Shown here one piece after another: positions 1 through 64,000 of a stretch of 64,000 bases of DNA. Location of the stretch: the sequence record OP380604.1; one strand, written 5' to 3'. The notes under the pieces were generated by a model, which saw only the letters and a list, made by a program, of their open reading frames with translations, made no database searches and was not told where the DNA came from. Both the position numbers and the translations under genes were made by a program. Every line of letters begins with the position of its first letter. Positions within the stretch are counted from its first letter, which is position 1.

Positions 1-69
1 GTAGCTCATTGGTAGAGCACTCCCCTGATAAGGGAGGGGTAGACAGTTCAACTCTGTCCACGGCTACCA
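1..69 (+). tRNA. tRNA-Ile(GAU), 5' end truncated by window
   Basis: D arm GCTC/GAGC, anticodon stem CTCCC/GGGAG with loop CTGATAA, T arm GACAG-TTCAACT-CTGTC, ends ACCA. Confidence 0.9.
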
Positions 70-94
70 AATTCAACAACAATGAGAGAATAAA

Positions 95-190
95 ATGAAT
101 CTAATAATCCCGGTATTGTTCTTGTGTGATAACGATCATCAAGACTGTCACCCAGATGGATGTTTTTATTGTTCGCATTATTATTTGTAG
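95..190 (+). CDS. 31-aa Cys/His-rich micropeptide (MNLIIPVLFLCDNDHQDCHPDGCFYCSHYYL)
   Basis: Read manually; GAGAG upstream of ATG; fills gap between tRNAs. Confidence 0.4.
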   Translation: MNLIIPVLFLCDNDHQDCHPDGCFYCSHYYL

Positions 191-197
191 TTTAAAC

Positions 198-272
198 GGT
201 GTATTAGTATAATGGCTATTATTCGTGACTGTCTATCACAAGATACGGGTTCGATTCCCGTATACACCGCCA
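198..272 (+). tRNA. tRNA-Asp(GUC)
   Basis: Acceptor GGTGTAT/ATACACC, loop CTGTCTA, T loop TTCGATT, GCCA. Confidence 0.92.
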
Positions 273-558
273 GATTTTCTGCCTAGCAGGAAAGAAAGAA
301 CTTACCCGACAAAAGTTTAGTTCTTAGTTCTTTGAATAGTTTGACTGGATTCACTTCTGCAAACACATACAAACTCGAAATCTACTATTAATGGATAGCA
401 CTCCTTTACTTCGGTACTTGGATGTGCGGCTGAGAGGGAACAGCATATAAAAGTAACGCGGGTTAGTCACCGCTCCCGTATGTGAATCCGAAGACTTGCG
501 ATAATCACTTGCAAATAGTGATTATTCTAATGTATACTTTCGAGTATCTATTAGAATC

Positions 559-634
559 GGGGGTTTAGCTCAGTTGGGAGAGCAACTGGTTTGCAACCAG
601 TAGGTCAAGGGTTCGAATCCCTTAACTTCCACCA
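559..634 (+). tRNA. tRNA-Ala(UGC)
   Basis: Cloverleaf, G3.U70, loop TTTGCAA, ACCA. Confidence 0.95.
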
Positions 635-641
635 AATTTAA

Positions 642-716
642 GCGGGATTAGCTCAGAGGTAGAGCGTCAGCCTTCCAAGCTGTTCGTCGCCGATTCGAAT
701 TCGGTATCCCGCTCCA
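642..716 (+). tRNA. tRNA-Gly(UCC)
   Basis: GCGGGAT/ATCCCGC, loop CTTCCAA, TCCA. Confidence 0.95.
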
Positions 717-722
717 GACATT

Positions 723-797
723 GTGCCGGTAGCCAAGTGGTAAGGCAAGTGATTGCAAATCACTTTATCGTCTGTTCAAATCAGATCCGGTACTCCA
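723..797 (+). tRNA. tRNA-Cys(GCA)
   Basis: GTGCCGG/CCGGTAC, loop TTGCAAA, U73, CCA. Confidence 0.93.
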
Positions 798-813
798 TAA
801 TTGAGGGTCAACG

Positions 814-909
814 ATGTTGATTAAATCGATTTTAAAGATGTATACTGATAACTGTTGGCGTTGTGGTTATTACGGCAGTAAATGCATTTGTGATAGTCCA
901 TACGCTTGA
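814..909 (+). CDS. 31-aa CxxC...CxC micropeptide (MLIKSILKMYTDNCWRCGYYGSKCICDSPYA)
   Basis: Read manually; GAGGG RBS at 803-807; four Cys in zinc-ribbon-like spacing. Confidence 0.45.
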   Translation: MLIKSILKMYTDNCWRCGYYGSKCICDSPYA

Positions 910-933
910 TCAAACAACATTGAGAAATAAGTT

Positions 934-1359
934 ATGAGCTTACCTAGTTATGCGCTGTTCATGAAGAACGGCGATTGTGTTGGGTCATGCTTTATCAACT
1001 GCGGTTGGTGGCATGATGAACCTCGCACACTGAAACAAATAATTCGTTATACCGAAACCGATGAATGTCCTATTGACTATGATAGCGTAATCGCGTATGG
1101 TGTTACGTATAGCAATGACTTAGAATTCGAGCTTCTGAAAGCAGAAGAAACGGAAGCTAAGTTAAAAGAGATCGCTGAAAATAAGCGTAAGCAAAGTTGG
1201 GAAGATTTACATCAGAAGATGATCGAACGGATGAAACCGATTGATCGAATGCTTCCTGAATTGATTGCTGCTGAAATATACGGAGTTCAGCCAATGAATG
1301 AACATGTTCCTAACGTTTTTTCGTTGAAGGTAGTTTACGGCGATGATATTTCTTGCTAA
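934..1359 (+). CDS. Hypothetical protein whose C-terminus resembles the T4 gp23 major capsid segment containing the Gol peptide
   Basis: RMLPELIAAEIYGVQPMNEHVPNVFSLKVVYG vs gp23 RAIPNLIAFDICGVQPMNSPTGQVFALRAVYG. Confidence 0.75.
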   Translation: MSLPSYALFMKNGDCVGSCFINCGWWHDEPRTLKQIIRYTETDECPIDYDSVIAYGVTYSNDLEFELLKAEETEAKLKEIAENKRKQSWEDLHQKMIERMKPIDRMLPELIAAEIYGVQPMNEHVPNVFSLKVVYGDDISC

Positions 1360-1543
1360 GATACGTTATATGAAAAGCGAATACATGGGTTCATCTAAAT
1401 CATTCGATACCATTAAACTGGTAGAAGCAGAAGATGCAGACGAGGCCGATAGCAAAGTTCGCGAATATTACAACGACAAAAGTTCAGATTATGGCACATA
1501 TTATTCTGTGCTGGATGTTTCGATTGAAGAACCGATTAGGTGA
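1343..1543 (+). CDS. Hypothetical protein
   Basis: 66-aa ORF tiling with neighbours. Confidence 0.65.
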   Translation: MIFLAKIRYMKSEYMGSSKSFDTIKLVEAEDADEADSKVREYYNDKSSDYGTYYSVLDVSIEEPIR

Positions 1544-1546
1544 ATT

Positions 1547-1735
1547 ATGAGTAAAGAAATTCGAATGAGGTTTACATTAAAAGAACTGAAACAAATGATT
1601 GAACTTGCGGAAACCAATAACACAACTCTCGTTGATGTTGGTTATACCCCGGGTAGTATCAGTTCTATGGTTAGAGCTAAACCTGTTGTTAAAGATGCCG
1701 AATTCGTAGACATTACCGATTACGATAGTTGGTAA
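1547..1735 (+). CDS. Hypothetical protein
   Basis: 62-aa ORF, AGGTG RBS. Confidence 0.7.
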   Translation: MSKEIRMRFTLKELKQMIELAETNNTTLVDVGYTPGSISSMVRAKPVVKDAEFVDITDYDSW

Positions 1736-1745
1736 AAATAATTAT

Positions 1746-1816
1746 AGGGGCGTAGCAAATCGGTTATGCGGCGGATTCCAAATCCGTTGAGGTGGGTTCG
1801 ACTCCTACCGCCCCTG
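1746..1816 (+). tRNA. tRNA-Trp(CCA), CCA end not encoded
   Basis: AGGGGCG/CGCCCCT, loop TTCCAAA, T loop TTCGACT. Confidence 0.9.
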
Positions 1817-1825
1817 CAAAATAAC

Positions 1826-1901
1826 GCGCCGTTAGCTTAGTCGGTAGAGCATCGGACTTTTAATCCGAGGGTCGGTGATTCGAGTTCACCACGGCGCACC
1901 A
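1826..1901 (+). tRNA. tRNA-Lys(UUU)
   Basis: GCGCCGT/ACGGCGC, loop CTTTTAA, ACCA. Confidence 0.95.
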
Positions 1902-2113
1902 AATAGTCGAGTCATGTTGTTAGTCATGACTAACAATGTGGCGACAGGCTATAAAAAAGCGATAGATTGAAGAAGGGGCGAATAACTTAAACGTTACTAT
2001 TGACTTCCTCGCGCTTCTGTTACTGCGGCTTATGAGCGGTGGTAATAGTTAAATCTCTTTACAACACCAAGTGTTGATTATTGCCTCGGTATCTGATACT
2101 CTGGATACCGTCT

Positions 2114-2188
2114 AGTGAATTAGCTCAGAGGTAGAGCAAGTGCTTCATACGCACTGGGTCACTGGTTCGAATCCAGTATTCACTACCA
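2114..2188 (+). tRNA. tRNA-Met(CAU), elongator type
   Basis: AGTGAAT/ATTCACT, loop TTCATAC, ACCA. Confidence 0.9.
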
Positions 2189-2230
2189 AATAATCGCGCT
2201 TAAACCGCTGATTCACGTTTAAGCCTTCTC

Positions 2231-2304
2231 GGGGACGTAGATAACTACACAATCGCAGGTCACTGGGATCTGAGATACGGGTGGAAATCCCGTCGTCTCC
2301 ACCA
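2231..2304 (+). ncRNA. tRNA-like RNA with Ala-type acceptor and non-canonical loops
   Basis: GGGGACG/CGTCTCC+ACCA (G3.U70), stems GAT/ATC, CAGGT/ATCTG, ACGGG/CCCGT; loops lack D-loop GG, U33 and TTC. Confidence 0.7.
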
Positions 2305-2308
2305 AATA

Positions 2309-2435
2309 TAAGTGCATTGCCCTAAACATCATTGGACGAGATAAGCCCTCGTATGGAGCCAACGAGCCGCAAGCTTGTAGCAATCAAAGGCTAGTCAGTG
2401 GGTACTACCTGACGGGGATCGCGACAGTGCATTTA
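2309..2435 (+). ncRNA. Putative multibranch structured RNA
   Basis: 11-bp closing stem 2309-2319/2425-2435; inner hairpins ACGAG/CTCGT and GTCAG/CTGAC; no ORF. Confidence 0.45.
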
Positions 2436-2444
2436 AATTTGGTA

Positions 2445-2451
2445 CTAAATA
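2445..2451 (+). promoter_or_regulatory. Putative T4-type late promoter (CTAAATA)
   Basis: Same heptamer recurs at 2899, 4690, 6777, 20924, 54084 just upstream of genes. Confidence 0.5.
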
Positions 2452-2475
2452 GACTTGCTATTAAAGGAGTTTATA

Positions 2476-2715
2476 ATGAGTAATGATTTAGACGCTCGCG
2501 CCAATCGTGGCTCGGGTAATCAATGCAGCAAAGCATGGTACGACGCTCCATTGTGGAAAAACGTTGGTCCACTTGCTAGAAAGAAAGCAGCGGAAGCCGC
2601 TGAAAAAGAAAAACAAAAAGATGTTTACTCTACTGCGGAAACATGCGATAATGTTCCTGTTGTTGAAGAAGACTTAAAAGCAAAACAAAGACGATTGTTT
2701 AGTTTCGCTTACTGA
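2476..2715 (+). CDS. Hypothetical protein (79 aa)
   Basis: AAGGAG RBS before ATG 2476; ends QRRLFSFAY. Confidence 0.7.
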   Translation: MSNDLDARANRGSGNQCSKAWYDAPLWKNVGPLARKKAAEAAEKEKQKDVYSTAETCDNVPVVEEDLKAKQRRLFSFAY

Positions 2716-2719
2716 CAGA

Positions 2720-2795
2720 TCTCCGTTCGTCTAGTGGACTAGGACACTGCCCTTTCACGGCGGTAACATGGATTCGAATTCCATACGGAGAACCA
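2720..2795 (+). tRNA. tRNA-Glu(UUC)
   Basis: TCTCCGT/ACGGAGA, loop CTTTCAC, ACCA. Confidence 0.95.
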
Positions 2796-2815
2796 AATTG
2801 ATTAGTGCGCTAAGA

Positions 2816-2888
2816 TGCGAGTTGGAGGAGAGGCCGTCCTCGCTGGGCTCATATCCCAGAGATCACCTGTTCGAATCAGGTACTCGCT
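2816..2888 (+). tRNA. Initiator-type tRNA-Met(CAU) embedded in a 14-bp flanking stem, no CCA
   Basis: 1:72 mismatch (T.T), GGG/CCC anticodon stem, loop CTCATAT; flanks 2802-2815/2889-2902 pair. Confidence 0.8.
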
Positions 2889-2914
2889 TCTTAGCGTACT
2901 AAATAAAGAATAAT

Positions 2915-3006
2915 GGATGTGCTGCAATGACGGTGGTATTGCACCAGACTGTAAATCTGGCCCCACAGGGTAAACATTGTAGGTTCGACTCCTACCGCAT
3001 CCACCA
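2915..3006 (+). tRNA. tRNA-Tyr(GUA)
   Basis: GGATGTG/CGCATCC, loop CTGTAAA, long variable arm, ACCA. Confidence 0.93.
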
Positions 3007-3012
3007 AATTTC

Positions 3013-3084
3013 GCCTCTATAGCTCAGTGGTAGAGCAACTGCCTTGTAAGCAGTAGGTCCTCGGTTCGAGTCCGAGTGGGGGCT
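3013..3084 (+). tRNA. tRNA-Thr(UGU), CCA not encoded
   Basis: GCCTCTA/TGGGGGC, loop CTTGTAA. Confidence 0.9.
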
Positions 3085-3168
3085 CAGTAAGAGGGATCCA
3101 GATGCCCCGTTTGCAGCATCTGGTATGTAACTCGTTACATAAATGCTTTCTTTCGAGTGATCATTTAT

Positions 3169-3244
3169 GTGACGGTAGTTCAGTTGGTAGAACTCCAGGT
3201 TGTGATCCTGGTAGTCACGGGTTCGAAGCCCGTCCGTCACCCCA
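3169..3244 (+). tRNA. tRNA-His(GUG)
   Basis: GTGACGG/CCGTCAC, loop TTGTGAT, C73, CCA; -1 base is T. Confidence 0.93.
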
Positions 3245-3249
3245 ATCAC

Positions 3250-3325
3250 GGGTCCTTAGCTCAGTTAGTAGAGCATATGCCTGAAGAGCATAGTGTCCTC
3301 GGTGCGATTCCGAGAGGGCCCACCA
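3250..3325 (+). tRNA. tRNA-Phe(GAA)
   Basis: GGGTCCT/AGGGCCC, loop CTGAAGA, T loop TGCGATT, ACCA. Confidence 0.9.
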
Positions 3326-3350
3326 GTTTAATCGCTTTGAAAGGTGAAAT

Positions 3351-3456
3351 CGCTAATGCTTTTAAGTGCAATGAGATAACTTCTCGAAAGTCGGGATATA
3401 GATTGCCCCGTCGGTATTGATTTCATGTAGAGTTCGATTCTCTACCTTAGCGTCCT
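3351..3456 (+). ncRNA. tRNA-like RNA with enlarged central domain
   Basis: CGCTAA/TTAGCG acceptor-like stem, T arm GTAGAG-TTCGATT-CTCTAC, ATGAGA/TTTCAT stem enclosing ~44 nt. Confidence 0.55.
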
Positions 3457-3472
3457 ATTATAAAAGAATATT

Positions 3473-3549
<77 letters not shown>

Positions 3550-3675
3550 GAGTTGCCTGTAAAGGCCCGTTAAAGAGAATGCTAACAATGTCCTAGGAAA
3601 CTTTGTTAGAAGTCCAGCTGAAAATTCCCTCTCCCGTTTTGAACGGTGATGCGATTTAAGGGGCGAGTGATTCAC

Positions 3676-3704
3676 TTGTGGATCATTTCAAAGTATTCTA
3701 ATAT
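3676..3704 (+). promoter_or_regulatory. Putative sigma70-like promoter with -10 in hairpin loop
   Basis: TTGTGG-N17-TAATAT; arms 3687-3699/3705-3717. Confidence 0.45.
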
Positions 3705-3835
3705 AGAGTTCTTTGAATTGATTCAAGCGTTGCATCGTTTGAATATGTGGAGTTACCTTAGTAGGCCGTAGAGATACGTTGTCCGAAAGATAAGACGATG
3801 ATCCACGTTAAACGTTCATATTCGTCCCAGTTTAT

Positions 3836-3911
3836 AGGGGATTCGCCTAGTTGGCCCAAGGCACCGGGTTTGATCCCGGTATCACAAGTTCGAATCTTGT
3901 ATCCCCCGCCA
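3836..3911 (+). tRNA. tRNA-Gln(UUG)-like with 6-nt anticodon loop
   Basis: AGGGGAT/ATCCCCC, CCGGG-TTTGAT-CCCGG, T loop TTCGAAT, GCCA. Confidence 0.75.
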
Positions 3912-3919
3912 AATTTAGC

Positions 3920-3948
3920 TTGCAAAGGCTAAAATGAGCTGCTATGAT
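3920..3948 (+). promoter_or_regulatory. sigma70-like promoter with -10 in hairpin loop
   Basis: TTGCAA-N17-TATGAT; arms GAGCTGC/GTAGCTC. Confidence 0.55.
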
Positions 3949-4050
3949 TCCCGTAGCTCGTTAAATTATCAAACGGGAAGGTGATGCGCGTATGTAGCCA
4001 GAACGTAATGTTCAAGAGTCATGACGACATAGAGCCGTGTCGAAGAATTT

Positions 4051-4142
4051 GGAAGCGTGGCAGAGTATGGCTTATTGCAACTGACTTGAAATCAGTCAGT
4101 CGAGAAATCGGCCCGTGGGTTCAAATCCTACCGCTTCCGCCA
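4051..4142 (+). tRNA. tRNA-Ser(UGA)
   Basis: GGAAGCG/CGCTTCC, loop CTTGAAA, long variable arm, GCCA. Confidence 0.95.
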
Positions 4143-4166
4143 AATCAAACAATAGAGAGTTATATT

Positions 4167-4388
4167 ATGAAAGCGACAAAACAAGATCTTGAACTAGCAT
4201 CCCGTTTCGCTGATAAAGCTGATTCATACGGTTTCGCTACTACTCAAGGTGATGCCAAATGTACCAATCAACAAATCGAAAAGCTGCTAAAGCTTGGACT
4301 GATTAAAGTTACTCGCGGTGTTCACTGCATTGGTCAGAAAGATTTTGGTGGTTTTGTTCGAAGAGGCACTCACTATTGCAAAGCTTAA
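4167..4388 (+). CDS. Hypothetical protein (73 aa)
   Basis: GAGAG RBS, ATG 4167 (longer ORF-track start overlaps tRNA-Ser). Confidence 0.7.
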   Translation: MKATKQDLELASRFADKADSYGFATTQGDAKCTNQQIEKLLKLGLIKVTRGVHCIGQKDFGGFVRRGTHYCKA

Positions 4389-4498
4389 AACGAGAGATCG
4401 AGGAAAATGTAAGAGCCTCGTTCGAGTTATCCGGCAAGCGTGTTACTGATTCTCAATGGGAACAGATTAAACGAGTTGCTGAATACATCAAAGAACAT

Positions 4499-4586
4499 GG
4501 AGAAATGACAGAGAGGCCGAACGTAGCGGATTGCTAATTCGTAGGCCCGCAAGGGTCCGTGGGTTCGAATCCCACTTTCTCCTCCA
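4499..4586 (+). tRNA. tRNA-Ser(GCU)
   Basis: GGAGAAA/TTTCTCC, loop TTGCTAA, long variable arm, CCA. Confidence 0.92.
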
Positions 4587-4588
4587 AT

Positions 4589-4666
4589 GCACCAATGATG
4601 GGAATTGGTCTACCTGGCTGATTTAGATTCAGTCGCTTCTCGGTTCGAATCCGAGTTGGTGCACCA
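4589..4666 (+). tRNA. tRNA-Leu(UAG) with short variable loop
   Basis: GCACCAA/TTGGTGC, loop TTTAGAT, variable loop only CGCTT, ACCA. Confidence 0.88.
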
Positions 4667-4689
4667 AATAAATTGGTAGCCGCATACGT

Positions 4690-4696
4690 CTAAATA
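4690..4696 (+). promoter_or_regulatory. Putative late promoter (CTAAATA) for the endonuclease
   Basis: 16 nt upstream of ATG 4713. Confidence 0.55.
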
Positions 4697-4712
4697 ATAC
4701 AAATAAAGTATT

Positions 4713-5441
4713 ATGGAGAACGTTATGGCTACTCATAGAAAACCGGAACAAATAGAAACTACCGATCTTTGTAAATATGGATGCGGAAATATCGCAAAAT
4801 ATAAAAGTGTTGGTGGGAATCTGATGTGTGAATGTTCGTCAAATAAATGTCCGGTTAATATAAAAAAGAATTCAGAAAAACTAAAAGCACTATATGATTC
4901 TGGTATGAGAAAATCCGGAGCGGAGCTGTATAAATCTCTTAGCCACGACATCAAAACTAGAATGTCGTGGAGTAAAGGATTAACAAAAGAAACCAATTCC
5001 GAACTGGAGAGACCAACTTTGGTTGGTAAACGGTTTGGTGCATCATTGTACGGCCACACAGAAGAATCAAAGCGCAAGATTTCCATAGCCAGAACGGAGT
5101 GGCTAAAGAAGACTGAAAACCGAACGAATCTTGGAAGATTCAAAAAGTCTTGGATGGAAGAAACATTTGAATCGTATCTAAATGAAAATAAAATTACGGG
5201 TTGGATAGCAGAGAAACACTTCTACTCTCCTGTTACAAAGAAAAATTATTATGTTGACTTTCTCTTTCAAGAAAAGATGCTTATATTAGAATTGGATGGA
5301 ACCCAACATAGAAAGTCTATAGAACATGATAAACAAAGAGACTTGTGGTTCAATAGTATTGGATACAAAGTTATAAGAGTTCCGGTTGACGAATTCAAAC
5401 GGAGATTTTTCTCCGGGGTTGGGTTTATCGATCTACTGTAA
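4713..5441 (+). CDS. Free-standing homing-type endonuclease: Cys-rich N-terminus, NUMOD3-like motif, DUF559/Vsr-like PD-(D/E)XK domain
   Basis: CKYGCG..CECSSNKCP; GHTEESKRKISIAR; YVDFLFQEKMLILELDGTQH..DKQRDLWFNSIGYKVIRV. Confidence 0.82.
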   Translation: MENVMATHRKPEQIETTDLCKYGCGNIAKYKSVGGNLMCECSSNKCPVNIKKNSEKLKALYDSGMRKSGAELYKSLSHDIKTRMSWSKGLTKETNSELERPTLVGKRFGASLYGHTEESKRKISIARTEWLKKTENRTNLGRFKKSWMEETFESYLNENKITGWIAEKHFYSPVTKKNYYVDFLFQEKMLILELDGTQHRKSIEHDKQRDLWFNSIGYKVIRVPVDEFKRRFFSGVGFIDLL

Positions 5442-5446
5442 TAAAT

Positions 5447-5471
5447 AAAAGGGAGCTTCGGCTCCCTTTTT
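5447..5471 (+). terminator. Intrinsic terminator
   Basis: AAAAGGGAGC-TTCG-GCTCCCTTTTT. Confidence 0.85.
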
Positions 5472-5486
5472 CATTAGGAGTATAAT

Positions 5487-5873
5487 ATGAGTTTCAAAGA
5501 GTTTAAAGGCGATACAAACTCAAGTGTTGGCGAACTAATTTCCAAGCTTCTGAAAAGCGTGGCATACGTTCATCACCAACACCTGACTACTACTATCTAT
5601 AGCCGTCACAAAGCGCTCCAAGCGTATTACGAAGAACTTCCAGAGCTGATTGATAGCTTTGCAGAATGCGCTATCGCTCGTGGATATGCTCAGAGTTTTA
5701 CAGCTACTCATGCGGAAGTTGAAGTTGAAATGATGATTGACAATTTCCTGCAAGAGTGTACTATGGTGCATGAGTATTTGGAGACTAAACGCCATTTCGA
5801 TCTGGTGAATACACTGGAAGATATCATGACGTTTTTGACTTCGATTAGATACAAATTGAATCTTAAAGGTTGA
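5487..5873 (+). CDS. Ferritin/Dps-like four-helix protein
   Basis: HHQHLTTTIYSRHKALQAYYEELPELIDSFAE motif typical of T4-like phage Dps-like proteins. Confidence 0.7.
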   Translation: MSFKEFKGDTNSSVGELISKLLKSVAYVHHQHLTTTIYSRHKALQAYYEELPELIDSFAECAIARGYAQSFTATHAEVEVEMMIDNFLQECTMVHEYLETKRHFDLVNTLEDIMTFLTSIRYKLNLKG

Positions 5874-5899
5874 CTATCATTAGGAACTGTGTAATAATG
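5870..5899 (+). promoter_or_regulatory. Early-type promoter with inverted repeat around -10
   Basis: TTGACT..TAATAAT; arms TAGGAACTGT/ATGGTTCCTA. Confidence 0.65.
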
Positions 5900-5913
5900 G
5901 TTCCTATAAACAT

Positions 5914-5988
5914 GGCCCCGTAGCTGGAGGGTTCAAGCTGGCAGCTCATAACTGCTTGATGTGGGTTCGATTCCCACCGGGGCCACCA
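5914..5988 (+). tRNA. tRNA-Ile2(CAU) (lysidine type)
   Basis: GGCCCCG/CGGGGCC acceptor and loop CTCATAA resemble enterobacterial ileX; ACCA. Confidence 0.8.
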
Positions 5989-6009
5989 AATTCATCTGAG
6001 GAAATAATC

Positions 6010-6216
6010 ATGTTTTATGTTGTAATTCGTTCATTCTTTGATATAGAATACGGTGGAGAATACAAAGAGTTCTATGCCGTTCGTACCGACAAAAAGGTTG
6101 CTGAATCCGTTGTTGCTCGCGCTAGTGCTGAGTATGCCGAGAAGGGATATAGTGAAAGCTACCGATTCTCGATAGAAGAACATACCGAAGAAAGTTTTGT
6201 GGATTTGGACATATAA
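6010..6216 (+). CDS. Hypothetical protein
   Basis: GAGG RBS, ATG 6010. Confidence 0.7.
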   Translation: MFYVVIRSFFDIEYGGEYKEFYAVRTDKKVAESVVARASAEYAEKGYSESYRFSIEEHTEESFVDLDI

Positions 6217-6527
6217 TGCATTATTACGACTTTGACAAACAGAAAAACATCCGGGTGTCTCAGTTTCAACGTCTTTATCTCGCACGTAAGTTCCATAACG
6301 GAGCTCGCGTTTGTCGTTACATCAACGAAATGCACCAACAAAACAGACTTGTTTATGTTGCGGAGTCGCCGTTTAACGCCGTAGAAGATAAAAAGATGTT
6401 GATTGCTTCTGTTAGTGAGTTCGCATTCAGGAGAGAACTAGCTAGACAGAAAGACGATTTCAACTTTAAAATGCACCAAGCTTTACATCAAGCTAACTGG
6501 GAATACGAACATGATTCTGATGATTGA
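6216..6527 (+). CDS. Hypothetical protein
   Basis: 103-aa ORF, TAATG coupling. Confidence 0.7.
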   Translation: MHYYDFDKQKNIRVSQFQRLYLARKFHNGARVCRYINEMHQQNRLVYVAESPFNAVEDKKMLIASVSEFAFRRELARQKDDFNFKMHQALHQANWEYEHDSDD

Positions 6528-6780
6528 AGGCTATAAAAAGAAAGTTGTTCATCACCGTTGGGAAATCATTGCATTTCTGAATCAAAAAGATATTGTGGAT
6601 GAGGATTACATCGAAGATTGTGCCGATGAAATTCGAGATATCATGAAAAGTGGTGCCGAATACTGTTATGGTGATTTTTGTCCGTATCACAGTGAAATCG
6701 GCGAGTCTCGTTATCTGATCGTTAGTGACGATCAAGACAAATTGGCAGAAATGATTGCTGATGCCAGAGAAGAGATCTAA
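6511..6780 (+). CDS. Hypothetical protein
   Basis: 89-aa ORF tiling with neighbours. Confidence 0.65.
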   Translation: MILMIEGYKKKVVHHRWEIIAFLNQKDIVDEDYIEDCADEIRDIMKSGAEYCYGDFCPYHSEIGESRYLIVSDDQDKLAEMIADAREEI

Positions 6781-6785
6781 ATAAT

Positions 6786-6870
6786 AGGTGTCAGTTGTAA
6801 GTCTCAATTGGAAGAGCTACTGGGCAGAAACCCAGTGGGGTGCGGGTTCGAGTCCTGCCTTCTGACGCCT
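6786..6870 (+). ncRNA. tRNA-like RNA with extended acceptor stem, 6-nt anticodon-position loop, no CCA
   Basis: AGGTGTCAG/CTGACGCCT, D arm CTC/GAG, ACTGGG-CAGAAA-CCCAGT, GCGGG-TTCGAGT-CCTGC; CTAAATA at 6777. Confidence 0.6.
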
Positions 6871-6886
6871 TTATTTGGAGATCTGT

Positions 6887-7048
6887 ATGGATTTTAAAAG
6901 TTTCATGTTGCTGGAGTTTGTTGAAAAACGAGGCGATGAATGGGTGGTTTTGAATCATGCTAAGACGAAAGTTCTTGGCACACACAAAACCAAAGAACAG
7001 GCAATAGATCAACTACAGGCTATTGAGATTGCAAAACATAAAGGCTAA
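6887..7048 (+). CDS. 53-aa putative head-packaged protein (MDFKSFMLLEFVEKRGDEWVVLNHAKTKVLGTHKTKEQAIDQLQAIEIAKHKG)
   Basis: Read manually; GGAG RBS; N-terminus like T4 capsid-targeting propeptides. Confidence 0.7.
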   Translation: MDFKSFMLLEFVEKRGDEWVVLNHAKTKVLGTHKTKEQAIDQLQAIEIAKHKG

Positions 7049-7103
7049 GATTAGTCATAAGGGACGGTTCTTTCATTGTTTTAACTAACGATGGAGAATC
7101 AAA

Positions 7104-7481
7104 ATGTCAAGAACGTTTAGAGTTAAGAACAAAGATGAAGTTAAGTACCTGATCGGTCACGACTTCTGGAAAGAGAACTGCAATGCATACCACCGCATAG
7201 GTAAGTACGATTTCTGGCGCTATCATATTCAGCAGGAGCGTATCAATATGGACGTTTATGAGGAATATGAGCGTGAGAAAAACCAGATCATCCGTGGTTA
7301 TGACTGTGAAGTGAGCAAAACTGGTAACTACTCCAACAAGAGTTGTCGAGAGTATGCCAATCTGGGTCGCGCCAAAGTTCGCGATCAACTGAAAAAGATC
7401 TCACTGGACAACCAAGATGTTGAGATCATCGACCGTAGAAAGTACGATGCTTGCGCTTTTCGCTGGTTCATTCAATGGTAA
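7104..7481 (+). CDS. Hypothetical protein
   Basis: 125-aa ORF, GGAG RBS. Confidence 0.75.
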   Translation: MSRTFRVKNKDEVKYLIGHDFWKENCNAYHRIGKYDFWRYHIQQERINMDVYEEYEREKNQIIRGYDCEVSKTGNYSNKSCREYANLGRAKVRDQLKKISLDNQDVEIIDRRKYDACAFRWFIQW

Positions 7482-7484
7482 ACA

Positions 7485-7509
7485 AAATCCCGCTTCGGCG
7501 GGATTTTTT
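7485..7509 (+). terminator. Intrinsic terminator (stem-loop/promoter cassette)
   Basis: ATCCCGC-TTCG-GCGGGATTTTTT. Confidence 0.85.
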
Positions 7510-7523
7510 ATTTCCAAAAAGTG

Positions 7524-7551
7524 TTGACACTCTTTTGTGACCTGATATGAT
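7524..7551 (+). promoter_or_regulatory. Early promoter with inverted repeat around -10
   Basis: TTGACA-N16-TATGAT; arms TGTGACC/GGTCACA. Confidence 0.8.
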
Positions 7552-7577
7552 GGTCACATAGAAACAGGAGGTTAATC

Positions 7578-7811
7578 ATGAGTAAAAATATAACTTTCAA
7601 TTCGGCAAGAGAGATTTTGCACTTTACCGCGACTGAGCTTAGTCAGTTTGAAACTATTACCGTGAAATTCGACGGCGAGCCGGAGTTATATAAGCGCAAT
7701 CGTGGACTAGAGTTGTATTATCAAGTTCACAAAAACCGAAAAGTTGTTGCGTTTACATGCGATTTCGGTAACTATGATTTGATTAAACTGTATGGAGAAG
7801 ATGGAAAATGA
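7578..7811 (+). CDS. Hypothetical protein
   Basis: 77 aa, GGAGG RBS. Confidence 0.75.
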   Translation: MSKNITFNSAREILHFTATELSQFETITVKFDGEPELYKRNRGLELYYQVHKNRKVVAFTCDFGNYDLIKLYGEDGK

Positions 7812-8086
7812 AAGTATTTGTAAAGAATCTGGAAGAGTTATTGACAATGAGCCTTGTCGGTGTTCGCATCGTTGATTGTATGGGCTCAATTTATGAGCGA
7901 AACGATGATGCCGGTCAACTGTTCGAAAACGTCTTTGGAGTTCGTCCATTCGTTTTCACCAAGAATATGTATCACGACTGCGGTTCTATCATGTCCGAGT
8001 ATGGCACAATGGTGGCAATCGTTGGACAACGCTTTATCAAGTTCTATGGTGCCGATAACCTGTTCATGGATGTGCAAGGTGATTGA
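7808..8086 (+). CDS. Hypothetical protein
   Basis: 92 aa, overlapping start/stop. Confidence 0.7.
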   Translation: MKVFVKNLEELLTMSLVGVRIVDCMGSIYERNDDAGQLFENVFGVRPFVFTKNMYHDCGSIMSEYGTMVAIVGQRFIKFYGADNLFMDVQGD

Positions 8087-8303
8087 TAACTCCGAACTTC
8101 ATATGATCAAGCGTATGATCGATGAAGATGAATTCCGCGGTGTCGTGAGCTGTCCCGACTGTAGCGGAATGGGCTTTGATGATCAATATTGCTGTACCAC
8201 TTGTTGGGGAACTGGCGGCGATTGTCACCGTTATGTTTCCAACATCGTGTCCGAAATGTACGATGAAATTAAACGTTTGAAAGAAAAGTGTGGTGAAAAA
8301 TGA
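8079..8303 (+). CDS. Small protein with DnaJ-type zinc-finger repeats
   Basis: CPDCSGMG and CTTCWGTG; GTG start inferred. Confidence 0.65.
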   Translation: MIDNSELHMIKRMIDEDEFRGVVSCPDCSGMGFDDQYCCTTCWGTGGDCHRYVSNIVSEMYDEIKRLKEKCGEK

Positions 8304-8542
8304 AAAAAGTTCTTGCTTTTGTGGCTCTGATGATGTTTAATAGCTCTGTGTTCGCCGTTCCTGGCATGATTACTTGCTGGTTTCAAAATGGCGGATATGT
8401 AAAGACACCCGACGGTATGTTGATTAACGGCATCCGTGCTAGTGATTTGAATAGAAATAACAACGGTTGGATGTTTATGTTCAATGAGCGGAAATACTTT
8501 GTCACAAATGCCACTTGTTCTGTTCTCTGGGATGTGAAATAA
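8300..8542 (+). CDS. Putative exported protein
   Basis: MKKVLAFVALMMFNSSVFA signal peptide. Confidence 0.7.
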   Translation: MKKVLAFVALMMFNSSVFAVPGMITCWFQNGGYVKTPDGMLINGIRASDLNRNNNGWMFMFNERKYFVTNATCSVLWDVK

Positions 8543-8745
8543 TGACACAATATGTCGTATCGATCTATTACATCGATCAGGCTTACGAAACGTACTATCA
8601 ACTTCCGAGCGAAAGTGGAGAGAAAATCCTTGCTAAGGATTTGATAGTTACCGACTTGAGTATTACCCGAGATTTTGTTGTGTTTAAGTATAACGGCAAG
8701 TCGTGTTATGTTGTCAACTGCAAACTAATTGCTAAGGAAATATGA
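8542..8745 (+). CDS. Hypothetical protein
   Basis: TAATG coupling. Confidence 0.65.
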   Translation: MTQYVVSIYYIDQAYETYYQLPSESGEKILAKDLIVTDLSITRDFVVFKYNGKSCYVVNCKLIAKEI

Positions 8746-9170
8746 TGAAAAAGATTATTCAAAATGTTATATTCGTATGTGCCATGCTGGCAGTCGGTGC
8801 TGTTAAAGCCGATACTCTGTATGAAGTAGAGACCTCTGGTCTGGTATTCAAAGATACTCTGAGTGTGGAAGTATTCAGCGATCCTGATTATCCAAACATC
8901 ACCTGCTATGTCAATCTGCCGTCTCGAACTCTGAGTTTCGAAGATCAGACTGATGTTGCCATGCAGTGTGTTTCTGCTCCGTTCGAATCTGGGGTTGAAT
9001 TGACGTCTCGCAAGAACGTATTCTCTCAGAAGAAAAGCTGGTTCTTCAAGAACATGGTGATCGACCGTGTGTATGACAAAGAGCATATGAACATGGTTTA
9101 TGTTAGCTACACCAAGAAAATGGACGGCGACAACGCTAGTTCTGCTATCACTGTGGTGCCTGTTCTGTAA
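8742..9170 (+). CDS. CreA-family exported protein
   Basis: Signal peptide; VEVFSDPDYPNITCYV, VF..K.SW.FK.M.IDRVYD, SAITVVP match CreA pattern. Confidence 0.75.
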   Translation: MMKKIIQNVIFVCAMLAVGAVKADTLYEVETSGLVFKDTLSVEVFSDPDYPNITCYVNLPSRTLSFEDQTDVAMQCVSAPFESGVELTSRKNVFSQKKSWFFKNMVIDRVYDKEHMNMVYVSYTKKMDGDNASSAITVVPVL

Positions 9171-9179
9171 GGGAATTCT

Positions 9180-9506
9180 ATGTTCCGTGTAATGTTTCTT
9201 GTGTTCGTCGTGCTGTTATCTGGGTGCGGTGAACCAGAAAAACCAATCGTAGTTCGAGAAGTAACAGCACAGGCGACAAGATATAAGCCACAAGAGTGGA
9301 GAGGTAAGTTCTACCAGGAAGCTCGCGTTGAGTTTGAATATAACGGGATTCTTGTTTACTCAATCGAAACCGGTAGCTGTACGATTGTACCCGAGTTCAA
9401 ACAAGAAACCGTTGTGTTGATGAAAGCTGTTTATTCGAGTGGAATCAAATACTACATCAAGGACGATTCATACCAAGCTAACTTTTTAGCAAAATATTGT
9501 TACTGA
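9180..9506 (+). CDS. Putative lipoprotein
   Basis: LLSGC lipobox after hydrophobic stretch. Confidence 0.7.
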   Translation: MFRVMFLVFVVLLSGCGEPEKPIVVREVTAQATRYKPQEWRGKFYQEARVEFEYNGILVYSIETGSCTIVPEFKQETVVLMKAVYSSGIKYYIKDDSYQANFLAKYCY

Positions 9507-9555
9507 TGTTTACTTGCCACGGAAGGCGAGTTAAAGTAACAGAAAAGAGGATTAA

Positions 9556-10155
9556 ATGGCGAAACTTTTTTTCACGCATAGTGCGATGAACGTGGGCAAG
9601 AGCACTCAATTACTGCAAGTGGCTTTCAACTACAACGAGAGAAATCAAAACGTTCTGCTGTACAAACCTGCGTTTGACACTAGAACAGAAGGTACGATTG
9701 GATCACGTATCGGTATCCAGCGTGAGTGTCGCTGTGTGCATGTTGACGAAAACATGTTTACAATGATCGAAAAAGAGAGTAAACTGTCCGATATCGCCTG
9801 TGTTCTTGTTGATGAAGCACAGTTCCTGACTGAAAAACAAGTGTGGGAACTGTCCGACGTTGTTGACAAGCTGGATATCCCTGTTATGTGCTACGGACTG
9901 CGTACCGATTTTCTCGGTAACTTGTTCCCTGGCTCTAGGGCATTACTTTCGATTTCAGATGAAATTAGACAACTGTCTGGTATCTGTGATTGTGGTAGAA
10001 AATCCTGTATGGTAGCTCGCGTTGATGATAACGGCAATGTTATCCGTCGAGGTGAACAAATTTGCATTGGGGCTGAACAACGTTACATTTCGTTCTGCCG
10101 CAAGTGCTGGAAAAACAAACTGTCCTATGATTGGGACAAATTCAAACAAACCTGA
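9556..10155 (+). CDS. tk: Thymidine kinase (type II)
   Basis: HSAMNVGKSTQLL P-loop, LVDEAQFL, CYGLRTDF, CDCG and CRKC zinc motifs. Confidence 0.97.
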   Translation: MAKLFFTHSAMNVGKSTQLLQVAFNYNERNQNVLLYKPAFDTRTEGTIGSRIGIQRECRCVHVDENMFTMIEKESKLSDIACVLVDEAQFLTEKQVWELSDVVDKLDIPVMCYGLRTDFLGNLFPGSRALLSISDEIRQLSGICDCGRKSCMVARVDDNGNVIRRGEQICIGAEQRYISFCRKCWKNKLSYDWDKFKQT

Positions 10156-10168
10156 AAGAGGTAATTCT

Positions 10169-11605
10169 GTGTCTAATTTTATGAATGCAATGGTACAAGC
10201 TCAAGCCCGCACTGCTAACGGTGCTGTCACTAACTACACCACTGGCGACAAGTGTCTGAATCTGTTTTCTCAGATTGGTTCCTCTCGCGGGAAAGATCTG
10301 ACCCAGATGTTTGTTGATGCTTATACCGAGTCTCCTGACTGGGCTGTTCGCATTCTGCAATGGGCTCGCGATATTCGCGGTGGTGCCGGTGAACGTGAAC
10401 AATTCATCCGCCTGCTGAAAGTCCTTGCGCATCGTCACCCTGTTGACGCCACCGTAGTTCTGATGAACACTCCTGAAATCGGTCGCTTCAAAGACGTGGT
10501 AGCAATGTTCAATTCTCCGATTCAGGACGCTGCTGTGGCTATCATGGTTGATGCAATCATGACCAAGCAAAACGGTCTTGCTGCAAAGTGGGCACCTCGG
10601 AAGGGCAAAGAAGCCGGTATTCTGGCCAAAGCTATGCGAATGACTGCTAAAGAATATCGTCACACTATCGTCCGTATGTCGAACACCGTTGAACAAAAGA
10701 TGTGTGCTCGTCAGTGGGACGGTATTGAGTTCGGTAAACTGCCGTCTGTTGCATCTGCTCGATATCAGAAAGCATTCCTGAAAAACGCGAACGAGCGTTA
10801 TGTTGCTTATCTTGAGTCTCTGAAAAAGGGTGAGGCTAAGATCAACGCTGCTGCGGTTTATCCGTATGACATGATCAAATCCCTGCGTACCGGTTCTTCT
10901 GTTGCTGCTGATGCACAATGGAAAGCACAACGCGACTGGATGGCTGGCTCCACTGAAAACGTAATCGCGATGGTTGACGTTTCTGGCTCTATGGGCACTC
11001 CGACCGCTGTTGCTGGCTTGTCTGCTATGGACATCGCGATTTCTCTGGGTCTGTACATCGGCGAACGCTCGCGCGGTGTGTTCAAGAACGAAGTGATTAC
11101 CTTCGATGATAATCCTGAGTTCTACAACATCAAAGCGAAAGGCGACGATCTGCAAAGCATGGTGAATCATCTGGGACGCGCTCCGTGGGGTGGCTCTACC
11201 AACTTTGCTGGTGCATTCAAGATCATTCTTGATCGCGCTGTACGCAATCGAGTTCCGCAAGAAGATATGCCGACTATGATGGTTGTCTTGTCTGACATGG
11301 AATTCAACGTTGCTGATGGTGGCTATAGTGGTTACTATCGTATGCGTGACCGTGAGCCTACCAACTTTGAGGTGATTCGTCAGACTTACCGCGACGCTGG
11401 TTACGAAATGCCGAAACTGGTGTTCTGGAATCTTTGCCCGCGTCCGACTAACAATCCGGTGACCAAAGATGATCAAGGCACTGCTCTTGTTTCTGGTTTT
11501 AGTCCCGCAATCATGGAGACAATCCTGAGTGCGAAAGAGTTTAACCCGATGCAAATCATGCTCGACAAGATCATGAGCGACCGTTACGTCGGTATCGACT
11601 TCTAA
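10169..11605 (+). CDS. DUF2828/UCP015417 helical (TROVE-like) domain plus vWA domain protein
   Basis: RDIRGGAGER, KWAPR, VEQKMCA..W..I.F.KLPS, VDVSGSM MIDAS, GSTNF, VLSDMEF, LVFWNL; GTG start with GAGG RBS. Confidence 0.88.
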   Translation: MSNFMNAMVQAQARTANGAVTNYTTGDKCLNLFSQIGSSRGKDLTQMFVDAYTESPDWAVRILQWARDIRGGAGEREQFIRLLKVLAHRHPVDATVVLMNTPEIGRFKDVVAMFNSPIQDAAVAIMVDAIMTKQNGLAAKWAPRKGKEAGILAKAMRMTAKEYRHTIVRMSNTVEQKMCARQWDGIEFGKLPSVASARYQKAFLKNANERYVAYLESLKKGEAKINAAAVYPYDMIKSLRTGSSVAADAQWKAQRDWMAGSTENVIAMVDVSGSMGTPTAVAGLSAMDIAISLGLYIGERSRGVFKNEVITFDDNPEFYNIKAKGDDLQSMVNHLGRAPWGGSTNFAGAFKIILDRAVRNRVPQEDMPTMMVVLSDMEFNVADGGYSGYYRMRDREPTNFEVIRQTYRDAGYEMPKLVFWNLCPRPTNNPVTKDDQGTALVSGFSPAIMETILSAKEFNPMQIMLDKIMSDRYVGIDF

Positions 11606-11632
11606 AAAAAGCCACCTTCGGGTGGCTTTTTT
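11605..11632 (+). terminator. Intrinsic terminator
   Basis: AAAAAGCCACC-TTCG-GGTGGCTTTTTT. Confidence 0.9.
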
Positions 11633-11633
11633 A

Positions 11634-11661
11634 TTGACAACTGATTTGGATATGAGATAAT
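11634..11661 (+). promoter_or_regulatory. Early promoter
   Basis: TTGACA-N16-GATAAT directly after terminator. Confidence 0.7.
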
Positions 11662-11684
11662 ACGAATCCAACTAGGAGAATGAT

Positions 11685-12098
11685 ATGTTCAAGAGTGAAG
11701 ATTGTAAGAAGATTGTGGCGAAAGTAGAAGAGTTGCGAATTGATTGGAATCAAAAAGTTTCTCAGTTTCACGATAAAGATAACATTCGGAAGTTGACAGG
11801 AAAATATTCAAATGTTAGTATGGATCTCGAAGATATGACGATTAGCGTCACGTATGAGACTGGCTGGGATGACGACTTCCACGTTTGTAGCATTGATGTT
11901 GCCGTTGATGACCGTGAGATTGATGATGTTCTGAAAGATATCGAGTCCGAGATTGCTCGTTCATTCCAGCATATCAAACAACGCGATGAAGACTATCGCG
12001 TTAAAAAAGAAAAATGGGACGCTAATCAGAAGCAACAACGTTTAGAGCAATACAAGCGGCTGCAAGCTGAGTTCGGTCAAATTTCAACTCCAATGTGA
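11685..12098 (+). CDS. Hypothetical protein
   Basis: 137 aa, GGAG RBS. Confidence 0.75.
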   Translation: MFKSEDCKKIVAKVEELRIDWNQKVSQFHDKDNIRKLTGKYSNVSMDLEDMTISVTYETGWDDDFHVCSIDVAVDDREIDDVLKDIESEIARSFQHIKQRDEDYRVKKEKWDANQKQQRLEQYKRLQAEFGQISTPM

Positions 12099-12107
12099 GA
12101 ATTAAAA

Positions 12108-12362
12108 ATGAGTTCGATTATTGAGTTTATCCTTGCTAACGTTAAGATGTATGGCGATGCAATGGCAAAAATCCACAATATGGAGTTTAAGGCCGATGAT
12201 GTTTCGTTTAATCTTATCAAGAATGAGATAGTGGTAAAATTTAATGCTAACGGCACGGATTTGGAACATAAGTTCGAAATGGATTTCTTCCGAAATCAAA
12301 CTAGCGTGTCTGCTTGGATAAAGCAAGTGGAAGATTTCGTCAAACAGGTCAACGGAGAATAA
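12108..12362 (+). CDS. Hypothetical protein
   Basis: 84 aa, tiling. Confidence 0.7.
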   Translation: MSSIIEFILANVKMYGDAMAKIHNMEFKADDVSFNLIKNEIVVKFNANGTDLEHKFEMDFFRNQTSVSAWIKQVEDFVKQVNGE

Positions 12363-12363
12363 A

Positions 12364-12633
12364 ATGCAGAATACAACAATGCTGATTTACAATATCAAGA
12401 CATTCAAACGCGCATTGGTAGAATATGCCAATCAGATCAAGCGTAACAACGATTCCAATTGGGAAGCGAACGACGCTATTATTGATGACGAAGGAAACGT
12501 TGAGTTCTGGATTCATTCGTATCAAGGCGAAGGTGATTTTTATCGTGCCACTTTGAATCTGAAACTGTTTGCCGATGACCGTGTTATCGAACATCATTTG
12601 GCAAACTGTAAATTGGAGATTGCTGGTAAATGA
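12364..12633 (+). CDS. Hypothetical protein
   Basis: 89 aa, GGAG RBS. Confidence 0.7.
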   Translation: MQNTTMLIYNIKTFKRALVEYANQIKRNNDSNWEANDAIIDDEGNVEFWIHSYQGEGDFYRATLNLKLFADDRVIEHHLANCKLEIAGK

Positions 12634-12836
12634 TATCGGAGAATCTATCTCGAATTCTTCGGACTATCGAGTGTATTGGATATGACGAAGTAAGTACCGA
12701 CCCTATGGATAGAAGTGATTTCATTACACAACACGATCACACCGAGCTGTTGAGGAGTGGATACTCTTTCCATATTAGACAGATCAAACAAAACGGATAT
12801 CACGTTTTCTTAGTGATGGCTCCGCGAAATGTTTGA
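12630..12836 (+). CDS. Hypothetical protein
   Basis: 68 aa, ATGA overlap. Confidence 0.65.
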   Translation: MISENLSRILRTIECIGYDEVSTDPMDRSDFITQHDHTELLRSGYSFHIRQIKQNGYHVFLVMAPRNV

Positions 12837-13173
12837 AATTCTGTATATTCTCATTCTCGGCCATTTTGTGGCCGATTATGTTCTGCAATCCGATAGTATT
12901 GCTCGTGGTAAGAATCCAATCAATTCTCCGCTCTATGGCGTGCATTGGTTCTACTGGCTAACTGCTCATAGTGCTACTCATGCGCTTGTGGTATACGTTG
13001 CAACCAAGAGCGTTTGGCTTAGTTTGGCAGAGCTTGTGAGTCATTGGATCATCGATTATGCTAAGTGCAACAGCAAGATTGGATTACATCAAGATCAAGC
13101 ACTTCATATTGTGTGTAAAATTTTGATCGCAATCGCGTATTTTTGCTTGACTGGTAATCCAGAGTCATTATAA
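12829..13173 (+). CDS. DUF3307 membrane protein
   Basis: LGHFVADYVLQ, LTAHSATH, SHWIIDYAK, DQALHI. Confidence 0.85.
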   Translation: MFEILYILILGHFVADYVLQSDSIARGKNPINSPLYGVHWFYWLTAHSATHALVVYVATKSVWLSLAELVSHWIIDYAKCNSKIGLHQDQALHIVCKILIAIAYFCLTGNPESL

Positions 13174-13201
13174 TGGTGACATTAACTAAGAGGAAGTTAT
13201 C

Positions 13202-13678
13202 ATGAGTATGAAATATCTGACTAAACTGCTGTTTCCTAATACCTATACTGCTATTGTCGAAGAAGGCAAGTGGCTTGGCATGGAAGCAAAGCGTAAAGAA
13301 CAAGAAGAACAGAAAGAGAAAGATCGTCTGTTGTCACTTTCATACAAACGTCCTCTTGGTATTCCCATGATCTCGTTCGACGGTGCTGGTAATGTTCGAG
13401 TTGTAGTAAACACGGAATACATGTATGATGGTGCCGTAACTCGTTCCGTTGATCTGATTTCAGGTGAGGAGTTTATTGACTTCACCACTCAGATTCGATA
13501 CAGTGAGGAGTTGGCGGGATTAATTGCACGTAATAAGATCGAGGATGTTTACGCGCTGATTCATCGCGGTAACGCCAAGATCATGAAAGTAAATCCGAAT
13601 CGGGAAACGTTGATTCGTTTGAAGTTCAAACTGGCAGTGAAAAATTTCAACGAAAAAGGTTTACCCTCTAAGAAATAA
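13202..13678 (+). CDS. Hypothetical protein
   Basis: 158 aa, GAGG RBS. Confidence 0.75.
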   Translation: MSMKYLTKLLFPNTYTAIVEEGKWLGMEAKRKEQEEQKEKDRLLSLSYKRPLGIPMISFDGAGNVRVVVNTEYMYDGAVTRSVDLISGEEFIDFTTQIRYSEELAGLIARNKIEDVYALIHRGNAKIMKVNPNRETLIRLKFKLAVKNFNEKGLPSKK

Positions 13679-13688
13679 GTGTTAAGAT
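13660..13688 (+). promoter_or_regulatory. Promoter for the tRNA-like RNA trio
   Basis: TTTACC-N17-TAAGAT ending ~7 nt before element A. Confidence 0.6.
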
Positions 13689-13691
13689 TGT

Positions 13692-13821
13692 TTTGTTGTC
13701 GCGATTAGTTCAGCGGGAGAGCGCCTCTGATCGCAGAGAAGTATCGGGACCGGTTCGATTCCGTTAAGTGTGGGCACATTGAGAAACGTCACTGGTTCGA
13801 ATCCAGTATCGCGACAACAAA
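13692..13821 (+). ncRNA. tRNA-scaffold RNA A (extended acceptor stem, large insert with second TTCGA loop, no CCA)
   Basis: TTTGTTGTCGCGAT/ATCGCGACAACAAA; D arm GTTC/GAGC; T arm ACTGG-TTCGAAT-CCAGT. Confidence 0.7.
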
Positions 13822-13958
13822 CAACATTATGCTGGCGGTTCGTCTAATTGGTAGGACACTGTAAAATTCATTCTGATAAGAATGTTTTCCGCAATAAATA
13901 CTCGCCTGTTAAGCCTGTAATCTGGGTTCGAGGCCCAGACCGCCAGCATAGTGTTGTT
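13820..13958 (+). ncRNA. tRNA-scaffold RNA B (20-bp terminal stem, ~60-nt insert, no CCA)
   Basis: AACAACATTATGCTGGCGGT/ACCGCCAGCATAGTGTTGTT; D arm GTCT/GGAC; T arm CTGGG-TTCGAGG-CCCAG. Confidence 0.7.
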
Positions 13959-13966
13959 AAAAATTT

Positions 13967-14088
13967 GGGGAAGTAGCTCAGTGGTAGAGCAGTAGTCGCA
14001 AAAAGCGGAATCTGATTAAGATTCTTTACCGCAAACCCTTGCAAAATCAAACTGTTGGTCGTGGGTTCGAATCCCACCTTCTCCGCCA
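13967..14088 (+). ncRNA. tRNA-scaffold RNA C (54-nt insert in anticodon loop, G3.U70, GCCA end)
   Basis: GGGGAAG/CTTCTCC, D arm GCTC/GAGC, GTAGT/ACTGT stem, T arm GTGGG-TTCGAAT-CCCAC. Confidence 0.78.
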
Positions 14089-14137
14089 ATATCTGTCATT
14101 AGTGATAGTGTATTAAAACCACCTGTAGGAAACAAAG

Positions 14138-14416
14138 ATGGAATTTCTAACTGAGAAAAAACTCCGCAATCTGACTACCGAACGTCTGAATGCACTGCGT
14201 AAAACTGTGTTGAAGTCTCGCGCTGCTGCACAATATCATGCAGATCAACAGGATTGTTCCGATGCAGATCGCGAACGCGCTCATAATCTGGCCGAGTATT
14301 ACGATTTGATCAAGTCTATCATGGAAGAGCGTGAGCACATCGAAAAACCAGCCAAAGACAAGTCTCGTCCTCGTCGCGACGGACGTAACGTAAAACGTTC
14401 TTGGGATAGTGAGTGA
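14138..14416 (+). CDS. Hypothetical basic protein
   Basis: 92 aa, AGGA RBS. Confidence 0.75.
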   Translation: MEFLTEKKLRNLTTERLNALRKTVLKSRAAAQYHADQQDCSDADRERAHNLAEYYDLIKSIMEEREHIEKPAKDKSRPRRDGRNVKRSWDSE

Positions 14417-14432
14417 TCAGTTAAGATAAATT

Positions 14433-14455
14433 AAGGCACCTTCGGGTGCCTTTTT
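14433..14455 (+). terminator. Intrinsic terminator
   Basis: AAGGCACC-TTCG-GGTGCCTTTTT. Confidence 0.9.
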
Positions 14456-14466
14456 CGTTTTGGTGC

Positions 14467-14494
14467 TTGACATGCCAATCTAACCTGCTATTAT
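14467..14494 (+). promoter_or_regulatory. Early promoter
   Basis: TTGACA-N16-TATTAT. Confidence 0.75.
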
Positions 14495-14522
14495 GGACAT
14501 ATCCAAACGAGAGGAACAAATC

Positions 14523-14777
14523 ATGACCTATATTCAAGAAGTTATCGCAACTCGTCCAGCGGACCACGAATTCAAATACATGCTGCTGAGTCGTATGAAA
14601 TCCGATTGTGAGTTCTTTCTAGGATACGGAAATCGTTCTGAATCTCGCCTGTGGGCTGGCAGTGTTGACGAACAAATCGAAAGCATGAAAGCTCTGTATA
14701 ACAGCTTCGAAACCAAGCCCGAGTGGATCACTATGCAGATGATCGAGGAATACGAAACTGATATGAAAGGGGAATAA
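14523..14777 (+). CDS. LPD11 (large polyvalent protein-associated domain 11)-like protein
   Basis: FKYMLLSRMKSDCEFFLGYG..RLWAGSVDEQIESMKALY..KPEWIT...IEEYE. Confidence 0.75.
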   Translation: MTYIQEVIATRPADHEFKYMLLSRMKSDCEFFLGYGNRSESRLWAGSVDEQIESMKALYNSFETKPEWITMQMIEEYETDMKGE

Positions 14778-14778
14778 C

Positions 14779-15174
14779 ATGGACGAAAAGAAAAAGCGTA
14801 TCAAGCAAATAGACAATCAATATCTGGATGTAGTTGGCGTCCGTAGAATTACCTACTGGACGCAAGTCATGAAGCTTCGTATGCCACGGGCGTTTGAACT
14901 TGATCGACTCATGATGATTCTGAAAGGCTACTATTCAGATTTCTCCGAGCAAGATGAAAGCTTTGTCCCAGTAACGATGATCGAGTTTCTGAAACACGAT
15001 AAACGACCATTCGGTAGTAAAGCAAAGTGGCAGTCTATCGCTTACAATCTTGGTTGGGACTACGGCCGTTGTCTATGTTTCGATCTACTGGATTTACCTG
15101 AATTTGTTGAACTAGAAGCCAAATCTCTGTATACTGGACTCATTGAAATTCTGGAGAATGAAAATGCACACTAA
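14779..15174 (+). CDS. Hypothetical protein
   Basis: 131 aa, tiling. Confidence 0.7.
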   Translation: MDEKKKRIKQIDNQYLDVVGVRRITYWTQVMKLRMPRAFELDRLMMILKGYYSDFSEQDESFVPVTMIEFLKHDKRPFGSKAKWQSIAYNLGWDYGRCLCFDLLDLPEFVELEAKSLYTGLIEILENENAH

Positions 15175-15730
15175 AGCAACCGATAGCATTGCCGAAATGC
15201 TGAAAGAAATTGGAGCAACGTTCCGTTATCGTGATGTTATCATGGGTACTGGTAACCCGAAGAACGTTTACGCTATTTCTAAGGTAGTGGAAAATCAAGA
15301 AGTCTATCACGTTTGCTTCTTTGATCTGGATGGAAAGTTCGATGGACGTTATTTGGGTCGAATTCCACTCTCGTTTCTGCGCACACTAGAGCACAACGAC
15401 ACGATTTTGGTAGACGTTGATGTTCCTAACGAAAGCAACTGTGATTGGATTCACATTCGAGTTTACGCGAATGATCGAGGAGTCAAAACCTATCGAACAC
15501 CAATTCGCAATCCTAGCGATAATAGCAAGTCCGTTCAAATCGCGAATGTTATAGGCACTACTGTATCACAAACAGTATTAAAATCGGACCTCGAAAAAGA
15601 AGAAAAGAAACTGGTTGAAATTGCTGCCAAATCATTCTATAATAAAATGGTAATCGAGACTCGCCTTGCAAGAGACGAACAACTGAAAACTCTAGCTGAC
15701 CTTCTTGGAGTAAAATATGTTTCTGAATGA
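15164..15730 (+). CDS. Hypothetical protein
   Basis: GGAG RBS, ATG 15164. Confidence 0.75.
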   Translation: MHTKATDSIAEMLKEIGATFRYRDVIMGTGNPKNVYAISKVVENQEVYHVCFFDLDGKFDGRYLGRIPLSFLRTLEHNDTILVDVDVPNESNCDWIHIRVYANDRGVKTYRTPIRNPSDNSKSVQIANVIGTTVSQTVLKSDLEKEEKKLVEIAAKSFYNKMVIETRLARDEQLKTLADLLGVKYVSE

Positions 15731-15944
15731 AATGTTACCAGAAAATGCACGTAACGGTCTTCGCATTCAAGGCAAACCGAAGTCAATGAGTGATCATGAT
15801 TTCAAAAATGCCCGTCGTGTTATGATGAACCTGATTAAACATCATGATATCATCATGCGACTGATTGAAGATGCGGCGTTTGATTGCAAAGACGAAACCG
15901 AACTAGCGGCACTGTCGCAAATTCACAGAGATCTAACTGTATGA
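15717..15944 (+). CDS. Hypothetical protein
   Basis: 75 aa, tiling. Confidence 0.65.
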   Translation: MFLNEMLPENARNGLRIQGKPKSMSDHDFKNARRVMMNLIKHHDIIMRLIEDAAFDCKDETELAALSQIHRDLTV

Positions 15945-16132
15945 TCATATTCGGTTGGATTGTCCTTGTCGTTATTGCTGTTGTTGTCTCGTTCGCTACC
16001 GCCTTTGGTACATATGCGCAACTTGCGTTGAGCGGCAAGATTGATATTGGAACTCTTATCCCAGTTGTAGCAAGCGGCGCACTTTGGTACGGTGTTTGCG
16101 TAAACTGCCCATTTATGTTAGTAATGAACTAA
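15941..16132 (+). CDS. Small membrane protein
   Basis: Two hydrophobic segments; ATGA overlap. Confidence 0.65.
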   Translation: MIIFGWIVLVVIAVVVSFATAFGTYAQLALSGKIDIGTLIPVVASGALWYGVCVNCPFMLVMN

Positions 16133-16142
16133 GGAAATAAAA

Positions 16143-16400
16143 ATGATTGATACTCGAATGAAAGTAGACGGCAAGTGGAATTTCAAGGTAGACAATGTTA
16201 TCTATCTTCTGCTGATGTTTCTAGGCTATTCATACATTTTCATGGATCTGTATGCTGGCTATGAAAACTATCAAGTGGAAGGCTCATTTGTAATCTCTGC
16301 TATGTCGTTCTTTGTGTTTCTGTGGATGATGGTAATCTCCCAGCGCCGTCATATTGATCGACTCTATGCGATGATCAAATCTCTGGAGAATCGGGGTTAA
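16143..16400 (+). CDS. Small membrane protein
   Basis: Two hydrophobic segments; AAGGA RBS. Confidence 0.7.
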   Translation: MIDTRMKVDGKWNFKVDNVIYLLLMFLGYSYIFMDLYAGYENYQVEGSFVISAMSFFVFLWMMVISQRRHIDRLYAMIKSLENRG

Positions 16401-16416
16401 TTCCCCGATTTTTATA

Positions 16417-16689
16417 ATGAATCTACTTAACTATTTCAAGCGCAAATCGAAACTCAAGAAGTATGATGTTACTGTTTGGGTTAAACGTCGCGATTTTATG
16501 AGTTGCATTGTTCTTATTGGTGAGATAAAATTCACTGTAGAATCCGATGTTGAGCCACATGCGGAGAAAATGCGAAATCATCAAGACGTTATTGATTGCA
16601 TTCAAGCAGATTTGAAACGTCGGAACAAAGACTCAGATAACTACTGGTTAGAAGAATATCACGAGGAAGTAAATGATCAAGGTAATTAA
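16417..16689 (+). CDS. Hypothetical protein
   Basis: 90 aa. Confidence 0.65.
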   Translation: MNLLNYFKRKSKLKKYDVTVWVKRRDFMSCIVLIGEIKFTVESDVEPHAEKMRNHQDVIDCIQADLKRRNKDSDNYWLEEYHEEVNDQGN

Positions 16690-17314
16690 AGCAAGTGCCG
16701 GTGCAGGCAAGACTAGCAAAGCTATTGAACTTGCGGTAGAAGAAGCGAAGAAAGGCAAGTATGTCGTCTTTTTGAACAACGAAGAAACCCAAGAAAGTAT
16801 CATTGGTAAAATCTCAGATATCGATACCGAATTTGGCGACGGTGAAATCGCTGTTGGTGAAGTTGACGGCGTAACTATGAGTGCCCTACAGGACGCGGTT
16901 CATAACGCTGTGGTAGAGCTTGGCAGAGAGCGTAAAATCGATGTTATAGTTCTGGACTTCTCCGGTTATGCAGATTTCAACGGCTCTGCAAATCGACTGC
17001 TGAAATTTATGTCTTACATCAAGAGGATTGAAGTAGTTCATGAAATCGATGTTATTTTCACTATACAAGTGATTAACAAGACCAAACGTGTAACTCGTCC
17101 GAAAGTTACCGAGATCTGGCAAGATCGTGAAGTCAAGTCGAAAGACGGTAAAACTCCGCCATGTTTCGATAACATCGATATGGTTTCAATCGACGTAACT
17201 AAGGCGAGTCCTATGCTGCCAAATCGCGATTCTCAGATTGTGATTTATCAGGATATGGAAGGTATCTACGTCGGTAAGTTTGTTGATTCCAAATATTACG
17301 GATGTAAAGCGTGA
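16673..17314 (+). CDS. RecA/DnaB-like P-loop NTPase
   Basis: ASAGAGKTS Walker A, VVFLNNEE, VIVLDFSG Walker B. Confidence 0.7.
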   Translation: MIKVIKASAGAGKTSKAIELAVEEAKKGKYVVFLNNEETQESIIGKISDIDTEFGDGEIAVGEVDGVTMSALQDAVHNAVVELGRERKIDVIVLDFSGYADFNGSANRLLKFMSYIKRIEVVHEIDVIFTIQVINKTKRVTRPKVTEIWQDREVKSKDGKTPPCFDNIDMVSIDVTKASPMLPNRDSQIVIYQDMEGIYVGKFVDSKYYGCKA

Positions 17315-17676
17315 TTCATAAGTGCCTTGACGATCCAAAAATGAATCTCATTAACTATATGTCGAGTGGAATAACAGGCTATACGTTTTTGGGATTCATA
17401 GAAATACAGAAAGATGATTATTGGGGCATCAAAGTTGGCGAACGGACGTTCGCCGCTTGTCATTTGCTCAACGAACGTTCAACATGGCCTGTTTCCGAAG
17501 AAGAAGGAAAAGAGCAAAAATTCATTGACAGCGGACACAATACCGTTCTATATTTCAAGGGAACCGATAACACAAGTTATCTAAAACGGTTTAAATCTAA
17601 AGATAGTGCAATCAAATGGTTTTATAAAACGAAAGTTTTTATTACCGATAACTCCTCTTGCTGGGTGAATAGCTAA
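17311..17676 (+). CDS. Hypothetical protein
   Basis: 121 aa, GTGA overlap. Confidence 0.7.
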   Translation: MIHKCLDDPKMNLINYMSSGITGYTFLGFIEIQKDDYWGIKVGERTFAACHLLNERSTWPVSEEEGKEQKFIDSGHNTVLYFKGTDNTSYLKRFKSKDSAIKWFYKTKVFITDNSSCWVNS

Positions 17677-18062
17677 TGAGAATAGAACGAATTCGAGACC
17701 ACGACGAATATTGCGACGTCGGAGAAGTAACTCATGATTATGTGGAAGTAAGCAAAGAAGAATTTGACAAGCTGCGAGATCTAGCGGAAGATCGCGATGT
17801 AACTGGGTTATGTTCGCCTCCGATTGAATTTCTTTACTCAAAGCGGCTTCATTCTGACGGATGCGAAATTCTTGGCAAAGCGTTTCTGTATGAGTCTGAG
17901 AAACGTCCAGGGGCGCCACGCGAAACAAATCAATATTTGAAGTTGACAGAAATGCCGAAACCTTATAAGCTGGTAACACTGATGAAAGACGATTTGACTT
18001 TGGAGCAACGTCGAGCGTATCGCGAAAGAGTTAAATCCGGTTATTACAAATCAAAAGGGTAA
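17676..18062 (+). CDS. Hypothetical protein
   Basis: 128 aa, TAATG coupling. Confidence 0.7.
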   Translation: MRIERIRDHDEYCDVGEVTHDYVEVSKEEFDKLRDLAEDRDVTGLCSPPIEFLYSKRLHSDGCEILGKAFLYESEKRPGAPRETNQYLKLTEMPKPYKLVTLMKDDLTLEQRRAYRERVKSGYYKSKG

Positions 18063-18065
18063 AAT

Positions 18066-18614
18066 ATGTTTTATCATAAGAGCAATATCAAAGACGTTCC
18101 TGTGGAGCTTGTGGAAATTCACCTCGCCGGTAAGCCGTTCGTTGATGAAGCGAATAACGTCAAGTTCAAAAATTTTGTTCGATACGGAGTGAGCAATGGT
18201 TCCGGAGTATATTCTCCGTTCTATCGTGCTGAATCCGAAGACGGTAAAACCGAGCTTACTTTCCGTCTGTTCGGTGCGTATGAAGTCGAGATTACTCGGG
18301 TATATAAGGATTCCAAAACTTATAGCGTAACTCGTCAACAAATGAAGCCTCTCGGTATTGTTCGCAAAGCAAGCTCCAACGGCTTGTTTGTTGAAAAAGC
18401 AGCATATCGGATCGGTGTCGGTGCTCCACTTGATATCGCCGATGAAGTTGAAAGTCGGAACGGGAAATGCAAAGTTCTGTTGATTACTTCCGATGCCGTT
18501 GTTCTGAGTGATGCTAAAGGTAAGACTATTCTTATCCGTAAGAACGACGAAGGCGCTATGGATGCACATGGAATCGGCTTTGTTGAGCTATGTGAGTCGG
18601 ATAACGAATTTTGA
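18066..18614 (+). CDS. Hypothetical protein
   Basis: 182 aa. Confidence 0.75.
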   Translation: MFYHKSNIKDVPVELVEIHLAGKPFVDEANNVKFKNFVRYGVSNGSGVYSPFYRAESEDGKTELTFRLFGAYEVEITRVYKDSKTYSVTRQQMKPLGIVRKASSNGLFVEKAAYRIGVGAPLDIADEVESRNGKCKVLLITSDAVVLSDAKGKTILIRKNDEGAMDAHGIGFVELCESDNEF

Positions 18615-18928
18615 TCGAGGGCCTTCGGGCCCTTTTGGAGCATAAAATGCATTACGAAACAAAACATTATCTAACGCATCCGGTATTGATAAATCGATTC
18701 GCCTACATTCTGCGAGTTCTGAATGACTTCTATGGCAAAACTAAGTCACAGAAGATCAGAGATACCGAGAGTTTCAAACAGTACAAACGCGACACCTATT
18801 GGCTGTTCACTAAGCTGTGTCCTGAGATCACACAAGATCCAAAGTCCGGTATGGTCGAAGAGTTCTGTTATGAAGGCGGCATGATCTCAATGAAAATTTT
18901 TGTGAGAATAGTTCCGAAAAAAGATTGA
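18611..18928 (+). CDS. Hypothetical protein (start uncertain)
   Basis: 105-aa ORF; hairpin at 5' end suggests later ATG. Confidence 0.6.
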   Translation: MIEGLRALLEHKMHYETKHYLTHPVLINRFAYILRVLNDFYGKTKSQKIRDTESFKQYKRDTYWLFTKLCPEITQDPKSGMVEEFCYEGGMISMKIFVRIVPKKD

Positions 18929-18952
18929 CACGAAATCCATAGCTGTTAATAT
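18925..18952 (+). promoter_or_regulatory. Early promoter
   Basis: TTGACA-N16-TAATAT, leader ACATCAAACGAAC-TGAGGA. Confidence 0.75.
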
Positions 18953-18982
18953 AGCTACATCAAACGAACTGAGGAATAAATC

Positions 18983-19180
18983 ATGATGACTACTGCTGAA
19001 CTGAAAGCAAAACGCGCCAAACGTGGATTCGGTATTGAGAAAGAAGTTTTGATCGAATCTCATGCATTCGCACAACGCGCACTGTCACAAGCTGTTATCA
19101 TGGAACACAAAGAAAATATGGATTTGTTCCGCAGTCATATCAAAGCATACGAAACTCGTATTAACGAAATCACACACTAA
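18983..19180 (+). CDS. Hypothetical protein
   Basis: 65 aa, GAGG RBS. Confidence 0.75.
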   Translation: MMTTAELKAKRAKRGFGIEKEVLIESHAFAQRALSQAVIMEHKENMDLFRSHIKAYETRINEITH

Positions 19181-19189
19181 GGAAATATC

Positions 19190-19807
19190 ATGGCTTATTA
19201 TCTGAAACATCAAGTAGCTCTCCCGAAAGTAGAATACAACTATATCCGACTGATTGACATGAAACCAGGAGAATCGATTTCAATCAAAGATCGTTCTTAT
19301 GTTCTTCTGAATATCGAACGAACTGGTACCAACGTTGAGCCAGTCTACAACCTAGAAGCGAGCGATGAACGTGTTTCTATGCGTATTGTCAACGGCAACG
19401 CTCTGATCACTCGGGTCAACAAAGTTAACTTTGGTATCACCAACGAAAGTATCGAAGTCGGCACAATGGGCTGGGTTAAGCGTGGCGGTTTCTACGCTCA
19501 CAAAGTACGGAAAGTGATGAATCCTGGTCTGATTACAGGTCGTGCTATCGTCGAAGGTGACATGATCGAACTGTACCGGAATAGCGGTACTCGGATCGAA
19601 GTTCTGAAAATGGGCGGTGAGCCTATGATCGACCCGATGACACAAGAATACATCCTGCTGAAAATTATCAGCAAAGACAACAGCAAAGATCAAGTTGTGT
19701 TCCACTCTGTCAAATCCGAAATGGATGATTGCAACCTGCAACGTGTTGCTGGTGATGTTGTCTATGTCAACAACTACATGGAATCAATTATTCCACATCG
19801 TCGTTGA
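19190..19807 (+). CDS. Hypothetical protein
   Basis: 205 aa, AAGGA RBS. Confidence 0.75.
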   Translation: MAYYLKHQVALPKVEYNYIRLIDMKPGESISIKDRSYVLLNIERTGTNVEPVYNLEASDERVSMRIVNGNALITRVNKVNFGITNESIEVGTMGWVKRGGFYAHKVRKVMNPGLITGRAIVEGDMIELYRNSGTRIEVLKMGGEPMIDPMTQEYILLKIISKDNSKDQVVFHSVKSEMDDCNLQRVAGDVVYVNNYMESIIPHRR

Positions 19808-19875
19808 TTTACATAGAAAGTTGAAGTACAATCTGGGCCTATCGAGTAAGGCCCTTTTTCATTTATGAGGATATC

Positions 19876-20778
19876 ATGATCAACATTATCAAAAACACCA
19901 CACAAGCTGCAATCATTGGCGATTGCGTAGGCGCATTCAACGAATTCAATTTCGGCACTAAAGGAAAGAAAAGACTGCGTAACGTAGATCTCGAACTCCT
20001 GAAAACAAAACGCGATGTTTTTAACAATCAATACGGTAACTTCACAGACGATACCACTTGTGCGCTGATCACCATGCGCAACTTCAAATATGGTGAGTTT
20101 GATGTTCCAGCTATTAAGCGCGATATGAAGCGTTGGATCGAGCGTGGTGCGTTTTCTTCCACTGGCGAGTGCTTTGATGTTGGTACAGGTACTGCCTATG
20201 CCATACTCAAGGACCAACCGGTAACAGACCCATCTAAAGGTGCCGGTAACGGCGCGCTCATGCGTATGTATCCAGTCGCGATTGCAACTTACGGTAGAAG
20301 TCCAGAAGATATCGAGCGAATCGTTAAATACATGACGGAGTTTACCCATCCGGTTCCGTTGTGTCTGCATTACTCTATGCTATATGTTCGTATCATGCAT
20401 CGGATATTCGACGGAGTAAACAAAAGGACGCTATCCAAAGAGTTTGGAGCGTATTTCGATGAAGACTCATGCTTGCCTACTGGCTACGTTAAGGACTCGC
20501 TCACAATCGCTTGGAGAGTGTTCCTAGAGTTCGAACACAAAGAGTATGGGATTTTTCTCATAGCAAACATGGGATTAGATAGCGACACAATCGCAAGTAT
20601 CTATGGATCAATGATTGGCGCATATACAACTGTCCAGAACAAAAGTCAAGAGTTTACTCCTTGGCTAGTAGAGAATATCAAACGACAAGATCTAGTTGAT
20701 AGTATTGTTAAAGAGTTCACTCACCGAGTTGTTTGTACAATGATTGATCATTTACCAAGTTATTTGCACAAAAGTTAA
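19876..20778 (+). CDS. ADP-ribosylglycohydrolase (ARH/DraG family)
   Basis: IIGDCVG, FTDDT, GAGNGALMRMYP, THP, GLDSDTIASIYGSMIGA. Confidence 0.92.
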   Translation: MINIIKNTTQAAIIGDCVGAFNEFNFGTKGKKRLRNVDLELLKTKRDVFNNQYGNFTDDTTCALITMRNFKYGEFDVPAIKRDMKRWIERGAFSSTGECFDVGTGTAYAILKDQPVTDPSKGAGNGALMRMYPVAIATYGRSPEDIERIVKYMTEFTHPVPLCLHYSMLYVRIMHRIFDGVNKRTLSKEFGAYFDEDSCLPTGYVKDSLTIAWRVFLEFEHKEYGIFLIANMGLDSDTIASIYGSMIGAYTTVQNKSQEFTPWLVENIKRQDLVDSIVKEFTHRVVCTMIDHLPSYLHKS

Positions 20779-20791
20779 TCAGTTGTAGGAA

Positions 20792-20924
20792 GTCGCGCCA
20801 GCGACTGCGAAGCTAACTCATTGATTACCTTAAGGAAGACAAAATAGATTCTCATTAAAGATCTATAAGAGATTTTATTTTGTCTTTTCTACTCTAGCGG
20901 CTTACGCCGCAGTGCTGGACGCAC
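20792..20924. repeat. Nested-palindrome intergenic element, copy 1
   Basis: Core AAGACAAAATAGATTCTC..GAGATTTTATTTTGTCTT shared with 63661-63795; outer arms CCAGCGACTGCG/CGCAGTGCTGG. Confidence 0.8.
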
Positions 20925-20930
20925 TAAATA
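20924..20930 (+). promoter_or_regulatory. Putative late promoter (CTAAATA)
   Basis: 33 nt upstream of the 1212-aa ART gene. Confidence 0.6.
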
Positions 20931-20963
20931 TAGTAAATTAAAGTTCACCAATGAGGAACATAA

Positions 20964-23900
20964 ATGTTAACAACCAAACAATTATTCGAACGTCAAGAAG
21001 AAGAGGAATACCAACGCTTCTTGGCAGAAAATACCATGTATGATGCCGCAAGCAAGGCAACATTTGTTGATGATGAAACCGCGATCATGAATGCTTTCAT
21101 GTTCAACTTCATCGGTATTCTTGGTAGTTTCAATGCCGCTCGCCAGATGAATCACCTGTCTAGCCTGCGCAAGTATGAGCGTTATTTCAAGAGTGACGGC
21201 CAGTTGATGTTAAAGAATATCGGAGACGATAACCATAACATTTCTCTGGTGTTGAAACTCATGGCTGATAAGAAAATGTTTATCAGTGACGCTAAGGTAA
21301 GCGAAATGACCCGCTTCCTAGTTAAGTGTAAAGCTGGTGTTATTAATACCGTTGATGATGATATCGTCCGTGGTTGGGTAGCAAACATCAAATCTACCGC
21401 GCTGATGAACTTGCATCCTAAGCTCCGTGAGCTGATGAATAAGTTCAAGACCGGAGCTATTAGTCTGATCGACACTTCCAAAGAGTTGCGTCGAGTCTTG
21501 AAGAAATTCCCAGAAGCGGGTGAAGATTTGTGGACAGTTAGTATGTATGTTAAGTATGCGCGCCTTGCTGGTGTAAATACCGTAACTGTCGGTACTGCTG
21601 CTGGTGCAGGTGTTACATCGAATGTAGGTGACGATGATGACGACGACAAGAACGATAACGTGGCACAAGTCCACGCTTCTCCTGACGTCAATGACGTTAC
21701 CGATGATGCTGCTCCGAGCGTCCAGGACGAGCCTGTAGCTGTTCCTGTTCAGCCAGACTATCTGACATATGATCATGAAGCGGGATTGCTCCAATTCATT
21801 TCCAGTCAGATTGAAAAGTGCGTTGATTCTGATACCGGTCTGAGAGGATTACAGGCAATGTCACAGTTGGCTTATCCTACTGTTAGCAATCAAGGACATA
21901 TGGTAACTGGATTCGAGTTTGATCTTACCGACGAAGAACAAGTTGAAATCCATAACAAGTGGCGCCAACGTTATGTGTACACTGTTACCCAGTTGACTGA
22001 AATCGGAAAACGAATCGCTGCATTCCTGTTTATGGATAATTCCACGGGTGTATACGCAATCGAAGAAGCGTTGGAATTGAAAAACGTTGAGTTTCTACGC
22101 AACAACATTTCATTCTTCCGTGGGCTAAAAGAAAAGTACGGCATTCTTGGCAATCAAATTCCGTATTCTGCTTATCAGACTATGGCAATGACTTTTGGCA
22201 ATATTAAGTCTGACCCAACTTGCTGGCTATTCGGATTTAATACTACCGACGTTGCTCTTGAGATTACAAGCGGAAAACTAGGCAAAGCCATGCTTGATCA
22301 TTACAAGGGAAACAACGGCGATAGTATCGTAATTGGTATTCTGGGATACATGCGTGAAATGTCTCCTACTATCCGTCAGATGTATTTCAATTGCCTGTTG
22401 GAAGTAATTTCAACTGCTTATGTCTATATGATGTCCTATTCTAGCTATCTATCGGATGCTTTCAAATCTCTGTTGTTTGACGGCTCATTTGCTGATATGA
22501 TTGGTTGGGATACAGTAACGAGTTACGTGCTGGAAAGATACAAGCAAGTATATCCTCCGTATAAATGGGATTCTTGGAACGCAAATAGCAAAGTTTCGCT
22601 GTGTCGTCATGGACTTGAGTTTCTTTTGACTCCCGCGAATAAAGCTAACGCCGATTTCTCTTTCATCAACGATCATTGGACTAAACTGTACGCACTCGAT
22701 GACGCGGATTTCGTTGATACAATCAAGCGAGTAAAAGACTCTTATAAGGGTTCCGTTGAATATCCACTAGAAAACATGGACGCGGCAGATGTTTCTATGA
22801 TTGCTAAGTGCGTTATTCGTGCTCTTGAACTTGGTATTATTTTCCCGAATCGTGTTAATGCTATGGCTTATAACATGGTACCGAGCATGAAGCAGCGAGT
22901 TAGAGACGCATTGGATGCATATATCACAAAAGATACCAGCGTGGGTTCTTCTTGGGAAGAACAAGAAAACGCTTTGATGTCCGCTGCTTTCATTCATGGC
23001 GAAAGCGACGTTGCTGCTGGTGCTGAATATGTTATCAATAAAATCAAGGGAACTCCAAACGCGGGTGCTAAGACTCGAATTTTCTTTATGTCGAATCGTG
23101 GTACAATGCCTGAATACAGACAAAAGATTTTCCTTGGTGGATACAGAGCACTAGGCAAAGATCTGGACATTTACGATCTTGGCATCAATAAAAACAGTAA
23201 GTATGATAATCTTTACTCCGCTTTCCTGAAATATTATGATTTTGAGGGAGAAGACGCGGTAGAATTCATGAAGCTTGAAGTTAAGAACGGATTTAAGTTC
23301 TTTAACGCCGAGAACGGTAAATCTATCAGTGTTCGTGATCATAAGCAAGGTATGCAACAAGCATTGGTAGACATTATGACTGACGCCGTAGAAACTGATC
23401 CTGCTATCACGGACATTTTCTTCGATAACTTGGAAACATATTATCGTGGTAAAGTGCGAGATCAATTGGCTGCAATCAAGTTTGTTTACGGACAAGTTCT
23501 TGAGGGTCCAATTAACTTGTTCGACAAGTTGGATCGTCGTCGTGTTAAGCAGATGTTTGAGTTTAACGAAATTAACCCAACTGAGTTGGTGAAACAAGCG
23601 AAGATCAAACTCGGCAAGAATGAGAAGTTCACCGATTATATCAAGCGTGTGGAAGCCGAAGCTGCGAAGGGTGACGGTGTTGTTCCAAAAGTTAAAGCAG
23701 TTGACGACAATATTACCAACGAACAGAAATACCTGATTGGTAAGCATTTGATCGATAACTATTACGCTGGTAAACACGGTAACGTTTATCCTCTAATTCT
23801 GCGTAGTATGACCGTGAGTTTCCCAGACGGTGAATTCAAAAAGTTCATGCAAGAACAGATCGACGCTGGTAAACTTGAACAAGTCGTTCCATGTTTCCAC

Positions 23901-24602
23901 GGAACCGGTGGTATCGCTGCTAACATGATCTTGCGTTACGGCTTCAAGATTATTCCTAGCAAGGATTCATCTGTTGTTGGACGTATGCTTGGTGACGGGA
24001 TTTACTTTAGTAACAAGATTGATAAGATCTTGCAATACGTTGGTAACTCCGGTTATGGACGTCAAGCTGGTACCCGTGGGTATGTTTTCGAAATGGAATC
24101 TATTCTGGGTCAGCCTATCAAGGATTATCGTTCTGCTGGTGTGCCTAATGCAACATCAAAATCAAACGTAATCAGTCCAGAATGGGCAGTGTTTAGTCCA
24201 GAAAAACAACTGCGAATTCTAAAATGCTATGAGGTTGAACTGAATCGATACGACAAGTTCAAAGCATATCAAGAGAAAATGAAGGGAACATTGGAAGAAA
24301 GTAAAACAATGAAGTTCGGTGAACTACTTACCGAAGCCAAGCGTTCCGGTGTTCAAGATTATATCGTGTATTCTTTCCGAGGCGGCGAATTGCCGAGATT
24401 GAAGAACGGACGTCTTGAGTACGTGGAACCCAAGAAAGTCGATTTCCCTTCTGGGATCAAAATCGAAGGTGGCAACGAGGATGACGGATACGTTCGTGTC
24501 TATATCCCAGCCAAGCGCACAGAGTACCGCGAGTATTCAGCGTGTAAGAAGCTGAAAGGCAAAGAGTTGAAAGACTATCTGAAACTCACCGAACAGCTAT
24601 AA
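20964..24602 (+). CDS. Large Alt-like, probably virion-packaged protein with C-terminal PARP-type (H-Y-E) ADP-ribosyltransferase domain
   Basis: FHGTG..ILRYGF (His 23898), GRMLGDGIYFS (Tyr 24003), SPEWAVF (Glu 24180); acidic linker. Confidence 0.8.
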   Translation: MLTTKQLFERQEEEEYQRFLAENTMYDAASKATFVDDETAIMNAFMFNFIGILGSFNAARQMNHLSSLRKYERYFKSDGQLMLKNIGDDNHNISLVLKLMADKKMFISDAKVSEMTRFLVKCKAGVINTVDDDIVRGWVANIKSTALMNLHPKLRELMNKFKTGAISLIDTSKELRRVLKKFPEAGEDLWTVSMYVKYARLAGVNTVTVGTAAGAGVTSNVGDDDDDDKNDNVAQVHASPDVNDVTDDAAPSVQDEPVAVPVQPDYLTYDHEAGLLQFISSQIEKCVDSDTGLRGLQAMSQLAYPTVSNQGHMVTGFEFDLTDEEQVEIHNKWRQRYVYTVTQLTEIGKRIAAFLFMDNSTGVYAIEEALELKNVEFLRNNISFFRGLKEKYGILGNQIPYSAYQTMAMTFGNIKSDPTCWLFGFNTTDVALEITSGKLGKAMLDHYKGNNGDSIVIGILGYMREMSPTIRQMYFNCLLEVISTAYVYMMSYSSYLSDAFKSLLFDGSFADMIGWDTVTSYVLERYKQVYPPYKWDSWNANSKVSLCRHGLEFLLTPANKANADFSFINDHWTKLYALDDADFVDTIKRVKDSYKGSVEYPLENMDAADVSMIAKCVIRALELGIIFPNRVNAMAYNMVPSMKQRVRDALDAYITKDTSVGSSWEEQENALMSAAFIHGESDVAAGAEYVINKIKGTPNAGAKTRIFFMSNRGTMPEYRQKIFLGGYRALGKDLDIYDLGINKNSKYDNLYSAFLKYYDFEGEDAVEFMKLEVKNGFKFFNAENGKSISVRDHKQGMQQALVDIMTDAVETDPAITDIFFDNLETYYRGKVRDQLAAIKFVYGQVLEGPINLFDKLDRRRVKQMFEFNEINPTELVKQAKIKLGKNEKFTDYIKRVEAEAAKGDGVVPKVKAVDDNITNEQKYLIGKHLIDNYYAGKHGNVYPLILRSMTVSFPDGEFKKFMQEQIDAGKLEQVVPCFHGTGGIAANMILRYGFKIIPSKDSSVVGRMLGDGIYFSNKIDKILQYVGNSGYGRQAGTRGYVFEMESILGQPIKDYRSAGVPNATSKSNVISPEWAVFSPEKQLRILKCYEVELNRYDKFKAYQEKMKGTLEESKTMKFGELLTEAKRSGVQDYIVYSFRGGELPRLKNGRLEYVEPKKVDFPSGIKIEGGNEDDGYVRVYIPAKRTEYREYSACKKLKGKELKDYLKLTEQL

Positions 24603-24606
24603 AAAT

Positions 24607-24632
24607 AAAAGGCACCTTCGGGTGCCTTTTTT
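24607..24632 (+). terminator. Intrinsic terminator
   Basis: AAAAGGCACC-TTCG-GGTGCCTTTTTT. Confidence 0.9.
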
Positions 24633-24633
24633 G

Positions 24634-24661
24634 TTGACAGCAAGGATCAGCCTGTTATGAT
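24634..24661 (+). promoter_or_regulatory. Early promoter
   Basis: TTGACA-N16-TATGAT, leader GTCCACATCGAAAC. Confidence 0.8.
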
Positions 24662-24715
24662 GTCCACATCGAAACAACGCGACTCGTCGCAAAACAAAAC
24701 ACTGAGGAAAACATC

Positions 24716-25018
24716 ATGGACATGGCAATTCAAGCACAATTCGACGCAATCGCAAAGCAGTTTAATGTGAATCGTGATGCTCTGGAGCGTATGACAAACG
24801 GTGTTGTATCTCGTATCAAATACTTCGGTATTGAGAAGTTCAAGAAACTCCCAGAAGCCGAACAACGTGTTATTCTTAGTGAAGCTGTTGCCCACTGGTT
24901 CCACGCTCAACAGAAGATCACCAACGATTATCTGATGAACAAGAACGGCTGCCGCGAAAAGCTGCAAAAGCAAGTCTGGAAAGAAATCCAGAAGCAGCAG
25001 AAAAAAGTTCAAAAATAA
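24716..25018 (+). CDS. Hypothetical protein
   Basis: 100 aa, TGAGG RBS. Confidence 0.75.
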   Translation: MDMAIQAQFDAIAKQFNVNRDALERMTNGVVSRIKYFGIEKFKKLPEAEQRVILSEAVAHWFHAQQKITNDYLMNKNGCREKLQKQVWKEIQKQQKKVQK

Positions 25019-25020
25019 GT

Positions 25021-25049
25021 TTGACATAAATCGGAGGCCATGTAATAAT
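25021..25049 (+). promoter_or_regulatory. Early promoter with inverted repeat around -10
   Basis: TTGACA..TAATAAT; arms GAGGCCAT/ATGGCCTC. Confidence 0.75.
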
Positions 25050-25089
25050 GGCCTCATTGAAACAAAGCAATCACTCTGAGGAAAACATC

Positions 25090-25443
25090 ATGAATCAAGC
25101 TCTGGTAGAACAAGTAAAATCCAAGATTGACCCGCGTCTGGTAGAGTATGTTCGAGTTAGATCGCGTAAATCTCTGGGCGAAGAAATCATGGAAGTGATC
25201 ATGGTTGGTGCTAAGATCGGTTGTTCTGATCTTGAGTTTTTCAACAATCGTTGGGCGCATTTCATGCTTCACGCCGGTGAAACCAAGTTCGAATCTCTTT
25301 GTGGTGATTGTAAGTGGAAATCTGGTGTTAAGTTTCCGGTTCTGCGGAAACAAAAGTCCCGTGAGTTGGCTTGTGACAAAATCGTGGACTTTGTTAATAA
25401 GAATGCACAGGCGTTTATTGACTGTTACAAACTAGAGGTATAA
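25090..25443 (+). CDS. Hypothetical protein
   Basis: TGAGG RBS, ATG 25090. Confidence 0.75.
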   Translation: MNQALVEQVKSKIDPRLVEYVRVRSRKSLGEEIMEVIMVGAKIGCSDLEFFNNRWAHFMLHAGETKFESLCGDCKWKSGVKFPVLRKQKSRELACDKIVDFVNKNAQAFIDCYKLEV

Positions 25444-25772
25444 TGACTACAATCGATATCATGGGAATCGTTGCGGCAGTTATTCTTGCCGCAATATTGT
25501 TAATGTGTGCTATCGTTGAGTTTGTCTCCTATCGTCGTATCAGAAAGAGTTGGGATATCATCCAACACAATCTTATGAAACATGGAGTACAGCTCAAAAA
25601 GGTACACAAAGTCCGTTTCGTGTTTACCAACGGCGAAAGAATCAGCCGAGATCTATATCCGTCTGAGGTAATGCTGTTCTGGCGAAAATGTGAATACGGA
25701 GAAAAGTTCGAAGAACACACCGTTCCTTTGAGCGATAAACCGGTTACGTCTGATCTATTCACTGTGAGGTAA
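25443..25772 (+). CDS. Membrane-anchored hypothetical protein
   Basis: N-terminal TM segment. Confidence 0.7.
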   Translation: MTTIDIMGIVAAVILAAILLMCAIVEFVSYRRIRKSWDIIQHNLMKHGVQLKKVHKVRFVFTNGERISRDLYPSEVMLFWRKCEYGEKFEEHTVPLSDKPVTSDLFTVR

Positions 25773-25776
25773 TAAA

Positions 25777-26154
25777 ATGGCTTATGTTGCCGCGATGATC
25801 ACAATTATTTTTGTTGCAATTATCGCTTTTGCTATCTGGATCTCAGACTTGATCAAAAAGCGTCGTAGCGAAAAAGCAACCAATCGACGTATTTGGATCA
25901 AACAACATTTCAATGAAATTGTTGATGCTTTCCAAAAGAAAGGAATCACTATTCGCCTTTATGACCACTACGGAATTCCAAAAGTGCCGACTGATAGCAC
26001 TCACGGATATGATTTCGTTAGTTCAGACGGAAAACAAACCAGAGTATTGACTATTCCTGAATTTTACGATATCCTGCAACAGGCAGAGAAATCCAACGAC
26101 GTTCATAAACTGATCTTTGGCAAGTATCTGTACAGGCAGTTTAATGTCAAGTAG
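25777..26154 (+). CDS. Membrane-anchored hypothetical protein
   Basis: N-terminal TM segment. Confidence 0.7.
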   Translation: MAYVAAMITIIFVAIIAFAIWISDLIKKRRSEKATNRRIWIKQHFNEIVDAFQKKGITIRLYDHYGIPKVPTDSTHGYDFVSSDGKQTRVLTIPEFYDILQQAEKSNDVHKLIFGKYLYRQFNVK

Positions 26155-26371
26155 GTATCAGGACATTAGTGCGCCCTCTAAGGAGGGCGTTTTGCGTAAC
26201 TTTGAGCTAATGCTACAGGGTCAAGATTTCAGCCAGAAATATATCCCTGTTTACGCAAGCACAGAAACAAAAATAATGAAAAATCCACTTGTAACTCCTC
26301 GTCCTGTTGTGATAAGATCCAATACATCAAGTGACATGAGAGACGAAGACGTATGGTGGCGAAAGGATTAA
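26144..26371 (+). CDS. Hypothetical protein
   Basis: 75 aa, tiling. Confidence 0.55.
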   Translation: MSSRYQDISAPSKEGVLRNFELMLQGQDFSQKYIPVYASTETKIMKNPLVTPRPVVIRSNTSSDMRDEDVWWRKD

Positions 26372-26489
26372 ATGCAATCTGGGTGTTACTGATTGTTCTT
26401 AACTTTGTGATCTGGGCCATGGTCGGAAGCAACGACTTTATGATCATGGTCTTCAAATCAATTTTACCTGTACTGGAGTGGCTTGAAAT

Positions 26490-26816
26490 ATGAAAAAGTT
26501 TGCCGTAATTGCTCTTGCATTCGCTCTGATGGGATGCGATACTGTAACAACTGAGACCACGAACGCATATCAAATGCCGAGTGGTCTGACAGGGTGTAAA
26601 GTGTTTTATCTGCGATCAAAATCGGATCAAAACCTGTATGTGACTCGTTGCCCTGAAACAACATCAACTCATTGGGATGTGAATCATGGCAAATCAAAAT
26701 CACATTACGATTCAACTGCCGATAACTATGATCCGAATGCTGAGACTTTGGAACAAGCAATCGAGCGACTGAACAAAAACTTGGCTGAACTCTATCAACA
26801 GAAGGCAATGCAATAA
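26490..26816 (+). CDS. Putative lipoprotein
   Basis: MKKFAVIALAFALMGC lipobox. Confidence 0.75.
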   Translation: MKKFAVIALAFALMGCDTVTTETTNAYQMPSGLTGCKVFYLRSKSDQNLYVTRCPETTSTHWDVNHGKSKSHYDSTADNYDPNAETLEQAIERLNKNLAELYQQKAMQ

Positions 26817-27175
26817 TGAACGTTATCGAAATTGGTGCCAAAGAATACGCGATTTTTATTTTGGTTTTGTTTTTCTTTTCAATCGTGTGTCGTATTATCT
26901 ATGTTAGGATTATGAACTATCTGGATCGCGATTCATTTTTGAATAAGCTCCCCGTTGTGAATAAGAATTTGCTCAAATATGGGATTCAAATTCATGAGCA
27001 AGAGAAAGATTTCGTTTTTCTTGGCTGGGGAAGAACTACTGGACCAATGTCAGTTAGTCAAGCAAAACGATTCATGCTTGCGCTCGGACGAGACGAAGAA
27101 CTTGTGGTAGATTACTACAAAGAAAGCTCAAGTGTAATTAAAAAGAGTGTTGATTTCTTTAAGGAAACAGAATGA
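26816..27175 (+). CDS. Membrane-anchored hypothetical protein
   Basis: N-terminal TM segment. Confidence 0.7.
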   Translation: MNVIEIGAKEYAIFILVLFFFSIVCRIIYVRIMNYLDRDSFLNKLPVVNKNLLKYGIQIHEQEKDFVFLGWGRTTGPMSVSQAKRFMLALGRDEELVVDYYKESSSVIKKSVDFFKETE

Positions 27176-28125
27176 AAACTTTGATGAAAACTGTATTCGG
27201 CTCGCACCTGTACGGGCTGAGTACCCCGACTTCGGATCGAGATTATAAAGGAATCTTTATCCCTACTCCCCGAGAAATCGTACTGGGTGGGAGAGAAGTC
27301 TACAACGAATCAACCGGCGGCAAAGGCAAGAATACCGTTGATGATATCGATACCGAAATGATGTCCTTGCGTCAGTTCTTGAGACTCGCAAGCAAGGGCG
27401 AAACTATGTGCATTGATATGTTGCATAGTAATCAACTACTGGAGACTTCCAAGCACTGGGAATATATCCACGAAAATCGATCGATGTTCTATACCACGAA
27501 AATGGATGCATTCTTGGGATACTGCCGAAAGCAAGCTACCAAGTACGGTGTCAAGGGTACTCGCTTAGCCGCTTTGGAACGAGTTATGGCAGTAGTCAAA
27601 GCAGTACCACAAGGCGAACGTGGCTACCGTCTGTTCAGCTTCGTTGGACGGCTTCCTATCGATGAATTCACGTTCCCCGGAGCGGAGATCTCTCGAACTG
27701 GCGAGCTTGTTAGCTTCTATGAAGTGCTGGGGCGCAAGTATCTGTATGGCATCAAGTTCACCGAGTTTGAACAACAGATCACGAAGATCTGGGAAGAATA
27801 CGGTGATCGCGCTAAGAAAGCGAAAGAAGAAGTCGGTGTGGACTGGAAAGCACTTTCTCATGCCGTCCGTGGTGGCGAGCAACTGCTTGAAATCTATCGG
27901 ACTGGTGATCTGAAATTCCCGTTGAAACATCGTGAATTTATTCTTGACATTAAGTTAGGAAAGCGTAGTTTGGTAGATGAAGTTAATCCTTATCTTGAAC
28001 AACTCATGAATGACGTGGAAGCGGAAATCGTTATTGCCAAGAAAAACGGTATGCGCGAATCCGTGGACAAGGAATTCTGGGATAATTTCCTTTATGCTGT
28101 TTATGTAGAGGAAATCAACAAATGA
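27172..28125 (+). CDS. Pol-beta-superfamily nucleotidyltransferase (RlaP / T4 NrdC.11-like)
   Basis: VFGSHLYGLSTPTSDRDYKGIF; WKALSHAVR..QLLEIY.TGDL.FPL. Confidence 0.85.
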   Translation: MKTLMKTVFGSHLYGLSTPTSDRDYKGIFIPTPREIVLGGREVYNESTGGKGKNTVDDIDTEMMSLRQFLRLASKGETMCIDMLHSNQLLETSKHWEYIHENRSMFYTTKMDAFLGYCRKQATKYGVKGTRLAALERVMAVVKAVPQGERGYRLFSFVGRLPIDEFTFPGAEISRTGELVSFYEVLGRKYLYGIKFTEFEQQITKIWEEYGDRAKKAKEEVGVDWKALSHAVRGGEQLLEIYRTGDLKFPLKHREFILDIKLGKRSLVDEVNPYLEQLMNDVEAEIVIAKKNGMRESVDKEFWDNFLYAVYVEEINK

Positions 28126-28361
28126 GCCAGGACGCACTTCATCAAGACGAATTGATCGAGCAACGAGAAAACTGGTATCATCGTGGTGACAATAGTCTGA
28201 CTAGATCTATTCGCATCCCGAAAACCCATAAAATCACGAAAAAAGAGTTGACATTGGAAGACATTAGTCTTATCATAAAAGCTCTTGATATCTCGATATC
28301 AGACAATCACCCGCTTTTTGAAAAAGCTAAACAACAAGGACTATTCGATGTATCCGTTTGA
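28122..28361 (+). CDS. Hypothetical protein
   Basis: 79 aa; ends QQGLFDVSV. Confidence 0.7.
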   Translation: MSQDALHQDELIEQRENWYHRGDNSLTRSIRIPKTHKITKKELTLEDISLIIKALDISISDNHPLFEKAKQQGLFDVSV

Positions 28362-28581
28362 AAATGGAGATCGGGTTGAAGTTGAACTCGTCTCCGGTAA
28401 AGTCGGCAACGTTCAAAAGTTTAAATGTACCGTTGTCGGTTTAGGAACCAATCATGAAATTCCATTTCTCGGTTACGGGTTTATTGTAAAAGTGGACCCG
28501 GGTCAAGACTGGGAAGATATCACCGGATTTGGCTCTGACTATACAATCTCGTATAGCCGTTATATGACGGAGTTACTGTAA
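28348..28581 (+). CDS. Hypothetical SH3-like protein
   Basis: AAGGA RBS, ATG 28348. Confidence 0.6.
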   Translation: MYPFENGDRVEVELVSGKVGNVQKFKCTVVGLGTNHEIPFLGYGFIVKVDPGQDWEDITGFGSDYTISYSRYMTELL

Positions 28582-28629
28582 GGACGATTGGTTTGATTTT
28601 CTTCATCGACCGTCAACTATAGTAACGAT

Positions 28630-28848
28630 ATGGATTTTTACGATAGTGTTTGCAATCTTCTGGAGCTAATGTATAATCAACATAAGTTCCTAGTCTTAAC
28701 GTTTCTTGTTATACCGTTAGCAATCGCGAAAAAGTTGTTGACAGTTGCAATCGAGCGACGTATACTGGAAACGTTAAGTAAACATGGTGACAACAAGATC
28801 TTAATCATAATGCTGATACTTGTTGTTGCTTTATTCTCAATCAACTAA
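28630..28848 (+). CDS. Small membrane protein
   Basis: Two hydrophobic segments. Confidence 0.55.
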   Translation: MDFYDSVCNLLELMYNQHKFLVLTFLVIPLAIAKKLLTVAIERRILETLSKHGDNKILIIMLILVVALFSIN

Positions 28849-28862
28849 GAGGTAATACCTTG

Positions 28863-29537
28863 ATGTCCAAAAACTTTATTCACAGTGTAATCATTGGCTT
28901 GGCCGTAGCTGCTGCATCTTTCGGCTGTACTCAAGCACAAGCTTCCGATCTGACCGAAGCTGCCGCTCAAGTTCAATTTGAAAAGATCTATGTAGAGCGC
29001 AACGTCTCTACCGATGTTTCCGAATACGGTGCTTCCGTTGCTCTGCCTGACTCCTACTTCCTGGAAGTCAAACACGACACTACCAAGCACACTGCCGGTA
29101 CTCTGGGCAAGACAATTCAGATCTCTGATGATTTTGCCTTTGTTCCTAGTGCTGAATACGGCATCTATGAAGGTGATGTGAATACCGATCATGAAACTTA
29201 CTTCCAGGGCATCGTTGAATACATGCCGTTCGCCAAACTGTATTCCTACGCTGGCGCTGGTTATAGCTTCATGAACGAAGGTCAAGACTATAGCAAGATC
29301 AAAGCTGGTGTGAGTTATGAAATTCACCCCGAAATGACTGTAGGCTATAACTTTACCCGTAAAACCCAACATGAACGTACCGATTTCTCTCTGGGTCTTC
29401 CGACTTCCAATGAACACGAAATCGCTATGACTCTGACTGGCGAGCTGTTCCAGCCCTATGTTAAACTGCGCCACACTGTAACTACCGGTGTTGGCTATGA
29501 TAACTCTGCTGTTGCTGGTATCGCACTGGTATTCTGA
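28863..29537 (+). CDS. Outer-membrane beta-barrel protein
   Basis: Signal peptide, amphipathic strands (YAGAGYSF, IKAGVSYEI, VGYNFT), C-terminal Phe (AGIALVF). Confidence 0.75.
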   Translation: MSKNFIHSVIIGLAVAAASFGCTQAQASDLTEAAAQVQFEKIYVERNVSTDVSEYGASVALPDSYFLEVKHDTTKHTAGTLGKTIQISDDFAFVPSAEYGIYEGDVNTDHETYFQGIVEYMPFAKLYSYAGAGYSFMNEGQDYSKIKAGVSYEIHPEMTVGYNFTRKTQHERTDFSLGLPTSNEHEIAMTLTGELFQPYVKLRHTVTTGVGYDNSAVAGIALVF

Positions 29538-29662
29538 TAACGTGAAGGGGTAGAAAATACCCCTCACAAAAAGCTTGTTTTGTGTCTAAAGATATGAGAC
29601 AATCTTTTTGTGATAAGAAATCACAAACAAAACACAATCAATCAATGAAGGGAGCCTTCAAA

Positions 29663-31108
29663 ATGAACGTATTTAAATCTAACCTGTGTACTTCCACCGA
29701 CTCTTACAAAATCACTCATCCATGGCAGTTCCCACAAGGCACTGACGCCGCGAGTTTCTATGCTGAACCCCGCGTCGATGATAACGTGATGTTGTCTGGT
29801 CTTCACTTTGTTGCGCGTGTCTTGGAGCAAGGCATTACCGTCGCTGACGTAACTCGCGCTAACATGCTTTACAAATCACATTTCGGTCGCGATGTATTCG
29901 CCTATGACATGTGGATGAAAATTGCAACTGAACGTGGTGGTAAGCTGCCGGTTAATATGTACGGTGTAAAAGACGGACAAGTTATCCCAGGTCGCAATGC
30001 AACTATGGTTGTTGAAACTTTCGGTCCTGAATTCAGCATTGGTGGGCATCTGGAAACTTTCCTGTTGCGTGGTCACTGGTATCCGAGTTCTGTTGCCACT
30101 CTGAGTTTCAAAATCAAGAAGCTTTGCAAAAAGTATCTTAAAGAAACCTCAGATCTGGAAGGTGCTGATTTTGACTTTGTTCTGAAAACTCGCCTGCACG
30201 ATTTTGGTGCTCGCGGCGCGACTTGCGAACAAGCAGCAAAACTGGGTGGCCTGGCGCACCTGATCAACTTTATCGGTACCGATACCGTTGAAGCTCTGAT
30301 TCTGGCACAAGATATCTACAATCTTGCCCATGATATCGCTGTTGGTATCAGTATTCCGGCGCGTGAGCATAGCACTACCATCTGCTACGGCGATGAAGGT
30401 ATTCTGACTCCCGAACAGGAAGATGAAGCATTCTGGAACAGCATTCGTCAATGGGGTGACGGTGTTTATGCTGTAGTTGCCGATTCTATTGACTACAAAT
30501 CTGCCGTTGATCGTCTGACTACCGGTGAATTCAAGCGTGAGATTCTAGCGCGTGGCGGTACTTGCGTGATTCGTCCTGACTCCGGTGACATGTTCGATAA
30601 TATCGGCTATGCTCTGGAGACTATCTCGAAAAACGTTGGTTTCACTGTGAATAGCAAAGGCTATAAAGTTCTGCATGGTAGCTACCGAGTAATCCAAGGT
30701 GACGGTCTGAGTTCTGATAAGGATATCGAAGCCTGCTTGAAGTTCATCAAAGAACTGGGTTATAGTGTTGAAAACGTTGCTTTCGGTATGGGTGGTGGTC
30801 TGTTGCAGAAGTGCGACCGTGACACTCAGAAGTGGGCTTACAAATGCTCTGCGATTCGCGTAAACGGTAAATGGCGTGGTGTTCGTAAGAACCCGAAAGA
30901 TGCAGCATGGAAAGCTTCTAAAGCTGGTCGTATGCGTCTTGTCAAGATCGACGGTGAATATAAGACTGTCAACGTACTGGACCCGCGATTTGCACAGTAT
31001 GAACACAGTAACGAATATGTTACTTATCTCATGGACGGTGTTTGCGCTCATAGCTACACCAAATCACTGTTTGATGAAGCTCGCGCACGTTCTGACGAAC
31101 AAGCGTAA
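29663..31108 (+). CDS. nadV: Nicotinamide phosphoribosyltransferase
   Basis: TDSYKITH, LHDFGARG, SIPAREHST, IRPDSGD, VIQGDG, FGMGGGLLQKCDRDTQKWAYK. Confidence 0.93.
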   Translation: MNVFKSNLCTSTDSYKITHPWQFPQGTDAASFYAEPRVDDNVMLSGLHFVARVLEQGITVADVTRANMLYKSHFGRDVFAYDMWMKIATERGGKLPVNMYGVKDGQVIPGRNATMVVETFGPEFSIGGHLETFLLRGHWYPSSVATLSFKIKKLCKKYLKETSDLEGADFDFVLKTRLHDFGARGATCEQAAKLGGLAHLINFIGTDTVEALILAQDIYNLAHDIAVGISIPAREHSTTICYGDEGILTPEQEDEAFWNSIRQWGDGVYAVVADSIDYKSAVDRLTTGEFKREILARGGTCVIRPDSGDMFDNIGYALETISKNVGFTVNSKGYKVLHGSYRVIQGDGLSSDKDIEACLKFIKELGYSVENVAFGMGGGLLQKCDRDTQKWAYKCSAIRVNGKWRGVRKNPKDAAWKASKAGRMRLVKIDGEYKTVNVLDPRFAQYEHSNEYVTYLMDGVCAHSYTKSLFDEARARSDEQA

Positions 31109-31112
31109 AAAT

Positions 31113-31138
31113 AAAAGCCACCTTCGGGTGGCTTTTTT
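31113..31138 (+). terminator. Intrinsic terminator
   Basis: AAAAGCCACC-TTCG-GGTGGCTTTTTT. Confidence 0.9.
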
Positions 31139-31139
31139 G

Positions 31140-31167
31140 TTGACACATGGTATGGACCTGATAATAT
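31140..31167 (+). promoter_or_regulatory. Early promoter
   Basis: TTGACA-N16-TAATAT, leader GCCACATCGAAAC. Confidence 0.8.
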
Positions 31168-31195
31168 AGCCACATCGAAACGTGAGGAACTAATC

Positions 31196-31519
31196 ATGAC
31201 CATAATCAACATCAACGAAACAATCAAAACTAATGACGGTATGAATGTAAAGCTGTGGGATCTGCGTGTTGAACGTGGAGACATCGTTGAATGTATGACA
31301 CCAGAAGGTCCTAGTGATGATTTTCAATGTCATATCGTTATGTATAGTGGTTTCATGATGGACGAATTCCGCTTGAATCATACCTTTATTGGTAAGATTG
31401 TTCATGCCGAAGATGATAGCTATTATATGAATGCTCATTCAGTTGCTACCAAGTTTCTGGAAAAGATTCTTGCTAAAGGTGAGATTGATATCAACAACTG
31501 GACTTGCGTTAAACGCTGA
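31196..31519 (+). CDS. Hypothetical protein
   Basis: 107 aa, GAGG RBS. Confidence 0.75.
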   Translation: MTIININETIKTNDGMNVKLWDLRVERGDIVECMTPEGPSDDFQCHIVMYSGFMMDEFRLNHTFIGKIVHAEDDSYYMNAHSVATKFLEKILAKGEIDINNWTCVKR

Positions 31520-31527
31520 GGTGTATT

Positions 31528-31794
31528 ATGAAAAAGTCATTCATGGAAATTGTTGTTGAGTCTCTTGCCAAAGAAGGCAAAACTTTCTCTGGCACTCATG
31601 TTTCACAAGACAAAGACGGCACTTTGAACTTCTTTACCGAGCGTCCAAAGCGTAAGTTGAAAACACACTTCTGGGATACCAAGTTCGGTAGCGTTGATTC
31701 TGTTGCTGGTGTTGAACTGCACGTAAGTTGGCACAAAAACGTAATTTCTTTGGATTCTTTTAATCATTATATTGCGCATCGTTCTGAACTCTGA
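31528..31794 (+). CDS. Hypothetical protein
   Basis: 88 aa, GAGG RBS. Confidence 0.7.
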   Translation: MKKSFMEIVVESLAKEGKTFSGTHVSQDKDGTLNFFTERPKRKLKTHFWDTKFGSVDSVAGVELHVSWHKNVISLDSFNHYIAHRSEL

Positions 31795-31828
31795 TACAAT
31801 CACTTTATCAAATCAAGAGGACGTTATC

Positions 31829-32014
31829 ATGAAATTTTACCCATTCGTATCCGCTGCTGGTATCTCTCGCGTTGACTATACCGTTTCTTATGCAACTGCG
31901 GAAGAAGCTGTTGATGCCGCTCGCAATATCATGATTGGCAATATGCGGAAGTGGAAACATTTCGGATACTACTCTGCTGGTAAAACTGTTGTGACCGGAG
32001 ATAGACTGATCTAA
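31829..32014 (+). CDS. Hypothetical protein
   Basis: GAGG RBS, ATG 31829. Confidence 0.65.
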   Translation: MKFYPFVSAAGISRVDYTVSYATAEEAVDAARNIMIGNMRKWKHFGYYSAGKTVVTGDRLI

Positions 32015-32295
32015 TGTATGAGAATAAACAGATCAAAACAGAAACAAAGGTAACGAGAATAAAGAATCGATACCATGTTAGACTGTTTGTGAATGACAAG
32101 CTCTATGATGAAATGGCTTGCGAGTTCAGATTGGATATCGGATTGTGTTGTCGTAAGATGATGCGATGGCTAGACAAACTGGGCTTCAATAGCGAACATG
32201 CAACTGCCGTTAGACGCCGTATGTGGGACAGTGAACGGTATAAACAAACCAGCGTTGGTAAACTATGGTATATAGGACTGAAAAATGCAAATTGA
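32014..32295 (+). CDS. Hypothetical protein
   Basis: 93 aa, TAATG coupling. Confidence 0.7.
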   Translation: MYENKQIKTETKVTRIKNRYHVRLFVNDKLYDEMACEFRLDIGLCCRKMMRWLDKLGFNSEHATAVRRRMWDSERYKQTSVGKLWYIGLKNAN

Positions 32296-32578
32296 TCTGA
32301 TGAAACTGTACCTACAACTGAAAGAGCGTCAAATGACTGCCGACTATCAGTTGCAAAGCATTCGTAAAATCGAGGTGGAGAAAGACGCTCATACAGTTAA
32401 TGGTAAACTGTCCCGCGAGGGCGTGAAGATCCTCAATCGATTGGACGATATTTACGCACATCGAATGAATGTAACTGTGCCAGAACTCGCACAAGCCAAG
32501 CGTGATTTTTACAACGCATCGCTTGAGCATATGGAATCCACTCTTACCATTTTGAAAGGACGAAAAAATGAAATCTGA
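32285..32578 (+). CDS. Hypothetical protein
   Basis: 97 aa. Confidence 0.7.
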   Translation: MQIDLMKLYLQLKERQMTADYQLQSIRKIEVEKDAHTVNGKLSREGVKILNRLDDIYAHRMNVTVPELAQAKRDFYNASLEHMESTLTILKGRKNEI

Positions 32579-32936
32579 TTTTGCCGACAAGTTCACAAGG
32601 CTGACTCGCGAACTGGCTTTCGAGTTGAAAGAAATGAACCTTATGCGTTGTGGCGCTGTAGACTTCGAAGAATTCGATGTTCAGTATCAAAAAGTGGTAG
32701 AGAAGTTCAACGAGATTCGCGAACTTCTACGGACTCTTCCGTGTCCTGATAATAACCAGTCTCTTACTACTTATCTAACTGGTATTAGTCAATATCTAGG
32801 TACTTATATACGTTGTGCCAAAAACAAAAATGGGTTCTATCAATACTTTGATAACATGGAAGACCCATATGAGCGTAGTATCCATTTATTCACTGAAATG
32901 GTCCGTTCTGCTGGTCGAAACTCAAAAGATTATTAA
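32568..32936 (+). CDS. Hypothetical protein
   Basis: 122 aa. Confidence 0.7.
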   Translation: MKSDFADKFTRLTRELAFELKEMNLMRCGAVDFEEFDVQYQKVVEKFNEIRELLRTLPCPDNNQSLTTYLTGISQYLGTYIRCAKNKNGFYQYFDNMEDPYERSIHLFTEMVRSAGRNSKDY

Positions 32937-32948
32937 TAAGGAAACAAG

Positions 32949-33401
32949 ATGAAAAAGTTTATGTCTGTTGTTGTTATTGCTCTTGCTGCTCTGTCCACAG
33001 GTTGTTCCCAACGTGTTGCTGATCTTACCGTAGCGTCTACCAAGAATATCAATCTTGATAACGGTAAGTTCGAATATGGAAATCGAGTAACTGGCACGGA
33101 TCAACGCGGTATTCTGTTTGGTATTCCTGTTGGTATTCCGGAAGTTAAGACTGCCGCTGATCGCGCAATTGAACAAGATCGATGCGCTGTTGGTCTAAAG
33201 GATGTCGTGGTTGATTATTCTTTCTTTAGCTTTTTCTTTGGCTTCATGCAATATGACGTAACCGGTAACTTGATTATCGATAAAAACGTTCCTGGTTGCA
33301 CCGAGTGGAAATATAAAGCACCTGACTTTGTAGAAGAGAAAAAGCAGGTTTACTCTCCGATTGGCAATCGTCACCGCTCCGGTGGAGATCTCGACGTTTA
33401 A
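32949..33401 (+). CDS. Putative lipoprotein
   Basis: ALSTGC lipobox. Confidence 0.75.
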   Translation: MKKFMSVVVIALAALSTGCSQRVADLTVASTKNINLDNGKFEYGNRVTGTDQRGILFGIPVGIPEVKTAADRAIEQDRCAVGLKDVVVDYSFFSFFFGFMQYDVTGNLIIDKNVPGCTEWKYKAPDFVEEKKQVYSPIGNRHRSGGDLDV

Positions 33402-33416
33402 AAAATCAAAAAGTAG

Positions 33417-33444
33417 TTGACCTTAGGTGTGGACATGTTATCAT
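33417..33444 (+). promoter_or_regulatory. Early promoter with perfect 10-bp inverted repeat across -10
   Basis: TTGACC-N16-TATCAT; TGTGGACATG-TTAT-CATGTCCACA. Confidence 0.8.
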
Positions 33445-33479
33445 GTCCACATCAAGACGAAACAACTGAGGAAAACATT

Positions 33480-33902
33480 ATGCTGCACTTCAATCTGGAC
33501 ACCAAAGTAATCTACCGCGACATTAAAGAAGCAATGGCCGCTCGTGAAGCAGATCGTACACATTACATCGTTTCACGCTGGGACTTCAAATCACTGGAGA
33601 ATGCCCAAGCTGTTGTCGATGAATTCGGAGGTCAAGGCCTTCTGGCTATCGACAAAGGCGAATGGGCAAGCCCTAGATTTGATGTAATCGAAATGCCGAA
33701 GGTAGGTGATGATGTCAGCATGACTTTCAACGGTGATTACTACCCGTGTGGTACCATCGTGAAAATCTCCGATAGTCTGAAAACTATCAAGACTTCAACT
33801 GGTCGTGTATTCTGGCGCAAAAAGTTGACTGGTCAGTGGTTGTACTCCAAGACGTTTACTCTTGTTGCTGGTATTCGCAGTGATATGAACCTAGAGTTCT
33901 AA
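33480..33902 (+). CDS. Hypothetical protein
   Basis: TGAGG RBS, ATG 33480. Confidence 0.75.
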   Translation: MLHFNLDTKVIYRDIKEAMAAREADRTHYIVSRWDFKSLENAQAVVDEFGGQGLLAIDKGEWASPRFDVIEMPKVGDDVSMTFNGDYYPCGTIVKISDSLKTIKTSTGRVFWRKKLTGQWLYSKTFTLVAGIRSDMNLEF

Positions 33903-33908
33903 AAAAGC

Positions 33909-33937
33909 TTGTAATCCAAATCGGTGCGATCTATAAT
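33909..33937 (+). promoter_or_regulatory. Early promoter with inverted repeat around -10
   Basis: TTGTAA-N17-TATAAT; arms GTGCGA/TCGCAC. Confidence 0.7.
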
Positions 33938-33970
33938 GTTCGCACTTTCAAATCAACTGAGGAATATACG

Positions 33971-34894
33971 ATGTACGGTTTTGCGTGTCAAATGGGTGAA
34001 GTTGTAAACGGCGAGTTCAAGCAATACAAAGATACCAAGTTTGGTACCGTTCGTGTCTGTGACATGGACAAACTTGGCGAGCAAGCTGCGATTGTCAAGC
34101 TCCGCGAAAAAGTCATGGCAAATCTTACCGCACTTAGCAATATGGTAAATCGTGTTGCAAAACTGCCGGATAATCAACGTCTGTTGCGCATCACCTCGGA
34201 CCTTTTGCCACTGTACGCGCATCCAAAGTATGCATCATATTATGACAGTTTCCGTGATCGCGTTATTCTTGTTCTTGGTATGATTGGCGACAAAGCAAAA
34301 CAAGCCGGTATTCGTCTGTCTATGCATCCTTCCCAGTATACTATTCTCAATAGTGATCGTCCTGACGTAGTTGACAACGCACTTTTGGATATGGAAATGC
34401 ATACGTTTATTCTCAAGCATTTGCTTGTTCCGAAAGGCGAGGGTATCATTAACATTCATCTTAACGGCAAAACTGACGTTCTTCCTGTTGATCGTATGGA
34501 CGATTGGATGAAATCCTATGTTACATTCGAGAACGACGAAAAAACTGGCAACTTGACCCGTACACTGGAAATTTGTGAACGTTACGGCTTTCCTGTTCTG
34601 CTCGACATTCATCACCACTATTGCAATCGCACCGACGGTGGTGTTCTGTTGACTGCTGATGACCCGTTGGTACAACGTGTTAAAGCTACCTGGAAAGATC
34701 GCCCGCGTCGTCCAAAAATTCATGTATCACAATCACGCGGCACCGAAAACTTCCGTGATATGTGTGCTCATAGCGACATTATCGATGATGCCAACGTTAT
34801 TGCCGCTGTTCGTACTTTCGAGCGAGATTTTGATATCATGGTAGAAGCAAAACACAAAAACGTTGCCAGTTCACGGCTGGCATTTTCTCTGTGA
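33971..34894 (+). CDS. uvsE: UV-damage endonuclease (UvsE/UVDE)
   Basis: LRITSDLLP, RLSMHPSQY, TFENDE, LLDIHHH, PKIHVSQ, AHSD, IMVEAKHK. Confidence 0.9.
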   Translation: MYGFACQMGEVVNGEFKQYKDTKFGTVRVCDMDKLGEQAAIVKLREKVMANLTALSNMVNRVAKLPDNQRLLRITSDLLPLYAHPKYASYYDSFRDRVILVLGMIGDKAKQAGIRLSMHPSQYTILNSDRPDVVDNALLDMEMHTFILKHLLVPKGEGIINIHLNGKTDVLPVDRMDDWMKSYVTFENDEKTGNLTRTLEICERYGFPVLLDIHHHYCNRTDGGVLLTADDPLVQRVKATWKDRPRRPKIHVSQSRGTENFRDMCAHSDIIDDANVIAAVRTFERDFDIMVEAKHKNVASSRLAFSL

Positions 34895-34900
34895 GATAAC

Positions 34901-35170
34901 ATGATCATTCATCAAAACGGCCGGTATTCGATTTGTGATACCGACAAATCAATATCAAGTTTAAACTGGACATTCTGTATTGACGGATTTCCAAAACAAT
35001 CATACGGGACAAAGGATTGTCCTAGTTTGAGTACAGCTATCAAGGACTATCGGAAACATTTAGTCCGAGAAATCGAACATTCAAAGAAAAAAGTTGAATA
35101 TCATGCCAAACGTGATAAGCTGTTAACTCAAGAGTTAAACGAACTGGAGAAGGAACATGACTTTAGCTAA
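34901..35170 (+). CDS. Hypothetical protein
   Basis: 89 aa. Confidence 0.7.
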   Translation: MIIHQNGRYSICDTDKSISSLNWTFCIDGFPKQSYGTKDCPSLSTAIKDYRKHLVREIEHSKKKVEYHAKRDKLLTQELNELEKEHDFS

Positions 35171-35609
35171 ACTGTACGCACTGGTAGCAACCGCTTTCGC
35201 GGAAACTAACGACAAAGGTGGCCGTCCCTATTTCGAACACTGCCTGGCAGTTATGAAGGGTCTGCCAGAGTGCGCCGATGAAGCTACCAAACAAGCCGCA
35301 TTGGCTCATGATATCATTGAAGATATCGAAGGTGGAAGAGATCTGTTGATCTCTAACGGAATGAGCCTAGAAGCTGTTCAACTTGTTCAAAATGTGAGTA
35401 AGATCAAGGGCGAAAGCATGGATTCTTACAAGCAACGAGTCAAGTCCGACATTCGTTCTGTCTACATCAAAATGAGCGATCTCCGACACAATAGCGATAT
35501 AAGACGTTTGAAGGGTGTTGGTCCGAAGGACATTATTCGCGCTATCGAGTATCAGGCTTTTTATCAAGAGCTGAAAGAATACGTTATCAACTATCATAAA
35601 GGTGTTTAA
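35157..35609 (+). CDS. Small HD-domain phosphohydrolase (SpoT/Mesh1-like)
   Basis: DKGGRPYFEHCLAV, AALAHDIIED, IKMSDLRHNSD. Confidence 0.85.
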   Translation: MTLAKLYALVATAFAETNDKGGRPYFEHCLAVMKGLPECADEATKQAALAHDIIEDIEGGRDLLISNGMSLEAVQLVQNVSKIKGESMDSYKQRVKSDIRSVYIKMSDLRHNSDIRRLKGVGPKDIIRAIEYQAFYQELKEYVINYHKGV

Positions 35610-35831
35610 ATGACAATCGTAATTGGCTGGCTTGTATTTCTGATCGTAACTTTGGTATTGGCAAACTCTCGCGGGCGTTCTGTGTTGGGATGGTTAATCA
35701 TCACCATTTTCCTGACCCCACTTTTCTCGATCATTCTGCTGCTGATTCTGCCGAATCTGCGCAAAGAGAAAGAAGAACAAAAACGCCATGACATGCTGAT
35801 GGCAGCGATGTTGGCATCCAAGAAAGACTGA
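35610..35831 (+). CDS. Small membrane protein
   Basis: RGRSVLGWLII two-TM pattern. Confidence 0.7.
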   Translation: MTIVIGWLVFLIVTLVLANSRGRSVLGWLIITIFLTPLFSIILLLILPNLRKEKEEQKRHDMLMAAMLASKKD

Positions 35832-35853
35832 TCCCGCTTCGGCGGGATTTTTT
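35831..35853 (+). terminator. Intrinsic terminator
   Basis: ATCCCGC-TTCG-GCGGGATTTTTT. Confidence 0.85.
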
Positions 35854-35873
35854 ATAAAAGTTTCAGAAAGTGC

Positions 35874-35901
35874 TTGCGCGATAATCCAATCCTGTTATTA
35901 T
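35874..35901 (+). promoter_or_regulatory. Early promoter
   Basis: TTGCGC-N16-TATTAT, leader GTCCACATCGAAAC. Confidence 0.75.
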
Positions 35902-35935
35902 GTCCACATCGAAACAAAACTCTGAGGAAATCATC

Positions 35936-37573
35936 ATGAAAAACGAACTGATCACTAAGCTGAAATCTCTGGGCGAAAACTGCACAAACAAAAGCAAAAA
36001 CGTGTACGCATACTTCTATCCGAACGAAGTACGAAACATGATTCGTGCCGAGCGAAAAATCAAGTTCAAAGTTGGTGAAACCAAGCACGAAGATACCTCA
36101 ATTCGTGTCAAGGGACAAACTAAAAATACCGCAGTTAGCGAAGATTGCGTAGAAGCCTGGAAAATGTCCCTGACTGGTTCTTCCGTCAATACCGATCACC
36201 AACTTCACCTGATGATGGAACACTGTGGTTTTGTTCGCGTGGACCGAAAAGAAAAGAATAGCACCGAGTGGTTCGAAGTCGCTGTTCCCGAAAGCATGGT
36301 AAAAGACGCATTCGACTACAATGTTAGTCCGGAACAAATGAACAAAATTGTTTCCGACTTTATCAGCGTAAAAATGAAGCGTATCGTTTTTCTTATCGAA
36401 AACATGATCGCTCCTGCTCCGGTTGCCAGTGTAAGCGTCATTGAAAAGCCCGTTTACATGAATCACTATGCCATCGAAATGATCGGATTGCGCGATTGGT
36501 ATAACTCCGAAGTTCGGATCAAGGATTTGACTTATGTCGATAGCGCGAAATCCAATCAGCCTTATGTCATGGACTTCGAAACTGCACACAAGATGATCTC
36601 CTATGCGGATCTTTGTAAGTATATGCAGCCGTCTGTCCTTGTTGTCGAAGCTGTGGAGTTTGTTTATACTCTAGTTAAAATGGGATATAATCCAGCAAAG
36701 ATTACTCTGGCAACTTCTTCTGATAAGAAGGCAAAAGAAATGCGTTCTATGTTGGTTGGAGTAATTTCTACAGATGCGATGAAAAACAAAGATAAACTGG
36801 GAGCAAAAATGAAATTTGATGTATGCTTGCAGAATCCTCCTTTTGCGGAAGATCTCAAGTTTGTGAATATAGGCTTAGAAGTGGCAGATCGCGTTGTTGC
36901 TATTCATCCGTGTAGCACAATCACAAACAGAAAGGAAGTTCGTCGTTCTAATGATGCCAAGGCATTTCTAACATATGTTTCCAAATATGACTGCTCATGG
37001 GAATATATCGGATTTGATTGTTTCTCTGCTGATATTTCGTCTCCGGTTGGAATTACCTATATCAATAAGCTCACGAAGTTGGATCGCGTTCGAGTTATTG
37101 CAAAACATGGAAAATACACAGCCGAAACGATAGATCAAGTAAACATGTACGGCGAATGGCTTCTTCCATTTTATAATATCACGTTCGCGGATAGCGTTGA
37201 TGATCATAAGTATATGAATGGAGATAACGAACCGGAATACAAAAATGGAAAATGGTTCGTATGTACTCTATGGAAACGATTTACAAATGCGGTAGTATCG
37301 GATTCAAGACTGACTAACAATAGCTGGTTATCTTGGGAATTTTCTACCAAGGAAGAGGCAGACAATTTCCTATCGTATACCAAAACACTCTTTTTTCGCT
37401 CATGTCTGGCAACGCTGAAAATGAACGGAAATCTACACCGAGGTGAGTTGAAATCCATTCCGTGGCTTGATTTCACCCAGTCTTGGGACGATGAAAAGTT
37501 GTTCAACCATTTTGGCATCACCGAAGAACAAAGAAATTCAATTCCGGTTGATTTTGCTGAATTGGTACGATAA
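35936..37573 (+). CDS. T5orf172/GIY-YIG-like N-terminal domain fused to catalytic and target-recognition half of an amino-DNA MTase (Eco57I-like)
   Basis: VYAYFY..FKVGETK..TEWFEV; KFDVCLQNPPF (36833); C-terminal EEADNFLSYTKT..IPWLDFTQSWDDEKLF..FGIT. Confidence 0.78.
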   Translation: MKNELITKLKSLGENCTNKSKNVYAYFYPNEVRNMIRAERKIKFKVGETKHEDTSIRVKGQTKNTAVSEDCVEAWKMSLTGSSVNTDHQLHLMMEHCGFVRVDRKEKNSTEWFEVAVPESMVKDAFDYNVSPEQMNKIVSDFISVKMKRIVFLIENMIAPAPVASVSVIEKPVYMNHYAIEMIGLRDWYNSEVRIKDLTYVDSAKSNQPYVMDFETAHKMISYADLCKYMQPSVLVVEAVEFVYTLVKMGYNPAKITLATSSDKKAKEMRSMLVGVISTDAMKNKDKLGAKMKFDVCLQNPPFAEDLKFVNIGLEVADRVVAIHPCSTITNRKEVRRSNDAKAFLTYVSKYDCSWEYIGFDCFSADISSPVGITYINKLTKLDRVRVIAKHGKYTAETIDQVNMYGEWLLPFYNITFADSVDDHKYMNGDNEPEYKNGKWFVCTLWKRFTNAVVSDSRLTNNSWLSWEFSTKEEADNFLSYTKTLFFRSCLATLKMNGNLHRGELKSIPWLDFTQSWDDEKLFNHFGITEEQRNSIPVDFAELVR

Positions 37574-37575
37574 TA

Positions 37576-37598
37576 TAAAGGGGCTGCGGCCCTTTTTC
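37576..37598 (+). terminator. Stem-loop/weak terminator between the two MTase halves
   Basis: AAAGGGGC-TGCG-GCCCTTTTT. Confidence 0.6.
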
Positions 37599-37611
37599 TT
37601 TGGAGATAATT

Positions 37612-38112
37612 ATGATAAAAGATGATGCGAGAACGTTTACTGGTCCAATCAGTCGTGATCGACAAAAGAAAACCGACGAAGTTTTTACTCCTATTCATAT
37701 CGTTGATCATATGATTGATATGGTATCGGACGTGGATAATCTCGGCGTTACCATGTTTGAGCCTGCTGCCGGCGACGGTAATTTTGTTGTTAGAGTTATC
37801 GAGCGTAAGATCAAGAAAGCCGGCGTAACTCGGTCCAACGCGATCCAAGCTGTTTCCGATGTTTATGCTTGCGAGTATATGCGAGATAACTGGGAAGCGA
37901 TTATAGCTCGAATTGGAGCGTTATTAGCTGAACTCAATCTAACCAGTGATTGGCAGACAGATGAAATCCGAGATATTGCGCTGAATAACATTGCGTATTG
38001 TAACACAATCGATCACACTGATATCAGCGAGGGTAGAAAGTATCCAGATTGGCTGTTAGAAGCTCGTGGTATAGCAAAGCAAAATTCTTTAGAAAATCTT
38101 TTCGATATTTGA
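37612..38112 (+). CDS. AdoMet-binding half of a split amino-DNA MTase
   Basis: TDEVFTP (motif X), FEPAAGDGNF (motif I), VYACEY, NIAYCNTI; ends SLENLFDI. Confidence 0.8.
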   Translation: MIKDDARTFTGPISRDRQKKTDEVFTPIHIVDHMIDMVSDVDNLGVTMFEPAAGDGNFVVRVIERKIKKAGVTRSNAIQAVSDVYACEYMRDNWEAIIARIGALLAELNLTSDWQTDEIRDIALNNIAYCNTIDHTDISEGRKYPDWLLEARGIAKQNSLENLFDI

Positions 38113-38140
38113 TTGACACTCGTGGACATCCTGATATGAT
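38113..38140 (+). promoter_or_regulatory. Early promoter with perfect 9-bp inverted repeat around -10
   Basis: TTGACA-N16-TATGAT; GTGGACATC/GATGTCCAC. Confidence 0.8.
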
Positions 38141-38262
38141 GTCCACATCAAGACGAAATCGGACAAACAAAATGAAAGTCGCATTCTTTATAATGATGAT
38201 GGGATTTGCAATAGCGTATGCCGAAGCCCTGTCAAGTGCTCTGAATCAACTTAATTGAGGAA

Positions 38263-38460
38263 ATGATTATGAATCTGCAAATCGTGAATGACCAAGTTAT
38301 GATGACTCTGCCGAACGGTGAAATCTCTGTTAGCTCTGCATCTGTTGAACAGGTAATGCAAATGGCCGAGTATGCTAAGGTAAAGTGGTACCAGTTCTGG
38401 CGTCGTCGTCAAACTGTGATTGTGATTCACGGGTCCGAATTCGTCAAATTTAAAATCTAA
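38263..38460 (+). CDS. Hypothetical protein
   Basis: 65 aa, GAGG RBS. Confidence 0.7.
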   Translation: MIMNLQIVNDQVMMTLPNGEISVSSASVEQVMQMAEYAKVKWYQFWRRRQTVIVIHGSEFVKFKI

Positions 38461-38469
38461 GGAGTTATC

Positions 38470-38811
38470 ATGGCAACGTATCGTGTTTCAACTGAGGGCG
38501 ATTGTGAAGGTCGCTCCGTTCGTCAGCTTGGTGTTTATAGCGGAGAGATCAAGCGGATTGTAAGTCTTCTGCTATTGCAGGGAAAGAATCCGTATTACAC
38601 CTATACTTTTCAACCGGTAGAGATCCTCAATGCGGATCATATGAAAGAAGCTAACGGAGTAAAAGTTACCAAATCTTTTGGTGAATCCTATCGGGTTGTT
38701 GTTGACGAAAGCGCAAATCGAGATCATAATCTACTGGAAGAAGTTAAGAAGAGTCTTCGTGGACTTAGTCCTGAACATATTCGAGTTTTGAAGGAGCATT
38801 TGAATGCTTGA
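38470..38811 (+). CDS. Hypothetical protein
   Basis: 113 aa, AGGAG RBS. Confidence 0.75.
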   Translation: MATYRVSTEGDCEGRSVRQLGVYSGEIKRIVSLLLLQGKNPYYTYTFQPVEILNADHMKEANGVKVTKSFGESYRVVVDESANRDHNLLEEVKKSLRGLSPEHIRVLKEHLNA

Positions 38812-38970
38812 TTCTTTTGTGTCAATTGTTCACTGGATTATGGAAAACTGGGCATATATTGCATTGACACTCCTGGGTTTCTGTGTTGGAATAATCATTC
38901 TACTTATCGCCGTGATTGGCACAATCGCTGATATCGGTTCATCTGTAATTAAAAACGTAAGAGGTTAATA

Positions 38971-39474
38971 ATGAGTAAACATCCGTCTATCCCAACCGCT
39001 GTTCGTACCGAGATCAAGAAATTCGCTAATATCGTGTTTCTGTCTATGGTACAACATCGAGCCGTTACTCCGAAGATTCTGATAGATGAACTCGAACGGA
39101 ACAAATCTTTTGTGGATTATCTGCGTCGCAATCGCGGCCTGTTGCAAGTTCCAACCGGTGCTAACGGCAATCAAGTAGACAAGCGCCCGCGTTGGCATGC
39201 TATCATCCGCGATCTGCTGAAATCATCTAGTCCGATTGCGATCAAAATGTATGCTCGCCATAATATTCACCATGACGGCAAAGCATGGGTTAGCAAGAAT
39301 GAAGAGAAGCCTCAAGATCTGAACGACTTCGCGGAAGCAGTCAAGAAAGCAGAAAGCAATCTGCCAGAAAAGACTCAAGAAAAGAAGCCGGAATATACTA
39401 CTCGTATGGTAAGAGATTGCCTTGTTGTGACCGTTCCCGCTGGTATGAAAGTTCTTGTGGAGACTGCAAAATGA
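38971..39474 (+). CDS. Hypothetical protein
   Basis: 167 aa, GAGG RBS. Confidence 0.75.
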   Translation: MSKHPSIPTAVRTEIKKFANIVFLSMVQHRAVTPKILIDELERNKSFVDYLRRNRGLLQVPTGANGNQVDKRPRWHAIIRDLLKSSSPIAIKMYARHNIHHDGKAWVSKNEEKPQDLNDFAEAVKKAESNLPEKTQEKKPEYTTRMVRDCLVVTVPAGMKVLVETAK

Positions 39475-39830
39475 AAACTAAAATGAGCGTAAAAGCTGCC
39501 GTTTCTAAGTTTGCGATTCAAGAGGTAAAAAGTATTCCTTACCTCAAGTTTAGCAACAACGATATTACCGACGAATTGCGTTCCAACTTGGAGTTCAACA
39601 AACACCTGAACATGTTTGATCGCAAGGACGACAAGACCAACGAAACTTCGAAAACTCGCTGGATTGAGACTTGGGAGCGCAATGTCCGAGAAGTGTTCAA
39701 ACAGACGGATGCAAATATCAAGTATATGCTGGAAACTCATGGCATTGTATTTGGTAACTACATTCATAACGGTAAGAAAATCAATTCCTGGCACTATGAT
39801 CCAAAAGTTTTGAAATCTTCCAAAAAGTGA
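39471..39830 (+). CDS. Hypothetical protein
   Basis: GGAG RBS, ATG 39471. Confidence 0.7.
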   Translation: MKTKMSVKAAVSKFAIQEVKSIPYLKFSNNDITDELRSNLEFNKHLNMFDRKDDKTNETSKTRWIETWERNVREVFKQTDANIKYMLETHGIVFGNYIHNGKKINSWHYDPKVLKSSKK

Positions 39831-39858
39831 TTGACTGTGTGGCTTGTTACTGTATAAT
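39831..39858 (+). promoter_or_regulatory. Early promoter with 12-bp inverted repeat across -10
   Basis: TTGACT-N16-TATAAT; TGTGGCTTGTTA/TAATGAGCCACA. Confidence 0.85.
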
Positions 39859-39893
39859 GAGCCACATCAAGACAACAACGAGAGAAAATCATC

Positions 39894-40157
39894 ATGTTTA
39901 ATCCGAATAACATTCGCAACGCTCTGTTTGTTTCTACTAACTCTGGTGCCAAAGCCGCTGTGATTGACTGGACCGGTTGTGGTCGCACCCACGCGCATCA
40001 AGAAGTGGTGATGTTTCTGAAAGAAAACGGCTACACAATCGAGCAAGTTGATAATCATCTGGGTTATCTGACTGTTCGTAAAGACGGTAAAATGTCTTTC
40101 TTTGATTACAACGCTAATCCAAAAGACCGCGAGATTGTTATTCTGGAGGACATGTAA
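39894..40157 (+). CDS. Hypothetical protein
   Basis: 87 aa. Confidence 0.75.
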   Translation: MFNPNNIRNALFVSTNSGAKAAVIDWTGCGRTHAHQEVVMFLKENGYTIEQVDNHLGYLTVRKDGKMSFFDYNANPKDREIVILEDM

Positions 40158-40345
40158 TGAGTATTCGTTTGGCAAAAGATAATACCAAGATCAACGCTAT
40201 TTCAGATCGTGAGCGTATCCTGCGCCGCACGTTCAAGATGTATATCCGCAAGGGTAAGTACGAACAAAGCGAGTTCCACGACTTCTGTAAATTCGCTAAG
40301 GGCAAGTCCGAATACAAACTTCTGTCCGAACTGGGGATTATGTGA
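40157..40345 (+). CDS. Hypothetical protein
   Basis: 62 aa, TAATG coupling. Confidence 0.7.
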   Translation: MSIRLAKDNTKINAISDRERILRRTFKMYIRKGKYEQSEFHDFCKFAKGKSEYKLLSELGIM

Positions 40346-40905
40346 TGCGCCTTAAATCTGAAATGGATGCCAAGCTGTTTAAAAAGTTCACCGGACGCAA
40401 ACCGATTCAAGACGATTTGGAGCGCGTGAACTGTAAACAAGCTGGTAAGATGGGTCATACTCATTGTGGCTGGAATCACCGAGCACACCGTCCGATGTAC
40501 GAAGACAGTCACGAAAACCTGTTTGTTGATCTACAACGGCATTGTGGTGCGTCTGAATATCATGGCAAGTGGATCTACACTTTCAATACTATGTTTCCTC
40601 TGGATGCAGTGATGCATAACATCGAGGAGATCAGGAAATATGCCGCAGTAGTAAAACGTGAAAGCTTTGATTTCTATGCGTATTCTCTGACTAAAGCGCG
40701 TGGTATTGAAGGTGAGTTTGTTGTCGCAACTGCGGAGTTTACCATCGTTGCTGAAGGCGATTGGGAAGCAAAAGAAAAGTTCGATAAAATCGTTGACATA
40801 CTGGTGAAAGCTGATAAACTGGACCTGTATTCAAAGCTGTGTATCGAGAAAGACATGGTAGTGCATCTGAGTCAAGACGCACTCAAAACATTCAAATTTA
40901 TCTGA
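40342..40905 (+). CDS. Hypothetical protein
   Basis: 187 aa; QDDLERVNCKQAGKMGH.HCGW Cys/His motif. Confidence 0.75.
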   Translation: MMRLKSEMDAKLFKKFTGRKPIQDDLERVNCKQAGKMGHTHCGWNHRAHRPMYEDSHENLFVDLQRHCGASEYHGKWIYTFNTMFPLDAVMHNIEEIRKYAAVVKRESFDFYAYSLTKARGIEGEFVVATAEFTIVAEGDWEAKEKFDKIVDILVKADKLDLYSKLCIEKDMVVHLSQDALKTFKFI

Positions 40906-40913
40906 GGTGAAAA

Positions 40914-41336
40914 ATGACTGTAAAAACTTCTTATCGTGGTATGGTACGTGTTAACAACGTAAAATCTAAACATCATGGCGCTGTTGCCAAAATGGAAGAC
41001 TATACTTGGCGAGATGGTGTTTGTTCCGGTGTTCTGCGCATCGACGGCAAACGTGTTTATCTGAGTATCAAGTCGCTGGACGAGATTACCGATACCGAAG
41101 CCAAGCAAATCATGAGTGATATTGGTGTTGGTGTCAAACAAGGTAAACTGACTTCTATTGTTCAGATTACCAAAGCTGACGGTCAAAGCGTGTTTATGAG
41201 TCCGATGACCGACAAGCAGGCTATGGAAGTAGCGCGTGAGCACAAGATCAAGAATCCTACCGAAACCGTTTCTATTTGGAAACTGAGCGGTCACATTGCT
41301 AATCCGCGTATCATCGCCGATTTCGTTACTGCGTAA
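40914..41336 (+). CDS. Hypothetical protein
   Basis: 140 aa, GAGG RBS. Confidence 0.75.
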   Translation: MTVKTSYRGMVRVNNVKSKHHGAVAKMEDYTWRDGVCSGVLRIDGKRVYLSIKSLDEITDTEAKQIMSDIGVGVKQGKLTSIVQITKADGQSVFMSPMTDKQAMEVAREHKIKNPTETVSIWKLSGHIANPRIIADFVTA

Positions 41337-41364
41337 TTTGCTAATGGGCACTTTAATTAGTGTC

Positions 41365-41429
41365 CATTGTCGAAAAAAGTAGTTGACCGACAAAATCATC
41401 CTGTTAATATATCCACATCGAAAACAAAC
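41365..41429 (+). repeat. 65-bp stem-loop/promoter cassette, copy 1 (copy 2 at 41965-42029)
   Basis: 64/65 identical; TTGACC-N16-TAATAT. Confidence 0.9.
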
Positions 41430-41449
41430 CCCAAAATGAGGTAATCAAA

Positions 41450-41932
41450 ATGCAAGTTTCTCCAAAATATAAGAAAGGTACCGTTCTTGTTTGTACCCAC
41501 GGTAAATTCCAGGGTCTAATTGGCGAAGTCGAAACCAGCACGATCACCAACAGCAATACATTCTGCTATAAGATTGTGAACATTCATGCCCGAGTAGTTG
41601 AAAACGGCAAATCCATGTATGTTCCTGTTAAGTTCGTCGGTGCATACAAAAGCTCAAGCGGCAAACCCGCCGAAACACATGTAATTGAAGCCACGAAAGA
41701 AAATGTCGAGCGGTATTCCCATTTCAACGCAAACACAATGCTTCCTTGTGGCGAAAAGGTAGAATATCCTTTTGCTGGAGCTATCTCCAAAACACCAGTC
41801 GAGCCGGTTAATCTCGGTGGCAATAACAGCGTTATTTTTATCACAAAAACTGGAAAAGAGATGGATTTCCTGACTCTGATGGATCGTCTTGCCGATGTCG
41901 GTAGAATTGAAGTTACCGCTGTCATTCGCTAA
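41450..41932 (+). CDS. Hypothetical KOW/SH3-like protein, paralog of 42043-42681
   Basis: KYKKGTVLVCTHGKFQGLIGEV vs KHKVGTLVMVTAGKFAGVFGKV. Confidence 0.75.
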   Translation: MQVSPKYKKGTVLVCTHGKFQGLIGEVETSTITNSNTFCYKIVNIHARVVENGKSMYVPVKFVGAYKSSSGKPAETHVIEATKENVERYSHFNANTMLPCGEKVEYPFAGAISKTPVEPVNLGGNNSVIFITKTGKEMDFLTLMDRLADVGRIEVTAVIR

Positions 41933-41964
41933 AAGATTTGCTAATGTGCGTTAGAAATAGCGCA

Positions 41965-42029
41965 CATTGTCGAAAAAAGTAGTTGACAGACAAAATCATC
42001 CTGTTAATATATCCACATCGAAAACAAAC
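41965..42029 (+). repeat. 65-bp stem-loop/promoter cassette, copy 2
   Basis: TTGACA-N16-TAATAT; 600 bp from copy 1. Confidence 0.9.
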
Positions 42030-42042
42030 TGAGAGATTAAAA

Positions 42043-42681
42043 ATGCAAAACGTAAATCACAAACACAAAGTTGGCACTCTGGTTATGGTAACTGCTGGTA
42101 AGTTTGCTGGCGTGTTTGGTAAAGTTACCGGGCTGGGTAAATCCAAAGGTAACACTCCTGGCACTATCGACAAAGTATATCCTACTTATACTATCGGTGC
42201 GATGTGGTATATGGATTCAACTGGCTGCTATCGTCGTCTTGCTATTCGTCGTCCGAACTCTTATGTTTCTGTTGGCTACATTGTGTCAAAGACTCTGAAC
42301 AACTTGGGTGAAACTCAGATTACCGAAGTCATGAATCTGGATATCATTCGTAGTGGTGCGTTTACTCCGAAAGTAGAGAATTTCACTGGTGGCGCAATCG
42401 AGTTCTCTAAGAGCTTCCCATATATCGGTCATGAATTCCCTATGGCTAATGTGAAAATGGAAGTCGTTGCTCCGGTCGCCGTTAAACCGGTAGAACATAT
42501 CAAAATTGAAACCAAGATCGCACAAGCTTCTGGTTTCGATGCTTCCGAGTTCTACGTTGAAAACAACGGCAAAATGGTACCAGCTACCGAAGAGACCATT
42601 CGTGAAATCATGAAAACTCTCCGTGTTACCGAAGTTCCGGTGTTTGCCAAGAAAGTTGTAAGCGTGTTTGATTTGATCTAA
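42043..42681 (+). CDS. Hypothetical KOW/SH3-like protein, paralog of 41450-41932
   Basis: GAGAG RBS, ATG 42043. Confidence 0.75.
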   Translation: MQNVNHKHKVGTLVMVTAGKFAGVFGKVTGLGKSKGNTPGTIDKVYPTYTIGAMWYMDSTGCYRRLAIRRPNSYVSVGYIVSKTLNNLGETQITEVMNLDIIRSGAFTPKVENFTGGAIEFSKSFPYIGHEFPMANVKMEVVAPVAVKPVEHIKIETKIAQASGFDASEFYVENNGKMVPATEETIREIMKTLRVTEVPVFAKKVVSVFDLI

Positions 42682-42737
42682 GTGTTGCTGATGGGCACTC
42701 TAACGAGTGCTCATTGTCAAAAACAAGAGGAATCATC

Positions 42738-43325
42738 ATGTTAGTTACAAAGAAATCACAAATCCAGTATGAAAAGATATTGTATGCTATTTCTGTTGTG
42801 AGAAAGAATGAACGATTGGTAGCGTCTTGTGTATCCGGTAAAGTTGTTGCGATTCATGAAAGAAAAGCCACTATTCAAATAGTTGGTACTGGTAGCTTTC
42901 GAGAAATATTCTACGGTGATTTTAATATCACCATGGAAGGAGCTCATTATCAGCCACATAACGTCAATCGTGTGTTCAACACCGAACATGAGGCGATGGC
43001 ATATACAAATCGACTCAATAACATGGAGTTGACCAAGTATGAATCTGTTTTGCTTCATATGGATTCAACGGTAGAACTCAAATATGCGGTGTTCTATCAT
43101 AACGAAATCAGACAGATGCCTATTGAAATTAGGGATCATAAAGTGTATAGTAACAATACTAGAGAAACGCGAGAGATCGACGGTAAGACTTGGTATTGCG
43201 ATCATACCGAAACTCGGCATTATTTTAAAAGAACTGACAACGGCAATGAATGTGATGTATCGGATGCCGGAGTTAAAATCTTTTTTGACCCGCATAAAGC
43301 AATTGACTTTTATATTGGGAAATAA
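42738..43325 (+). CDS. Hypothetical protein
   Basis: GAGG RBS, ATG 42738. Confidence 0.75.
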   Translation: MLVTKKSQIQYEKILYAISVVRKNERLVASCVSGKVVAIHERKATIQIVGTGSFREIFYGDFNITMEGAHYQPHNVNRVFNTEHEAMAYTNRLNNMELTKYESVLLHMDSTVELKYAVFYHNEIRQMPIEIRDHKVYSNNTRETREIDGKTWYCDHTETRHYFKRTDNGNECDVSDAGVKIFFDPHKAIDFYIGK

Positions 43326-43327
43326 GT

Positions 43328-43789
43328 ATGCAAGGGCGTAGACTGAGAAGGGTACGCCCGGCAAAAGTTCTGAAAATCAATCAAGAAATTCAACGAATTA
43401 ATGATTGTATCGCAGAAAGCCACCGAATTCTGAACAGCGTGGAACGAACTGTTTTGCCGGGTGACTGGGCTAACGGAAGAATAAAAGATAACTTTTGTTA
43501 TAATACGTGGCGAACTGTTGGATGCTTGAATCTGTCGGATCATTTTCTCGTTCGTTATATGGAGCGAGTTCGAAACTACAAGTTTGATGAAGAACAGATT
43601 AAACTAGAATATGGCTATTATTGTCCTACTGATAGTGATATGATGAAAATCCGTTGGGCTAATCGTCATGGTATGTTCACCGATAGACTACAAAATGAGA
43701 TTCGGGAATATGTTAAAAATCCTCCCGATGACGTTCGAATCATTCGCCAAGATGATCGAGTTATCACACTTCTTACATTTGAGGAATGA
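43328..43789 (+). CDS. Hypothetical protein
   Basis: 153 aa. Confidence 0.7.
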   Translation: MQGRRLRRVRPAKVLKINQEIQRINDCIAESHRILNSVERTVLPGDWANGRIKDNFCYNTWRTVGCLNLSDHFLVRYMERVRNYKFDEEQIKLEYGYYCPTDSDMMKIRWANRHGMFTDRLQNEIREYVKNPPDDVRIIRQDDRVITLLTFEE

Positions 43790-44106
43790 TTATGAAATAT
43801 TATTTTAGGGATGAACAATACGATATCAGTGATAGCACATATCATGGTCCTGTTCCTCGTGGTGCTTATGCTGTTGCGTTTGCTACTAAACGTCAACGAA
43901 TCAGCCATAGGTGGGGTTCGCCTGAATACAAATATTCGGATCACTGGGTAGTTCTGAGAAGTGTTTATTCTCATGAGACTTCCGATTTTGATAACATTTA
44001 CATGTGGCAAATCGTCCAAGTATTTGGTGAAACTGAACTCGAAATCGCAAAAAATTTCAAAAATACATTGACTGATGTGGCAAAAGAGATTACCATAGTC
44101 AAATAA
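43786..44106 (+). CDS. Hypothetical protein
   Basis: 106 aa. Confidence 0.7.
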   Translation: MIMKYYFRDEQYDISDSTYHGPVPRGAYAVAFATKRQRISHRWGSPEYKYSDHWVVLRSVYSHETSDFDNIYMWQIVQVFGETELEIAKNFKNTLTDVAKEITIVK

Positions 44107-44128
44107 TCAACCAACAAAGAGAATTATC

Positions 44129-44662
44129 ATGAAAACGACTTTACTTGCAATGCTGCTCGGCTTCTCTTGTGTAGCGAATGCCGCTCCCGCTGAAAACTTC
44201 ACCCAACTGACCATGGACGAAGTTCAAGCACAACTATCAACAAAACATAGTGCCAATGTTTGTACTATCGATTTTCAAGGAGAAGCTGGTCCAGAACAAC
44301 TCGGAATCGGTGTGAATCTAAAATCAAACACTGTTGTTATGATTGGATATATGCTCGAAGGACAACAAGCCGTTATGCCTATGTTCTCCGCGATGGGCAA
44401 AGATACTGCCGTTGAGTTTGCGCGTCAAATCAAACTCGTTGCCGCTGGTGATGTTGCTGAACTTGTTGACGATCAATTTTATCAGCACGAATACAAATCT
44501 TCCAACGGTGTAACCGCAAGCGTCGAAAAATACGCTACCAAAGAAGTTTATATCGGTGTTCAAGACGACACATCTTTGATTGGTGGCTATGCCGTTGATA
44601 TCAAAGATATGAGTTCCATGGTTGCTGATTGCGTATCAACTGCAACGACTTATCTGAACTAA
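44129..44662 (+). CDS. Putative exported protein
   Basis: MKTTLLAMLLGFSCVANA signal peptide. Confidence 0.75.
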   Translation: MKTTLLAMLLGFSCVANAAPAENFTQLTMDEVQAQLSTKHSANVCTIDFQGEAGPEQLGIGVNLKSNTVVMIGYMLEGQQAVMPMFSAMGKDTAVEFARQIKLVAAGDVAELVDDQFYQHEYKSSNGVTASVEKYATKEVYIGVQDDTSLIGGYAVDIKDMSSMVADCVSTATTYLN

Positions 44663-44779
44663 TAGTGGGAGGCGGGACCCACTAACGGTAGCTCTTTTCT
44701 TACACTAACTTTTAACTTAAATTAATTGTTTGTGCTAGGTGAATGGGGGCATTCTTAGAGCTATCGTTAGTGGGTCGCG
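44663..44779 (+). other. Intergenic 20-bp long-range stem with an alternative local hairpin
   Basis: 44676-44695 pairs 44757-44776; CCCACTA can instead pair TAGTGGG at 44663. Confidence 0.7.
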
Positions 44780-44786
44780 AAACAAA

Positions 44787-45110
44787 ATGAAAAAATTGAT
44801 TATTCTTGCTTTGTTTTCTATGAGTGCAAATGCCGCTCATATCGAGTGCCAGACTTTTGTTAAACATGACAAAGAAAGCCGTACCCTGATTTCGTATGCA
44901 ACTGTTGGCACCAAATCTGGTGTAGCTGTTACTGATTATGGTACCGACCCGTTTAATCCGGTTGATCCGACTCATGTATTCTTTGAAATGAGTAAAGAAG
45001 AGATCGCAGGCAAAGCCGGTCAAGATGTTGTGTTGAAAAATGATCGCGTTATGGTAGAACTTGATAACGTGAATTTCCGTAGTTTCGCTAACTGTGTAGG
45101 TGCAAAATGA
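44787..45110 (+). CDS. Putative exported protein
   Basis: MKKLIILALFSMSANA signal peptide. Confidence 0.75.
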   Translation: MKKLIILALFSMSANAAHIECQTFVKHDKESRTLISYATVGTKSGVAVTDYGTDPFNPVDPTHVFFEMSKEEIAGKAGQDVVLKNDRVMVELDNVNFRSFANCVGAK

Positions 45111-45649
45111 AACGTTTGATTATTCTCGCTGGACTTATGTTGACTGGTTGCGCTTCTATGCCGTCCGATCAGTATGATATCGACGCTCAACACCAACAGG
45201 TAGCTTATCTCAAGCAATTGGAAGAGCAAGACAAGCAACTGGCTATCAATCTGCAAGAGCGCGAGATTCGCAACAAACAAGAAGCTGAGTATAAAGCTTG
45301 GGCAGTAGAAGATCAAAAGCGAATCGATGACAATATTGCCAAGCAAGAAGCCGAATCATTCTCATATAACATCGGTCGCGGTCTTGGAATTACCAGTAAG
45401 TGTGCTCAAGCGCGTATGAGCAACAATGCTTATTACAACGTGTTCCGCACTCGAATGATTGAAGAAGCGAAGAAGAATCCGAACTATGATGCCGCTAAAG
45501 TTCAAGTTGGATTCGAGGAAGGAGTTGCGATTGGTTCTAATCTAATGCATACCAATCCTTATATGATGCTGCAAGGCTGCTCTCAGATGAATGCCGCGGT
45601 AGAACAAGATCAAAGCGTGAATCAGTCAAAAGTTTCGGATTTTCGATAA
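45107..45649 (+). CDS. Putative lipoprotein
   Basis: MLTGC lipobox. Confidence 0.75.
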   Translation: MKRLIILAGLMLTGCASMPSDQYDIDAQHQQVAYLKQLEEQDKQLAINLQEREIRNKQEAEYKAWAVEDQKRIDDNIAKQEAESFSYNIGRGLGITSKCAQARMSNNAYYNVFRTRMIEEAKKNPNYDAAKVQVGFEEGVAIGSNLMHTNPYMMLQGCSQMNAAVEQDQSVNQSKVSDFR

Positions 45650-45713
45650 AAAGTTGTTGACGACTGTTGGTAATCCATAGATAATGACTCCACTTTCTGA
45701 TGAGGAGATTGTT

Positions 45714-45950
45714 ATGAAATATGTGTTTACTGTTGTTGTTCCGACTGCACGTTACATCGATATCACCGCTGATTTCAAACTGTCTATGGCAGGTGCAATC
45801 ATGAACGTTGAGCCGATTCGTTCTAAAGTAGGACATGTTATTGGTTACAACGCGATTCACACAATCGACGGTGATTTCAAGAAAGGGTGCACCTTCGAAA
45901 ATAAACTGAAAATGCTTGGCTATCATTACGTTATCAGAAAAGTAGATTAA
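45714..45950 (+). CDS. Hypothetical protein
   Basis: GAGGAG RBS, ATG 45714. Confidence 0.7.
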   Translation: MKYVFTVVVPTARYIDITADFKLSMAGAIMNVEPIRSKVGHVIGYNAIHTIDGDFKKGCTFENKLKMLGYHYVIRKVD

Positions 45951-46064
45951 AAATGGGTGGGGCTTGTCCCCACTTTCTTAGAATTCTGTCAAGAGGATTA
46001 AGAAAGTGGAAACGCTTATTCAAATGTTTATCATGTTTTTGTGTGTAATATTTCTGGGGTTCAA

Positions 46065-46391
46065 ATGAAAAAATCTGTTATTGCTGTTATGATGATTGCT
46101 GGCCTGTGTGTTGTTGAATCTGCTAATGCTGCTATTAGTATGAGTCGTCCTATGACTATCAGCCGACCGATGACTGTATCGCGCCCTGTTAGTGCTCCGG
46201 TGTCTCGTCCTGCTACTGTGAGCAATGCAGCCGTTCACACCAACACTGCTTCTAACGTAGTAACTACTATGATGCTCATGAATGCTATGCAGAATGGAAC
46301 TGCGGATCAAGTAGAAGACGGCACCAATGAAGACGAGGTAATCTGTGATGAATCCGTTCTGCCTGAAGAATGTGACGAATCTCTGGAGTAA
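46065..46391 (+). CDS. Exported low-complexity protein with SRP(M/V) repeats
   Basis: Signal peptide; SRPMTISRPMTVSRPVSAPVSRP. Confidence 0.65.
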   Translation: MKKSVIAVMMIAGLCVVESANAAISMSRPMTISRPMTVSRPVSAPVSRPATVSNAAVHTNTASNVVTTMMLMNAMQNGTADQVEDGTNEDEVICDESVLPEECDESLE

Positions 46392-46881
46392 TCTTGCAAT
46401 CGCGTTGGCAGTAACATCTGCCAACGCTGCTATTGTGAGTGATCAAGAGTTCTATTCAAGACTAAACGCCGGTAATAAGGAAGTCGTTGCTTGTTCTGGT
46501 GTAGGTGTAAATCAGTTTTATACAATCTCTTTTTATATCAAAGATCATACGACTGTTATGGAGGTAACTGAGAATTTCAATAAGAAAGTTTGGTTCCAGT
46601 TGCCTAAGCGAGAGGATCATGATCGATTTGTTAATTTCATGAAACGTTCTGATTCTATTGTTACCGAGTCCAGATTTAAATCAGCTAACATACAAGTTGG
46701 CAGAATGAAGATCAAGAACTCTCGGCTTGGTGTTAGAACTTCAAAGCAAAACATAATCTTTGATATGAATAGCGACGGCGACTTTACTACGCTTGTTATC
46801 AAGAAAGACAAGATTGGTGAACTAATCCAATGTGTAAAAAATGTGGATCACGCTAGAAAAATGCTTGACGTAGAATATTGA
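46345..46881 (+). CDS. Putative exported protein (start uncertain)
   Basis: ALAVTSANA signal-like stretch. Confidence 0.6.
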   Translation: MMNPFCLKNVTNLWSNLAIALAVTSANAAIVSDQEFYSRLNAGNKEVVACSGVGVNQFYTISFYIKDHTTVMEVTENFNKKVWFQLPKREDHDRFVNFMKRSDSIVTESRFKSANIQVGRMKIKNSRLGVRTSKQNIIFDMNSDGDFTTLVIKKDKIGELIQCVKNVDHARKMLDVEY

Positions 46882-46892
46882 TATGATAATAT
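46865..46892 (+). promoter_or_regulatory. Early promoter with inverted repeat across -10
   Basis: TTGACG-N16-TAATAT; GTAGAATATT/AATATATCTAC. Confidence 0.7.
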
Positions 46893-46922
46893 ATCTACAT
46901 CAAACGAAACGAGGAATACACC

Positions 46923-47147
46923 ATGTTGGCTCAAATCTCTGCTATCAACGCTGTTCAATATATCAACTTGGATCTGTCTAATCAGAATGATATGGAAGTT
47001 CATATGAAAAACGGAAAGGTTTTCATTGTATCACAGCGAGAAGATGAAGACTATGGCACGGTGTATAGTGTTAATGATGAAATTGGTGTTGGTATGGAGT
47101 CTGTTACTTTCTCTGATATCGTTGGCTATATCAAAGCGGAGGCTTAA
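46923..47147 (+). CDS. Hypothetical protein
   Basis: 74 aa, GAGG RBS. Confidence 0.7.
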   Translation: MLAQISAINAVQYINLDLSNQNDMEVHMKNGKVFIVSQREDEDYGTVYSVNDEIGVGMESVTFSDIVGYIKAEA

Positions 47148-47149
47148 TA

Positions 47150-48028
47150 ATGAAAGAAGGTCGTAAATTAGTATTCAAAGATAAGAAATTCAAGAACTTT
47201 CTTATCCGCATGGAACAAAATCTGTTCTGCGAAAACGTGACTGTGGACGGTCAAACTCGTACCCGAATCCTTGAGGGTAACTTGTTCTCTAGTACAAATC
47301 TCGTTCGCATTGGTTCCGCATTCATTCGGATGTTCGGATCTCATACCGCGTTTACCAAGTCTATGTACAATAATAACGACGGCAAATATCGTCCGTTCGA
47401 AAAACTTGGTGCAATGTGGCCCGGTCTACAAACTGCGGGTTGGCAGTATCGAGTAATTTCTCCAAAACAAATCGCGCTCTATTTCAAGTGTGAAGTTCCA
47501 AGAAAGTTGCTCGAATCTAAAATCGGCAAACACTTCTCTATGGAAAACTGGAGTTTTCGAGACGGTGAAACTGGTATGCGCGTGTGGCATTGCGACCCGT
47601 TCGAATACAAGTGCCGTGTCATTATTCCGGTTCCCGAGTCAAAAGTTGGCGAAGATTATCTACCGCGTACCGATAAGAAGTCTATTGGACACGATATCAT
47701 GTACAAAGATACTCGGAAAGAAAACGCAAAAACATTGGACGAAATGAGCAAGAAAGAAGATGTTCGTCAAGATGTTTTTGATATCGACCTCGAAAAAGTG
47801 TTGCCAGGATTTGCTGAACTCCAGAAGCTGGATCGTGTTCGCTCGAATAAAGCCGTTAATGTGAAAACTGCCAAACAACTGGTAGCACAAGCGCAAGCGC
47901 AACTGGACATGGCTATAGCTGAACAACAACAAGCAGACGCGGAATATCATGAAGTGATGTTGACTTTGCAACCGAAAATCACTATCATGACTCAGATCCT
48001 AGACAAATATAGCTTTAAGGAAGCGTAA
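47150..48028 (+). CDS. Hypothetical protein with C-terminal coiled coil (paralog family)
   Basis: LFCENVTVDGQT shared with 48028 ORF. Confidence 0.78.
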   Translation: MKEGRKLVFKDKKFKNFLIRMEQNLFCENVTVDGQTRTRILEGNLFSSTNLVRIGSAFIRMFGSHTAFTKSMYNNNDGKYRPFEKLGAMWPGLQTAGWQYRVISPKQIALYFKCEVPRKLLESKIGKHFSMENWSFRDGETGMRVWHCDPFEYKCRVIIPVPESKVGEDYLPRTDKKSIGHDIMYKDTRKENAKTLDEMSKKEDVRQDVFDIDLEKVLPGFAELQKLDRVRSNKAVNVKTAKQLVAQAQAQLDMAIAEQQQADAEYHEVMLTLQPKITIMTQILDKYSFKEA

Positions 48029-48807
48029 TGAGTAGTCAAGTAAAATCTAATCGGAATAAGATGAAATCGGAGATCAAGGTACACAATGCTTGTCGGGCGA
48101 TTCTGAATCACATCTTTTTCAAAAACGTTACCGTTGACGGCAAAACAATTCGCGTGTACAATCATTATACCGCGGATCATGTGAGAAAAGCTGATCGACT
48201 CGACAAAGACGATAACGTAAAACAAAAGTTTAACATTGCTATTGGTGGAGAATCGGTAGTGTGGGACTCCGCTTCTGTTATGCGAAACATCAATCAGTTT
48301 ACGTCGTTTGCTTGTATTCGTATGGTAATCCGATCTAAAACTATCTCTCATATGGCAGAATCAAATCTTGTTAAGCTGGGATATGCCGAGATCGTTAACG
48401 GTGTTGTTCAAATCGAGTCCAAGATCTTTTTGTCTCCCGATAGAAAGACTCTCAAGCCGCTGCCCATGATGCCGTATCTCAAGCAAGAAAACAAAGTTTT
48501 GGTTGCCGCAGATCTGGTGAAACCCTTCAAGAAGGAAGAAACTGTGAAACAAGAACAAACAATTACCTCAGCTCGCCCTCCGGTTAGCGAAAACGAAATG
48601 AAACGCCAATACTTAATTCAAGTGAATCGTTTCCTCGAACTGAACTATGGCTCCAAGTTTGATCGCATTCGTCTACTGGAAGAAAAGCAACGAAATGTGG
48701 ATCAAGAAATTGCAAAGCTCCAATCCGAACGTGCCAAGTATGAAAAAGAATCAAAAGCACTTGCGGAAGAAATCAACAACGTTCGCGAAAGCCTGCTAAC
48801 ATTCTAA
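48028..48807 (+). CDS. Hypothetical protein with C-terminal coiled coil (paralog family)
   Basis: IFFKNVTVDGKT. Confidence 0.78.
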   Translation: MSSQVKSNRNKMKSEIKVHNACRAILNHIFFKNVTVDGKTIRVYNHYTADHVRKADRLDKDDNVKQKFNIAIGGESVVWDSASVMRNINQFTSFACIRMVIRSKTISHMAESNLVKLGYAEIVNGVVQIESKIFLSPDRKTLKPLPMMPYLKQENKVLVAADLVKPFKKEETVKQEQTITSARPPVSENEMKRQYLIQVNRFLELNYGSKFDRIRLLEEKQRNVDQEIAKLQSERAKYEKESKALAEEINNVRESLLTF

Positions 48808-48810
48808 TTG

Positions 48811-48839
48811 TTTACAAAACACGGAAACGGTGATATCCT
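48811..48839 (+). promoter_or_regulatory. Promoter with 12-bp inverted repeat across -10
   Basis: TTTACA-N17-TATCCT; AAACGGTGATAT/ATATCACTGTTT. Confidence 0.7.
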
Positions 48840-48869
48840 TATATCACTGTTTTCATTATTGGAAAGAAC

Positions 48870-50069
48870 ATGCGCAAACAAGTAGAAAAAACAAGAGACT
48901 TAGATGGCAATTTGATTTATCGCAATGAGCGATATGCCAACGAAGATAATCCATGGGACCACTGGCAGCAAATGCCACACTATGAGCCGAAAGATATCAT
49001 CGACGCTTATGCCGAGATTGAATTCGAGTTCGATAATAACGATGATGTTGCCGAGTTTTCTAAGCTCGCAGACTTGCCGTTAAGCGACAAGACAAAGAGC
49101 ATTTGGTGGCCGAAGAAGGGACCAGACGATTACTCCGTGATTCGTTATGTATCCGATTACACCGATTTGAATCAACCAAAATATCCGATTTACATCGTAT
49201 CGAAATCCCGTTGGGAAAAGCGATTGACATCCGATAGCTTGGTGCGTATGAAAGTCAAGCATTATATCGTTGTAGAAGAGTCTCAATTCGAAGAATATAA
49301 CAGCCGCGTTGATCATGAATACGTGACTGTTATTATTCTTGATCAGAAATACCTTGACGAATACGATACTTTTGATAATCTCGGTAACACTCGGAGCAAA
49401 GGTCCAGGCGCTGCTCGCAACTTTGCTTGGGAACACTCTATGAAAATGGGGTTCAAGCGTCACTGGGTAATGGACGATAACCAGCAGCACTTCTTCCGTC
49501 TTGACGGAAACAAGCGTATAATCGTTAATAGCGGTGCAATCTTCCGTGCCATGGAAGACCACGTTGATCGTTATGAAAACGTCTATATCGCTGGTCCACA
49601 TTATCGATTCTTTGCTGTACCGAAAGAGTCACTGCCACCGTTTGTTCAAAACTGTCGGATTTATAGCACTCTGCTTATTCTGAACGATATTCCATATCGT
49701 TGGAGAGGTCGCTACAACGAAGATACCGATTTGAGCCTGCGTGTTCTGAAAGACGGCCATTGCACGATTCAATATAACGCTTTCCTGACTGGCAAGCTTG
49801 TGACTCAAGCTATGGCAGGTGGCAACACCGAAGCGTTCTATTCAAAAGAAGGCACTCTGCCTAAGTCGCAAATGATCGTGGACATGCATCCAGACGTCGC
49901 CAGATTGCAGTGGATGAACGGTCGCTGGCACCACTGGGTAGACTATGCGCCTTATCGTTCTAATCGTCTGAAACTGAAAAATGTTATTCCAGAAGGTTGC
50001 AATGAATACGGAATGATGCTAACATCTATCAAAGCGTCCGAACAAGACGCCAACGACGAGGAAGAATAA
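48870..50069 (+). CDS. TAGT/GREB1-like (GT-A fold) glycosyltransferase, probable DNA-base modifier
   Basis: YPIYIVSKSRW, YIVVEESQ, AARNFAWEHS, HWVMDDN, WRGRYNEDTDLSLRVLKDG, GGNT, RWHHWVDY. Confidence 0.82.
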   Translation: MRKQVEKTRDLDGNLIYRNERYANEDNPWDHWQQMPHYEPKDIIDAYAEIEFEFDNNDDVAEFSKLADLPLSDKTKSIWWPKKGPDDYSVIRYVSDYTDLNQPKYPIYIVSKSRWEKRLTSDSLVRMKVKHYIVVEESQFEEYNSRVDHEYVTVIILDQKYLDEYDTFDNLGNTRSKGPGAARNFAWEHSMKMGFKRHWVMDDNQQHFFRLDGNKRIIVNSGAIFRAMEDHVDRYENVYIAGPHYRFFAVPKESLPPFVQNCRIYSTLLILNDIPYRWRGRYNEDTDLSLRVLKDGHCTIQYNAFLTGKLVTQAMAGGNTEAFYSKEGTLPKSQMIVDMHPDVARLQWMNGRWHHWVDYAPYRSNRLKLKNVIPEGCNEYGMMLTSIKASEQDANDEEE

Positions 50070-50269
50070 TGGCATATGTTAACCCAGATGCCGCACCGGA
50101 ACACGTAATCGAGAAAATGAAAAGTGGCAAACGGACGATTAAAGTCCGTTTTGCTTCCAAAGAAAAGTTCGATGCGTTTGTTAAACAAACCGGATTGGCA
50201 ATTGACAAAAACACCAAACATGTGAAGTTCCCACAACATCCTGGACTTGCATCATTGTTTGACATTTGA
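50069..50269 (+). CDS. 66-aa protein resembling the N-terminal domain of the TAGT gene; ends ASLFDI
   Basis: IKVRFASKEKFDAFVKQTGLAIDKNTKHVKFP vs IEFEFDNNDDVAEFSKLADLPLSDKTKSIWWP. Confidence 0.72.
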   Translation: MAYVNPDAAPEHVIEKMKSGKRTIKVRFASKEKFDAFVKQTGLAIDKNTKHVKFPQHPGLASLFDI

Positions 50270-50297
50270 GGGCTTCGGCCCTCTTATAGGAGATATC

Positions 50298-50993
50298 ATG
50301 AACGAAAAACGGAAGCTAGTTGCTCGCAATCAGTGGTACAAATTTCTGAATATTGCTTGCGAAACTCACACTAAGCCAGCTGGTACCAAAGTCGAAATCG
50401 ACTCTATGAAGTTCCGCAAAAACATCAGACTCTATACAGAAAATATGATTGGCTCTAAGGTGTATAACAAAGCACATTTGAACGAACTGTTCGGTGCGTA
50501 TATTGTTGACAATCGAATCCCAGAGTTGATTGGTGTCAATGTAACGAAACTTGGCGAAGGCATAGTTGTTAACATCGTTGAGTTTGAATTCAGTCGTGGT
50601 AGTCAATCTATCATAGATGAAATGTTCATCAAAATGAAAGAATTCTCTCCGTTCGCTGCAAAGCGTACCGAATATGGATTCAAAATGAACGTTCGTATTC
50701 CTGAACGCAAAATCGATCTGCTACAAAAAGCTCCTAAGCAACAGAAACCGGAGATCATTGCTAAAGTGGAAAAAGATATAAAAGAAGTTTCTACCGATAT
50801 ATTGAAACTCCAAATCAAACAATTGGAAGCTGAGATCAAGCGCCGACATATCATAGAACTCGATGCAATGATGAATGATTACATCGTGGAACGTGATAAG
50901 CTGGTAAAAATGAACATCGCTATTATGAAGATAGCAAAAGAATACGGCATGGATCGCGAGTATGGAGAACGTCTGAGCACTCATGCACTTTGA
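50298..50993 (+). CDS. Hypothetical protein with C-terminal coiled coil
   Basis: AGGAG RBS, ATG 50298; MNEKRKLV like MKEGRKLV of 47150 ORF. Confidence 0.75.
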   Translation: MNEKRKLVARNQWYKFLNIACETHTKPAGTKVEIDSMKFRKNIRLYTENMIGSKVYNKAHLNELFGAYIVDNRIPELIGVNVTKLGEGIVVNIVEFEFSRGSQSIIDEMFIKMKEFSPFAAKRTEYGFKMNVRIPERKIDLLQKAPKQQKPEIIAKVEKDIKEVSTDILKLQIKQLEAEIKRRHIIELDAMMNDYIVERDKLVKMNIAIMKIAKEYGMDREYGERLSTHAL

Positions 50994-52230
50994 TTATATG
51001 ATTGCAAACCCGCCATATAGTGCGGGTTTGCACGTTGACTTTGTTAACTTAGGTGTAAAGAAATGTGATGTTACTATCGCTGTGCATCCGTCTGGACCTT
51101 TTATTAACAGAAAGCCAACGCGACAAACAAAACGAGTTGCCGAACTACTCGACAACATGAAAACATATACAACAAGTGTTCATCTGTTTGACGGCAATGC
51201 GGTATTCAAAGCTGGGTTTCTGACTCCGCTTAGTATAACCGTTATTGACAAAACAATGAAAGCTGGTCTGATTAATGTGTCGGGCTACTATGATGCTAGA
51301 CTGCCTATCAATCGTCTGAATATGATTGGAGATTGGTGTGTTAAACTGTATGACAGATTTCCAATGCAGTCTATAGCGCACCATGCCTGCTCTGGTGAAG
51401 TTATTGGCGCGAGTCACTACGTCACTATAGCAAGTGTTAGAGGACATCCGCCAGAAGCTGGCAAACGCTTTAATTCAGACTTCTTTACCATGTTCCCAGT
51501 TGACTACGTTCCAACTACAGAAATGCCTAAACGTGGCACTAATTTCGCATTCAAGACGTTAGAAGAAGCAGAGAATTTTATTGCGTATCTGAAAACGGAT
51601 TTCGCAAGATTTATGCTTTCTCTGTATAAGATGAATGTTCACCTAGATAGTGGCGAGCTACATGCAATTCCATGGGTAGACATGACTAAGCGTTGGACAG
51701 ATGACGAGCTATTCGAAAAATTCGATATGCTTGATATCAGATCTAGGGTTCCAGAAGTAATCGAAGATTACTATGGCGGTAAGCGCCACAAAACGCAAGT
51801 CGTTGGTGATACCAGGATGTTTACCGATAAGATTGATAGAGATCGTCAGAAGAAAACTGCCGAGTTTTTCACTCCGATTGAACTCGTAAATCAGATGTTG
51901 GATCATACCGACATAGATGATCCGGATTCCAGTTCGACTTTCTTTGAGCCCTCATGCGGTGACGGTAACATACTAGAAGGCATCGTGAAACGTATGCTGG
52001 AAGCGGGCCAGAACGCTGGTACAATCGTTTCTCGTATATACGCTTGTGAGTATATGCTGGACAATAGAAACGCTGCCATAGAGCGATTGGCGAAGCTTTT
52101 GGGAGAGGAATACCGAACTCAAATTGAAAATCAAATCGCTTATTGCAACACATTAGACGAGACTGACACCAGCGACGGTAGAAAGTATCCAGATTGGCTT
52201 AAAGATACGAAGTGGACGCTTGACATATGA
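50983..52230 (+). CDS. Amino-DNA methyltransferase with catalytic-TRD-AdoMet (permuted) motif order
   Basis: FDYMIANPPY at N-terminus (51007); TAEFFTP and FFEPSCGDGN (51943) near C-terminus. Confidence 0.85.
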   Translation: MHFDYMIANPPYSAGLHVDFVNLGVKKCDVTIAVHPSGPFINRKPTRQTKRVAELLDNMKTYTTSVHLFDGNAVFKAGFLTPLSITVIDKTMKAGLINVSGYYDARLPINRLNMIGDWCVKLYDRFPMQSIAHHACSGEVIGASHYVTIASVRGHPPEAGKRFNSDFFTMFPVDYVPTTEMPKRGTNFAFKTLEEAENFIAYLKTDFARFMLSLYKMNVHLDSGELHAIPWVDMTKRWTDDELFEKFDMLDIRSRVPEVIEDYYGGKRHKTQVVGDTRMFTDKIDRDRQKKTAEFFTPIELVNQMLDHTDIDDPDSSSTFFEPSCGDGNILEGIVKRMLEAGQNAGTIVSRIYACEYMLDNRNAAIERLAKLLGEEYRTQIENQIAYCNTLDETDTSDGRKYPDWLKDTKWTLDI

Positions 52231-52718
52231 AAAAATGCCGTGTATTGTTTCTCGATGTTGACGGCGTATTCCATAGCGATAGTAGTTACTTGAAATACGG
52301 ACAAATGGTAGACATAGGAGCTGTAAAGCTTTTATCCAAACTAATCGTTGACTACAATTTGAAAGTGGTATACAGTAGCACTTGGAGACTTGGCTGCGAT
52401 TTGCAGATGGTGAAGGATCAACTTGCTATGGCAGGATTCCCTCCCGATTGCTTGCATGAGGATTTCAAAACAAGAGATCTTGTTGGTGAGAATCGCGGCG
52501 AGTTGATTCAAGAGTGGCTGAACAAACACCAAGAATGTGAAAATTATGTGATTGTTGACGATGACGACGATATGTTGGAGTCACAAAAGCAAAATTTCAT
52601 TCACGTTGATAGTGTGAACGGATTCACAGCTAAGGACTATTATCGTGCTCGTTCTGTGTTTGACGGCTATACAACAACACAATGCAGAGAGCATAAAAAT
52701 TGTGGAAAAATCAGTTGA
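52227..52718 (+). CDS. HAD-superfamily phosphatase (Swiss-army-knife RNA-repair-like)
   Basis: LFLDVDGV, VYSSTWR, RGELIQEWL, YVIVDDDDDML. Confidence 0.85.
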   Translation: MKKCRVLFLDVDGVFHSDSSYLKYGQMVDIGAVKLLSKLIVDYNLKVVYSSTWRLGCDLQMVKDQLAMAGFPPDCLHEDFKTRDLVGENRGELIQEWLNKHQECENYVIVDDDDDMLESQKQNFIHVDSVNGFTAKDYYRARSVFDGYTTTQCREHKNCGKIS

Positions 52719-52896
52719 CAACAGTTTGAGTCCAGATATACTGGAACAACTTAAAGCGTATCTGAAACAAAAGCTGGAAATCTCTATGAGTGCATTTAAT
52801 GGCAAACTCCAAGTAGAAGTCCAGCTTGATGGCGAAGTAATCGCAAAAGATTCAGAATACATCTGTGATATCGTAGGTGAAAAGGACAACTGGTAA
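52702..52896 (+). CDS. Small protein, paralog of 52877-53086 (start uncertain)
   Basis: YLKQKLEISM..VQLDGEVIAKDSEYI vs YLKSNLDISM..IKLNGNEIASATEYL. Confidence 0.55.
   Translation: MEKSVDNSLSPDILEQLKAYLKQKLEISMSAFNGKLQVEVQLDGEVIAKDSEYICDIVGEKDNW
52715..52742 (+). promoter_or_regulatory. Early promoter with short inverted repeat across -10
   Basis: TTGACA-N16-TATACT; TCCAG/CTGGA. Confidence 0.65.
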
Positions 52897-53086
52897 AATG
52901 AGCAAAATGATTACTATCAGCGAAGAAGAGTTGGAACAGAAGATCGAAGACAAGGTAGAAGAATACCTGAAATCAAATCTCGATATTTCAATGAATCGCC
53001 GTCACGGTTATTATAACGATGTGACATTGGAAATCAGTATCAAACTGAACGGCAACGAAATCGCAAGTGCAACTGAATATCTGTGA
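52877..53086 (+). CDS. Small protein, paralog of upstream ORF
   Basis: 69 aa. Confidence 0.7.
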   Translation: MKRTTGKMSKMITISEEELEQKIEDKVEEYLKSNLDISMNRRHGYYNDVTLEISIKLNGNEIASATEYL

Positions 53087-53093
53087 GGTTAAT

Positions 53094-53429
53094 ATGACTG
53101 TACAAATGAAAAAAGAAAAAGCATACGAAATCACCGTATCTACCGACGAACGCCGCTCGGCTGTGTTCTGCTACTCCACTAGTGAGTCTTTGGGTTTAGA
53201 ACTATCTAAAGGAAAGGGTTGGTACGGTGGTAACGGCGCTTGCTACTCTGGTGCAAAAGATGTTCTGACATTCGATATCGACGGTGAAGAATTCAGCTTC
53301 CTCGTTAAAGATCGGATCACAGTCATTCGCAAGCGCGAAGACTACGAAACCAAAATCAACAACGAGAAGAAAGCTGCCGCACTCGCTAAACTGAGCGACG
53401 AAGAAAAGAAAATTCTTGGTCTGATTTGA
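53094..53429 (+). CDS. Hypothetical protein
   Basis: GAGG RBS; ends AALAKLSDEEKKILGLI. Confidence 0.75.
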   Translation: MTVQMKKEKAYEITVSTDERRSAVFCYSTSESLGLELSKGKGWYGGNGACYSGAKDVLTFDIDGEEFSFLVKDRITVIRKREDYETKINNEKKAAALAKLSDEEKKILGLI

Positions 53430-53457
53430 TTGACAACTGGTCCCGTTCATGTAGAAT
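53430..53457 (+). promoter_or_regulatory. Early promoter with 10-bp inverted repeat across -10
   Basis: TTGACA-N16-TAGAAT; GGTCCCGTTC/GAATGGGACC. Confidence 0.8.
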
Positions 53458-53486
53458 GGGACCTATCTTATTAAGAGGAATACATT

Positions 53487-53768
53487 ATGTTTTATGCAAT
53501 GCGTCACAAAGAAAAGCATCATCTTTGGATGGGTATCTCTATTTCATCAAACGATGGCGAGTTCTGCAACTCCATTACCGCTGAGTTTGAGTTCGTTAGT
53601 TCAGTTCCGTTTATCTCTACAGATCGCGGTATCTTCGAAGATGTGATTGCTGGCGTAATTCGTACCGAGTGGTATAACTCCAGTCCCGATAATCCGGAGT
53701 TGACGAAATACGATGTCAAACAAAAAATCATGAATCAGTATGAACTGGTAGAACTGGGAGTTCTGTAA
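53487..53768 (+). CDS. Hypothetical protein
   Basis: 93 aa, GAGG RBS. Confidence 0.75.
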   Translation: MFYAMRHKEKHHLWMGISISSNDGEFCNSITAEFEFVSSVPFISTDRGIFEDVIAGVIRTEWYNSSPDNPELTKYDVKQKIMNQYELVELGVL

Positions 53769-54083
53769 TGTCAACTTTAATCGCTACTGTTTCCCTGATT
53801 GCAATCTTTTATTGTATCATGCATGAAGACAGGACAATCCGTTTTCTGGTTGCTATGTTTGTTATGGTAATCATCATCACAATGGGAATGGGAATCAACG
53901 ATCTGAGTTTAACACAATGCAAATAATCATTAGCGATCAAGCGGTGGAAGTCATTGTTGTATCATTGCTTGCTGTTTGTTTTATATTCGGCAATGGATTT
54001 ACTCGTGGTTTTTCTGTTGCTATCGTTCTAATGGTTTATTTGAGTCAAATCGGAGTGTTATAACGTAACAAATCGATTCTCTT

Positions 54084-54090
54084 CTAAATA
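54084..54090 (+). promoter_or_regulatory. Putative late promoter (CTAAATA)
   Basis: Upstream of 54110 and 54351 genes. Confidence 0.55.
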
Positions 54091-54109
54091 CAGTTTTAGG
54101 AGAACAAAA

Positions 54110-54367
54110 ATGAATCAAGATGAAGAATTGAAAAAAGTGTTGGCTGGGTTCGATATCAAGTTTTTCCAAAAGCTGTGTTGTACTCTGTGGCAACTATTGC
54201 TAGGAACTCTGTTATTCGCTGCTGGTCAAGCTTGGATTACCGATACTTTTATTGAAAGTGACGGTCCGTTTGCGATGTATTTTGGCGCTGTTATTGTTGT
54301 TTTTATTGTAGTGGATATCATGCTACGTAAACGAATCAAGAGGGATAAAGATGAAATCACTGGCTGA
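54110..54367 (+). CDS. Small membrane protein
   Basis: Two TM segments, AGGAG RBS. Confidence 0.7.
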   Translation: MNQDEELKKVLAGFDIKFFQKLCCTLWQLLLGTLLFAAGQAWITDTFIESDGPFAMYFGAVIVVFIVVDIMLRKRIKRDKDEITG

Positions 54368-54911
54368 TTTTCTAGCCGAGTCTCATATGCCCGGCGATGA
54401 ACAACTAGAAAAGGATCAAAAGAAGCCTGTTTATAGCAAAAATCAAGTTGTTGAATTGACTAAAGAACAGGAGTTCGAACTCTCAAAGAGATCTAAATTG
54501 GCTACCAAGATGAAAGTTGGGGTCTATGATTTCATGAGTTCGATTCATGCGCAGGCACGTGCAGCACAACGCCGAAATGATGTTACGCCAGAAGACTGGA
54601 AAGCATTTTATCGGAAGATTGCTCATTATGTCGAAGATGAAAAGATTAGAAACGGACAATTCATGTTTCATTCTAAGAGCATGGATATCAGCGTCGCTGG
54701 GCGTGTTCGTAATCGTCAGATAGAGATCGCTACTGTTTATCCTAAGGGAACAGGTGGATTTCAGTCTAAGAAGCGCACGGAAATGGGACAGAAACAAGCT
54801 ATTTTCGAAAGCGTGGATGATTTTTATGAAAGAGTTGAATCCGCTGATTGGATCGAAGAAGCTGAAAACGTGTTGGGAGAAAGCTTGACTGATGTTGTAT
54901 TCGTAAAATAA
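54351..54911 (+). CDS. Putative internal head protein
   Basis: N-terminus MKSLADFLAES resembles T4 capsid-targeting propeptide. Confidence 0.6.
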   Translation: MKSLADFLAESHMPGDEQLEKDQKKPVYSKNQVVELTKEQEFELSKRSKLATKMKVGVYDFMSSIHAQARAAQRRNDVTPEDWKAFYRKIAHYVEDEKIRNGQFMFHSKSMDISVAGRVRNRQIEIATVYPKGTGGFQSKKRTEMGQKQAIFESVDDFYERVESADWIEEAENVLGESLTDVVFVK

Positions 54912-54934
54912 AAGGCACCTTCGGGTGCTTTTTT
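54908..54934 (+). terminator. Intrinsic terminator
   Basis: AAAAGGCACC-TTCG-GGTGCTTTTTT. Confidence 0.85.
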
Positions 54935-54945
54935 CGTTTTAGTGC

Positions 54946-54973
54946 TTGCAAACTGGAATCAGCCTGTTATTAT
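54946..54973 (+). promoter_or_regulatory. Early promoter
   Basis: TTGCAA-N16-TATTAT. Confidence 0.7.
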
Positions 54974-54999
54974 ATCCATATTGAAACGAGGAGATAATC

Positions 55000-55188
55000 A
55001 TGAACAATCAAGAAATCATTGCGCTGTGTCTGACATTGGTAAACGCAGTATACGGACTCGGTGTAGTTTGTTTCTTGGAAATCTGGGACGAAGGGCAGAC
55101 AATGAAGCGATTTATTGTTGGTTTGAGTGCCATGATTCCGTTCATTGCATTGTCTTATTTTCTGTTGAACTACTGTGAGATTATCTAA
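55000..55188 (+). CDS. Small membrane protein
   Basis: 62 aa, GAGGAG RBS. Confidence 0.7.
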   Translation: MNNQEIIALCLTLVNAVYGLGVVCFLEIWDEGQTMKRFIVGLSAMIPFIALSYFLLNYCEII

Positions 55189-55427
55189 TGAGCTATTGGC
55201 AAGAAACTAAAGATCACGTAAACAAGATCATGCTGGCGACTTTCTTCAAACATCGTCCTTTGGTAGATCCTGTGTCTGCTATCTACAACAACAATCTGCC
55301 GGGTGCTATGGACAAAGTAATGCGCCATGTTATGGTCTATGGCTACGACGAAAGTATTAGTGAACATGTGGAAGCTGTTCGAGAAGCCTGTAAGGTACTT
55401 GACACTAAGGGGTTTCTCGGTGAGTAA
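55188..55427 (+). CDS. Hypothetical protein
   Basis: 79 aa, TAATG coupling. Confidence 0.7.
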   Translation: MSYWQETKDHVNKIMLATFFKHRPLVDPVSAIYNNNLPGAMDKVMRHVMVYGYDESISEHVEAVREACKVLDTKGFLGE

Positions 55428-55653
55428 ACTTGACGAGTGTGTAAAGAAACTGGAAGTTGGTACTCCGTTCTGCGAAGTATACGGATTTCATGTTGCTCGT
55501 TTTGTTTGCAAGACTAAGCCGGTGCGGAGTGAAGACGGCGCTTGGACTTGGACTGGTACTTATGTCCATGACGAAGTACGAGAAGGACAAGAATGTGAAT
55601 TCTTGATCCGTGAGGGATACGAACACTACGGTCCAAAAGTTTATTTGGATTAA
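55420..55653 (+). CDS. Hypothetical protein
   Basis: GTG start inferred from overlap. Confidence 0.6.
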   Translation: MSKLDECVKKLEVGTPFCEVYGFHVARFVCKTKPVRSEDGAWTWTGTYVHDEVREGQECEFLIREGYEHYGPKVYLD

Positions 55654-55666
55654 TTGAAGAAAGTGC

Positions 55667-55694
55667 TTGCACTGGTGGCTATATCTGTTATTAT
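55667..55694 (+). promoter_or_regulatory. Early promoter with perfect 9-bp inverted repeat around -10
   Basis: TTGCAC-N16-TATTAT; GTGGCTATA/TATAGCCAC. Confidence 0.8.
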
Positions 55695-55728
55695 AGCCAC
55701 ATCGAAACAAAACATTGAGGAAAACATC

Positions 55729-55905
55729 ATGCAAAACAAAGTCGCTATCCAAGTTCTGGAAGAACAAATCAAATATCTGCAAAATATGATCGAATCCTCT
55801 TATGAAGGCGAGTGGACTCCTGCCGGTGCAGATCAACGCGCTATCTGGGAAAAAGAAATCGAAAGTATTTTGCATTCTATCTATGTTCTGGAGACTAACG
55901 TATGA
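55729..55905 (+). CDS. Hypothetical protein
   Basis: TGAGG RBS, ATG 55729. Confidence 0.7.
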   Translation: MQNKVAIQVLEEQIKYLQNMIESSYEGEWTPAGADQRAIWEKEIESILHSIYVLETNV

Positions 55906-56207
55906 CTAACAAACAGTTGATGGTCAAAGCTATTAAGAAATTGATGACCAAAGAAGGGATCGAATATCTTCACGTTGAGATTGAAACGATTACCGTGACA
56001 TTTGGCAACAAGATTAAGCTTTCGGTACGTGTCCGAGATCATGAGCAATCCGAACGGTTGGCTAAACTGTTCCGAGATCAAACCAACTTTAGTTGTAGTT
56101 CTACGTCCAGCTTTAAGAAACATGCATGTACAAAGGTAACAACTATTTTCTATGATGAAAAAGAATTGAAAATAGCTACTGACTTTTGGGAGGATTTGTG
56201 CTGTTAA
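55902..56207 (+). CDS. Hypothetical protein
   Basis: 101 aa. Confidence 0.7.
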   Translation: MTNKQLMVKAIKKLMTKEGIEYLHVEIETITVTFGNKIKLSVRVRDHEQSERLAKLFRDQTNFSCSSTSSFKKHACTKVTTIFYDEKELKIATDFWEDLCC

Positions 56208-56461
56208 CTGATATCATGTTCAAAATGTCGCAACGCCGCAAAGAAGAGTTGGCAAAGCGATTGAAAGAACTTGGCTTTACTTTCGAGAAATACCGGGATT
56301 GTGTTGTGCTTGAGTTCGCTGGTGTGTCATACTGGGTTACACCACATCCGGTTAAGTTTGTGGTAACTAGCAATGAAGATCAACGTTCGTTTGAGTTCTA
56401 TCACGTTCGAAATGTTGTTAGTTTTCTTAACACCCTAAAAGAAATGAACAATGATCTATGA
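56198..56461 (+). CDS. Hypothetical protein (start uncertain)
   Basis: GGAGG RBS before GTG 56198. Confidence 0.6.
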   Translation: MLLTDIMFKMSQRRKEELAKRLKELGFTFEKYRDCVVLEFAGVSYWVTPHPVKFVVTSNEDQRSFEFYHVRNVVSFLNTLKEMNNDL

Positions 56462-56591
56462 AAGTTGTGATTAGACTCTTGATTGCATTTATTGCCGCTT
56501 ATGGTGTATTCTTTGCAAGCCCGGAGCAAATGCGGGCGCTGTTTGCTCTGATTATTTGTGTTAATGCTGTTAACTGTTGGATGAATTGATT

Positions 56592-57521
56592 ATGATTGAA
56601 CTCTGGAAAATTAACGAAAACGGCTGTATCGAAGCTTTGCAAGCTTTTCATTTTTACAATCCAGCTGGAAGAGATATTTTTATCAATCAAGGTGATATCG
56701 GCGCCAAAATCGAAAACATCGTGGAAATGCCAAAGACAACTGAGAAATTCTGGGTTGGAAAGGGCACAGTTTTCAGTAATCATTTTTTGTCTGGAAAACT
56801 CAGAGAATGTTATATTGGTGAAAACTGCCATATAGGTGCTCGTTCTCGCATTGATGACGGTGTTATCATTATGGATAACGTTTATATTGATGATAACGTT
56901 ACGATTAAGCGCGATGTTGTAATCGGAGAAAACGTCAGAATCGGATATAATACCTCAATCTATGAGCGTTGTCGAATTCGAAATAATGTTCGGATTTCTC
57001 CGTCCTGTACTATTGGATCCGGAGCGGAAATTCGTCAATATGCTAAACTGTTTGACGGTGTTAAAGTTCGAAACTCCATGATTGGTGAACACTGCGAAAT
57101 CAAACGAAGTGTTCATATTTTCGAATCCCATATCGGCAATCTTAGCGTAATCGAACAATATGCGGTGTTGGCCGCTGTTCATTGTTGCGAAGGTACAAAG
57201 ATTGGAGAGTGTGTTAAACTGTTCAAGATCAATCTGCCGTCATATGCGAATTTGAACGTTGGCGATCATTTTATGCTTTCCGGGTGTGGTAAGCGCAGTC
57301 GCAATGTTCTGTTTTTCACTCACAACAACAAAGTTATGGTAAGTGCTGGCTGTCAAGTTGGTATTACCGTAGATCACTTCAAAAAGCGGATTGCTGGTGC
57401 GCACGGCACTACCGACGAAAGCGCGAAGATCTACAAGCAGATGATGCCTGTTATTAACGCGATTGTCAAGGATTTGTGGTGTAAGATTATTAAGAAAAAA
57501 ATTCGAAATTTCTTTTCTTAA
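56592..57521 (+). CDS. Left-handed beta-helix (hexapeptide repeat) protein
   Basis: Runs of [IV]G[ED]N.. hexapeptides (IGENCH IGARSR IDDGVI). Confidence 0.82.
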   Translation: MIELWKINENGCIEALQAFHFYNPAGRDIFINQGDIGAKIENIVEMPKTTEKFWVGKGTVFSNHFLSGKLRECYIGENCHIGARSRIDDGVIIMDNVYIDDNVTIKRDVVIGENVRIGYNTSIYERCRIRNNVRISPSCTIGSGAEIRQYAKLFDGVKVRNSMIGEHCEIKRSVHIFESHIGNLSVIEQYAVLAAVHCCEGTKIGECVKLFKINLPSYANLNVGDHFMLSGCGKRSRNVLFFTHNNKVMVSAGCQVGITVDHFKKRIAGAHGTTDESAKIYKQMMPVINAIVKDLWCKIIKKKIRNFFS

Positions 57522-57524
57522 TGC

Positions 57525-57552
57525 TTGATGATGTGGCTCGTTACTGTATAAT
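57525..57552 (+). promoter_or_regulatory. Early promoter with ~15-bp inverted repeat across -10
   Basis: TTGATG-N16-TATAAT; TGATGTGGCTCGTTA/TAATGAGCCACATCA. Confidence 0.8.
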
Positions 57553-57584
57553 GAGCCACATCAAGACAACAAAGAGAAAGTATC

Positions 57585-57839
57585 ATGACCAAAGAAATCG
57601 ATCAAGTTATCATCTACTCTTATGAAGCTGTTGTGGATCAAGATGAAAACGATGAGGATGTTTTGGAAGAACACTATGGTGTAAAAGCAACTGGTATTGC
57701 CGAAGAAGTTTTTGGTCAAGAGATTTTCGAAGATTTCGAAGATAGTATTGTAGATGCACACGAAACCGCACAACAAATCGCCGATGCATGTGATATCGAA
57801 ATCACTTGGGAATGTTACAAACCGGGTTGGGCTAAATGA
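57585..57839 (+). CDS. Hypothetical acidic protein
   Basis: 84 aa. Confidence 0.7.
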   Translation: MTKEIDQVIIYSYEAVVDQDENDEDVLEEHYGVKATGIAEEVFGQEIFEDFEDSIVDAHETAQQIADACDIEITWECYKPGWAK

Positions 57840-58114
57840 TATTCGAGATCATTAAAGAAAGAAAATGCGAAAAACTGGTTGCTTTCTTTAAATCGTTGGG
57901 ATACAATGGTTACAGATCGATAGCGTTTCCTAGCAACTCTGTTTATATCAGAATGCCAGTATCGAAAATGATAGTTGTTTATACCAAAGTTTTCGGTTAC
58001 ACTGTTCATTATTACAATGACGTTACTGATAACATGGAGCCAACTATCTTCGAAGACGCGGATCTGGAATTCATCGAAAGCATTATCAAATCAATCGAAA
58101 ACTATGAGGATTAA
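57836..58114 (+). CDS. Hypothetical protein
   Basis: 92 aa. Confidence 0.7.
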   Translation: MIFEIIKERKCEKLVAFFKSLGYNGYRSIAFPSNSVYIRMPVSKMIVVYTKVFGYTVHYYNDVTDNMEPTIFEDADLEFIESIIKSIENYED

Positions 58115-58117
58115 ATC

Positions 58118-58531
58118 ATGAAAAAAGTAAGCGTTAAGAATCTGAAAGCCGGTAAGACTGTTTATTATGTAAGCGCACTTGGCGAAAACTCTTTTGTTAC
58201 CAAGTATCTGATTACCGGTCGTCCTGTTCATCATACATATGTTGATGGCTCAAAATCCGATTCTCTGTTTGTTCCGTGTCGTATGGTATACAGCAACGGT
58301 GAAATTCAAGCCATCAATGATGCACTGCGATCCTTGAACAGTTTCAGTCTGCTGGATTGCAATGTAGAGCGCCAGAACGGGTATAACAAACATCGTGCAT
58401 TCTACAACAAGCGTACCGCGGATCGTTACTGTGAACTGTGCAAGCAAACCGGTATCAAGTTTGAATCTAATATGTCGTGGGACTGGGAAATGGATTACCC
58501 GCTCGAAATGGACGATTATTACGAAGATTGA
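58118..58531 (+). CDS. Hypothetical protein
   Basis: 137 aa, GAGG RBS. Confidence 0.75.
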   Translation: MKKVSVKNLKAGKTVYYVSALGENSFVTKYLITGRPVHHTYVDGSKSDSLFVPCRMVYSNGEIQAINDALRSLNSFSLLDCNVERQNGYNKHRAFYNKRTADRYCELCKQTGIKFESNMSWDWEMDYPLEMDDYYED

Positions 58532-58543
58532 TTTAAAAAGTTG

Positions 58544-58572
58544 TTGACTAACGCCAAGAGACATGCGATAAT
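58544..58572 (+). promoter_or_regulatory. Early promoter with 8-bp inverted repeat across -10
   Basis: TTGACT-N17-GATAAT; AGAGACAT/ATGTCTCT. Confidence 0.75.
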
Positions 58573-58604
58573 GTCTCTATCAAATAACGAATGAGGAATA
58601 CATC

Positions 58605-58949
58605 ATGCACTTTGTTACCGTAAACGCTGTTATTAATGCTCGTGGTATCTATAACGCAACTCGCGCAAACATGGTGAGTAGCCCTAATGTGCAAAATCTG
58701 ATTGCTCTGTTTGACGGCAAAGAGATTGAAATCAAAGTGTATGGTGTTAACAATTTCTGTTTCTCAGTCACAGAAAAAATGATTCGTGACGCCTGGGAAA
58801 CTTATGAAGCCGATAACTTCCGTCTTAACGACAATGTTATCGATCAACTGGTGAATCACTTCTGTGGTTCTAATCTAAGCTGCTCTCTCCCAGCTTTTAA
58901 CATCGAAAACTATCTGGATGTTATGGGAGAATATAAAAGGAATGTTTAA
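58605..58949 (+). CDS. Hypothetical protein
   Basis: 114 aa, TGAGG RBS. Confidence 0.75.
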   Translation: MHFVTVNAVINARGIYNATRANMVSSPNVQNLIALFDGKEIEIKVYGVNNFCFSVTEKMIRDAWETYEADNFRLNDNVIDQLVNHFCGSNLSCSLPAFNIENYLDVMGEYKRNV

Positions 58950-59894
58950 ATGAATCAATTCAAAATGGGTATTACTGGTGTTGCTGCTCTGGTCGCAATC
59001 ATTATCGGCTCCAACTGCTTTACTATCGTTGACGCCGGTACTACTAAAGTCGGTACACTGCTGGGTGAAGTTCAAGATCGTCCGCTGGAAGAAGGTCTGC
59101 ACTTTGTAAACCCGTTTATGGGATTTGATACTTTCGATACACGGAACAACAAGTTTGTTAAAGAAAACTTGCTGATCCCGACTAAAGACCGTTTCAACAG
59201 TACCGCCAACGTTACCGTGTTGTATCGTGTAGACAACTCCAAGACCCCGTTCATCAAAAAGAACTACGGTACTATGGAAATGTTTGTTGATAAGGCAATG
59301 TCTCAGTTCCTGACTAGCATTATCAAAGACGAAGGCCGTAAAATTGCTGACTCTCGTGGTCTGGCTGATAGCTTCAACGTAACCGCGATGCAAGAGAATA
59401 CCAAGCGTCGTCTGCAAGAAGCACTGACTGGTACTGGTATCACTCTGCAAGAAGTTCTGGTACAAGATGTAACTTTCGATCCGCGAATTCAGAATCAAAT
59501 TCTGCAAACTCAAGATCGAATCCAGAAGGAAGAAGCTGAGAAATCCCAGTTGCGAATCGCTACCACTGCCGCACAGACTACCGAAGCAACTGCTAAGGGT
59601 CAAGCTGCCGCAGATAAAGCGAAGTATGAGGCAGATGCATATAAAACTTTCGTTCAAGCCAAAGCTTATGCTGATGGTGTAAAACAGAAAGCTGATGCAG
59701 ATCGTTATATGGCTGAACAAACCGCGATTGGTAACGCCAAATTGGCATCTTCTCTGACTCCTCAGATCATCGAGTTGAAGCGTCTGGAAGTTGAAATGAA
59801 GAAAGCTGGTACCGGTTGGAACGGTCAAGTACCTGCAAACTTCACTATGATGGGCAACGGTCAAGCTCCGCTGTTCCTGAAACAAATGCAGTAA
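58950..59894 (+). CDS. SPFH/band-7/prohibitin-family membrane protein
   Basis: N-terminal TM, FTIVDAGTTKV..LGEV..PLEEGLHFVNPF, GITLQEVLVQDVTF, Ala/Glu coiled coil. Confidence 0.92.
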   Translation: MNQFKMGITGVAALVAIIIGSNCFTIVDAGTTKVGTLLGEVQDRPLEEGLHFVNPFMGFDTFDTRNNKFVKENLLIPTKDRFNSTANVTVLYRVDNSKTPFIKKNYGTMEMFVDKAMSQFLTSIIKDEGRKIADSRGLADSFNVTAMQENTKRRLQEALTGTGITLQEVLVQDVTFDPRIQNQILQTQDRIQKEEAEKSQLRIATTAAQTTEATAKGQAAADKAKYEADAYKTFVQAKAYADGVKQKADADRYMAEQTAIGNAKLASSLTPQIIELKRLEVEMKKAGTGWNGQVPANFTMMGNGQAPLFLKQMQ

Positions 59895-59899
59895 TCAAT

Positions 59900-59925
59900 A
59901 GAGGGCGAAAGCCCTCTTTTCTTTT
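59900..59925 (+). terminator. Intrinsic terminator
   Basis: AGAGGGC-GAAA-GCCCTCTTTTCTTTT. Confidence 0.85.
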
Positions 59926-59935
59926 AAGGAGAAAT

Positions 59936-60244
59936 ATGTTGACTAAAATCAAAAGTTTAATTTCGTTTTGTTTCTTCTATGTTCTGATGAATGTTGCTTT
60001 GTTCGTGGATAGAAATATCGTTCGGTGTGGTATCTATCGTGATAAGTTCGAATCGTTTGTGGTGCAATCGATCACAAAAAGTCGGATCAAGCGTTATCGC
60101 GGGTTTGATAGTGCTGATGATGTTTATCAAGCTTATGCTGATGCACTACCGGATGCAAATCCAGCGGATCTAGCTGAACAAATCAAAACCAACATTGATA
60201 GCGCCCAACTCAGACATTTGCTGAAACTAGCAACAAAGAAATGA
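59936..60244 (+). CDS. Hypothetical protein
   Basis: AAGGAG RBS, ATG 59936. Confidence 0.7.
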   Translation: MLTKIKSLISFCFFYVLMNVALFVDRNIVRCGIYRDKFESFVVQSITKSRIKRYRGFDSADDVYQAYADALPDANPADLAEQIKTNIDSAQLRHLLKLATKK

Positions 60245-60245
60245 T

Positions 60246-60270
60246 GATCCGCCTTCGGGCGGATTTTTAT
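60246..60270 (+). terminator. Intrinsic terminator
   Basis: ATCCGCC-TTCG-GGCGGATTTTT. Confidence 0.85.
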
Positions 60271-60283
60271 TTCCAAAAAGTTG

Positions 60284-60311
60284 TTGACGTTTGGGATCTA
60301 CCTGATATTAT
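60284..60311 (+). promoter_or_regulatory. Early promoter
   Basis: TTGACG-N16-TATTAT. Confidence 0.75.
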
Positions 60312-60354
60312 GTCCTCATTGAAGCCAATCAACGAATTCAACTGAGGAAACATC

Positions 60355-61236
60355 ATGACTTTGAATCTGAAAGATCAAGCAATCGCAGCACTCAAAGCCC
60401 GGGTAGAAATCGAAGTTAAAAAAGCCAACGATCTGTTCGGTGTTGACCTCGTGATTGGTAAGAATCTGGCAGTAAAGTTCACTCTCCGCGCTCGTTCTGC
60501 TGGTCGAGCAATGATGCAAGGCTACAGCTTCAACCGCAAGTATGAACTGAATTTCAACGTTAACATGATGATCATGAGCGAGAAAGCTTGGTGGCATCTG
60601 CTTGACGAAACCGTAAGCCACGAAGTTGCTCACATTGTTGATTATGTACAACGCGGCAAAAGCGGACACGACGCTCGTTGGAAATACATTCACAAAATGT
60701 TGGGCGGCAGCGGTAACACTTACCACGATCTGGAAGTTCCTGTTAATCAGCACGTTTACGGTGTTGCCGGTCAAAAAGTTGTTGTTACTAAAAAAGTTCA
60801 CGATAACATCCAGAAAGGTCATGTTTATCGTACTCGGAAAGGCAATCACCCAATCAAGCCGTTCGACTATGTGGGTCCGCAAGATAAATCCATGCTGACT
60901 TATGTGCCGACTCGCAAGGGTGAAGCTACTCCTACTGTTACCGTTGTTACTCAGAAGGTAGAAGTCAAGCAAAACAAAGTCGAAATCAAAGTTCCTGCTA
61001 AAGTTGTTGGTAAGAAAGTAGCTGCCCAAGTTGTTGATACTGGCGACGGCAAAAAGCGTTATGCTGCTCCGAGTGGTGAAATTGTTCGCCATCGTCCGTC
61101 TAAACTTGCAAACACTATCTGGATGGAAGGTATTCAAGATCGCGCCAAGTTTATCGCTGAATATGAAGCGCGTGGCGGTAAAAGTGCAAGTTCCGCTTTC
61201 CATAGCACTTTCGCTTGGTACGTCGGTAAAAAATGA
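60355..61236 (+). CDS. SprT-like zinc metalloprotease with basic C-terminal extension
   Basis: AGRA, TVSHEVAHIV, GHDARWKYIHKMLG. Confidence 0.88.
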   Translation: MTLNLKDQAIAALKARVEIEVKKANDLFGVDLVIGKNLAVKFTLRARSAGRAMMQGYSFNRKYELNFNVNMMIMSEKAWWHLLDETVSHEVAHIVDYVQRGKSGHDARWKYIHKMLGGSGNTYHDLEVPVNQHVYGVAGQKVVVTKKVHDNIQKGHVYRTRKGNHPIKPFDYVGPQDKSMLTYVPTRKGEATPTVTVVTQKVEVKQNKVEIKVPAKVVGKKVAAQVVDTGDGKKRYAAPSGEIVRHRPSKLANTIWMEGIQDRAKFIAEYEARGGKSASSAFHSTFAWYVGKK

Positions 61237-61265
61237 TTGACGATATGATGGGAGTATGAAATAAT
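61237..61265 (+). promoter_or_regulatory. Early promoter with 11-bp inverted repeat across -10
   Basis: TTGACG-N17-AATAAT; GATGGGAGTAT/ATGCTCCCATC. Confidence 0.75.
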
Positions 61266-61289
61266 GCTCCCATCTTAAAGGAGATTGTT

Positions 61290-61526
61290 ATGAAGGGTCA
61301 ACGTCGAGTATTTTGTTGGAAACGAAATCACATTGATTTAACTGAACTGAGAGACGCGATACACTGGCACTTGAAAATGCAATCCAGTATCGGTTTCCGC
61401 GAAGAGGATTATTTCCTTGAGTCAGTATATAGGCATATAGTTGCCGGTGGCGAAGATGTCATGGAGTTCGCTATAGAGCGTGGCCATGAAGCTTGGTTGA
61501 AAGATTTTATGGAGTGTATGAAATGA
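61290..61526 (+). CDS. Hypothetical protein
   Basis: 78 aa, AAGGAG RBS. Confidence 0.7.
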   Translation: MKGQRRVFCWKRNHIDLTELRDAIHWHLKMQSSIGFREEDYFLESVYRHIVAGGEDVMEFAIERGHEAWLKDFMECMK

Positions 61527-62113
61527 AAATTCTTATTACTGATGTGGACAAAGCCCGCATCAATCGCGCAAAAGCTGATGCCATGAAATTGCTCGGTGTG
61601 TTTGAAGCCAAAGATCGCGTTAATGCGATGGCTATCATTGACTATATGACAAAGCAATGGACTATGGCTATCCGTCAAAGCAACACTACCGTTAATCTGC
61701 AACTAGCGGATCAACGCGGATTGTCGGATGAAACTATTCACGAAATCGCCATGCTACAAGCGTATCGCGAACGGCACCTCCAATCGATTGAGAATGATTA
61801 TCGGACACTGGAACACTATGCGCCTAGTACCGAGAAAGCTTTGATTCGAGAGTCTAACGACAAATACCTTGCGGAGAAGCTTGCTTGGATTCGTCATATT
61901 GAATTCCAATTGCAAGAGAAATGGGGATTTGAGCTTAACGCTAGCCATCATGTATACAACGTGCCACACTGCACTTGTCCGAAACATCGTGCTGGTGACC
62001 CATTCTATCGAACTGACCGCAACTGTCCGATGCACAATAGTAGAATGAACGCACTGGTAAAAACTTTTTTCGAAAAAATTGAAAAAAGCTATTGCATTCC
62101 AATGCTGGACTGA
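61523..62113 (+). CDS. Hypothetical protein with C-terminal Cys/His cluster
   Basis: HCTCPKH..NCPMH; ATG 61523. Confidence 0.75.
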   Translation: MKILITDVDKARINRAKADAMKLLGVFEAKDRVNAMAIIDYMTKQWTMAIRQSNTTVNLQLADQRGLSDETIHEIAMLQAYRERHLQSIENDYRTLEHYAPSTEKALIRESNDKYLAEKLAWIRHIEFQLQEKWGFELNASHHVYNVPHCTCPKHRAGDPFYRTDRNCPMHNSRMNALVKTFFEKIEKSYCIPMLD

Positions 62114-62119
62114 TATTAT
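62092..62119 (+). promoter_or_regulatory. Early promoter
   Basis: TTGCAT-N16-TATTAT, leader GCCACATCGAAAC. Confidence 0.75.
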
Positions 62120-62154
62120 AGCCACATCGAAACGAAACATATGAGGAATAAATC

Positions 62155-62535
62155 ATGAAAGCAGCAATCGAGCAAATGATCAAAGAAATGAACGAGTTCG
62201 GTGAACATCAATATTTTGACATCATTATTCCTGATATGCGCAAGCGTTATACGGAAGAACACGTTGCTACTTTCTTGGAGCACAACTTGAACCGCAACGT
62301 GTATAGCGTTGAGTACGGTAAAAAGAATGCTCGCGTTGTTCGATCTGACTGGAATGGTAGCTCTCGGAGTGTTGTTTGGTTCGTCGATATGACAACCGGT
62401 GATATTCTTAAAGCTAACGGCTGGAAAGCTGCTTCTAAGTATGTTCGCGGTAACGTAAGCAACTGGAAAGCTGCCATGCATCCAGCTAGTGCTCAAAGCG
62501 TATTCGGTTTTATTGCTATTCGGGACGGTCGCTAA
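62155..62535 (+). CDS. Hypothetical protein
   Basis: 126 aa; SVVWFVDMTTGDILKANGWKAA motif common in phage early proteins. Confidence 0.75.
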   Translation: MKAAIEQMIKEMNEFGEHQYFDIIIPDMRKRYTEEHVATFLEHNLNRNVYSVEYGKKNARVVRSDWNGSSRSVVWFVDMTTGDILKANGWKAASKYVRGNVSNWKAAMHPASAQSVFGFIAIRDGR

Positions 62536-62762
62536 TGAAAGCACGTATTAAAGATTTCGGTGTAGGCGTCAATGCCTACACTTCTTCCGACGAAAGTGAT
62601 GAACTGTTTGAACTCGTTGGTATTCACGGTTTGCATGTATTATTCTATCACGCGGAACAAAAGACTGTTTTTGATGTGGAAGAACTTGAAAACGGTTATA
62701 GCTTTGAGTTAAACTGTATCCTGTTTGAAGATATCCCTGCTAAATTTATCGAACTGATCTGA
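62535..62762 (+). CDS. Hypothetical protein
   Basis: 75 aa, TAATG coupling. Confidence 0.7.
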   Translation: MKARIKDFGVGVNAYTSSDESDELFELVGIHGLHVLFYHAEQKTVFDVEELENGYSFELNCILFEDIPAKFIELI

Positions 62763-62769
62763 GGTTGTT

Positions 62770-63150
62770 ATGTTTATCAAAAAAGAAGATATGAAAGCGT
62801 CCATGGCTGTTTACATGAATATGATCAAAGATGGTCATATTGAAGGCGTGAAAGTCAAAGAGATCTACACTATCCCCGTGATGATCAAGAAAACCGCGTA
62901 TGAACTGGACATGAAGATTGTTGGTGGTGTTCCATTTTGCGCTGGCGTTGTTCGAGAGATCAAAGTTCCGAATGTGAACTTCGAGCGTGAACTGATTGGC
63001 TATGACGTTGTTGTGGTAGCTAAACAGAAACCGGTAAAGCATGATTTTCGTATGACCGAAGGTTGCATTATGAAAACCTCCGATATGTTGAAAGCGTATG
63101 TATACGCGAAACAAAATATGCCGAAAAAGGTCGAAAAACACTTGCACTGA
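62770..63150 (+). CDS. Hypothetical protein
   Basis: 126 aa, GAGG RBS. Confidence 0.75.
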   Translation: MFIKKEDMKASMAVYMNMIKDGHIEGVKVKEIYTIPVMIKKTAYELDMKIVGGVPFCAGVVREIKVPNVNFERELIGYDVVVVAKQKPVKHDFRMTEGCIMKTSDMLKAYVYAKQNMPKKVEKHLH

Positions 63151-63164
63151 TTTCAATTAAACCC

Positions 63165-63185
63165 AAGGCCCTTCGGGGCCTTTTT
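63165..63185 (+). terminator. Intrinsic terminator
   Basis: AAGGCCC-TTCG-GGGCCTTTTT. Confidence 0.85.
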
Positions 63186-63199
63186 CGTATGGAGAAAAA

Positions 63200-63661
63200 A
63201 TGAAAATTAAAATTGTTAATATGTCTATGTTCAAGGCATACAAAGATCGTCCGGAAATGACTGCGAATCAGGTAATCGAGTTATATCACGCCTACGTGTG
63301 TGGAACGACTTTGGACGCAATGCTTGATGTAGACAGTGGAGACGTATCGGTATATCTAGGAAATGATTTGGTAGTCGTTCCAATGCGTTTTGTGCAAATG
63401 CCGTTTTATGTTACACCTGATAAATTCAATGACGACTTTATATCTAGCGGTTGTATTGTCAATCTAGGTAAAACGGTTAACATCGTAATGAGTTCAGATA
63501 GAACACCACAAGGTATCAAGAACACACTACAGTGGGCTAGTCCGAACTGTGATGTTACCCGAGATAGTCATATGAAAACTGATCGTGGTAACTGGTATCG
63601 AATCGAACTGAATTTTGAACGTGGTGAGATTGAGTTATCACCTACCGTACTACGTTACTAA
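63200..63661 (+). CDS. Hypothetical protein
   Basis: 153 aa, GGAG RBS. Confidence 0.75.
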   Translation: MKIKIVNMSMFKAYKDRPEMTANQVIELYHAYVCGTTLDAMLDVDSGDVSVYLGNDLVVVPMRFVQMPFYVTPDKFNDDFISSGCIVNLGKTVNIVMSSDRTPQGIKNTLQWASPNCDVTRDSHMKTDRGNWYRIELNFERGEIELSPTVLRY

Positions 63662-63795
63662 TCGAAGATTGCGGCGTTAGCCGCTAACTCGTTGAATAGT
63701 AAGAAGAAGACAATTTAGATTCTCATATAAGATATATAAGAGATTTTATTTTGTCTTTTTGTAACATCTAGCTCGCTACGCTCGCAATCTTCGAT
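63661..63795. repeat. Nested-palindrome intergenic element, copy 2
   Basis: Perfect 13-bp terminal IR ATCGAAGATTGCG/CGCAATCTTCGAT; core shared with 20792-20924. Confidence 0.8.
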
Positions 63796-63805
63796 GAAAA
63801 AAGTA

Positions 63806-63833
63806 TTGACATCTGATTTAAGAAGAGTATTAT
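63806..63833 (+). promoter_or_regulatory. Early promoter
   Basis: TTGACA-N16-TATTAT. Confidence 0.7.
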
Positions 63834-63858
63834 GGCGTTATCAACTTGAGGACACACT

Positions 63859-64000
63859 ATGAACTACCTGAAACGTCTTATGAATCGTATGAAGTACAAG
63901 CCGATGATCAAAATCAATGCTTATGCTATGCAGATCCATACCGCTTCTGGTGCTTCTGTGTGTACTCCTGACGGTATTGCTATTAAGAAAAAAAAAAAAA
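63859..64000 (+). CDS. Hypothetical protein, 3' truncated
   Basis: GAGG RBS, open to window end. Confidence 0.55.
   Translation, partial: MNYLKRLMNRMKYKPMIKINAYAMQIHTASGASVCTPDGIAIKKKKK

What the first reader, a model, noticed from the sequence alone, without database searches (positions are those of the whole stretch)
1246..1341. Small ORF in the tRNA array ends with a copy of the major-capsid Gol-peptide segment
Seen: residues ~105-136 of the 141-aa ORF 934-1359 read RMLPELIAAEIYGVQPMNEHVPNVFSLKVVYG. Known: T4 gp23 has RRAIPNLIAFDICGVQPMNSPTGQVFALRAVYG (18 identities over 32 aligned residues by eye). That segment overlaps the Gol peptide, which binds EF-Tu and triggers the Lit protease abortive-infection system; capsid proteins are also ligands of other defence sensors. 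The rest of the ORF does not look like a capsid protein. Inference: a stand-alone capsid-epitope mimic that could act as a decoy or competitive inhibitor of capsid-sensing immunity, or as an EF-Tu-binding translation modulator, consistent with its position among tRNA genes.
Basis: partly seen in the sequence, partly recalled or inferred. Interest (0 to 1): 0.72.

Follow-up and report, generated by a model that had tools for sequence, protein, structure and literature searches.

The report
Small phage protein carrying capsid peptide
A small, conserved non-structural gene of a T4-like Aeromonas phage ends in a true but ancient relative of the major-capsid-protein segment that binds EF-Tu and triggers the Lit defence; databases mislabel it "major head protein", and its function, possibly a decoy, is untested.

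Summary
ORF 934-1359 (+, 141 aa) is real and under purifying selection. Its residues 97-138 are homologous to T4 gp23 residues 91-135 (profile-profile probability 98.3%, E 1.9e-14). The rest is not capsid-like: a small beta-beta-alpha-beta-beta domain with no match among solved structures, then a 38-residue charged helix, then the gp23-like stretch as a low-confidence tail.

The window is Aeromonas phage avDM12-TAAL. The ORF belongs to a family (PHROG 12830) found in T4-like phages of Aeromonas, Vibrio and Citrobacter and in metagenomes: 60 representative proteins, 45 of them with the motif. RefSeq and PHROGs wrongly call it "major head protein".

The segment is not a recent copy of the resident capsid gene (17/37 identities). 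The same motif also occurs in complete small ORFs with unrelated N-termini, so it behaves as a portable peptide module. All these genes lie among early or accessory genes, often but not always in tRNA arrays, and never in the head module.

Best reading (confidence about 0.35, inferred): a docking peptide that occupies the partner of this gp23 segment. The only documented partner is EF-Tu, with the Lit protease acting on that complex. The protein would then act as a decoy or competitor. No tool could test binding.

The parts
934..1359 (+). Complete ORF, 141 aa plus stop; member of PHROG 12830; hypothetical protein UYD60226.1 in OP380604.1
   Evidence: dN/dS over the whole ORF is 0.15-0.43 against five relatives
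934..1119 (+). N-terminal domain, residues 1-62: strands 5-11, 14-21, 51-54 and 57-60, helix 29-40. No known fold or function. The first residues are almost invariant in the family
   Evidence: AlphaFold2 block pLDDT 86-97; no PDB fold match, best E 0.68. M1, S2, P4, G24 and Y55 are invariant in 60 members. This domain also occurs alone in about 15 of the 60 representatives
1120..1233 (+). Long helix, residues 63-100; 18 of 38 residues charged; likely a spacer or an oligomerisation helix
   Evidence: helix 63-100, pLDDT 96-98; family median length 38, charged fraction 0.38
1222..1347 (+). gp23-like segment, residues 97-138, homologous to T4 gp23 91-135; predicted as a mostly unstructured tail
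   Evidence: block pLDDT 45-79
1255..1296 (+). Conserved core of the motif, residues P108-M121, equivalent to T4 gp23 104-117. Some family members end 3-4 residues after it
   Evidence: family shares: P108 0.87, A112 0.84, I115 0.82, V118 0.89, Q119 0.91, P120 0.96, M121 0.78
817..846 (+). Sigma-70-like promoter match upstream of the ORF (9 of 12 positions); consensus match only
   Evidence: the number of such matches in the region is not above shuffles
1343..1543 (+). Downstream 66-aa ORF overlapping the stop region; syntenic in Aeromonas relatives (Aeh1p186); no family assignment
1547..1735 (+). Second downstream small ORF (62 aa); completes the three-ORF block between two tRNA genes
723..797 (+). 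tRNA-Cys, upstream boundary of the three-ORF block
1746..1817 (+). tRNA-Trp, downstream boundary of the three-ORF block

Best explanation
SHOWN. The gene encodes a three-part accessory protein: an orphan N-terminal domain, a long charged helix, and a flexible C-terminal tail. The tail is an ancient homologue of gp23 residues about 91-135. This gp23 region is the end of the N-arm plus the first ordered residues, and it is disordered or exposed in unassembled gp23. The core of the tail is conserved across the family at exactly the residues gp23 keeps. The motif also occurs in other small ORFs with unrelated N-termini. The genes lie among early or accessory genes.

INFERRED. The tail is a portable docking peptide that occupies the site of whatever cellular factor recognises this linear segment of nascent gp23. 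The only partner documented to bind the segment as an isolated peptide is EF-Tu (domains II-III). Lit-type proteases then act on that complex.

The most likely role is therefore a mimic expressed apart from the head genes. It would engage EF-Tu and/or a sensor of the gp23-EF-Tu complex non-productively, with the helix and N-domain supplying bulk or a second activity. The effect would be to blunt capsid-triggered abortive infection. Whether the outcome is decoying a sensor, shielding EF-Tu or tuning translation is not resolved.
For: - Homology of the tail to gp23 91-135, and to nothing else in gp23.
- Seven core positions are kept at 0.78-0.96 across 45 motif-bearing members, all identical to the gp23 residue. 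By contrast, gp23 residues that are 95-100% conserved in gp23 itself (F109, G97, Y131, G132) are not kept, and F109 is never kept. This pattern suggests a shared ligand rather than the capsid fold.
- The vertex paralogue gp24 has the same fold, yet lacks the P..LIA and terminal M residues that gp23 and this family share.
- The tail is predicted flexible, after a rigid helix.
- The motif is portable. P0069 (128 aa) shares only residues 79-122 with the family, and P0053 (71 aa) and P0066 (92 aa) are complete minimal ORFs with unrelated neighbours.
- Some members stop 3-4 residues after the core.
- There is purifying selection, including on the motif.
- The gene is on the strand opposite the head genes, with no T4-type late promoter box in the 64-kb window. 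The three such boxes in the phage's late region all lie on the late-gene strand; one sits directly upstream of g24.
- The family lies in early or accessory regions in all loci examined.
- Literature: the Gol region works as a 29-residue peptide, binds EF-Tu domains II-III and enables Lit cleavage (PMC3014915). In the unexpanded head, gp23 66-105 is disordered and L106 is the first residue built (PMC9546572). Capsid proteins and EF-Tu recur in immune sensing (bioRxiv 10.64898/2026.01.04.697583). Phage tRNA arrays act as counter-defence loci (PMC13096335).
Against: - No binding or expression data exist, and no tool here co-folds two chains.
- I could not verify the exact Gol residue bounds or the critical residues.
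- The free Gol peptide is reported to activate Lit, so a mimic could be harmful unless it binds non-productively.
- EF-Tu is very abundant, so simple competition for it seems inefficient (my own reasoning).
- In my 43-sequence gp23 sample, segment 98-134 is conserved (mean top-residue share 0.845) but ranks only 139 of 485 windows. Its conservation in gp23 is therefore not exceptional.
- The N-domain also exists without the motif, so the motif may be an add-on to an unrelated function.
- No conserved neighbour gene points to a defence link.
- Early timing rests only on strand, context and the absence of a late-promoter box.
- Whether hosts of these phages carry Lit-type proteases was not examined.
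Confidence: 0.35

Rival explanations
1. Head-assembly accessory. The tail mimics the gp23 N-arm and docks on a prohead partner (scaffold core, portal whiskers or a neighbouring capsomer). It would either modulate assembly or carry the N-domain into the head as cargo.
For: The gp23 segment lies at the N-arm/P-domain junction. The N-terminal region probably contacts the scaffolding core, and M98 contacts the portal whisker (PMC9546572). Databases label the family 'major head protein'.
Against: The gene is never in the head module, lies on the opposite strand and has no late-promoter box nearby. The family is absent from most T4-like genomes: of 1321 phage records matched, only 25 cover at least 80% of the protein. 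The database label derives only from the 35-45-residue match. The N-domain also occurs without the motif.
Confidence: 0.2
2. An EF-Tu-tethered modulator of translation, unrelated to defence. The tail anchors the helix and N-domain on EF-Tu-GDP to bias elongation or tRNA use during infection.
For: Gol binding is reported to prefer EF-Tu-GDP and to inhibit its GTPase. The gene recurs inside tRNA arrays in several genera.
Against: tRNA linkage is not universal (Merlin, D481, L013, L014, L020). T4-like tRNA arrays hold many unrelated small ORFs. The N-domain shows no resemblance to any translation factor.
Confidence: 0.15
3. An exapted peptide with a new role. The gp23-derived stretch now serves as an intramolecular or oligomerisation element, or binds a partner unrelated to any gp23 partner.
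For: The AlphaFold2 tail is not fully disordered (pLDDT 59-79 for residues 101-140, with a short helix at 112-114). Several residues that are invariant in gp23 have been lost.
Against: The same motif is kept in ORFs with unrelated N-termini or almost none. That is hard to reconcile with packing against this particular N-domain.
Confidence: 0.15
4. A non-functional remnant of a partial g23 duplication, or a gene-calling artefact.
For: The ORF is short and lies in a hyperplastic region. The Shine-Dalgarno match is weak.
Against: There are 60 representative family members at 50% clustering, all starting at the same conserved N-terminus. dN/dS is 0.15-0.43. The predicted fold is confident. The motif is only 17/37 identical to the resident gp23, whereas the gp23 proteins of this phage and T4 share 31/37.
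Confidence: 0.03

Closest known systems
Gol segment of T4 gp23 (EF-Tu ligand and activator of the e14 Lit protease)
   Same: Homologous sequence: window residues 97-138 align to gp23 91-135. Like the experimental Gol peptide, it is presented outside the folded capsid protein as a short, probably flexible stretch.
   Different: Only 46-51% identical over 37 residues. It is fused to an unrelated domain and helix, and encoded away from the head genes. Several residues that are invariant in gp23 are changed. EF-Tu binding and Lit activation or inhibition are untested.
PHROG 12830 and the RefSeq 'major head protein' small ORFs (Aeh1p187, PX29 gp308, phiAS5 ORF0311, Ah1 gp328, Merlin gp284 'T4 gp23/24-like')
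   Same: Full-length member: E 5.5e-60, residues 1-130 against profile positions 1-127 of 128. Synteny between tRNA-Cys and tRNA-Trp is shared with the Aeromonas relatives.
   Different: None in kind. The functional label of the family is wrong, because these proteins lack the capsid fold.
Phage anti-defence proteins that counter the sensing of a structural-protein trigger, for example DSAD1 against DSR2, which senses the tail tube (PMC11087589, abstract seen)
   Same: In the proposed logic, a small non-structural phage protein interferes with recognition of a virion protein.
   Different: Here the candidate would be a sequence mimic of the phage's own trigger. No sensor is identified and no interaction is shown.
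T4 internal proteins delivered into the head by a short targeting peptide (from my own knowledge, not tested here)
   Same: A short peptide would direct an otherwise unrelated small protein to a head-assembly partner.
   Different: Those peptides are N-terminal and unrelated to gp23. This motif is C-terminal and gp23-derived. No evidence of packaging exists.

Membership tests
Gp23/HK97-fold major capsid proteins (Pfam PF07068) | Match to the family profile over the capsid fold (A and P domains, several hundred residues) | tested here: not met
   Only profile positions 12-46 of 376 match. The profile-profile comparison aligns 45 columns and nothing else. The protein has 141 aa, against 537 aa for the resident gp23.
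Gp23/HK97-fold major capsid proteins (Pfam PF07068) | Score at or above Pfam's gathering threshold | tested here: met
   24.5 bits against a cutoff of 24.4. This is a marginal pass caused by the short motif alone, and it explains the database mislabel.
Gp23/HK97-fold major capsid proteins (Pfam PF07068) | Predicted HK97-like fold | tested here: not met
   The AlphaFold2 model is beta-beta-alpha-beta-beta plus one long helix plus a tail. No capsid protein appears among the Foldseek PDB matches.
Gp23/HK97-fold major capsid proteins (Pfam PF07068) | Encoded in the late head-gene module | tested here: not met
   The head module lies at record positions 116-123 kb on the opposite strand. This ORF is at 168 kb, among tRNA genes.
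PHROG 12830 (small 'major head protein' ORFs of T4-like phages) | Full-length profile match | tested here: met
   E 5.5e-60, residues 1-130 against profile positions 1-127 of 128. All 60 family representatives match it.
Gol peptide (Lit activator, EF-Tu ligand) | Sequence homologous to the gp23 Gol region | tested here: inconclusive
   Homology to gp23 91-135 is shown. I could not read the published residue bounds and critical residues of Gol. The review places Gol in the first quarter of gp23 with a 20-residue core, which fits.
Gol peptide (Lit activator, EF-Tu ligand) | Binds EF-Tu domains II-III | not testable with these tools
   No two-chain structure prediction or binding data were available.
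Gol peptide (Lit activator, EF-Tu ligand) | Enables Lit cleavage of EF-Tu | not testable with these tools
   This is a biochemical property. No Lit sequence could be fetched, because no tool or paper showed an accession.
Phage anti-defence decoys or mimics | Expressed before or independently of the trigger it mimics | tested here: inconclusive
   The gene is on the strand opposite the late genes, in an accessory context, with no TATAAATA in the window. There are no expression data.
Phage anti-defence decoys or mimics | Binds the immune sensor or its cofactor and blocks activation | not testable with these tools
   No sensor is identified. The PADLOC library was not scanned, because it holds defence proteins rather than counter-defence proteins.

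The most novel reading that the evidence does not exclude
T4-like phages encode stand-alone mimics of their own capsid protein's most exposed linear segment. The segment is fused to different carrier modules and made apart from the head genes. These mimics would pre-occupy EF-Tu and/or capsid-sensing immune proteins (Lit-type proteases or other sensors that read a capsid-EF-Tu complex), so that the burst of nascent gp23 no longer triggers abortive infection. This would be self-epitope mimicry as a counter-defence.
Probability: 0.2. Interest if true: 0.85.

Novelty: new variant of a known kind. Interest (0 to 1): 0.6.

Why it matters
Capsid proteins are among the commonest triggers of bacterial immunity, and the gp23-EF-Tu-Lit system is the oldest example. 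Yet the reason T4-like phages conserve the EF-Tu-binding segment is still unknown, and I found no phage counter-measure to Lit in the literature I could search.

This family presents that segment on its own, in several architectures. It therefore offers a natural reagent for asking what the segment binds and why. Which residues the mimics keep and which they drop separates ligand-binding positions from capsid-fold positions.

There is also a practical point. Dozens of genomes carry a wrong 'major head protein' label on this gene, which can mislead capsid-based phylogeny and marker surveys.

Tried and rejected
- **Recent duplication of the resident g23: rejected.** The motif is 17/37 aa and 65/111 nt identical to the phage's own g23. 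It is no closer to that than to T4 g23 (19/37), whereas the two gp23 proteins share 31/37.
- **Whole ORF as a degenerate capsid protein: rejected**.
- **PHROG 138 match extending over residues 67-138:** not reproduced by the profile-profile comparison. The extra part is probably helix composition.
- **Similarity to the vertex protein gp24:** none by BLASTP. gp24 keeps only the skeleton of the segment.
- **tRNA-array position as a family trait:** only partly true.
- **Conserved neighbour genes:** none found across genera.
- **'The segment is the most conserved part of gp23':** not reproduced in my 43-sequence sample, where it ranks 139 of 485 windows.
- **Literature look-ups for the Gol residue bounds:** failed.
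- **A census of Lit-type proteases in host genomes:** could not be started, because no tool or paper showed an accession for Lit.
- **The search for related loci:** failed with the 60-member alignment.
- **AlphaFold2 model of a gp23 94% identical to the resident one:** too poor over residues 54-170 to describe the motif in its native context.
- **NCBIfam:** nothing meaningful.

Full report
**What the window is.** The first 1.4 kb tested is 100% identical to Aeromonas phage avDM12-TAAL (OP380604.1; Straboviridae, Chrysonvirus). The window is the last 64 kb of that 231,190-bp record. It opens in a tRNA array: 19 tRNA genes by ARAGORN and 19 Rfam tRNA matches in the first 6.5 kb. The larger window ORFs I scanned are accessory genes with no capsid gene among them: a PARP-like giant protein, NAMPT, a TET-associated glycosyltransferase and a methylase-like protein. 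The head module lies elsewhere in the record and on the opposite strand. The phage's own gp23 (537 aa) and gp24 are at record positions 117.4-119.0 kb and 116.2-117.3 kb.

**The observation.** ORF 934-1359 (+) encodes 141 aa, annotated only as a hypothetical protein. Several independent tests tie this stretch to gp23:
- Pfam Gp23: E 2.2e-5, just over the gathering score, profile positions 12-46 only.
- phmmer against solved T4 gp23 chains: E 2.2e-4, precursor residues 98-134.
- BLASTP against the phage's own gp23: E 5e-9, 17/37 identities.
- Profile-profile comparison of 60 family members with 43 gp23 sequences: probability 98.3%, E 1.9e-14, 45 columns. Window residues 97-138 align to T4 gp23 91-135, and nothing else aligns.

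**Anatomy.** An AlphaFold2 model built on the 60-member alignment has mean pLDDT 86.7. It shows three parts:
- a compact N-domain with strands at 5-11, 14-21, 51-54 and 57-60 and a helix at 29-40;
- one long helix at 63-100 (pLDDT 96-98), in which 18 of 38 residues are charged;
- the gp23-like stretch as a mostly unstructured tail (block pLDDT 45-79).

Foldseek finds no solved structure (best E 0.68). In the viral library it finds only family members and a few uncharacterised N-domain-like proteins of T4-like phages such as Aeromonas phage 31 and Klebsiella phage Marfa. Pfam, NCBIfam and PHROGs give the N-domain no function.

**The family.** The ORF matches PHROG 12830 over its full length (E 5.5e-60). 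tblastn finds full-length relatives in these phages (loci):
- Aeromonas phages phiAS5 and phiWae14 (94% identity), PX29 and AsFcp_1/2 (64%), Aeh1 (62%), Ah1 (50%), AsFcp_4, ZPAH1 and Ahp1_CNU;
- Vibrio phage D479;
- Citrobacter phages Merlin, Moon, CF1, Ci1, Ursula and NM4.3.

An exhaustive profile search of 1.84 billion representative proteins returns 68 hits. Sixty begin with the same conserved N-terminus. In the tool alignment, 45 of these carry the motif region; the rest include about 15 short N-domain-only proteins of 67-105 aa. A few members are longer (259 and 292 aa). RefSeq calls many of these 'major head protein', the Aeh1 record notes 'similar to T4 gp23' and the Merlin record 'T4 gp23/24-like'. 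The similarity has therefore been seen before, but only as an annotation label, and the label is wrong.

The gene is under purifying selection. Nei-Gojobori dN/dS over the whole ORF is 0.15-0.43 in six pairwise comparisons, and 0.10-0.51 on the motif where it could be computed.

**Which residues are kept.** Across the 45 motif-bearing members the following window residues are conserved, each being the gp23 residue at the aligned position:

| Window residue | Share in the family |
|---|---|
| P108 | 0.87 |
| A112 | 0.84 |
| I115 | 0.82 |
| V118 | 0.89 |
| Q119 | 0.91 |
| P120 | 0.96 |
| M121 | 0.78 |
| L110 | 0.56 |
| I111 | 0.64 |
| G117 | 0.60 |

In contrast, some gp23 positions that are 95-100% conserved among gp23 proteins are not kept. 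T4 F109 is never kept, and G97, Y131 and G132 rarely are. Several members terminate 3-4 residues after the core. The vertex paralogue gp24 shares the fold, but it keeps only a skeleton of this segment and lacks the residues that gp23 and the small family share. I infer that the shared core reflects a shared ligand rather than the needs of the capsid fold.

**Origin.** The motif is no closer to the resident gp23 (17/37 aa, 65/111 nt) than to T4 gp23 (19/37), whereas the two gp23 proteins share 31/37. This is an old capture or divergence, not a recent duplication.

**Portability.** Some profile hits do not start with the family N-terminus. Some of them look like N-terminal pieces of divergent capsid genes, but at least three are complete small ORFs:
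- P0069 (128 aa) lies inside a 34.6-kb contig among carbamoyltransferase, HAD-hydrolase and radical-SAM genes. It shares only residues 79-122 with the family.
- P0066 (92 aa) and P0053 (71 aa) consist of little more than a short leader plus the motif. The ORFs upstream of them are unrelated to the family N-domain.

The motif therefore behaves as a module attached to different carriers.

**Context and timing.** The gene is on the strand opposite the late head and tail genes. The T4-type late-promoter box TATAAATA does not occur anywhere in the 64-kb window. All three copies in the 50-kb late region lie on the late-gene strand; one is directly upstream of g24 and another just upstream of a small ORF next to the tail-tube gene. 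A sigma-70-like match lies at 817-846, but it is only a consensus hit.

Across loci the gene sits among small ORFs, nucleotide-metabolism genes or tRNA genes, and never in a head module. About 13 of 23 distinct loci are in or beside tRNA arrays: the several Aeromonas genera, D479, Ci1, S13, L015 and L032. In Merlin, Moon and CF1 the gene lies between the arn-like gene ('inhibitor of MrcBC restriction') and asiA. Loci L013, L014, L020 and the KVP40-sized contig L031 (244,834 bp) have no tRNA genes nearby. No neighbour is conserved across genera. Early or middle expression is thus likely but inferred.

**What is known about the gp23 segment.** The review PMC3014915 reports four points:
- a 29-residue Gol region, with a 20-residue core containing 13 important residues, is sufficient for function;
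- it binds EF-Tu domains II-III, prefers EF-Tu-GDP and inhibits the GTPase;
- this binding is what allows Lit to cleave EF-Tu;
- the region is conserved in T4-related phages, which suggested to the original authors that all their gp23 proteins bind EF-Tu.

PMC9546572 reports that gp23 66-105 is disordered in the unexpanded head, that L106 is the first ordered residue, and that 132-160 is a flexible linker. It also reports that the N-terminal region probably contacts the scaffold and that M98 later contacts the portal whisker. From memory only, and not verified here, the Gol peptide is usually given as roughly residues 93-122 of gp23. In my own sample of 43 gp23 sequences, segment 98-134 is well conserved but is not the most conserved window.

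**Mechanism.** The steps shown are homology, modular architecture, selective conservation of the core, portability and a non-head context. The steps inferred are as follows. The tail acts as a linear docking peptide for the partner of this gp23 segment. EF-Tu is the only partner known to bind the segment as a free peptide. The protein would then act as a mimic that engages EF-Tu and/or a sensor of the gp23-EF-Tu complex non-productively. I put this at about 0.35.

There are three difficulties:
- free Gol activates Lit rather than blocking it;
- EF-Tu is too abundant for simple competition, so sequestering a scarce sensor in a dead-end complex is the more workable version;
- nothing links the hosts of these phages to Lit-type proteases, because I could not run that census.

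The rivals are a head-assembly or cargo-targeting role (0.2), an EF-Tu-tethered translation modulator (0.15), an exapted peptide with an unrelated partner (0.15) and a dead remnant (0.03).

**Novelty and verdict.** The ORF family exists in databases under a wrong name. I found no paper that analyses it. Three points are new here: it is a chimeric, non-capsid protein; its gp23-derived tail is selectively conserved; and the same motif is carried by other small ORFs. The functional reading remains a hypothesis. I rate it a new variant of a known kind (phage mimic or decoy proteins, Gol-type peptides) with interest 0.6.

Noticed in passing
window 3836-3911 (+): A tRNA-like gene (Rfam tRNA, 47.6 bits) for which ARAGORN reports no proper anticodon. 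The fold shows a 6-bp anticodon stem with a 6-nt loop and an encoded CCA end. It is not annotated in the GenBank record.
   Followed up: partly
window 4713-5441 (+): A 242-aa ORF inside the tRNA array with a DUF559 (Vsr-like endonuclease) domain, E 2.3e-13. It is probably a homing-endonuclease-type gene, a class that a recent paper (PMC13096335) links to amplification of tRNA and anti-defence loci.
   Followed up: partly
L020:4001-4387 (P0069); L019:809-1087 (P0066); L021:116-331 (P0053): Complete small ORFs from metagenome contigs that carry the same gp23-like motif with unrelated or minimal N-terminal parts. These are further architectures of the same peptide module.
   Followed up: partly
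window 20964-24602 (+): A 1212-aa ORF with a weak PARP catalytic-domain match (E 2.3e-5, below Pfam's cutoff).
   Followed up: no
window 10022-11605 (+); also L015:8023-9432: A DUF2828 + DUF7788 + vWA protein. A homologous gene lies 1.5 kb downstream of a family member in an unrelated metagenome-assembled contig.
   Followed up: no
window 29582-31108 and 48870-52230 (+): A NAMPT-type NAD salvage gene. Further along are a TET-associated glycosyltransferase and a methylase-like ORF, which suggest DNA hypermodification.
   Followed up: no
whole window; L002: The T4 late-promoter box TATAAATA is absent from the whole 64-kb window (2.7 expected by chance). The late region of the same phage has three copies, all on the late-gene strand; one is directly upstream of g24.
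   Followed up: partly
L010:1501-1767 (Cronobacter phage S13); L012:1501-1746 (Vibrio phage D481); L031 (KVP40-sized contig, 244,834 bp): Versions of the family with the N-domain only (81-88 aa), lacking the gp23-like tail. At least the S13 ORF is still labelled 'major head protein' in RefSeq.
   Followed up: partly

Follow-up and report, generated by a model that had tools for sequence, protein, structure and literature searches.

A 74-nt tRNA-like element, located at 2231-2304 (+) of Aeromonas phage avDM12-TAAL (OP380604.1) and including A73 and an encoded CCA, is very likely a functional RNA selected for both tRNA shape and alanine identity. Its cloverleaf is demonstrably under purifying selection and, since its three loops are unlike those of a normal decoding tRNA, the gene probably encodes a mimic of tRNA or an alanine carrier with a special purpose. 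The explanation favoured here, to which a probability of roughly 45% is given, is that of a non-canonical tRNA which arose from tRNA-Ala, is charged by AlaRS and serves as a decoy or a donor rather than in ordinary decoding. According to this proposal, the element would be transcribed within the tRNA array, excised like its neighbours through an RNase P cut at G1 and 3' trimming to the encoded CCA, and charged with alanine by the host AlaRS through G3.U70 and A73; once charged, it would either act as a decoy, engaging a tRNA-binding factor via its conserved loop, or serve as a dedicated alanine donor.

Sequence, fold and detection of the element

The window, that is, the whole stretch of 64,000 nt of DNA which was analysed, opens with about 20 tRNA genes arrayed on the same strand (positions 1-6000), among which the element is found 3' of a tRNA(CAU) gene and 5' of a 79-codon ORF, a place which it also occupies in the Aeh1-like phages carrying it. 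A normal tRNA-Ala(UGC) is encoded by avDM12 at 559-634. The phage itself is T4-like and is assigned to the Straboviridae, genus Chrysonvirus. The element folds into a cloverleaf with stems of 7, 3, 5 and 5 bp, composed of the following parts:

2231-2237, + strand: 5' strand of the acceptor stem (G1-G7), GGGGACG, pairing with CGTCTCC at 2294-2300; G3 is 2233
2240-2254, + strand: D arm, with a 3-bp stem GAU/AUC and a 9-nt loop, AACUACACA, that holds no GG
2256-2272, + strand: anticodon-position arm, with a 5-bp stem CAGGT/ATCTG and the 7-nt loop CACUGGG
2273-2276, + strand: variable region AGAU, unchanged in 8/8 distinct sequences of the alignment
2277-2293, + strand: T arm, with the stem ACGGG/CCCGU and the loop UGGAAAU, where G55 G56 replace psi55 C56
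2294-2304, + strand: 3' strand of the acceptor stem, A73 and CCA; U70 is 2298, A73 is 2301 and CCA is 2302-2304

The canonical residues U8, A14, U54 and A58 are present, as is the G53-C61 pair, while G18G19, U33 and the UUC of the T loop are absent. The D stem (GAT/ATC in the DNA, enclosing the loop AACTACACA) has an A.A mismatch alongside. In the loop CACUGGG, A33 takes the place of U33, a residue near-universal in tRNAs, CUG stands at positions 34-36 and position 37 is a purine; moreover, C32 and G38 are able to form a pair that would extend the stem to 6 bp and leave a 5-nt loop. When a 20-pair template was threaded through about 128,000 segments of 74 nt, covering both strands, only two positions offered all 20 cloverleaf pairs, namely the element and tRNA-Trp, the next best having 17 pairs. 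The chance origin of the cloverleaf is excluded. As regards the minimum free energy structure of the single sequence, it refolds the D arm (-27.7 kcal/mol vs -22.9 for the cloverleaf); the D stem has been retained here because it is backed by the covariation described below.

The earlier note on this DNA, made from its letters, had described intact stems, alanine marks and non-canonical loops at 2231-2304 (+), and the letters do read in this way. It had also expected tRNA finders to fail, as indeed they did: ARAGORN made no call for the element, though it listed 19 tRNAs in the window, and with the Rfam tRNA model (RF00005) the element fell below the gathering threshold, the overlapping tRNA match scoring less than a 21.5-bit match to the tmRNA model. 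The latter aligns the acceptor stem and the T arm (21.5 bits vs a gathering score of 47), and the alignment consists of the ends of the model only, 32 nt standing in for 324 model positions. The element is annotated in none of the nine GenBank records of the carrier phages, and a literature search found no description of the 74-nt RNA. The Aeh1 genome paper reports 24 tRNAs together with three tRNA pseudogenes called by tRNAscan-SE, with no detail given (PMC1524935), and the element may be one of these three.

The trailer behind the CCA of the element starts with AAU, as it does behind 10 canonical tRNAs of the array, and no terminator-like sites were found on the + strand within the array. 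This shared CCA/AAU trailer and the lack of a + strand terminator suggest that transcription and excision of the element take place together with those of its neighbours. The sequencing runs holding the stretch are metagenomes only (wastewater and similar), kept as contigs, from which RNA ends, strand and level are not readable.

Homologs, covariation and neighbouring sequence

Nine Aeh1-like phages carry the element: avDM12, phiAS5, phiWae14, AsFcp_1, AsFcp_2, AsFcp_4, PX29, Ah1 and Aeh1, the eight relatives, which span three genera, being identical to avDM12 at 70-74 of the 74 positions (94.6-100%). Between avDM12 and PX29, the upstream Lys-Met spacer is identical at 131 of 178 positions and the downstream 140-nt module at 120 of 140. 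The adjoining tRNA(CAU) gene exists in two forms, which share only 55-57 of 75 positions, and in Aeh1 the flank upstream of the element is unrelated, with similarity starting within two bases of G1. Furthermore, 16 substitutions and 4 indels distinguish a metagenomic relative in 2307-2475, as against none in 2231-2304.

A covariance search, as the earlier note had proposed, was run with a model (R1) built from six distinct Aeh1-like copies, and it led to two more distant lineages. The model scores 105.9 bits at 2231-2304; one homolog, with 69.3 bits, belongs to Aeromonas phage Ahp1_CNU-2021 and lies within its tRNA array, and a third variant, with 68.3 bits, is present in three metagenome contigs, which were reached by a pattern scan of metagenomes and then scored with R1. 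Two other metagenome matches (L148 and L188, GC-rich, 22 bits) were dropped, as they had no cloverleaf fold. The model found no homolog in phage 65, AS-zj, phi-ST2, GomatiRiver_11 or the T4 tRNA region. Three pattern scans of IMG/VR, built on GGAAAT as T loop plus an Ala-type end, on the conserved core, and on the loop together with AGAT and the 3' end, returned only the known Aeh1-like phages and chance matches; in 185,579 prokaryote genomes the core pattern gave at least 120 matches, none of them in a tRNA-like context among the matches listed. The distribution so far is restricted to Aeh1-like and Ahp1-like Aeromonas phages.

The Aeh1-like group alone shows too little variation to test the fold, and the covariation alignment (A4) comprised 8 distinct sequences from the three lineages. 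In this alignment each of the four stems contains one double compensatory change. In the acceptor stem, pair 4-69 goes from GC to AU, with both sides changed, and pair 7-66 from GC to GU, all 7 pairs being kept in 8/8 distinct sequences; in the D stem, both partners of pair 11-24 are exchanged (AU to UA) in Ahp1 and the metagenome lineage; in the anticodon-position stem, the second pair changes from AU to UA on both sides, and the G.U of this stem becomes G-C in 4/8 distinct sequences; in the T stem, pair 52-62 changes from GC to AU on both sides in Ahp1, with 49-65 being AU, GU or A.C and both 50-64 (CG) and 51-63 (GC) invariant. Of the cells in A4, 98% are paired, and sliding the partners by one to three columns lowers this share to 34-57%. 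An alternative pairing of the D arm given by RNAalifold (AUC with GAU) was discarded, since it is broken in Ahp1 by the U>A change at position 24, with which the D stem is kept.

These changes bear directly on the possibility that the element is a functionless tRNA-Ala pseudogene. Such an origin would agree with its being missed by tRNA finders, with the three tRNAscan-SE pseudogenes of Aeh1 (PMC1524935) and with two stem mismatches in some relatives, namely A.C at 49-65 in AsFcp_1, AsFcp_2 and Ah1, and A.C at 52-62 in the unverified AsFcp_1 record. Nevertheless, with four compensatory double changes, invariant loops and a conservation well above that of the flanks, this explanation is close to refuted by covariation and can hardly be upheld. 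The earlier note had argued that the element was not a decaying pseudogene and had named stem decay in homologs as what would speak against its own view; the homologs display the opposite, compensation instead of decay, and the element is therefore no decaying pseudogene.

The loops differ in how far they are fixed. The sequence CACUGGG is the same across lineages, with the sole exception of phiWae14, where C34>U turns CUG into UUG (CAYUGGG). The T loop reads UGGAA, CGGAA or UAGUA depending on the lineage, followed by 2-4 nt, so that its first base is mostly U, the third always G and the fifth always A, and the D loop differs among relatives, having always at least two C and never GG. The previous description of all loops as diverged can consequently be kept for the D and T loops, which are non-canonical in every lineage, but not for the 7-nt loop at the anticodon position, which varies less among homologs than any other part of the element and whose strict conservation across lineages indicates a functional and not a drifting sequence.

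Immediately downstream, and sharing the CCA of the element, a separate structured module was found:

2302-2442, + strand: neighbouring structured module of about 140 nt, from RNAalifold on 8 phages

This multi-hairpin module, found in all Aeh1-like phages, is closed by an 18-position helix (2302-2319 with 2425-2442) which includes the CCA of the element and the next 15 bases. Its presence suggests another role for the element, as a processing or stability signal or as the 5' domain of a larger RNA, in which the tRNA shape would recruit RNase P or 3' nucleases and so release or stabilise the downstream module or the ORF79 mRNA; the pairing of the CCA into the closing helix, common to the whole Aeh1-like group, would be in favour of it. 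However, the sequence 3' of the element is unrelated in Ahp1_CNU-2021 and in the metagenome lineage, no BLAST copy of the module was found in Ahp1_CNU-2021, and a processing signal has no need for G3.U70, A73 or a fixed 7-nt loop, which makes such a role very unlikely. Since the module is absent beside the Ahp1 homolog, the tRNA-like RNA is the conserved unit and the module is its neighbour, which may be relevant to 3' processing in the Aeh1-like group.

Alanine identity, the elbow and decoding

The G3.U70 pair together with A73 suffices for recognition by AlaRS, even in minihelices. In the element, G3.U70, A73, CCA, G1-C72 and G2-C71 are invariant in the 8 distinct sequences, though pairs 4-69 and 7-66 of the same stem change; this invariance of G3.U70 is that of three lineages only, one of which was found by means of a pattern demanding the 3' end TCCACCA. 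The alanine identity which had been proposed from the avDM12 sequence is thus borne out in all three lineages by G3.U70, A73, G2-C71 and CCA. In addition, the acceptor stem, A73 and CCA are identical to those of about 60 canonical phage tRNA-Ala genes (with anticodons UGC, CGC and GGC) retrieved by an acceptor-stem scan of IMG/VR, an identity indicating that the element descends from tRNA-Ala.

Descent from tRNA-Ala is also the starting point of the main rival, in which the element mimics tRNA structurally and stays uncharged, G3.U70 and A73 being merely inherited from its ancestor. The strict conservation of the loop CACUGGG, which by its sequence resembles a binding site, would suit such a mimic well. 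On the other hand, a mid-helix G.U which is no longer needed should drift to G-C or A-U, as the neighbouring pairs have done, and it is instead invariant together with A73 and CCA. For this reason, and for others which concern its possible ligands and are given below, the uncharged mimic is regarded as rather unlikely, even if it is the strongest of the alternatives.

The affinity for EF-Tu was estimated from single-pair free-energy values relative to yeast tRNA-Phe (Table 2 of PMC3239215). The T-stem sum is -0.7 to -1.1 kcal/mol for the element (49-65 AU/GU, 50-64 CG, 51-63 GC) and -0.5 for the canonical tRNA-Ala of avDM12 (AU, AU, GC). On these stem sequences, the affinity is predicted to be at the tight end, equal to or above that of the canonical tRNA-Ala of the phage, which would fit a body that carries alanine.

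The elbow is altered as well. In a normal tRNA, residues 19 and 56 form a pair whose outer face is contacted by RNase P and, in the ribosome, by the A-site finger, L5 and the L1 stalk, while residue 18 is stacked between residues 57 and 58; further factors also use the surface made up of 18, 19, 55 and 56 (PMC4810234). Residues 18, 19, 55 and 56 are all changed in the element, where a reversed pair between a C of the D loop and G56 can be conceived as a possibility.

These features are also relevant to whether the element is a real decoder which, charged with alanine and delivered by EF-Tu, would read CAG (CAA/CAG in phiWae14) and insert alanine at Gln codons, an idea already put forward in the earlier note. 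The conserved 5-bp stem and 7-nt loop, with CUG or UUG (both of them Gln anticodons) at 34-36, the purine at position 37 and the T-stem pairs predictive of tight EF-Tu binding (Table 2 of PMC3239215) would be in keeping with decoding. Against it stand A33 in place of U33, the C32-G38 pair which can shrink the loop to 5 nt, and the rebuilding of the elbow surface read by the ribosome (PMC4810234), on account of which the element is probably no ordinary decoder. Moreover, 35% of the Gln codons in 53 long ORFs of the window are CAG, a share in keeping with those of AAG (39%) and GAG (26%), and an ordinary 77-nt tRNA-Gln(UUG) is encoded in relatives carrying the element; as the phage uses CAG normally, insertion of alanine at CAG would harm its own proteins. 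The decoding idea is therefore considerably weakened, and it is judged improbable to a high degree. A selective poisoning of host translation via CAG was likewise rejected, given the normal use of CAG by the phage.

Possible partners and comparison with known systems

Under the favoured reading, that of an alanine-charged tRNA used outside ordinary decoding, a partner should exist either for the decoy or for the donor. As to the donor, the element could be a dedicated viral alanine carrier, kept off decoding by its rebuilt elbow and A33 loop, that feeds an unrecognised tRNA-dependent transferase; this more specific version is unlikely. If true, it would be the first virus-encoded non-proteogenic aminoacyl-tRNA, and the transferase could modify DNA, envelope or protein, in the manner of Mom of phage Mu, which uses Gly-tRNA (PMC13219725). 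The search for Pfam domains gave no match to FemAB or Acetyltransf_6 (PF02388, PF13480) in avDM12 and Ahp1, host enzymes and unknown folds being outside its scope, and none to Acetyltransf_1 or Acetyltransf_7 (PF00583, PF13508) in avDM12, Ahp1 and Aeh1. Neither did SmpB or AlaX-type tRNA_SAD have any Pfam match in the element-bearing phages. A CCA-adding-type nucleotidyltransferase is encoded by avDM12, Aeh1 and Ahp1.

For the uncharged mimic, the putative ligand would be a host tRNA-directed defence nuclease or, alternatively, the Ro60-like or RNA-repair proteins of the phage. Phage tRNAs which evade host tRNA-targeting defences are documented (PMC10264068, PMC11555353), and a Ro60-like ORF, a protein with the HAD_SAK_2 RNA-repair domain and the CCA-adding-type enzyme are common to avDM12 and Ahp1. 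In fact, a phyletic contrast yielded 110 avDM12 ORFs with a match in Ahp1 but in none of phage 65, AS-zj and GomatiRiver_11; among these ORFs are the Ro60-like ORF, the HAD_SAK_2 protein and a PARP-like protein; Pfam analysis of the ten largest revealed the PARP-like domain, HAD_SAK_2 and a hexapeptide transferase, with nothing tRNA-specific. However, the co-occurrence of these 110 ORFs is uninformative, since it merely reflects the closer relatedness of Ahp1 to avDM12, and the Ro60-like ORF shares its pattern with all of them. Furthermore, the element is without the stem-plus-CAGCAA handle of Y-like RNAs, no CWGCAA motif being present between 2231 and 2304. With regard to pairing of the conserved loop with another nucleic acid, its complement CCCAGTG is about as frequent as expected by chance, and no conserved site of it lies in a loop.

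Among known systems, the element most resembles the non-proteogenic tRNAGly of staphylococci (NP1-3 of S. aureus and S. epidermidis), where the T loop has UGC/UGU instead of UUC (PMC7826273). Both are chargeable cloverleaves, charging being inferred in the present case, and in both the UUC of the T loop is replaced (here by UGG, CGG or UAG), so that psi55 is lacking; position 19 is not G in either of them, and the staphylococcal tRNAs are charged by the normal synthetase and kept from ordinary decoding (PMC7826273). The NP tRNAGly have, nevertheless, a working Gly anticodon loop, weak EF-Tu binding and known Fem transferases (PMC7826273), whereas the element has a T stem predicted to bind EF-Tu tightly and A33, is a viral gene of a Gram-negative host, and had no transferase found for it.

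The tRNA-like domain of tmRNA and alanine minihelices share G3.U70, A73 and CCA with the element, together with what is predicted to be the same anticodon-independent logic of alanylation. Unlike tmRNA, the element has a full arm at the anticodon position and a T loop other than UUC, it contains neither an mRNA-like part nor pseudoknots, and no SmpB was found in the phage. The defence-evading phage tRNAs are also phage-encoded and have changes of the anticodon loop at positions read by nucleases (PMC10264068, PMC11555353), and the element is similarly altered and lies in a tRNA array; those tRNAs, however, decode the codon of the host tRNA under attack, while in the element an Ala acceptor is joined to a loop that is not of the Ala type, and the elbow is rebuilt. 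YrlA and the Y RNAs are non-coding RNAs which mimic tRNA by means of a permuted or partial tRNA body, in contrast to the unpermuted cloverleaf with CCA described here. Finally, rnaC and rnaD of T4 (species 1 and 2) are small stable RNAs of unassigned function at the end of the T4-type tRNA cluster, rnaC having a canonical T arm and rnaD the 3' end GCGCACCA followed by AAU; they differ from the element in their length (119-139 nt) and in having neither a cloverleaf nor G3.U70, and the partial match of the covariance model to the T arm of rnaC (9.7 bits, E 0.68) is far below the scores of the true homologs.

The usual interpretation of phage tRNA arrays is that they serve as codon supplements or as spares against host defences that cut tRNA. 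The 74-nt gene fits neither of these roles, since its tRNA shape and alanine marks have been selected, while the features of decoding and of the elbow have given way to other conserved sequences. It is also an example of how selected tRNA-like genes in phage arrays are overlooked by standard tRNA finders. Being small, the gene is easily transcribed and deleted, which makes the question directly testable. Should the element prove to be charged, it would provide a natural example of an aminoacyl-tRNA maintained by a virus for a use other than ordinary decoding, and would point to a new partner enzyme or to a new defence target.

Further tRNA-shaped sequences in the window

Beyond the tRNA array, two further tRNA-shaped sequences are found on the strand that carries the tRNA-Ala-like element (2231-2304), together with an array tRNA of irregular anticodon loop:

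13967-14085, plus strand: tRNA-shaped RNA beyond the array (Rfam tRNA, 54 bits)
6788-6869, plus strand: unannotated tRNA-like sequence
3836-3911, plus strand: tRNA-Gln(UUG), reported as 'tRNA-???' by ARAGORN

The first of these, for which ARAGORN made no call, shares G3.U70 with the element in its acceptor stem but has G73, and about 45 extra nt are inserted at its anticodon arm. The covariance model built from six distinct copies of the element matched it with 23.7 bits, through the acceptor and the T arm only. The sequence at 6788-6869, called neither by ARAGORN nor by Rfam at the gathering threshold, has a terminal helix of 8 bp, a canonical T arm (GGTTCGAGTCC) and a 6-bp stem closed by the loop CAGAAAC, with CA at positions 32-33, as in the element; it lacks CCA, and a T-rich run comes after it.

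As for tRNA-Gln(UUG), its anticodon loop has 6 nt in avDM12 because a T run is one base short. Versions of 77 nt occur in AsFcp_4, Aeh1 and Ahp1, being annotated as tRNA-Gln in the latter two, and from this comparison the avDM12 copy is taken to carry a recent lesion or else to reflect a sequencing error in the homopolymer.

Proteins encoded outside the window, and the stable RNAs of phage T4

Three array tRNAs (Trp, Met at 2816, and Thr) lack an encoded CCA, and outside the window avDM12 encodes three proteins of note:

L375 (the avDM12 record), 80215-80568: CCA-adding-type nucleotidyltransferase (PF01743)
L328 (sequence handle), 19417-19905: protein with a HAD_SAK_2 'Swiss Army Knife' RNA-repair domain
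L327 (sequence handle), 8154-11789: 1212-aa protein with a PARP-like domain

Aeh1 and Ahp1 encode the nucleotidyltransferase as well, and avDM12 shares both the HAD_SAK_2 and the PARP-like proteins with Ahp1.

tRNA-like ends were also observed in two old T4 'stable RNAs of unknown function':

L075 (phage T4 stretch), 1909-2172, minus strand: rnaC and rnaD

The 3' end of rnaD reads GCGCACCA and then AAU, much as in a tRNA where the 3' end meets the trailer; rnaC has a canonical T arm close to its 3' end.

Surroundings of the element

The element is flanked on both sides by structured sequences:

2114-2188, plus strand: adjoining tRNA(CAU) gene
2198-2226, plus strand: 8-bp hairpin, GCTTAAAC ... 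GTTTAAGC, just upstream
2302-2442, plus strand: structured module, conserved and about 140 nt long, directly 3'

The hairpin is kept in eight relatives, and unrelated sequence takes its place in Aeh1. The tRNA(CAU) gene occurs at the same position in two forms, that of avDM12 and AsFcp_1 versus that of all other relatives, with an identity of only 55-57/75, differences throughout the stems and flanks about 90% identical, a pattern which looks like gene replacement within the array.

The module, found in all Aeh1-like phages and missing from Ahp1, gave no match in Rfam. Its terminal helix of 18 positions pairs 2302-2319 with 2425-2442, with one A.A mismatch in avDM12, and encloses several hairpins; in that at about 2393-2413, where the genera differ by substitutions and an indel, pairing appears, as read from the alignment, to be kept. 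The module may serve as a processing site of the RNase III type, or else be a stable sRNA.

Follow-up and report, generated by a model that had tools for sequence, protein, structure and literature searches.

Promoter-early stem-loop (PeSL) cassettes were described in 2010 in the coliphages RB49 and phi1, where one subclass carries a stem-loop overlapping the -10 box, and PeSL-like sequences were noted in Aeh1 (Arbiol et al. 2010, PMC2839356). The stem-loop of PeSL211/210 and rrnB T1 reduced lacZ expression to a similar extent, and the only published terminator assay concerns one RB49/phi1 stem-loop confined to the spacer, with no overlap with the -10 box (PMC2839356). PeSLs are also known from T4/PST and KVP40/nt-1, where the stem-loop sits just 5' of the promoter instead of enclosing the -10 box (Comeau et al. 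2014, PMC4122927).

We analyzed the last 64 kb of the genome of Aeromonas phage avDM12-TAAL, a T4-like phage of the Aeh1/Ah1 type (OP380604.1, positions 167191-231190; hereafter the window). Like the RB49/phi1 PeSLs, its cassettes combine a sigma70-consensus early promoter and an A-rich upstream region with a left arm in the spacer and a right arm over the -10 end and discriminator, contain G-T pairs in the stem, end in a Shine-Dalgarno sequence and ATG, share the start-region motif CATCAAGAC or CATCGAAAC, and occupy hyperplastic, indel-associated early regions, between small genes whose function is unknown. Scanning RB49 revealed the same register, e.g., TTGACA..gggagtag TAAGAT actccc ATCAAGAC. 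The -10-enclosing layout, which the original prediction had regarded as undescribed, is thus already known from RB49/phi1 and is not new. The differences lie in host and lineage (Aeromonas, Aeh1/Ah1 group), in the diversity of the arms (mostly GGGG..CCCC or GGGAGTA..ACTCCC in RB49), in the near absence from the window of the RB49 type whose stem is confined to the spacer, and in the many window cassettes that use a separate upstream TTCG-tetraloop terminator. These terminator-then-promoter cassettes (p24634, p31140, p35874, and others) match the layout of T4/PST and KVP40/nt-1, which likewise have composite terminator/promoter cassettes in hyperplastic regions flanking variable genes.

The window promoters with embedded stem-loops lie within a hairpin, as in the translational control of the T4 genes e, soc, 49, and I-TevI. 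In both arrangements, initiation at the internal promoter yields transcripts missing the 5' arm, and the complete hairpin is present in read-through transcripts. In these T4 genes, the internal promoter is a late one and the hairpin sequesters the ribosome-binding site of the downstream gene. In contrast, the Shine-Dalgarno sequence in the window is 3' of the right arm and unpaired. The hairpins also resemble intrinsic (Rho-independent) terminators, being stable RNA hairpins at gene ends that are interchangeable with true terminators in the window, but 11 of 13 have no U-tract and their tails are A/C-rich (e.g., ATCAAGAC).

Early promoters and hairpins around the -10 box

The window is an early region made up of small genes with unknown function, all on the plus strand. 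To build the promoter set independently of arm positions, we used a phage-specific PWM that covered the UP element together with the -35, then the -10 box and positions +1 to +8. At the cut-off score of 14, 33 matches were found on the + strand of the window, and none on its - strand even with the score lowered to 12; a generic sigma70 scan added 5, giving 38 sigma70-like promoters. Their layout consists of an A-rich UP region, TTGACA, a 16-17 nt spacer, TAnnAT, and a conserved start region, ATC(G/A)A(A/G)AC, followed by a Shine-Dalgarno sequence and ATG.

RNAfold MFE was computed for each promoter on the spacer, the -10 box, and the following 12 nt. The mean of the 38 promoters was -7.13 kcal/mol, compared to -3.16 +/- 0.33 in 500 within-segment shuffles and -3.65 +/- 0.33 in 500 arm-partner swaps. 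An MFE of -10 kcal/mol or lower was found in 13 of the 38, compared to a mean of 0.33 (maximum 3) in the shuffles and 1.3 (maximum 6) in the swaps, and the 9 hairpins tested one by one had z-scores of -3.4 to -7.5. The predicted excess of inverted repeats over a null was therefore borne out, and a covarying hairpin around the -10 box is a genuine feature of about a third of the early promoters. The sites are as follows (MFE in kcal/mol):

5870-5906, + strand: p5870; -35 at 5870-5875, -10 AATAAT at 5893-5898, hairpin 5881-5906 (TAGGAACTGT/ATGGTTCCTA), MFE -11.8, z -4.8; 5' of tRNA-Met
7524-7562, + strand: p7524; hairpin 7531-7562, core TGTGACC/GGTCACA
25021-25055, + strand: p25021; -10 at 25044-25049, hairpin 25034-25055 (GAGGCCAT/ATGGCCTC), MFE -15.2
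33417-33453, + strand: p33417; -10 at 33439-33444, 12-bp hairpin 33426-33453, MFE -20.0, z -7.5
33909-33946, + strand: p33909; -10 at 33932-33937, hairpin 33923-33946 (GTGCGA/TCGCAC), MFE -10.6
38113-38146, + strand: p38113; -10 at 38135-38140, hairpin 38122-38146 (GTGGACATC/GATGTCCAC), MFE -14.1; -35 adjoins the stop codon of the upstream gene
39831-39867, + strand: p39831; -10 at 39853-39858, 13-bp hairpin 39837-39867 with 3 G.U pairs
48811-48851, + strand: weak promoter-like site; weak -10 (TATCCT), hairpin 48826-48851 (AAACGGTGATAT/ATATCACTGTTT)
53430-53463, + strand: p53430; -10 TAGAAT at 53452-53457, hairpin 53439-53463 (GGTCCCGTTC/GAATGGGACC), MFE -17.6
55667-55700, + strand: p55667; -10 at 55689-55694, hairpin 55675-55700 (GTGGCTATA/TATAGCCAC)
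57525-57561, + strand: p57525; -10 at 57547-57552, 13-bp hairpin 57531-57561
58544-58578, + strand: p58544; -10 GATAAT at 58567-58572, hairpin 58557-58578 (AGAGACAT/ATGTCTCT)
61237-61274, + strand: p61237; -10 AATAAT at 61260-61265, 11-bp hairpin 61247-61274 (GATGGGAGTAT/ATGCTCCCATC), MFE -18.6, z -6.75

Fifteen inverted-repeat promoters had been listed in the original prediction, and we recovered 13 of them (5881, 7536, 25034, 33428, 33924, 38122, 39838, 48825, 53439, 55675, 57529, 58557, and 61247). The remaining two stand apart: 3936 is a weaker promoter in a tRNA cluster with a hairpin of -9.9, and 3687 is a weak promoter of different geometry, with a 17-nt loop and a right arm entirely 3' of the -10 box. 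In the hairpins, the left arm occupies spacer sequence, the loop runs from the bases directly 5' of the -10 box into its first 3-4 bases, and the right arm begins in the last 2-3 bases of the box and stops 6-12 nt beyond it (about -1 to +5).

The claimed lack of a U-tract held for 11 of the 13 hairpins and failed for two, and a terminator scan of the + strand called none of the 13. Together these results make classical intrinsic termination unlikely, in agreement with the prediction that the hairpins are not canonical intrinsic terminators. The 48825 hairpin may be a plain terminator, because T occupies 5 of the 8 following bases and its -10 is weak. As also predicted, the stem imperfections favor the RNA-like strand: 11 of the 132 stem pairs of the 13 hairpins are G.U, and as a result 12 of the 13 fold more stably as the top strand (Wilcoxon p = 0.0005), e.g., at -15.2 against -10.9 on the bottom strand for p39831. 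The predicted energies were -11 to -20 kcal/mol for RNA and -4 to -11 kcal/mol for ssDNA.

Pairing of the arms in related phages

Compensatory changes in Ah1, Aeh1, and phiAS5 showed that pairing rather than arm sequence is conserved, as had been proposed from the variation of the arms. The Aeh1 counterparts of all 12 compact-class hairpins (those with no more than 15 nt between the -35 and the upstream stop codon) had an MFE of -8 or better; among the pairs changed in these hairpins, 19 still pair (5 of them double changes) and 7 are broken. The change rate relative to Aeh1 was 0.18 both in stems and at unpaired positions. Cognate arms averaged -14.7, compared to -11.4 for window/Aeh1 chimeras (one-sided p = 0.016).

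The cleanest compensatory change is in p58544, where an A-T pair in the window is C-G in Aeh1, Ah1, and phiAS5, while the remaining arm bases, the loop, and the -10 box are identical across these phages; its chimeras weaken from -11/-12.9 to about -5.8. A G.U pair of p5870 is A-U in Aeh1. Other arms keep the pairing of p25021 in phiAS5 (GTGGACAT/ATGTCCAC, -14.1), of p33417 in Aeh1 and Ah1 (GTGGCTAT/ATAGCCAC, -18.6 and -16.9), and of p53430 in Aeh1 and Ah1 (AGGCTCGTTC/GAATGAGCCT, still -17.6), and chimeras drop to about -10 for p33417 and to -5.9 and -12.9 for p53430. The three relatives have different arm sets at p61237, all of which pair (-21.5 in Aeh1, -16.6 in Ah1, and -15.2 in phiAS5). The p33909 counterparts reach -14.3 in both Aeh1 and Ah1, the p39831 hairpin is kept in all three relatives, and that of p57525 has -17.7 in the window, -17.5 in Aeh1, and -20.9 in phiAS5. 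The p7524 hairpin is lost in Aeh1 (-12.0 to -3.1). The covariation between phages may partly be whole-cassette exchange instead of stepwise compensation.

Upstream context and the read-through RNA

By inspection of the 38 sites, with their sequences already seen, we assigned three promoter classes and found strong hairpins in 12 of 17 promoters adjoining an upstream stop codon, 1 of 10 that follow a separate terminator or hairpin, and none of 11 inside the upstream ORF (Fisher p = 0.0044 and 2.4e-5). The same pattern was found in Aeh1, Ah1, and phiAS5. Promoters inside ORFs could lack a hairpin simply because of coding constraints. Of the strong hairpins, only that of p7524 lies downstream of a canonical terminator as well (CCCGCTTCGGCGGG followed by T6; intergenic region 7482-7577). 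The alternative layout is represented by the following site:

24603-24675, + strand: p24634; canonical terminator AAAAGGCACCTTCGGGTGCCTTTT at 24607-24630, then a promoter without embedded hairpin

The embedded-hairpin MFE of p24634 is -4.2 or weaker in the window and all relatives. Terminator-then-promoter layouts also occur at p11634, p14467, p31140, p35874, p54946, and p60284, and p41383 and p41983 have upstream hairpins without a U-tract. The hairpins are therefore not a general promoter device, and the proposed genome-wide structural control of initiation does not hold, because they occur almost only at stop-abutting promoters and are absent after a separate terminator or hairpin. This distribution fits a role for the upstream transcript and not promoter melting.

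On balance, we think it probable that the hairpins are PeSL-type composite cassettes whose stem-loop serves the upstream transcript and is merged into the next promoter where intergenic space is missing. Every small early gene has a strong sigma70-type promoter of its own, paired with one stem-loop at the 3' end of the gene before it. With intergenic space, the stem-loop is a separate terminator or hairpin 5' of the -35; with the upstream stop adjoining the -35, it is folded into the promoter, so that the spacer supplies the left arm, and the -10 end and discriminator the right arm. Sigma70 imposes little sequence constraint on either arm, and both are therefore able to covary. Since all or nearly all of the stem is 5' of the predicted +1, the complete hairpin would form only in read-through RNA started at upstream promoters, and it most likely acts there.

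Recombination and DNA-level alternatives

Alternatively, the stem-loop could be part of a mobile, recombining cassette, either as a recombination signal or as an inherited PeSL-repeat passenger, with no RNA role and with arm diversity arising from cassette exchange. The cassettes do mark indel and replacement boundaries between relatives. In the comparison with Ah1, one or both breakpoints of 5 of the 9 gaps fall in a cassette, and cassettes form both edges of two replacements (p55667 and p61237 are each the left edge of a replaced block); in that with Aeh1, 9 of 22 gaps have such a breakpoint, and cassettes make up 5.2% of the window. Repeat families exist (p57525 is nearly a copy of the p39831 cassette, and p41383 resembles p41983), secondary BLAST hits connect different promoters, and PeSL mini-circles have been detected, with one crossover mapped within the loop of a stem-loop (Arbiol et al. 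2010, PMC2839356). However, homologous recombination needs sequence identity and not pairing, whereas the arms differ widely among cassettes with pairing kept (swap null), and in p58544 a single pair changed in compensation while the arms were otherwise unchanged. The mutual exclusion with upstream terminators and the top-strand G.U bias are also left unexplained, and we consider this explanation unlikely as a replacement for the read-through role.

Even less probable is control of initiation at the DNA level, in which a cruciform or non-template-strand hairpin would aid or block -10 melting and thereby switch early promoters in a supercoiling- or SSB-dependent manner. The near-fixed register of the -10 box in the loop and right arm would suit it, as would the tolerance of G.T on the non-template strand only, which is the strand bound by sigma region 2. 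However, the hairpin is missing from 25 of the 38 promoters, many of the top scorers among them, and its presence follows upstream context, not promoter quality. A cruciform requires pairing on both strands, and the bottom strand is the weaker in 12 of 13; the ssDNA energies given above, with loops of 4-9 nt, are small relative to what it costs to open about 30 bp of duplex. Pairing of the invariant -7 T in the stem would probably hinder sigma binding rather than help it. Among the three mechanisms first proposed, the melting aid and the shut-off switch thus lose ground, and only sites in read-through RNA are still plausible. An operator for a dimeric DNA-binding protein (a phage early-gene repressor or shut-off factor) is highly improbable: despite the classical dyad symmetry over the -10 box and a GTGG..CCAC common to several cassettes, the arms are unrelated across cassettes (e.g., GAGGCCAT, AGAGACAT, GGTCCCGTTC, GATGGGAGTAT, and TAGGAACTGT), arms taken from different cassettes fail to pair with one another, orthologues differ in sequence with pairing kept, and G.T pairs are meaningless for a duplex operator.

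For PeSL-type stem-loops acting in read-through RNA, two actions may be considered: attenuation or termination of read-through, or a protective or processing 3' stem-loop beside the A/C-rich single-stranded start region, where the RNA may be cleaved. Either action would make each gene cassette an autonomous expression unit. A role in recombination is compatible with this as a second, non-exclusive one, and as a side effect the repeated cassettes would supply homology for modular gene shuffling.

Embedded hairpins at the early promoters

The promoter set was built independently of the claimed arms: seeds from a generic sigma70 matrix served to train a phage-specific model that scored only the UP region with the -35, the -10 box and the bases from +1 to +8, leaving out the spacer and the discriminator. 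On the + strand, the phage-specific model found 34 sites at a score of at least 12 and 33 at a score of at least 14, the cut-off for the set, while no site scoring at least 12 was found on the - strand of the window. Together with five strong generic matches near gene starts, the 33 model sites make up 38 promoters (named here by p and window position). All of them lie on the + strand with the form TTGACA-N16/17-TAnnAT, mostly behind AAAAAG-type upstream tracts, as in the promoter part of promoter-early stem-loop (PeSL) cassettes. In most cassettes a GAGG-type Shine-Dalgarno sequence and an ATG follow 24-55 nt past the -10 box, which corresponds to the 3' end of a PeSL.

For each of the 38 promoters we folded a unit of the spacer, the -10 box and the next 12 nt. 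The results showed a mean minimum free energy (MFE) of -7.13 kcal/mol, compared to -3.16 +/- 0.33 when the spacer and the downstream bases were shuffled separately, and -3.65 +/- 0.33 when each spacer was joined to the right half of another promoter. An MFE of -10 kcal/mol or lower was reached by 13 of the 38 promoters, against a mean of 0.33 (maximum 3) in the shuffles and 1.3 (maximum 6) in the partner swaps, and nine hairpins folded singly gave z-scores of -3.4 to -7.5. Some arms belong to one sequence family (GTGG...CCAC), and the swap null indicates that most pair with their own partner only. These embedded hairpins differ little in geometry: the spacer provides the left arm, the bases before the -10 box and its first 3-4 bases make up the loop, and the right arm begins within the final 2-3 bases of the box and extends across the discriminator, ending at about -1 to +5. 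At the gathering threshold, Rfam placed no known RNA family over the hairpins and returned only tRNAs. The original prediction, that inverted repeats around the -10 box exceed a null expectation, is thus confirmed and statistically strong. Thirteen of its 15 sites were recovered, among which 48825 may be an ordinary terminator; of the other two, 3936 is a weaker promoter with a hairpin of -9.9 and 3687 has another geometry.

Several features of the start regions were also observed. After the discriminator the window promoters share a conserved CATC(G/A)A(A/G)AC (e.g., 33445-33460, 24662-24675, and 55695-55708), which also occurs in PeSLs of RB49, a distant coliphage lineage (reverse complement of the RB49 sequence L005, e.g., 5273, 32013, and 42517). 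The 5' leaders are A/C-rich and G-poor as far as the Shine-Dalgarno sequence; the conserved motif and the leader composition could reflect a start-site preference, a leader function, or the spread of cassettes. The CDS annotated at 25048-25443 has its start codon within the right arm and -10 box of p25021, before the predicted transcription start; translation more likely begins at the in-frame ATG at 25090, which follows GAGGAAAACATC. In the intergenic region 19808-19875, the -10 box of the promoter-like match p19804 is followed by a canonical terminator (GGGCCTATCGAGTAAGGCCC + T5), so that this promoter is probably spurious and the region terminator-only.

Conservation of pairing and strand preference

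Orthologous promoters were compared in the Aeromonas phages Aeh1, Ah1, and phiAS5. Because the stem register varies by up to 3 nt among cassettes, we used orthologue pairs and a chimera test instead of fitting one consensus structure to all cassettes aligned together. In Aeh1, every one of the 12 strong compact-class hairpins (stop codon close to or overlapping the -35) retains an MFE of -8 or lower. Among the pairs of these 12 hairpins that changed relative to Aeh1, 14 stay paired through a one-sided change and 5 through a two-sided change, while 7 break; 13 broken pairs are counted in all, 6 of them in p7524. Stem and unpaired positions changed at the same rate relative to Aeh1 (0.18 each), which is the signature of constraint on structure, not on sequence. 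Chimeras of a window half and an Aeh1 half, made both ways, folded at -11.4 kcal/mol compared to -14.7 for the cognate hairpins (one-sided Wilcoxon p = 0.016), with the biggest losses at p33417, p53430, p55667, p58544, and p61237.

The cleanest case is p58544, in which a pair that is A-T in the window is C-G in Aeh1, Ah1, and phiAS5, and the other arm bases, the loop, and the -10 box are identical. At p61237 the lineages have clearly different arm sets, every one of which pairs (-15 to -21.5 kcal/mol). Because a stretch of 30 nt holds both arms of a hairpin, the exchange of a whole cassette could swap them jointly, but p58544 is not explicable in this way. The protein downstream of p53430 has no relatives in viral_contigs, and that downstream of p58544 has relatives there only in Ah1, Aeh1, and PX29, a small clade. 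Judged by the orthologues and the chimera test, the covariation of the arms is real, and pairing rather than arm sequence is kept, as had been proposed.

The original prediction also held that imperfections in the stems favour the top strand, and the folding results agree with it. The predicted stems of 13 hairpins contain 121 Watson-Crick and 11 G.U pairs, and in 12 of the 13 the top strand folds more stably than its reverse complement (p = 0.0005), a preference also seen in the Aeh1 orthologues (p = 0.027). The hairpin energies are -4 to -11 kcal/mol as single-stranded DNA and -11 to -20 kcal/mol as RNA.

Promoter layout and relation to PeSL cassettes

The 38 promoters fall into three layouts.

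Layouts of the 38 promoters (window, + strand), assigned by inspection from stop-codon position and recognisable terminators
Layout 1: separate stem-loop between the upstream stop codon and the -35; 10 promoters; 8 canonical TTCG-tetraloop terminators with T-runs and 2 hairpins without U-tract
Layout 2: compact, stop codon overlaps the -35 or is at most 15 nt away; 17 promoters; 12 strong embedded hairpins and 2 moderate ones (-6.7 and -6.8)
Layout 3: promoter-like site within the upstream ORF; 11 sites; 0 strong hairpins

In layout 1 a strong embedded hairpin was found at only one of the 10 promoters (p7524), and it is lost in Aeh1. With assignment by inspection as a limitation, strong hairpins were associated with the compact layout both against the terminator-preceded promoters (Fisher p = 0.0044) and against all the rest (p = 2.4e-5). 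Hairpin-free promoters are hairpin-free in Aeh1, Ah1, and phiAS5 too. A stem-loop, either embedded (12 compact promoters) or just upstream (10), accompanies 22 of the 26 intergenic promoters when the doubtful p19804 is excluded, as in PeSLs. From the distribution over the three layouts, the stem-loop therefore behaves as an element of the upstream gene's end, which merges into the promoter only where there is no room elsewhere. When upstream folding was scored generically, as the lowest MFE within 75 nt before the -35, no relation to the embedded hairpin appeared (Spearman -0.22, p = 0.19; Fisher p = 1.0); chance folding of long coding windows, to -8 to -13, makes this score noisy. At gene ends (41337-41449, 41933-42042, and 42682-42737), a hairpin of about 35 nt that lacks a U-tract (TGCTAATGGGCAC...GTGTCCATTGTCG and variants) is also present in three copies, and two of them precede the near-identical cassettes p41383 and p41983, which together looks like a locally duplicated gene cassette.

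Arbiol et al. (2010, PMC2839356) described the PeSLs of RB49 and phi1: an AT-rich stretch precedes an early promoter of sigma70 consensus, the cassette also carries a stem-loop and ends with the Shine-Dalgarno sequence and start codon, and the copies cluster in hyperplastic regions, among small genes without known function. The position of the stem-loop separates five subclasses, in one of which it overlaps the -10 box. In the same study, the PeSL211/210 stem-loop and the rrnB T1 terminator lowered lacZ expression to a similar extent, mini-circles arose by recombination between PeSLs, and PeSL-like sequences are mentioned for Aeh1. In the PeSLs of T4/PST and KVP40/nt-1, the promoter is immediately preceded by the stem-loop (Comeau et al. 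2014, PMC4122927). We applied the same scan to RB49 114100-164018 and found two types, one with the stem wholly in the spacer (TTGACA ggggatc..gatcccc TATACT) and one with the stem overlapping the -10 box (TTGACA ...gggagtag TAAGAT actccc ATCAAGAC). The window hairpins agree in register with the second type, with which they also share the start-region motif CATCAAGAC or CATCGAAAC. The published terminator/attenuator and mini-circle data come from RB49/phi1, and the stem-loop assayed is of the spacer type (40725, reverse complement of L005). Only one RB49 promoter has an upstream terminator, too few for an either/or comparison. The arrangement had been put forward as undescribed; the published subclass and the RB49 register speak against this, and the window elements are PeSLs of that subclass, in a phage group for which they had only been mentioned before.

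The gene content of the window agrees with this. It forms the right end of record OP380604.1 (167191-231190), and its 3.6-kb ORF at 20964-24602 is 100% identical to avDM12-TAAL (OP380604.1), 99.1% to Ah1, and 83.6% to Aeh1. The syntenic stretch of Aeh1 is the early tk / nrdC.11 / nadV / tRNA region of a T4-like genome. About 128 CDS are annotated within these 64 kb, all on the + strand and almost all as hypothetical proteins, as in the hyperplastic regions that carry PeSLs.

ARAGORN called 19 tRNAs in window 198-5988. The call at 3836-3911 has an undefined two-base anticodon ('tg') and is an Rfam tRNA (47.6 bits) without annotation in the record; Aeh1 has a tRNA-Gln (UUG) in the same place, between tRNA-Pro and tRNA-Ser, and the anticodon loop in the window may be atypical. 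At 13967-14085, Rfam found a 119-nt tRNA (54.3 bits) that is neither annotated in OP380604.1 nor called by ARAGORN. In the syntenic gap of Aeh1, between the same flanking genes, a 122-nt tRNA-Val (CAC) is annotated, and the window sequence may be a tRNA gene lengthened by an intron or in some other way. In the intergenic region 6781-6886, neither ARAGORN nor Rfam called a tRNA, but a T-arm and the 3' half of an acceptor stem resemble those of a tRNA (GGGTTCGAGTCCTGCC...) and may be what is left of one. Both the window and the GenBank record end in 13 consecutive A (63988-64000), which may be an assembly or end artefact rather than phage sequence.

Candidate roles of the stem-loop

The stem lies wholly or nearly wholly upstream of the predicted start, and therefore the promoter's own transcript cannot form the full hairpin, which in RNA would arise only by read-through from upstream transcription. 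Four observations lead us to favour an RNA-level role for the upstream cistron: G.U pairs are biased to the top strand, embedded hairpins and separate terminators tend to exclude each other, promoters inside ORFs have no strong hairpin, and the energies as single-stranded DNA are weak. As originally claimed, a U-tract is missing in 11 of the 13 hairpins (0-3 T in the 8 nt after the stem), and a terminator scan of the + strand called none of the 13; classical intrinsic termination is therefore unlikely. The stem-loop might instead attenuate or pause the read-through polymerase, shield the upstream mRNA against exonucleases as a 3' stem-loop, or form an endonuclease site together with the adjoining A/C-rich single-stranded start region.

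A role in recombination is plausible as a second function. Compared to Ah1, a cassette breakpoint was found in 5 of 9 alignment gaps; two replaced blocks have cassettes at both ends (window 55702-58533 and 61273-63837), and two Ah1 deletions start directly after p31140 and p54946. Compared to Aeh1, 9 of 22 gaps have such a breakpoint, and cassettes with 15 nt on either side occupy 5.2% of the window. This gap pattern matches the modular shuffling that PeSLs would mediate, with the caveat that gene-level indels tend to end in intergenic DNA anyway.

A control at the DNA level, in which the hairpin would aid melting or act as a cruciform switch, is unlikely. The hairpins track the compact layout and exclude separate terminators, so the idea of a new genome-wide structural control of initiation is not upheld, and no new principle of promoter control is revealed. 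Another reading is that the hairpin is a transcription-coupled switch on its own promoter: the non-template strand exposed by read-through would fold, or a nascent RNA hairpin would stall the polymerase over the next promoter, and upstream traffic would tune compact promoters down or up. We consider such a switch highly improbable; if true, it would amount to promoter interference or insulation by structure, peculiar to phage gene cassettes that are tightly packed. An operator of a DNA-binding protein is very unlikely, since the arms are unrelated among cassettes.

Two known arrangements were rejected. A hairpin promoter of the N4 vRNAP type, which a virion RNA polymerase recognises as a DNA hairpin and which has no sigma70 -35 and -10 elements, does not fit the near-consensus sigma70 hexamers with 16-17 nt spacing at every site, and most promoters are hairpin-free. 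In an occluded ribosome binding site of the T4 type with an internal promoter (e, soc, I-TevI), the hairpin of the read-through RNA would cover the downstream gene's Shine-Dalgarno sequence or start codon, but here the stems stop 6-12 nt past the -10 box and the Shine-Dalgarno sequence lies further downstream, unpaired.

With these results, the known range of PeSL cassettes, the -10-overlapping subclass among them, takes in the T4-like Aeromonas phages of the Aeh1/Ah1/phiAS5 group. The available text of PMC2839356 and PMC4122927 does not report a quantitative hairpin enrichment against null models, compensatory covariation across four phage lineages, or the either/or relation between an embedded stem-loop and a separate upstream terminator. 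Taken together, these three points suggest that every small early gene, with its promoter and a 3' stem-loop, forms a unit complete in itself; this would help to account for the way such genes can be shuffled and leave their neighbours undisturbed.
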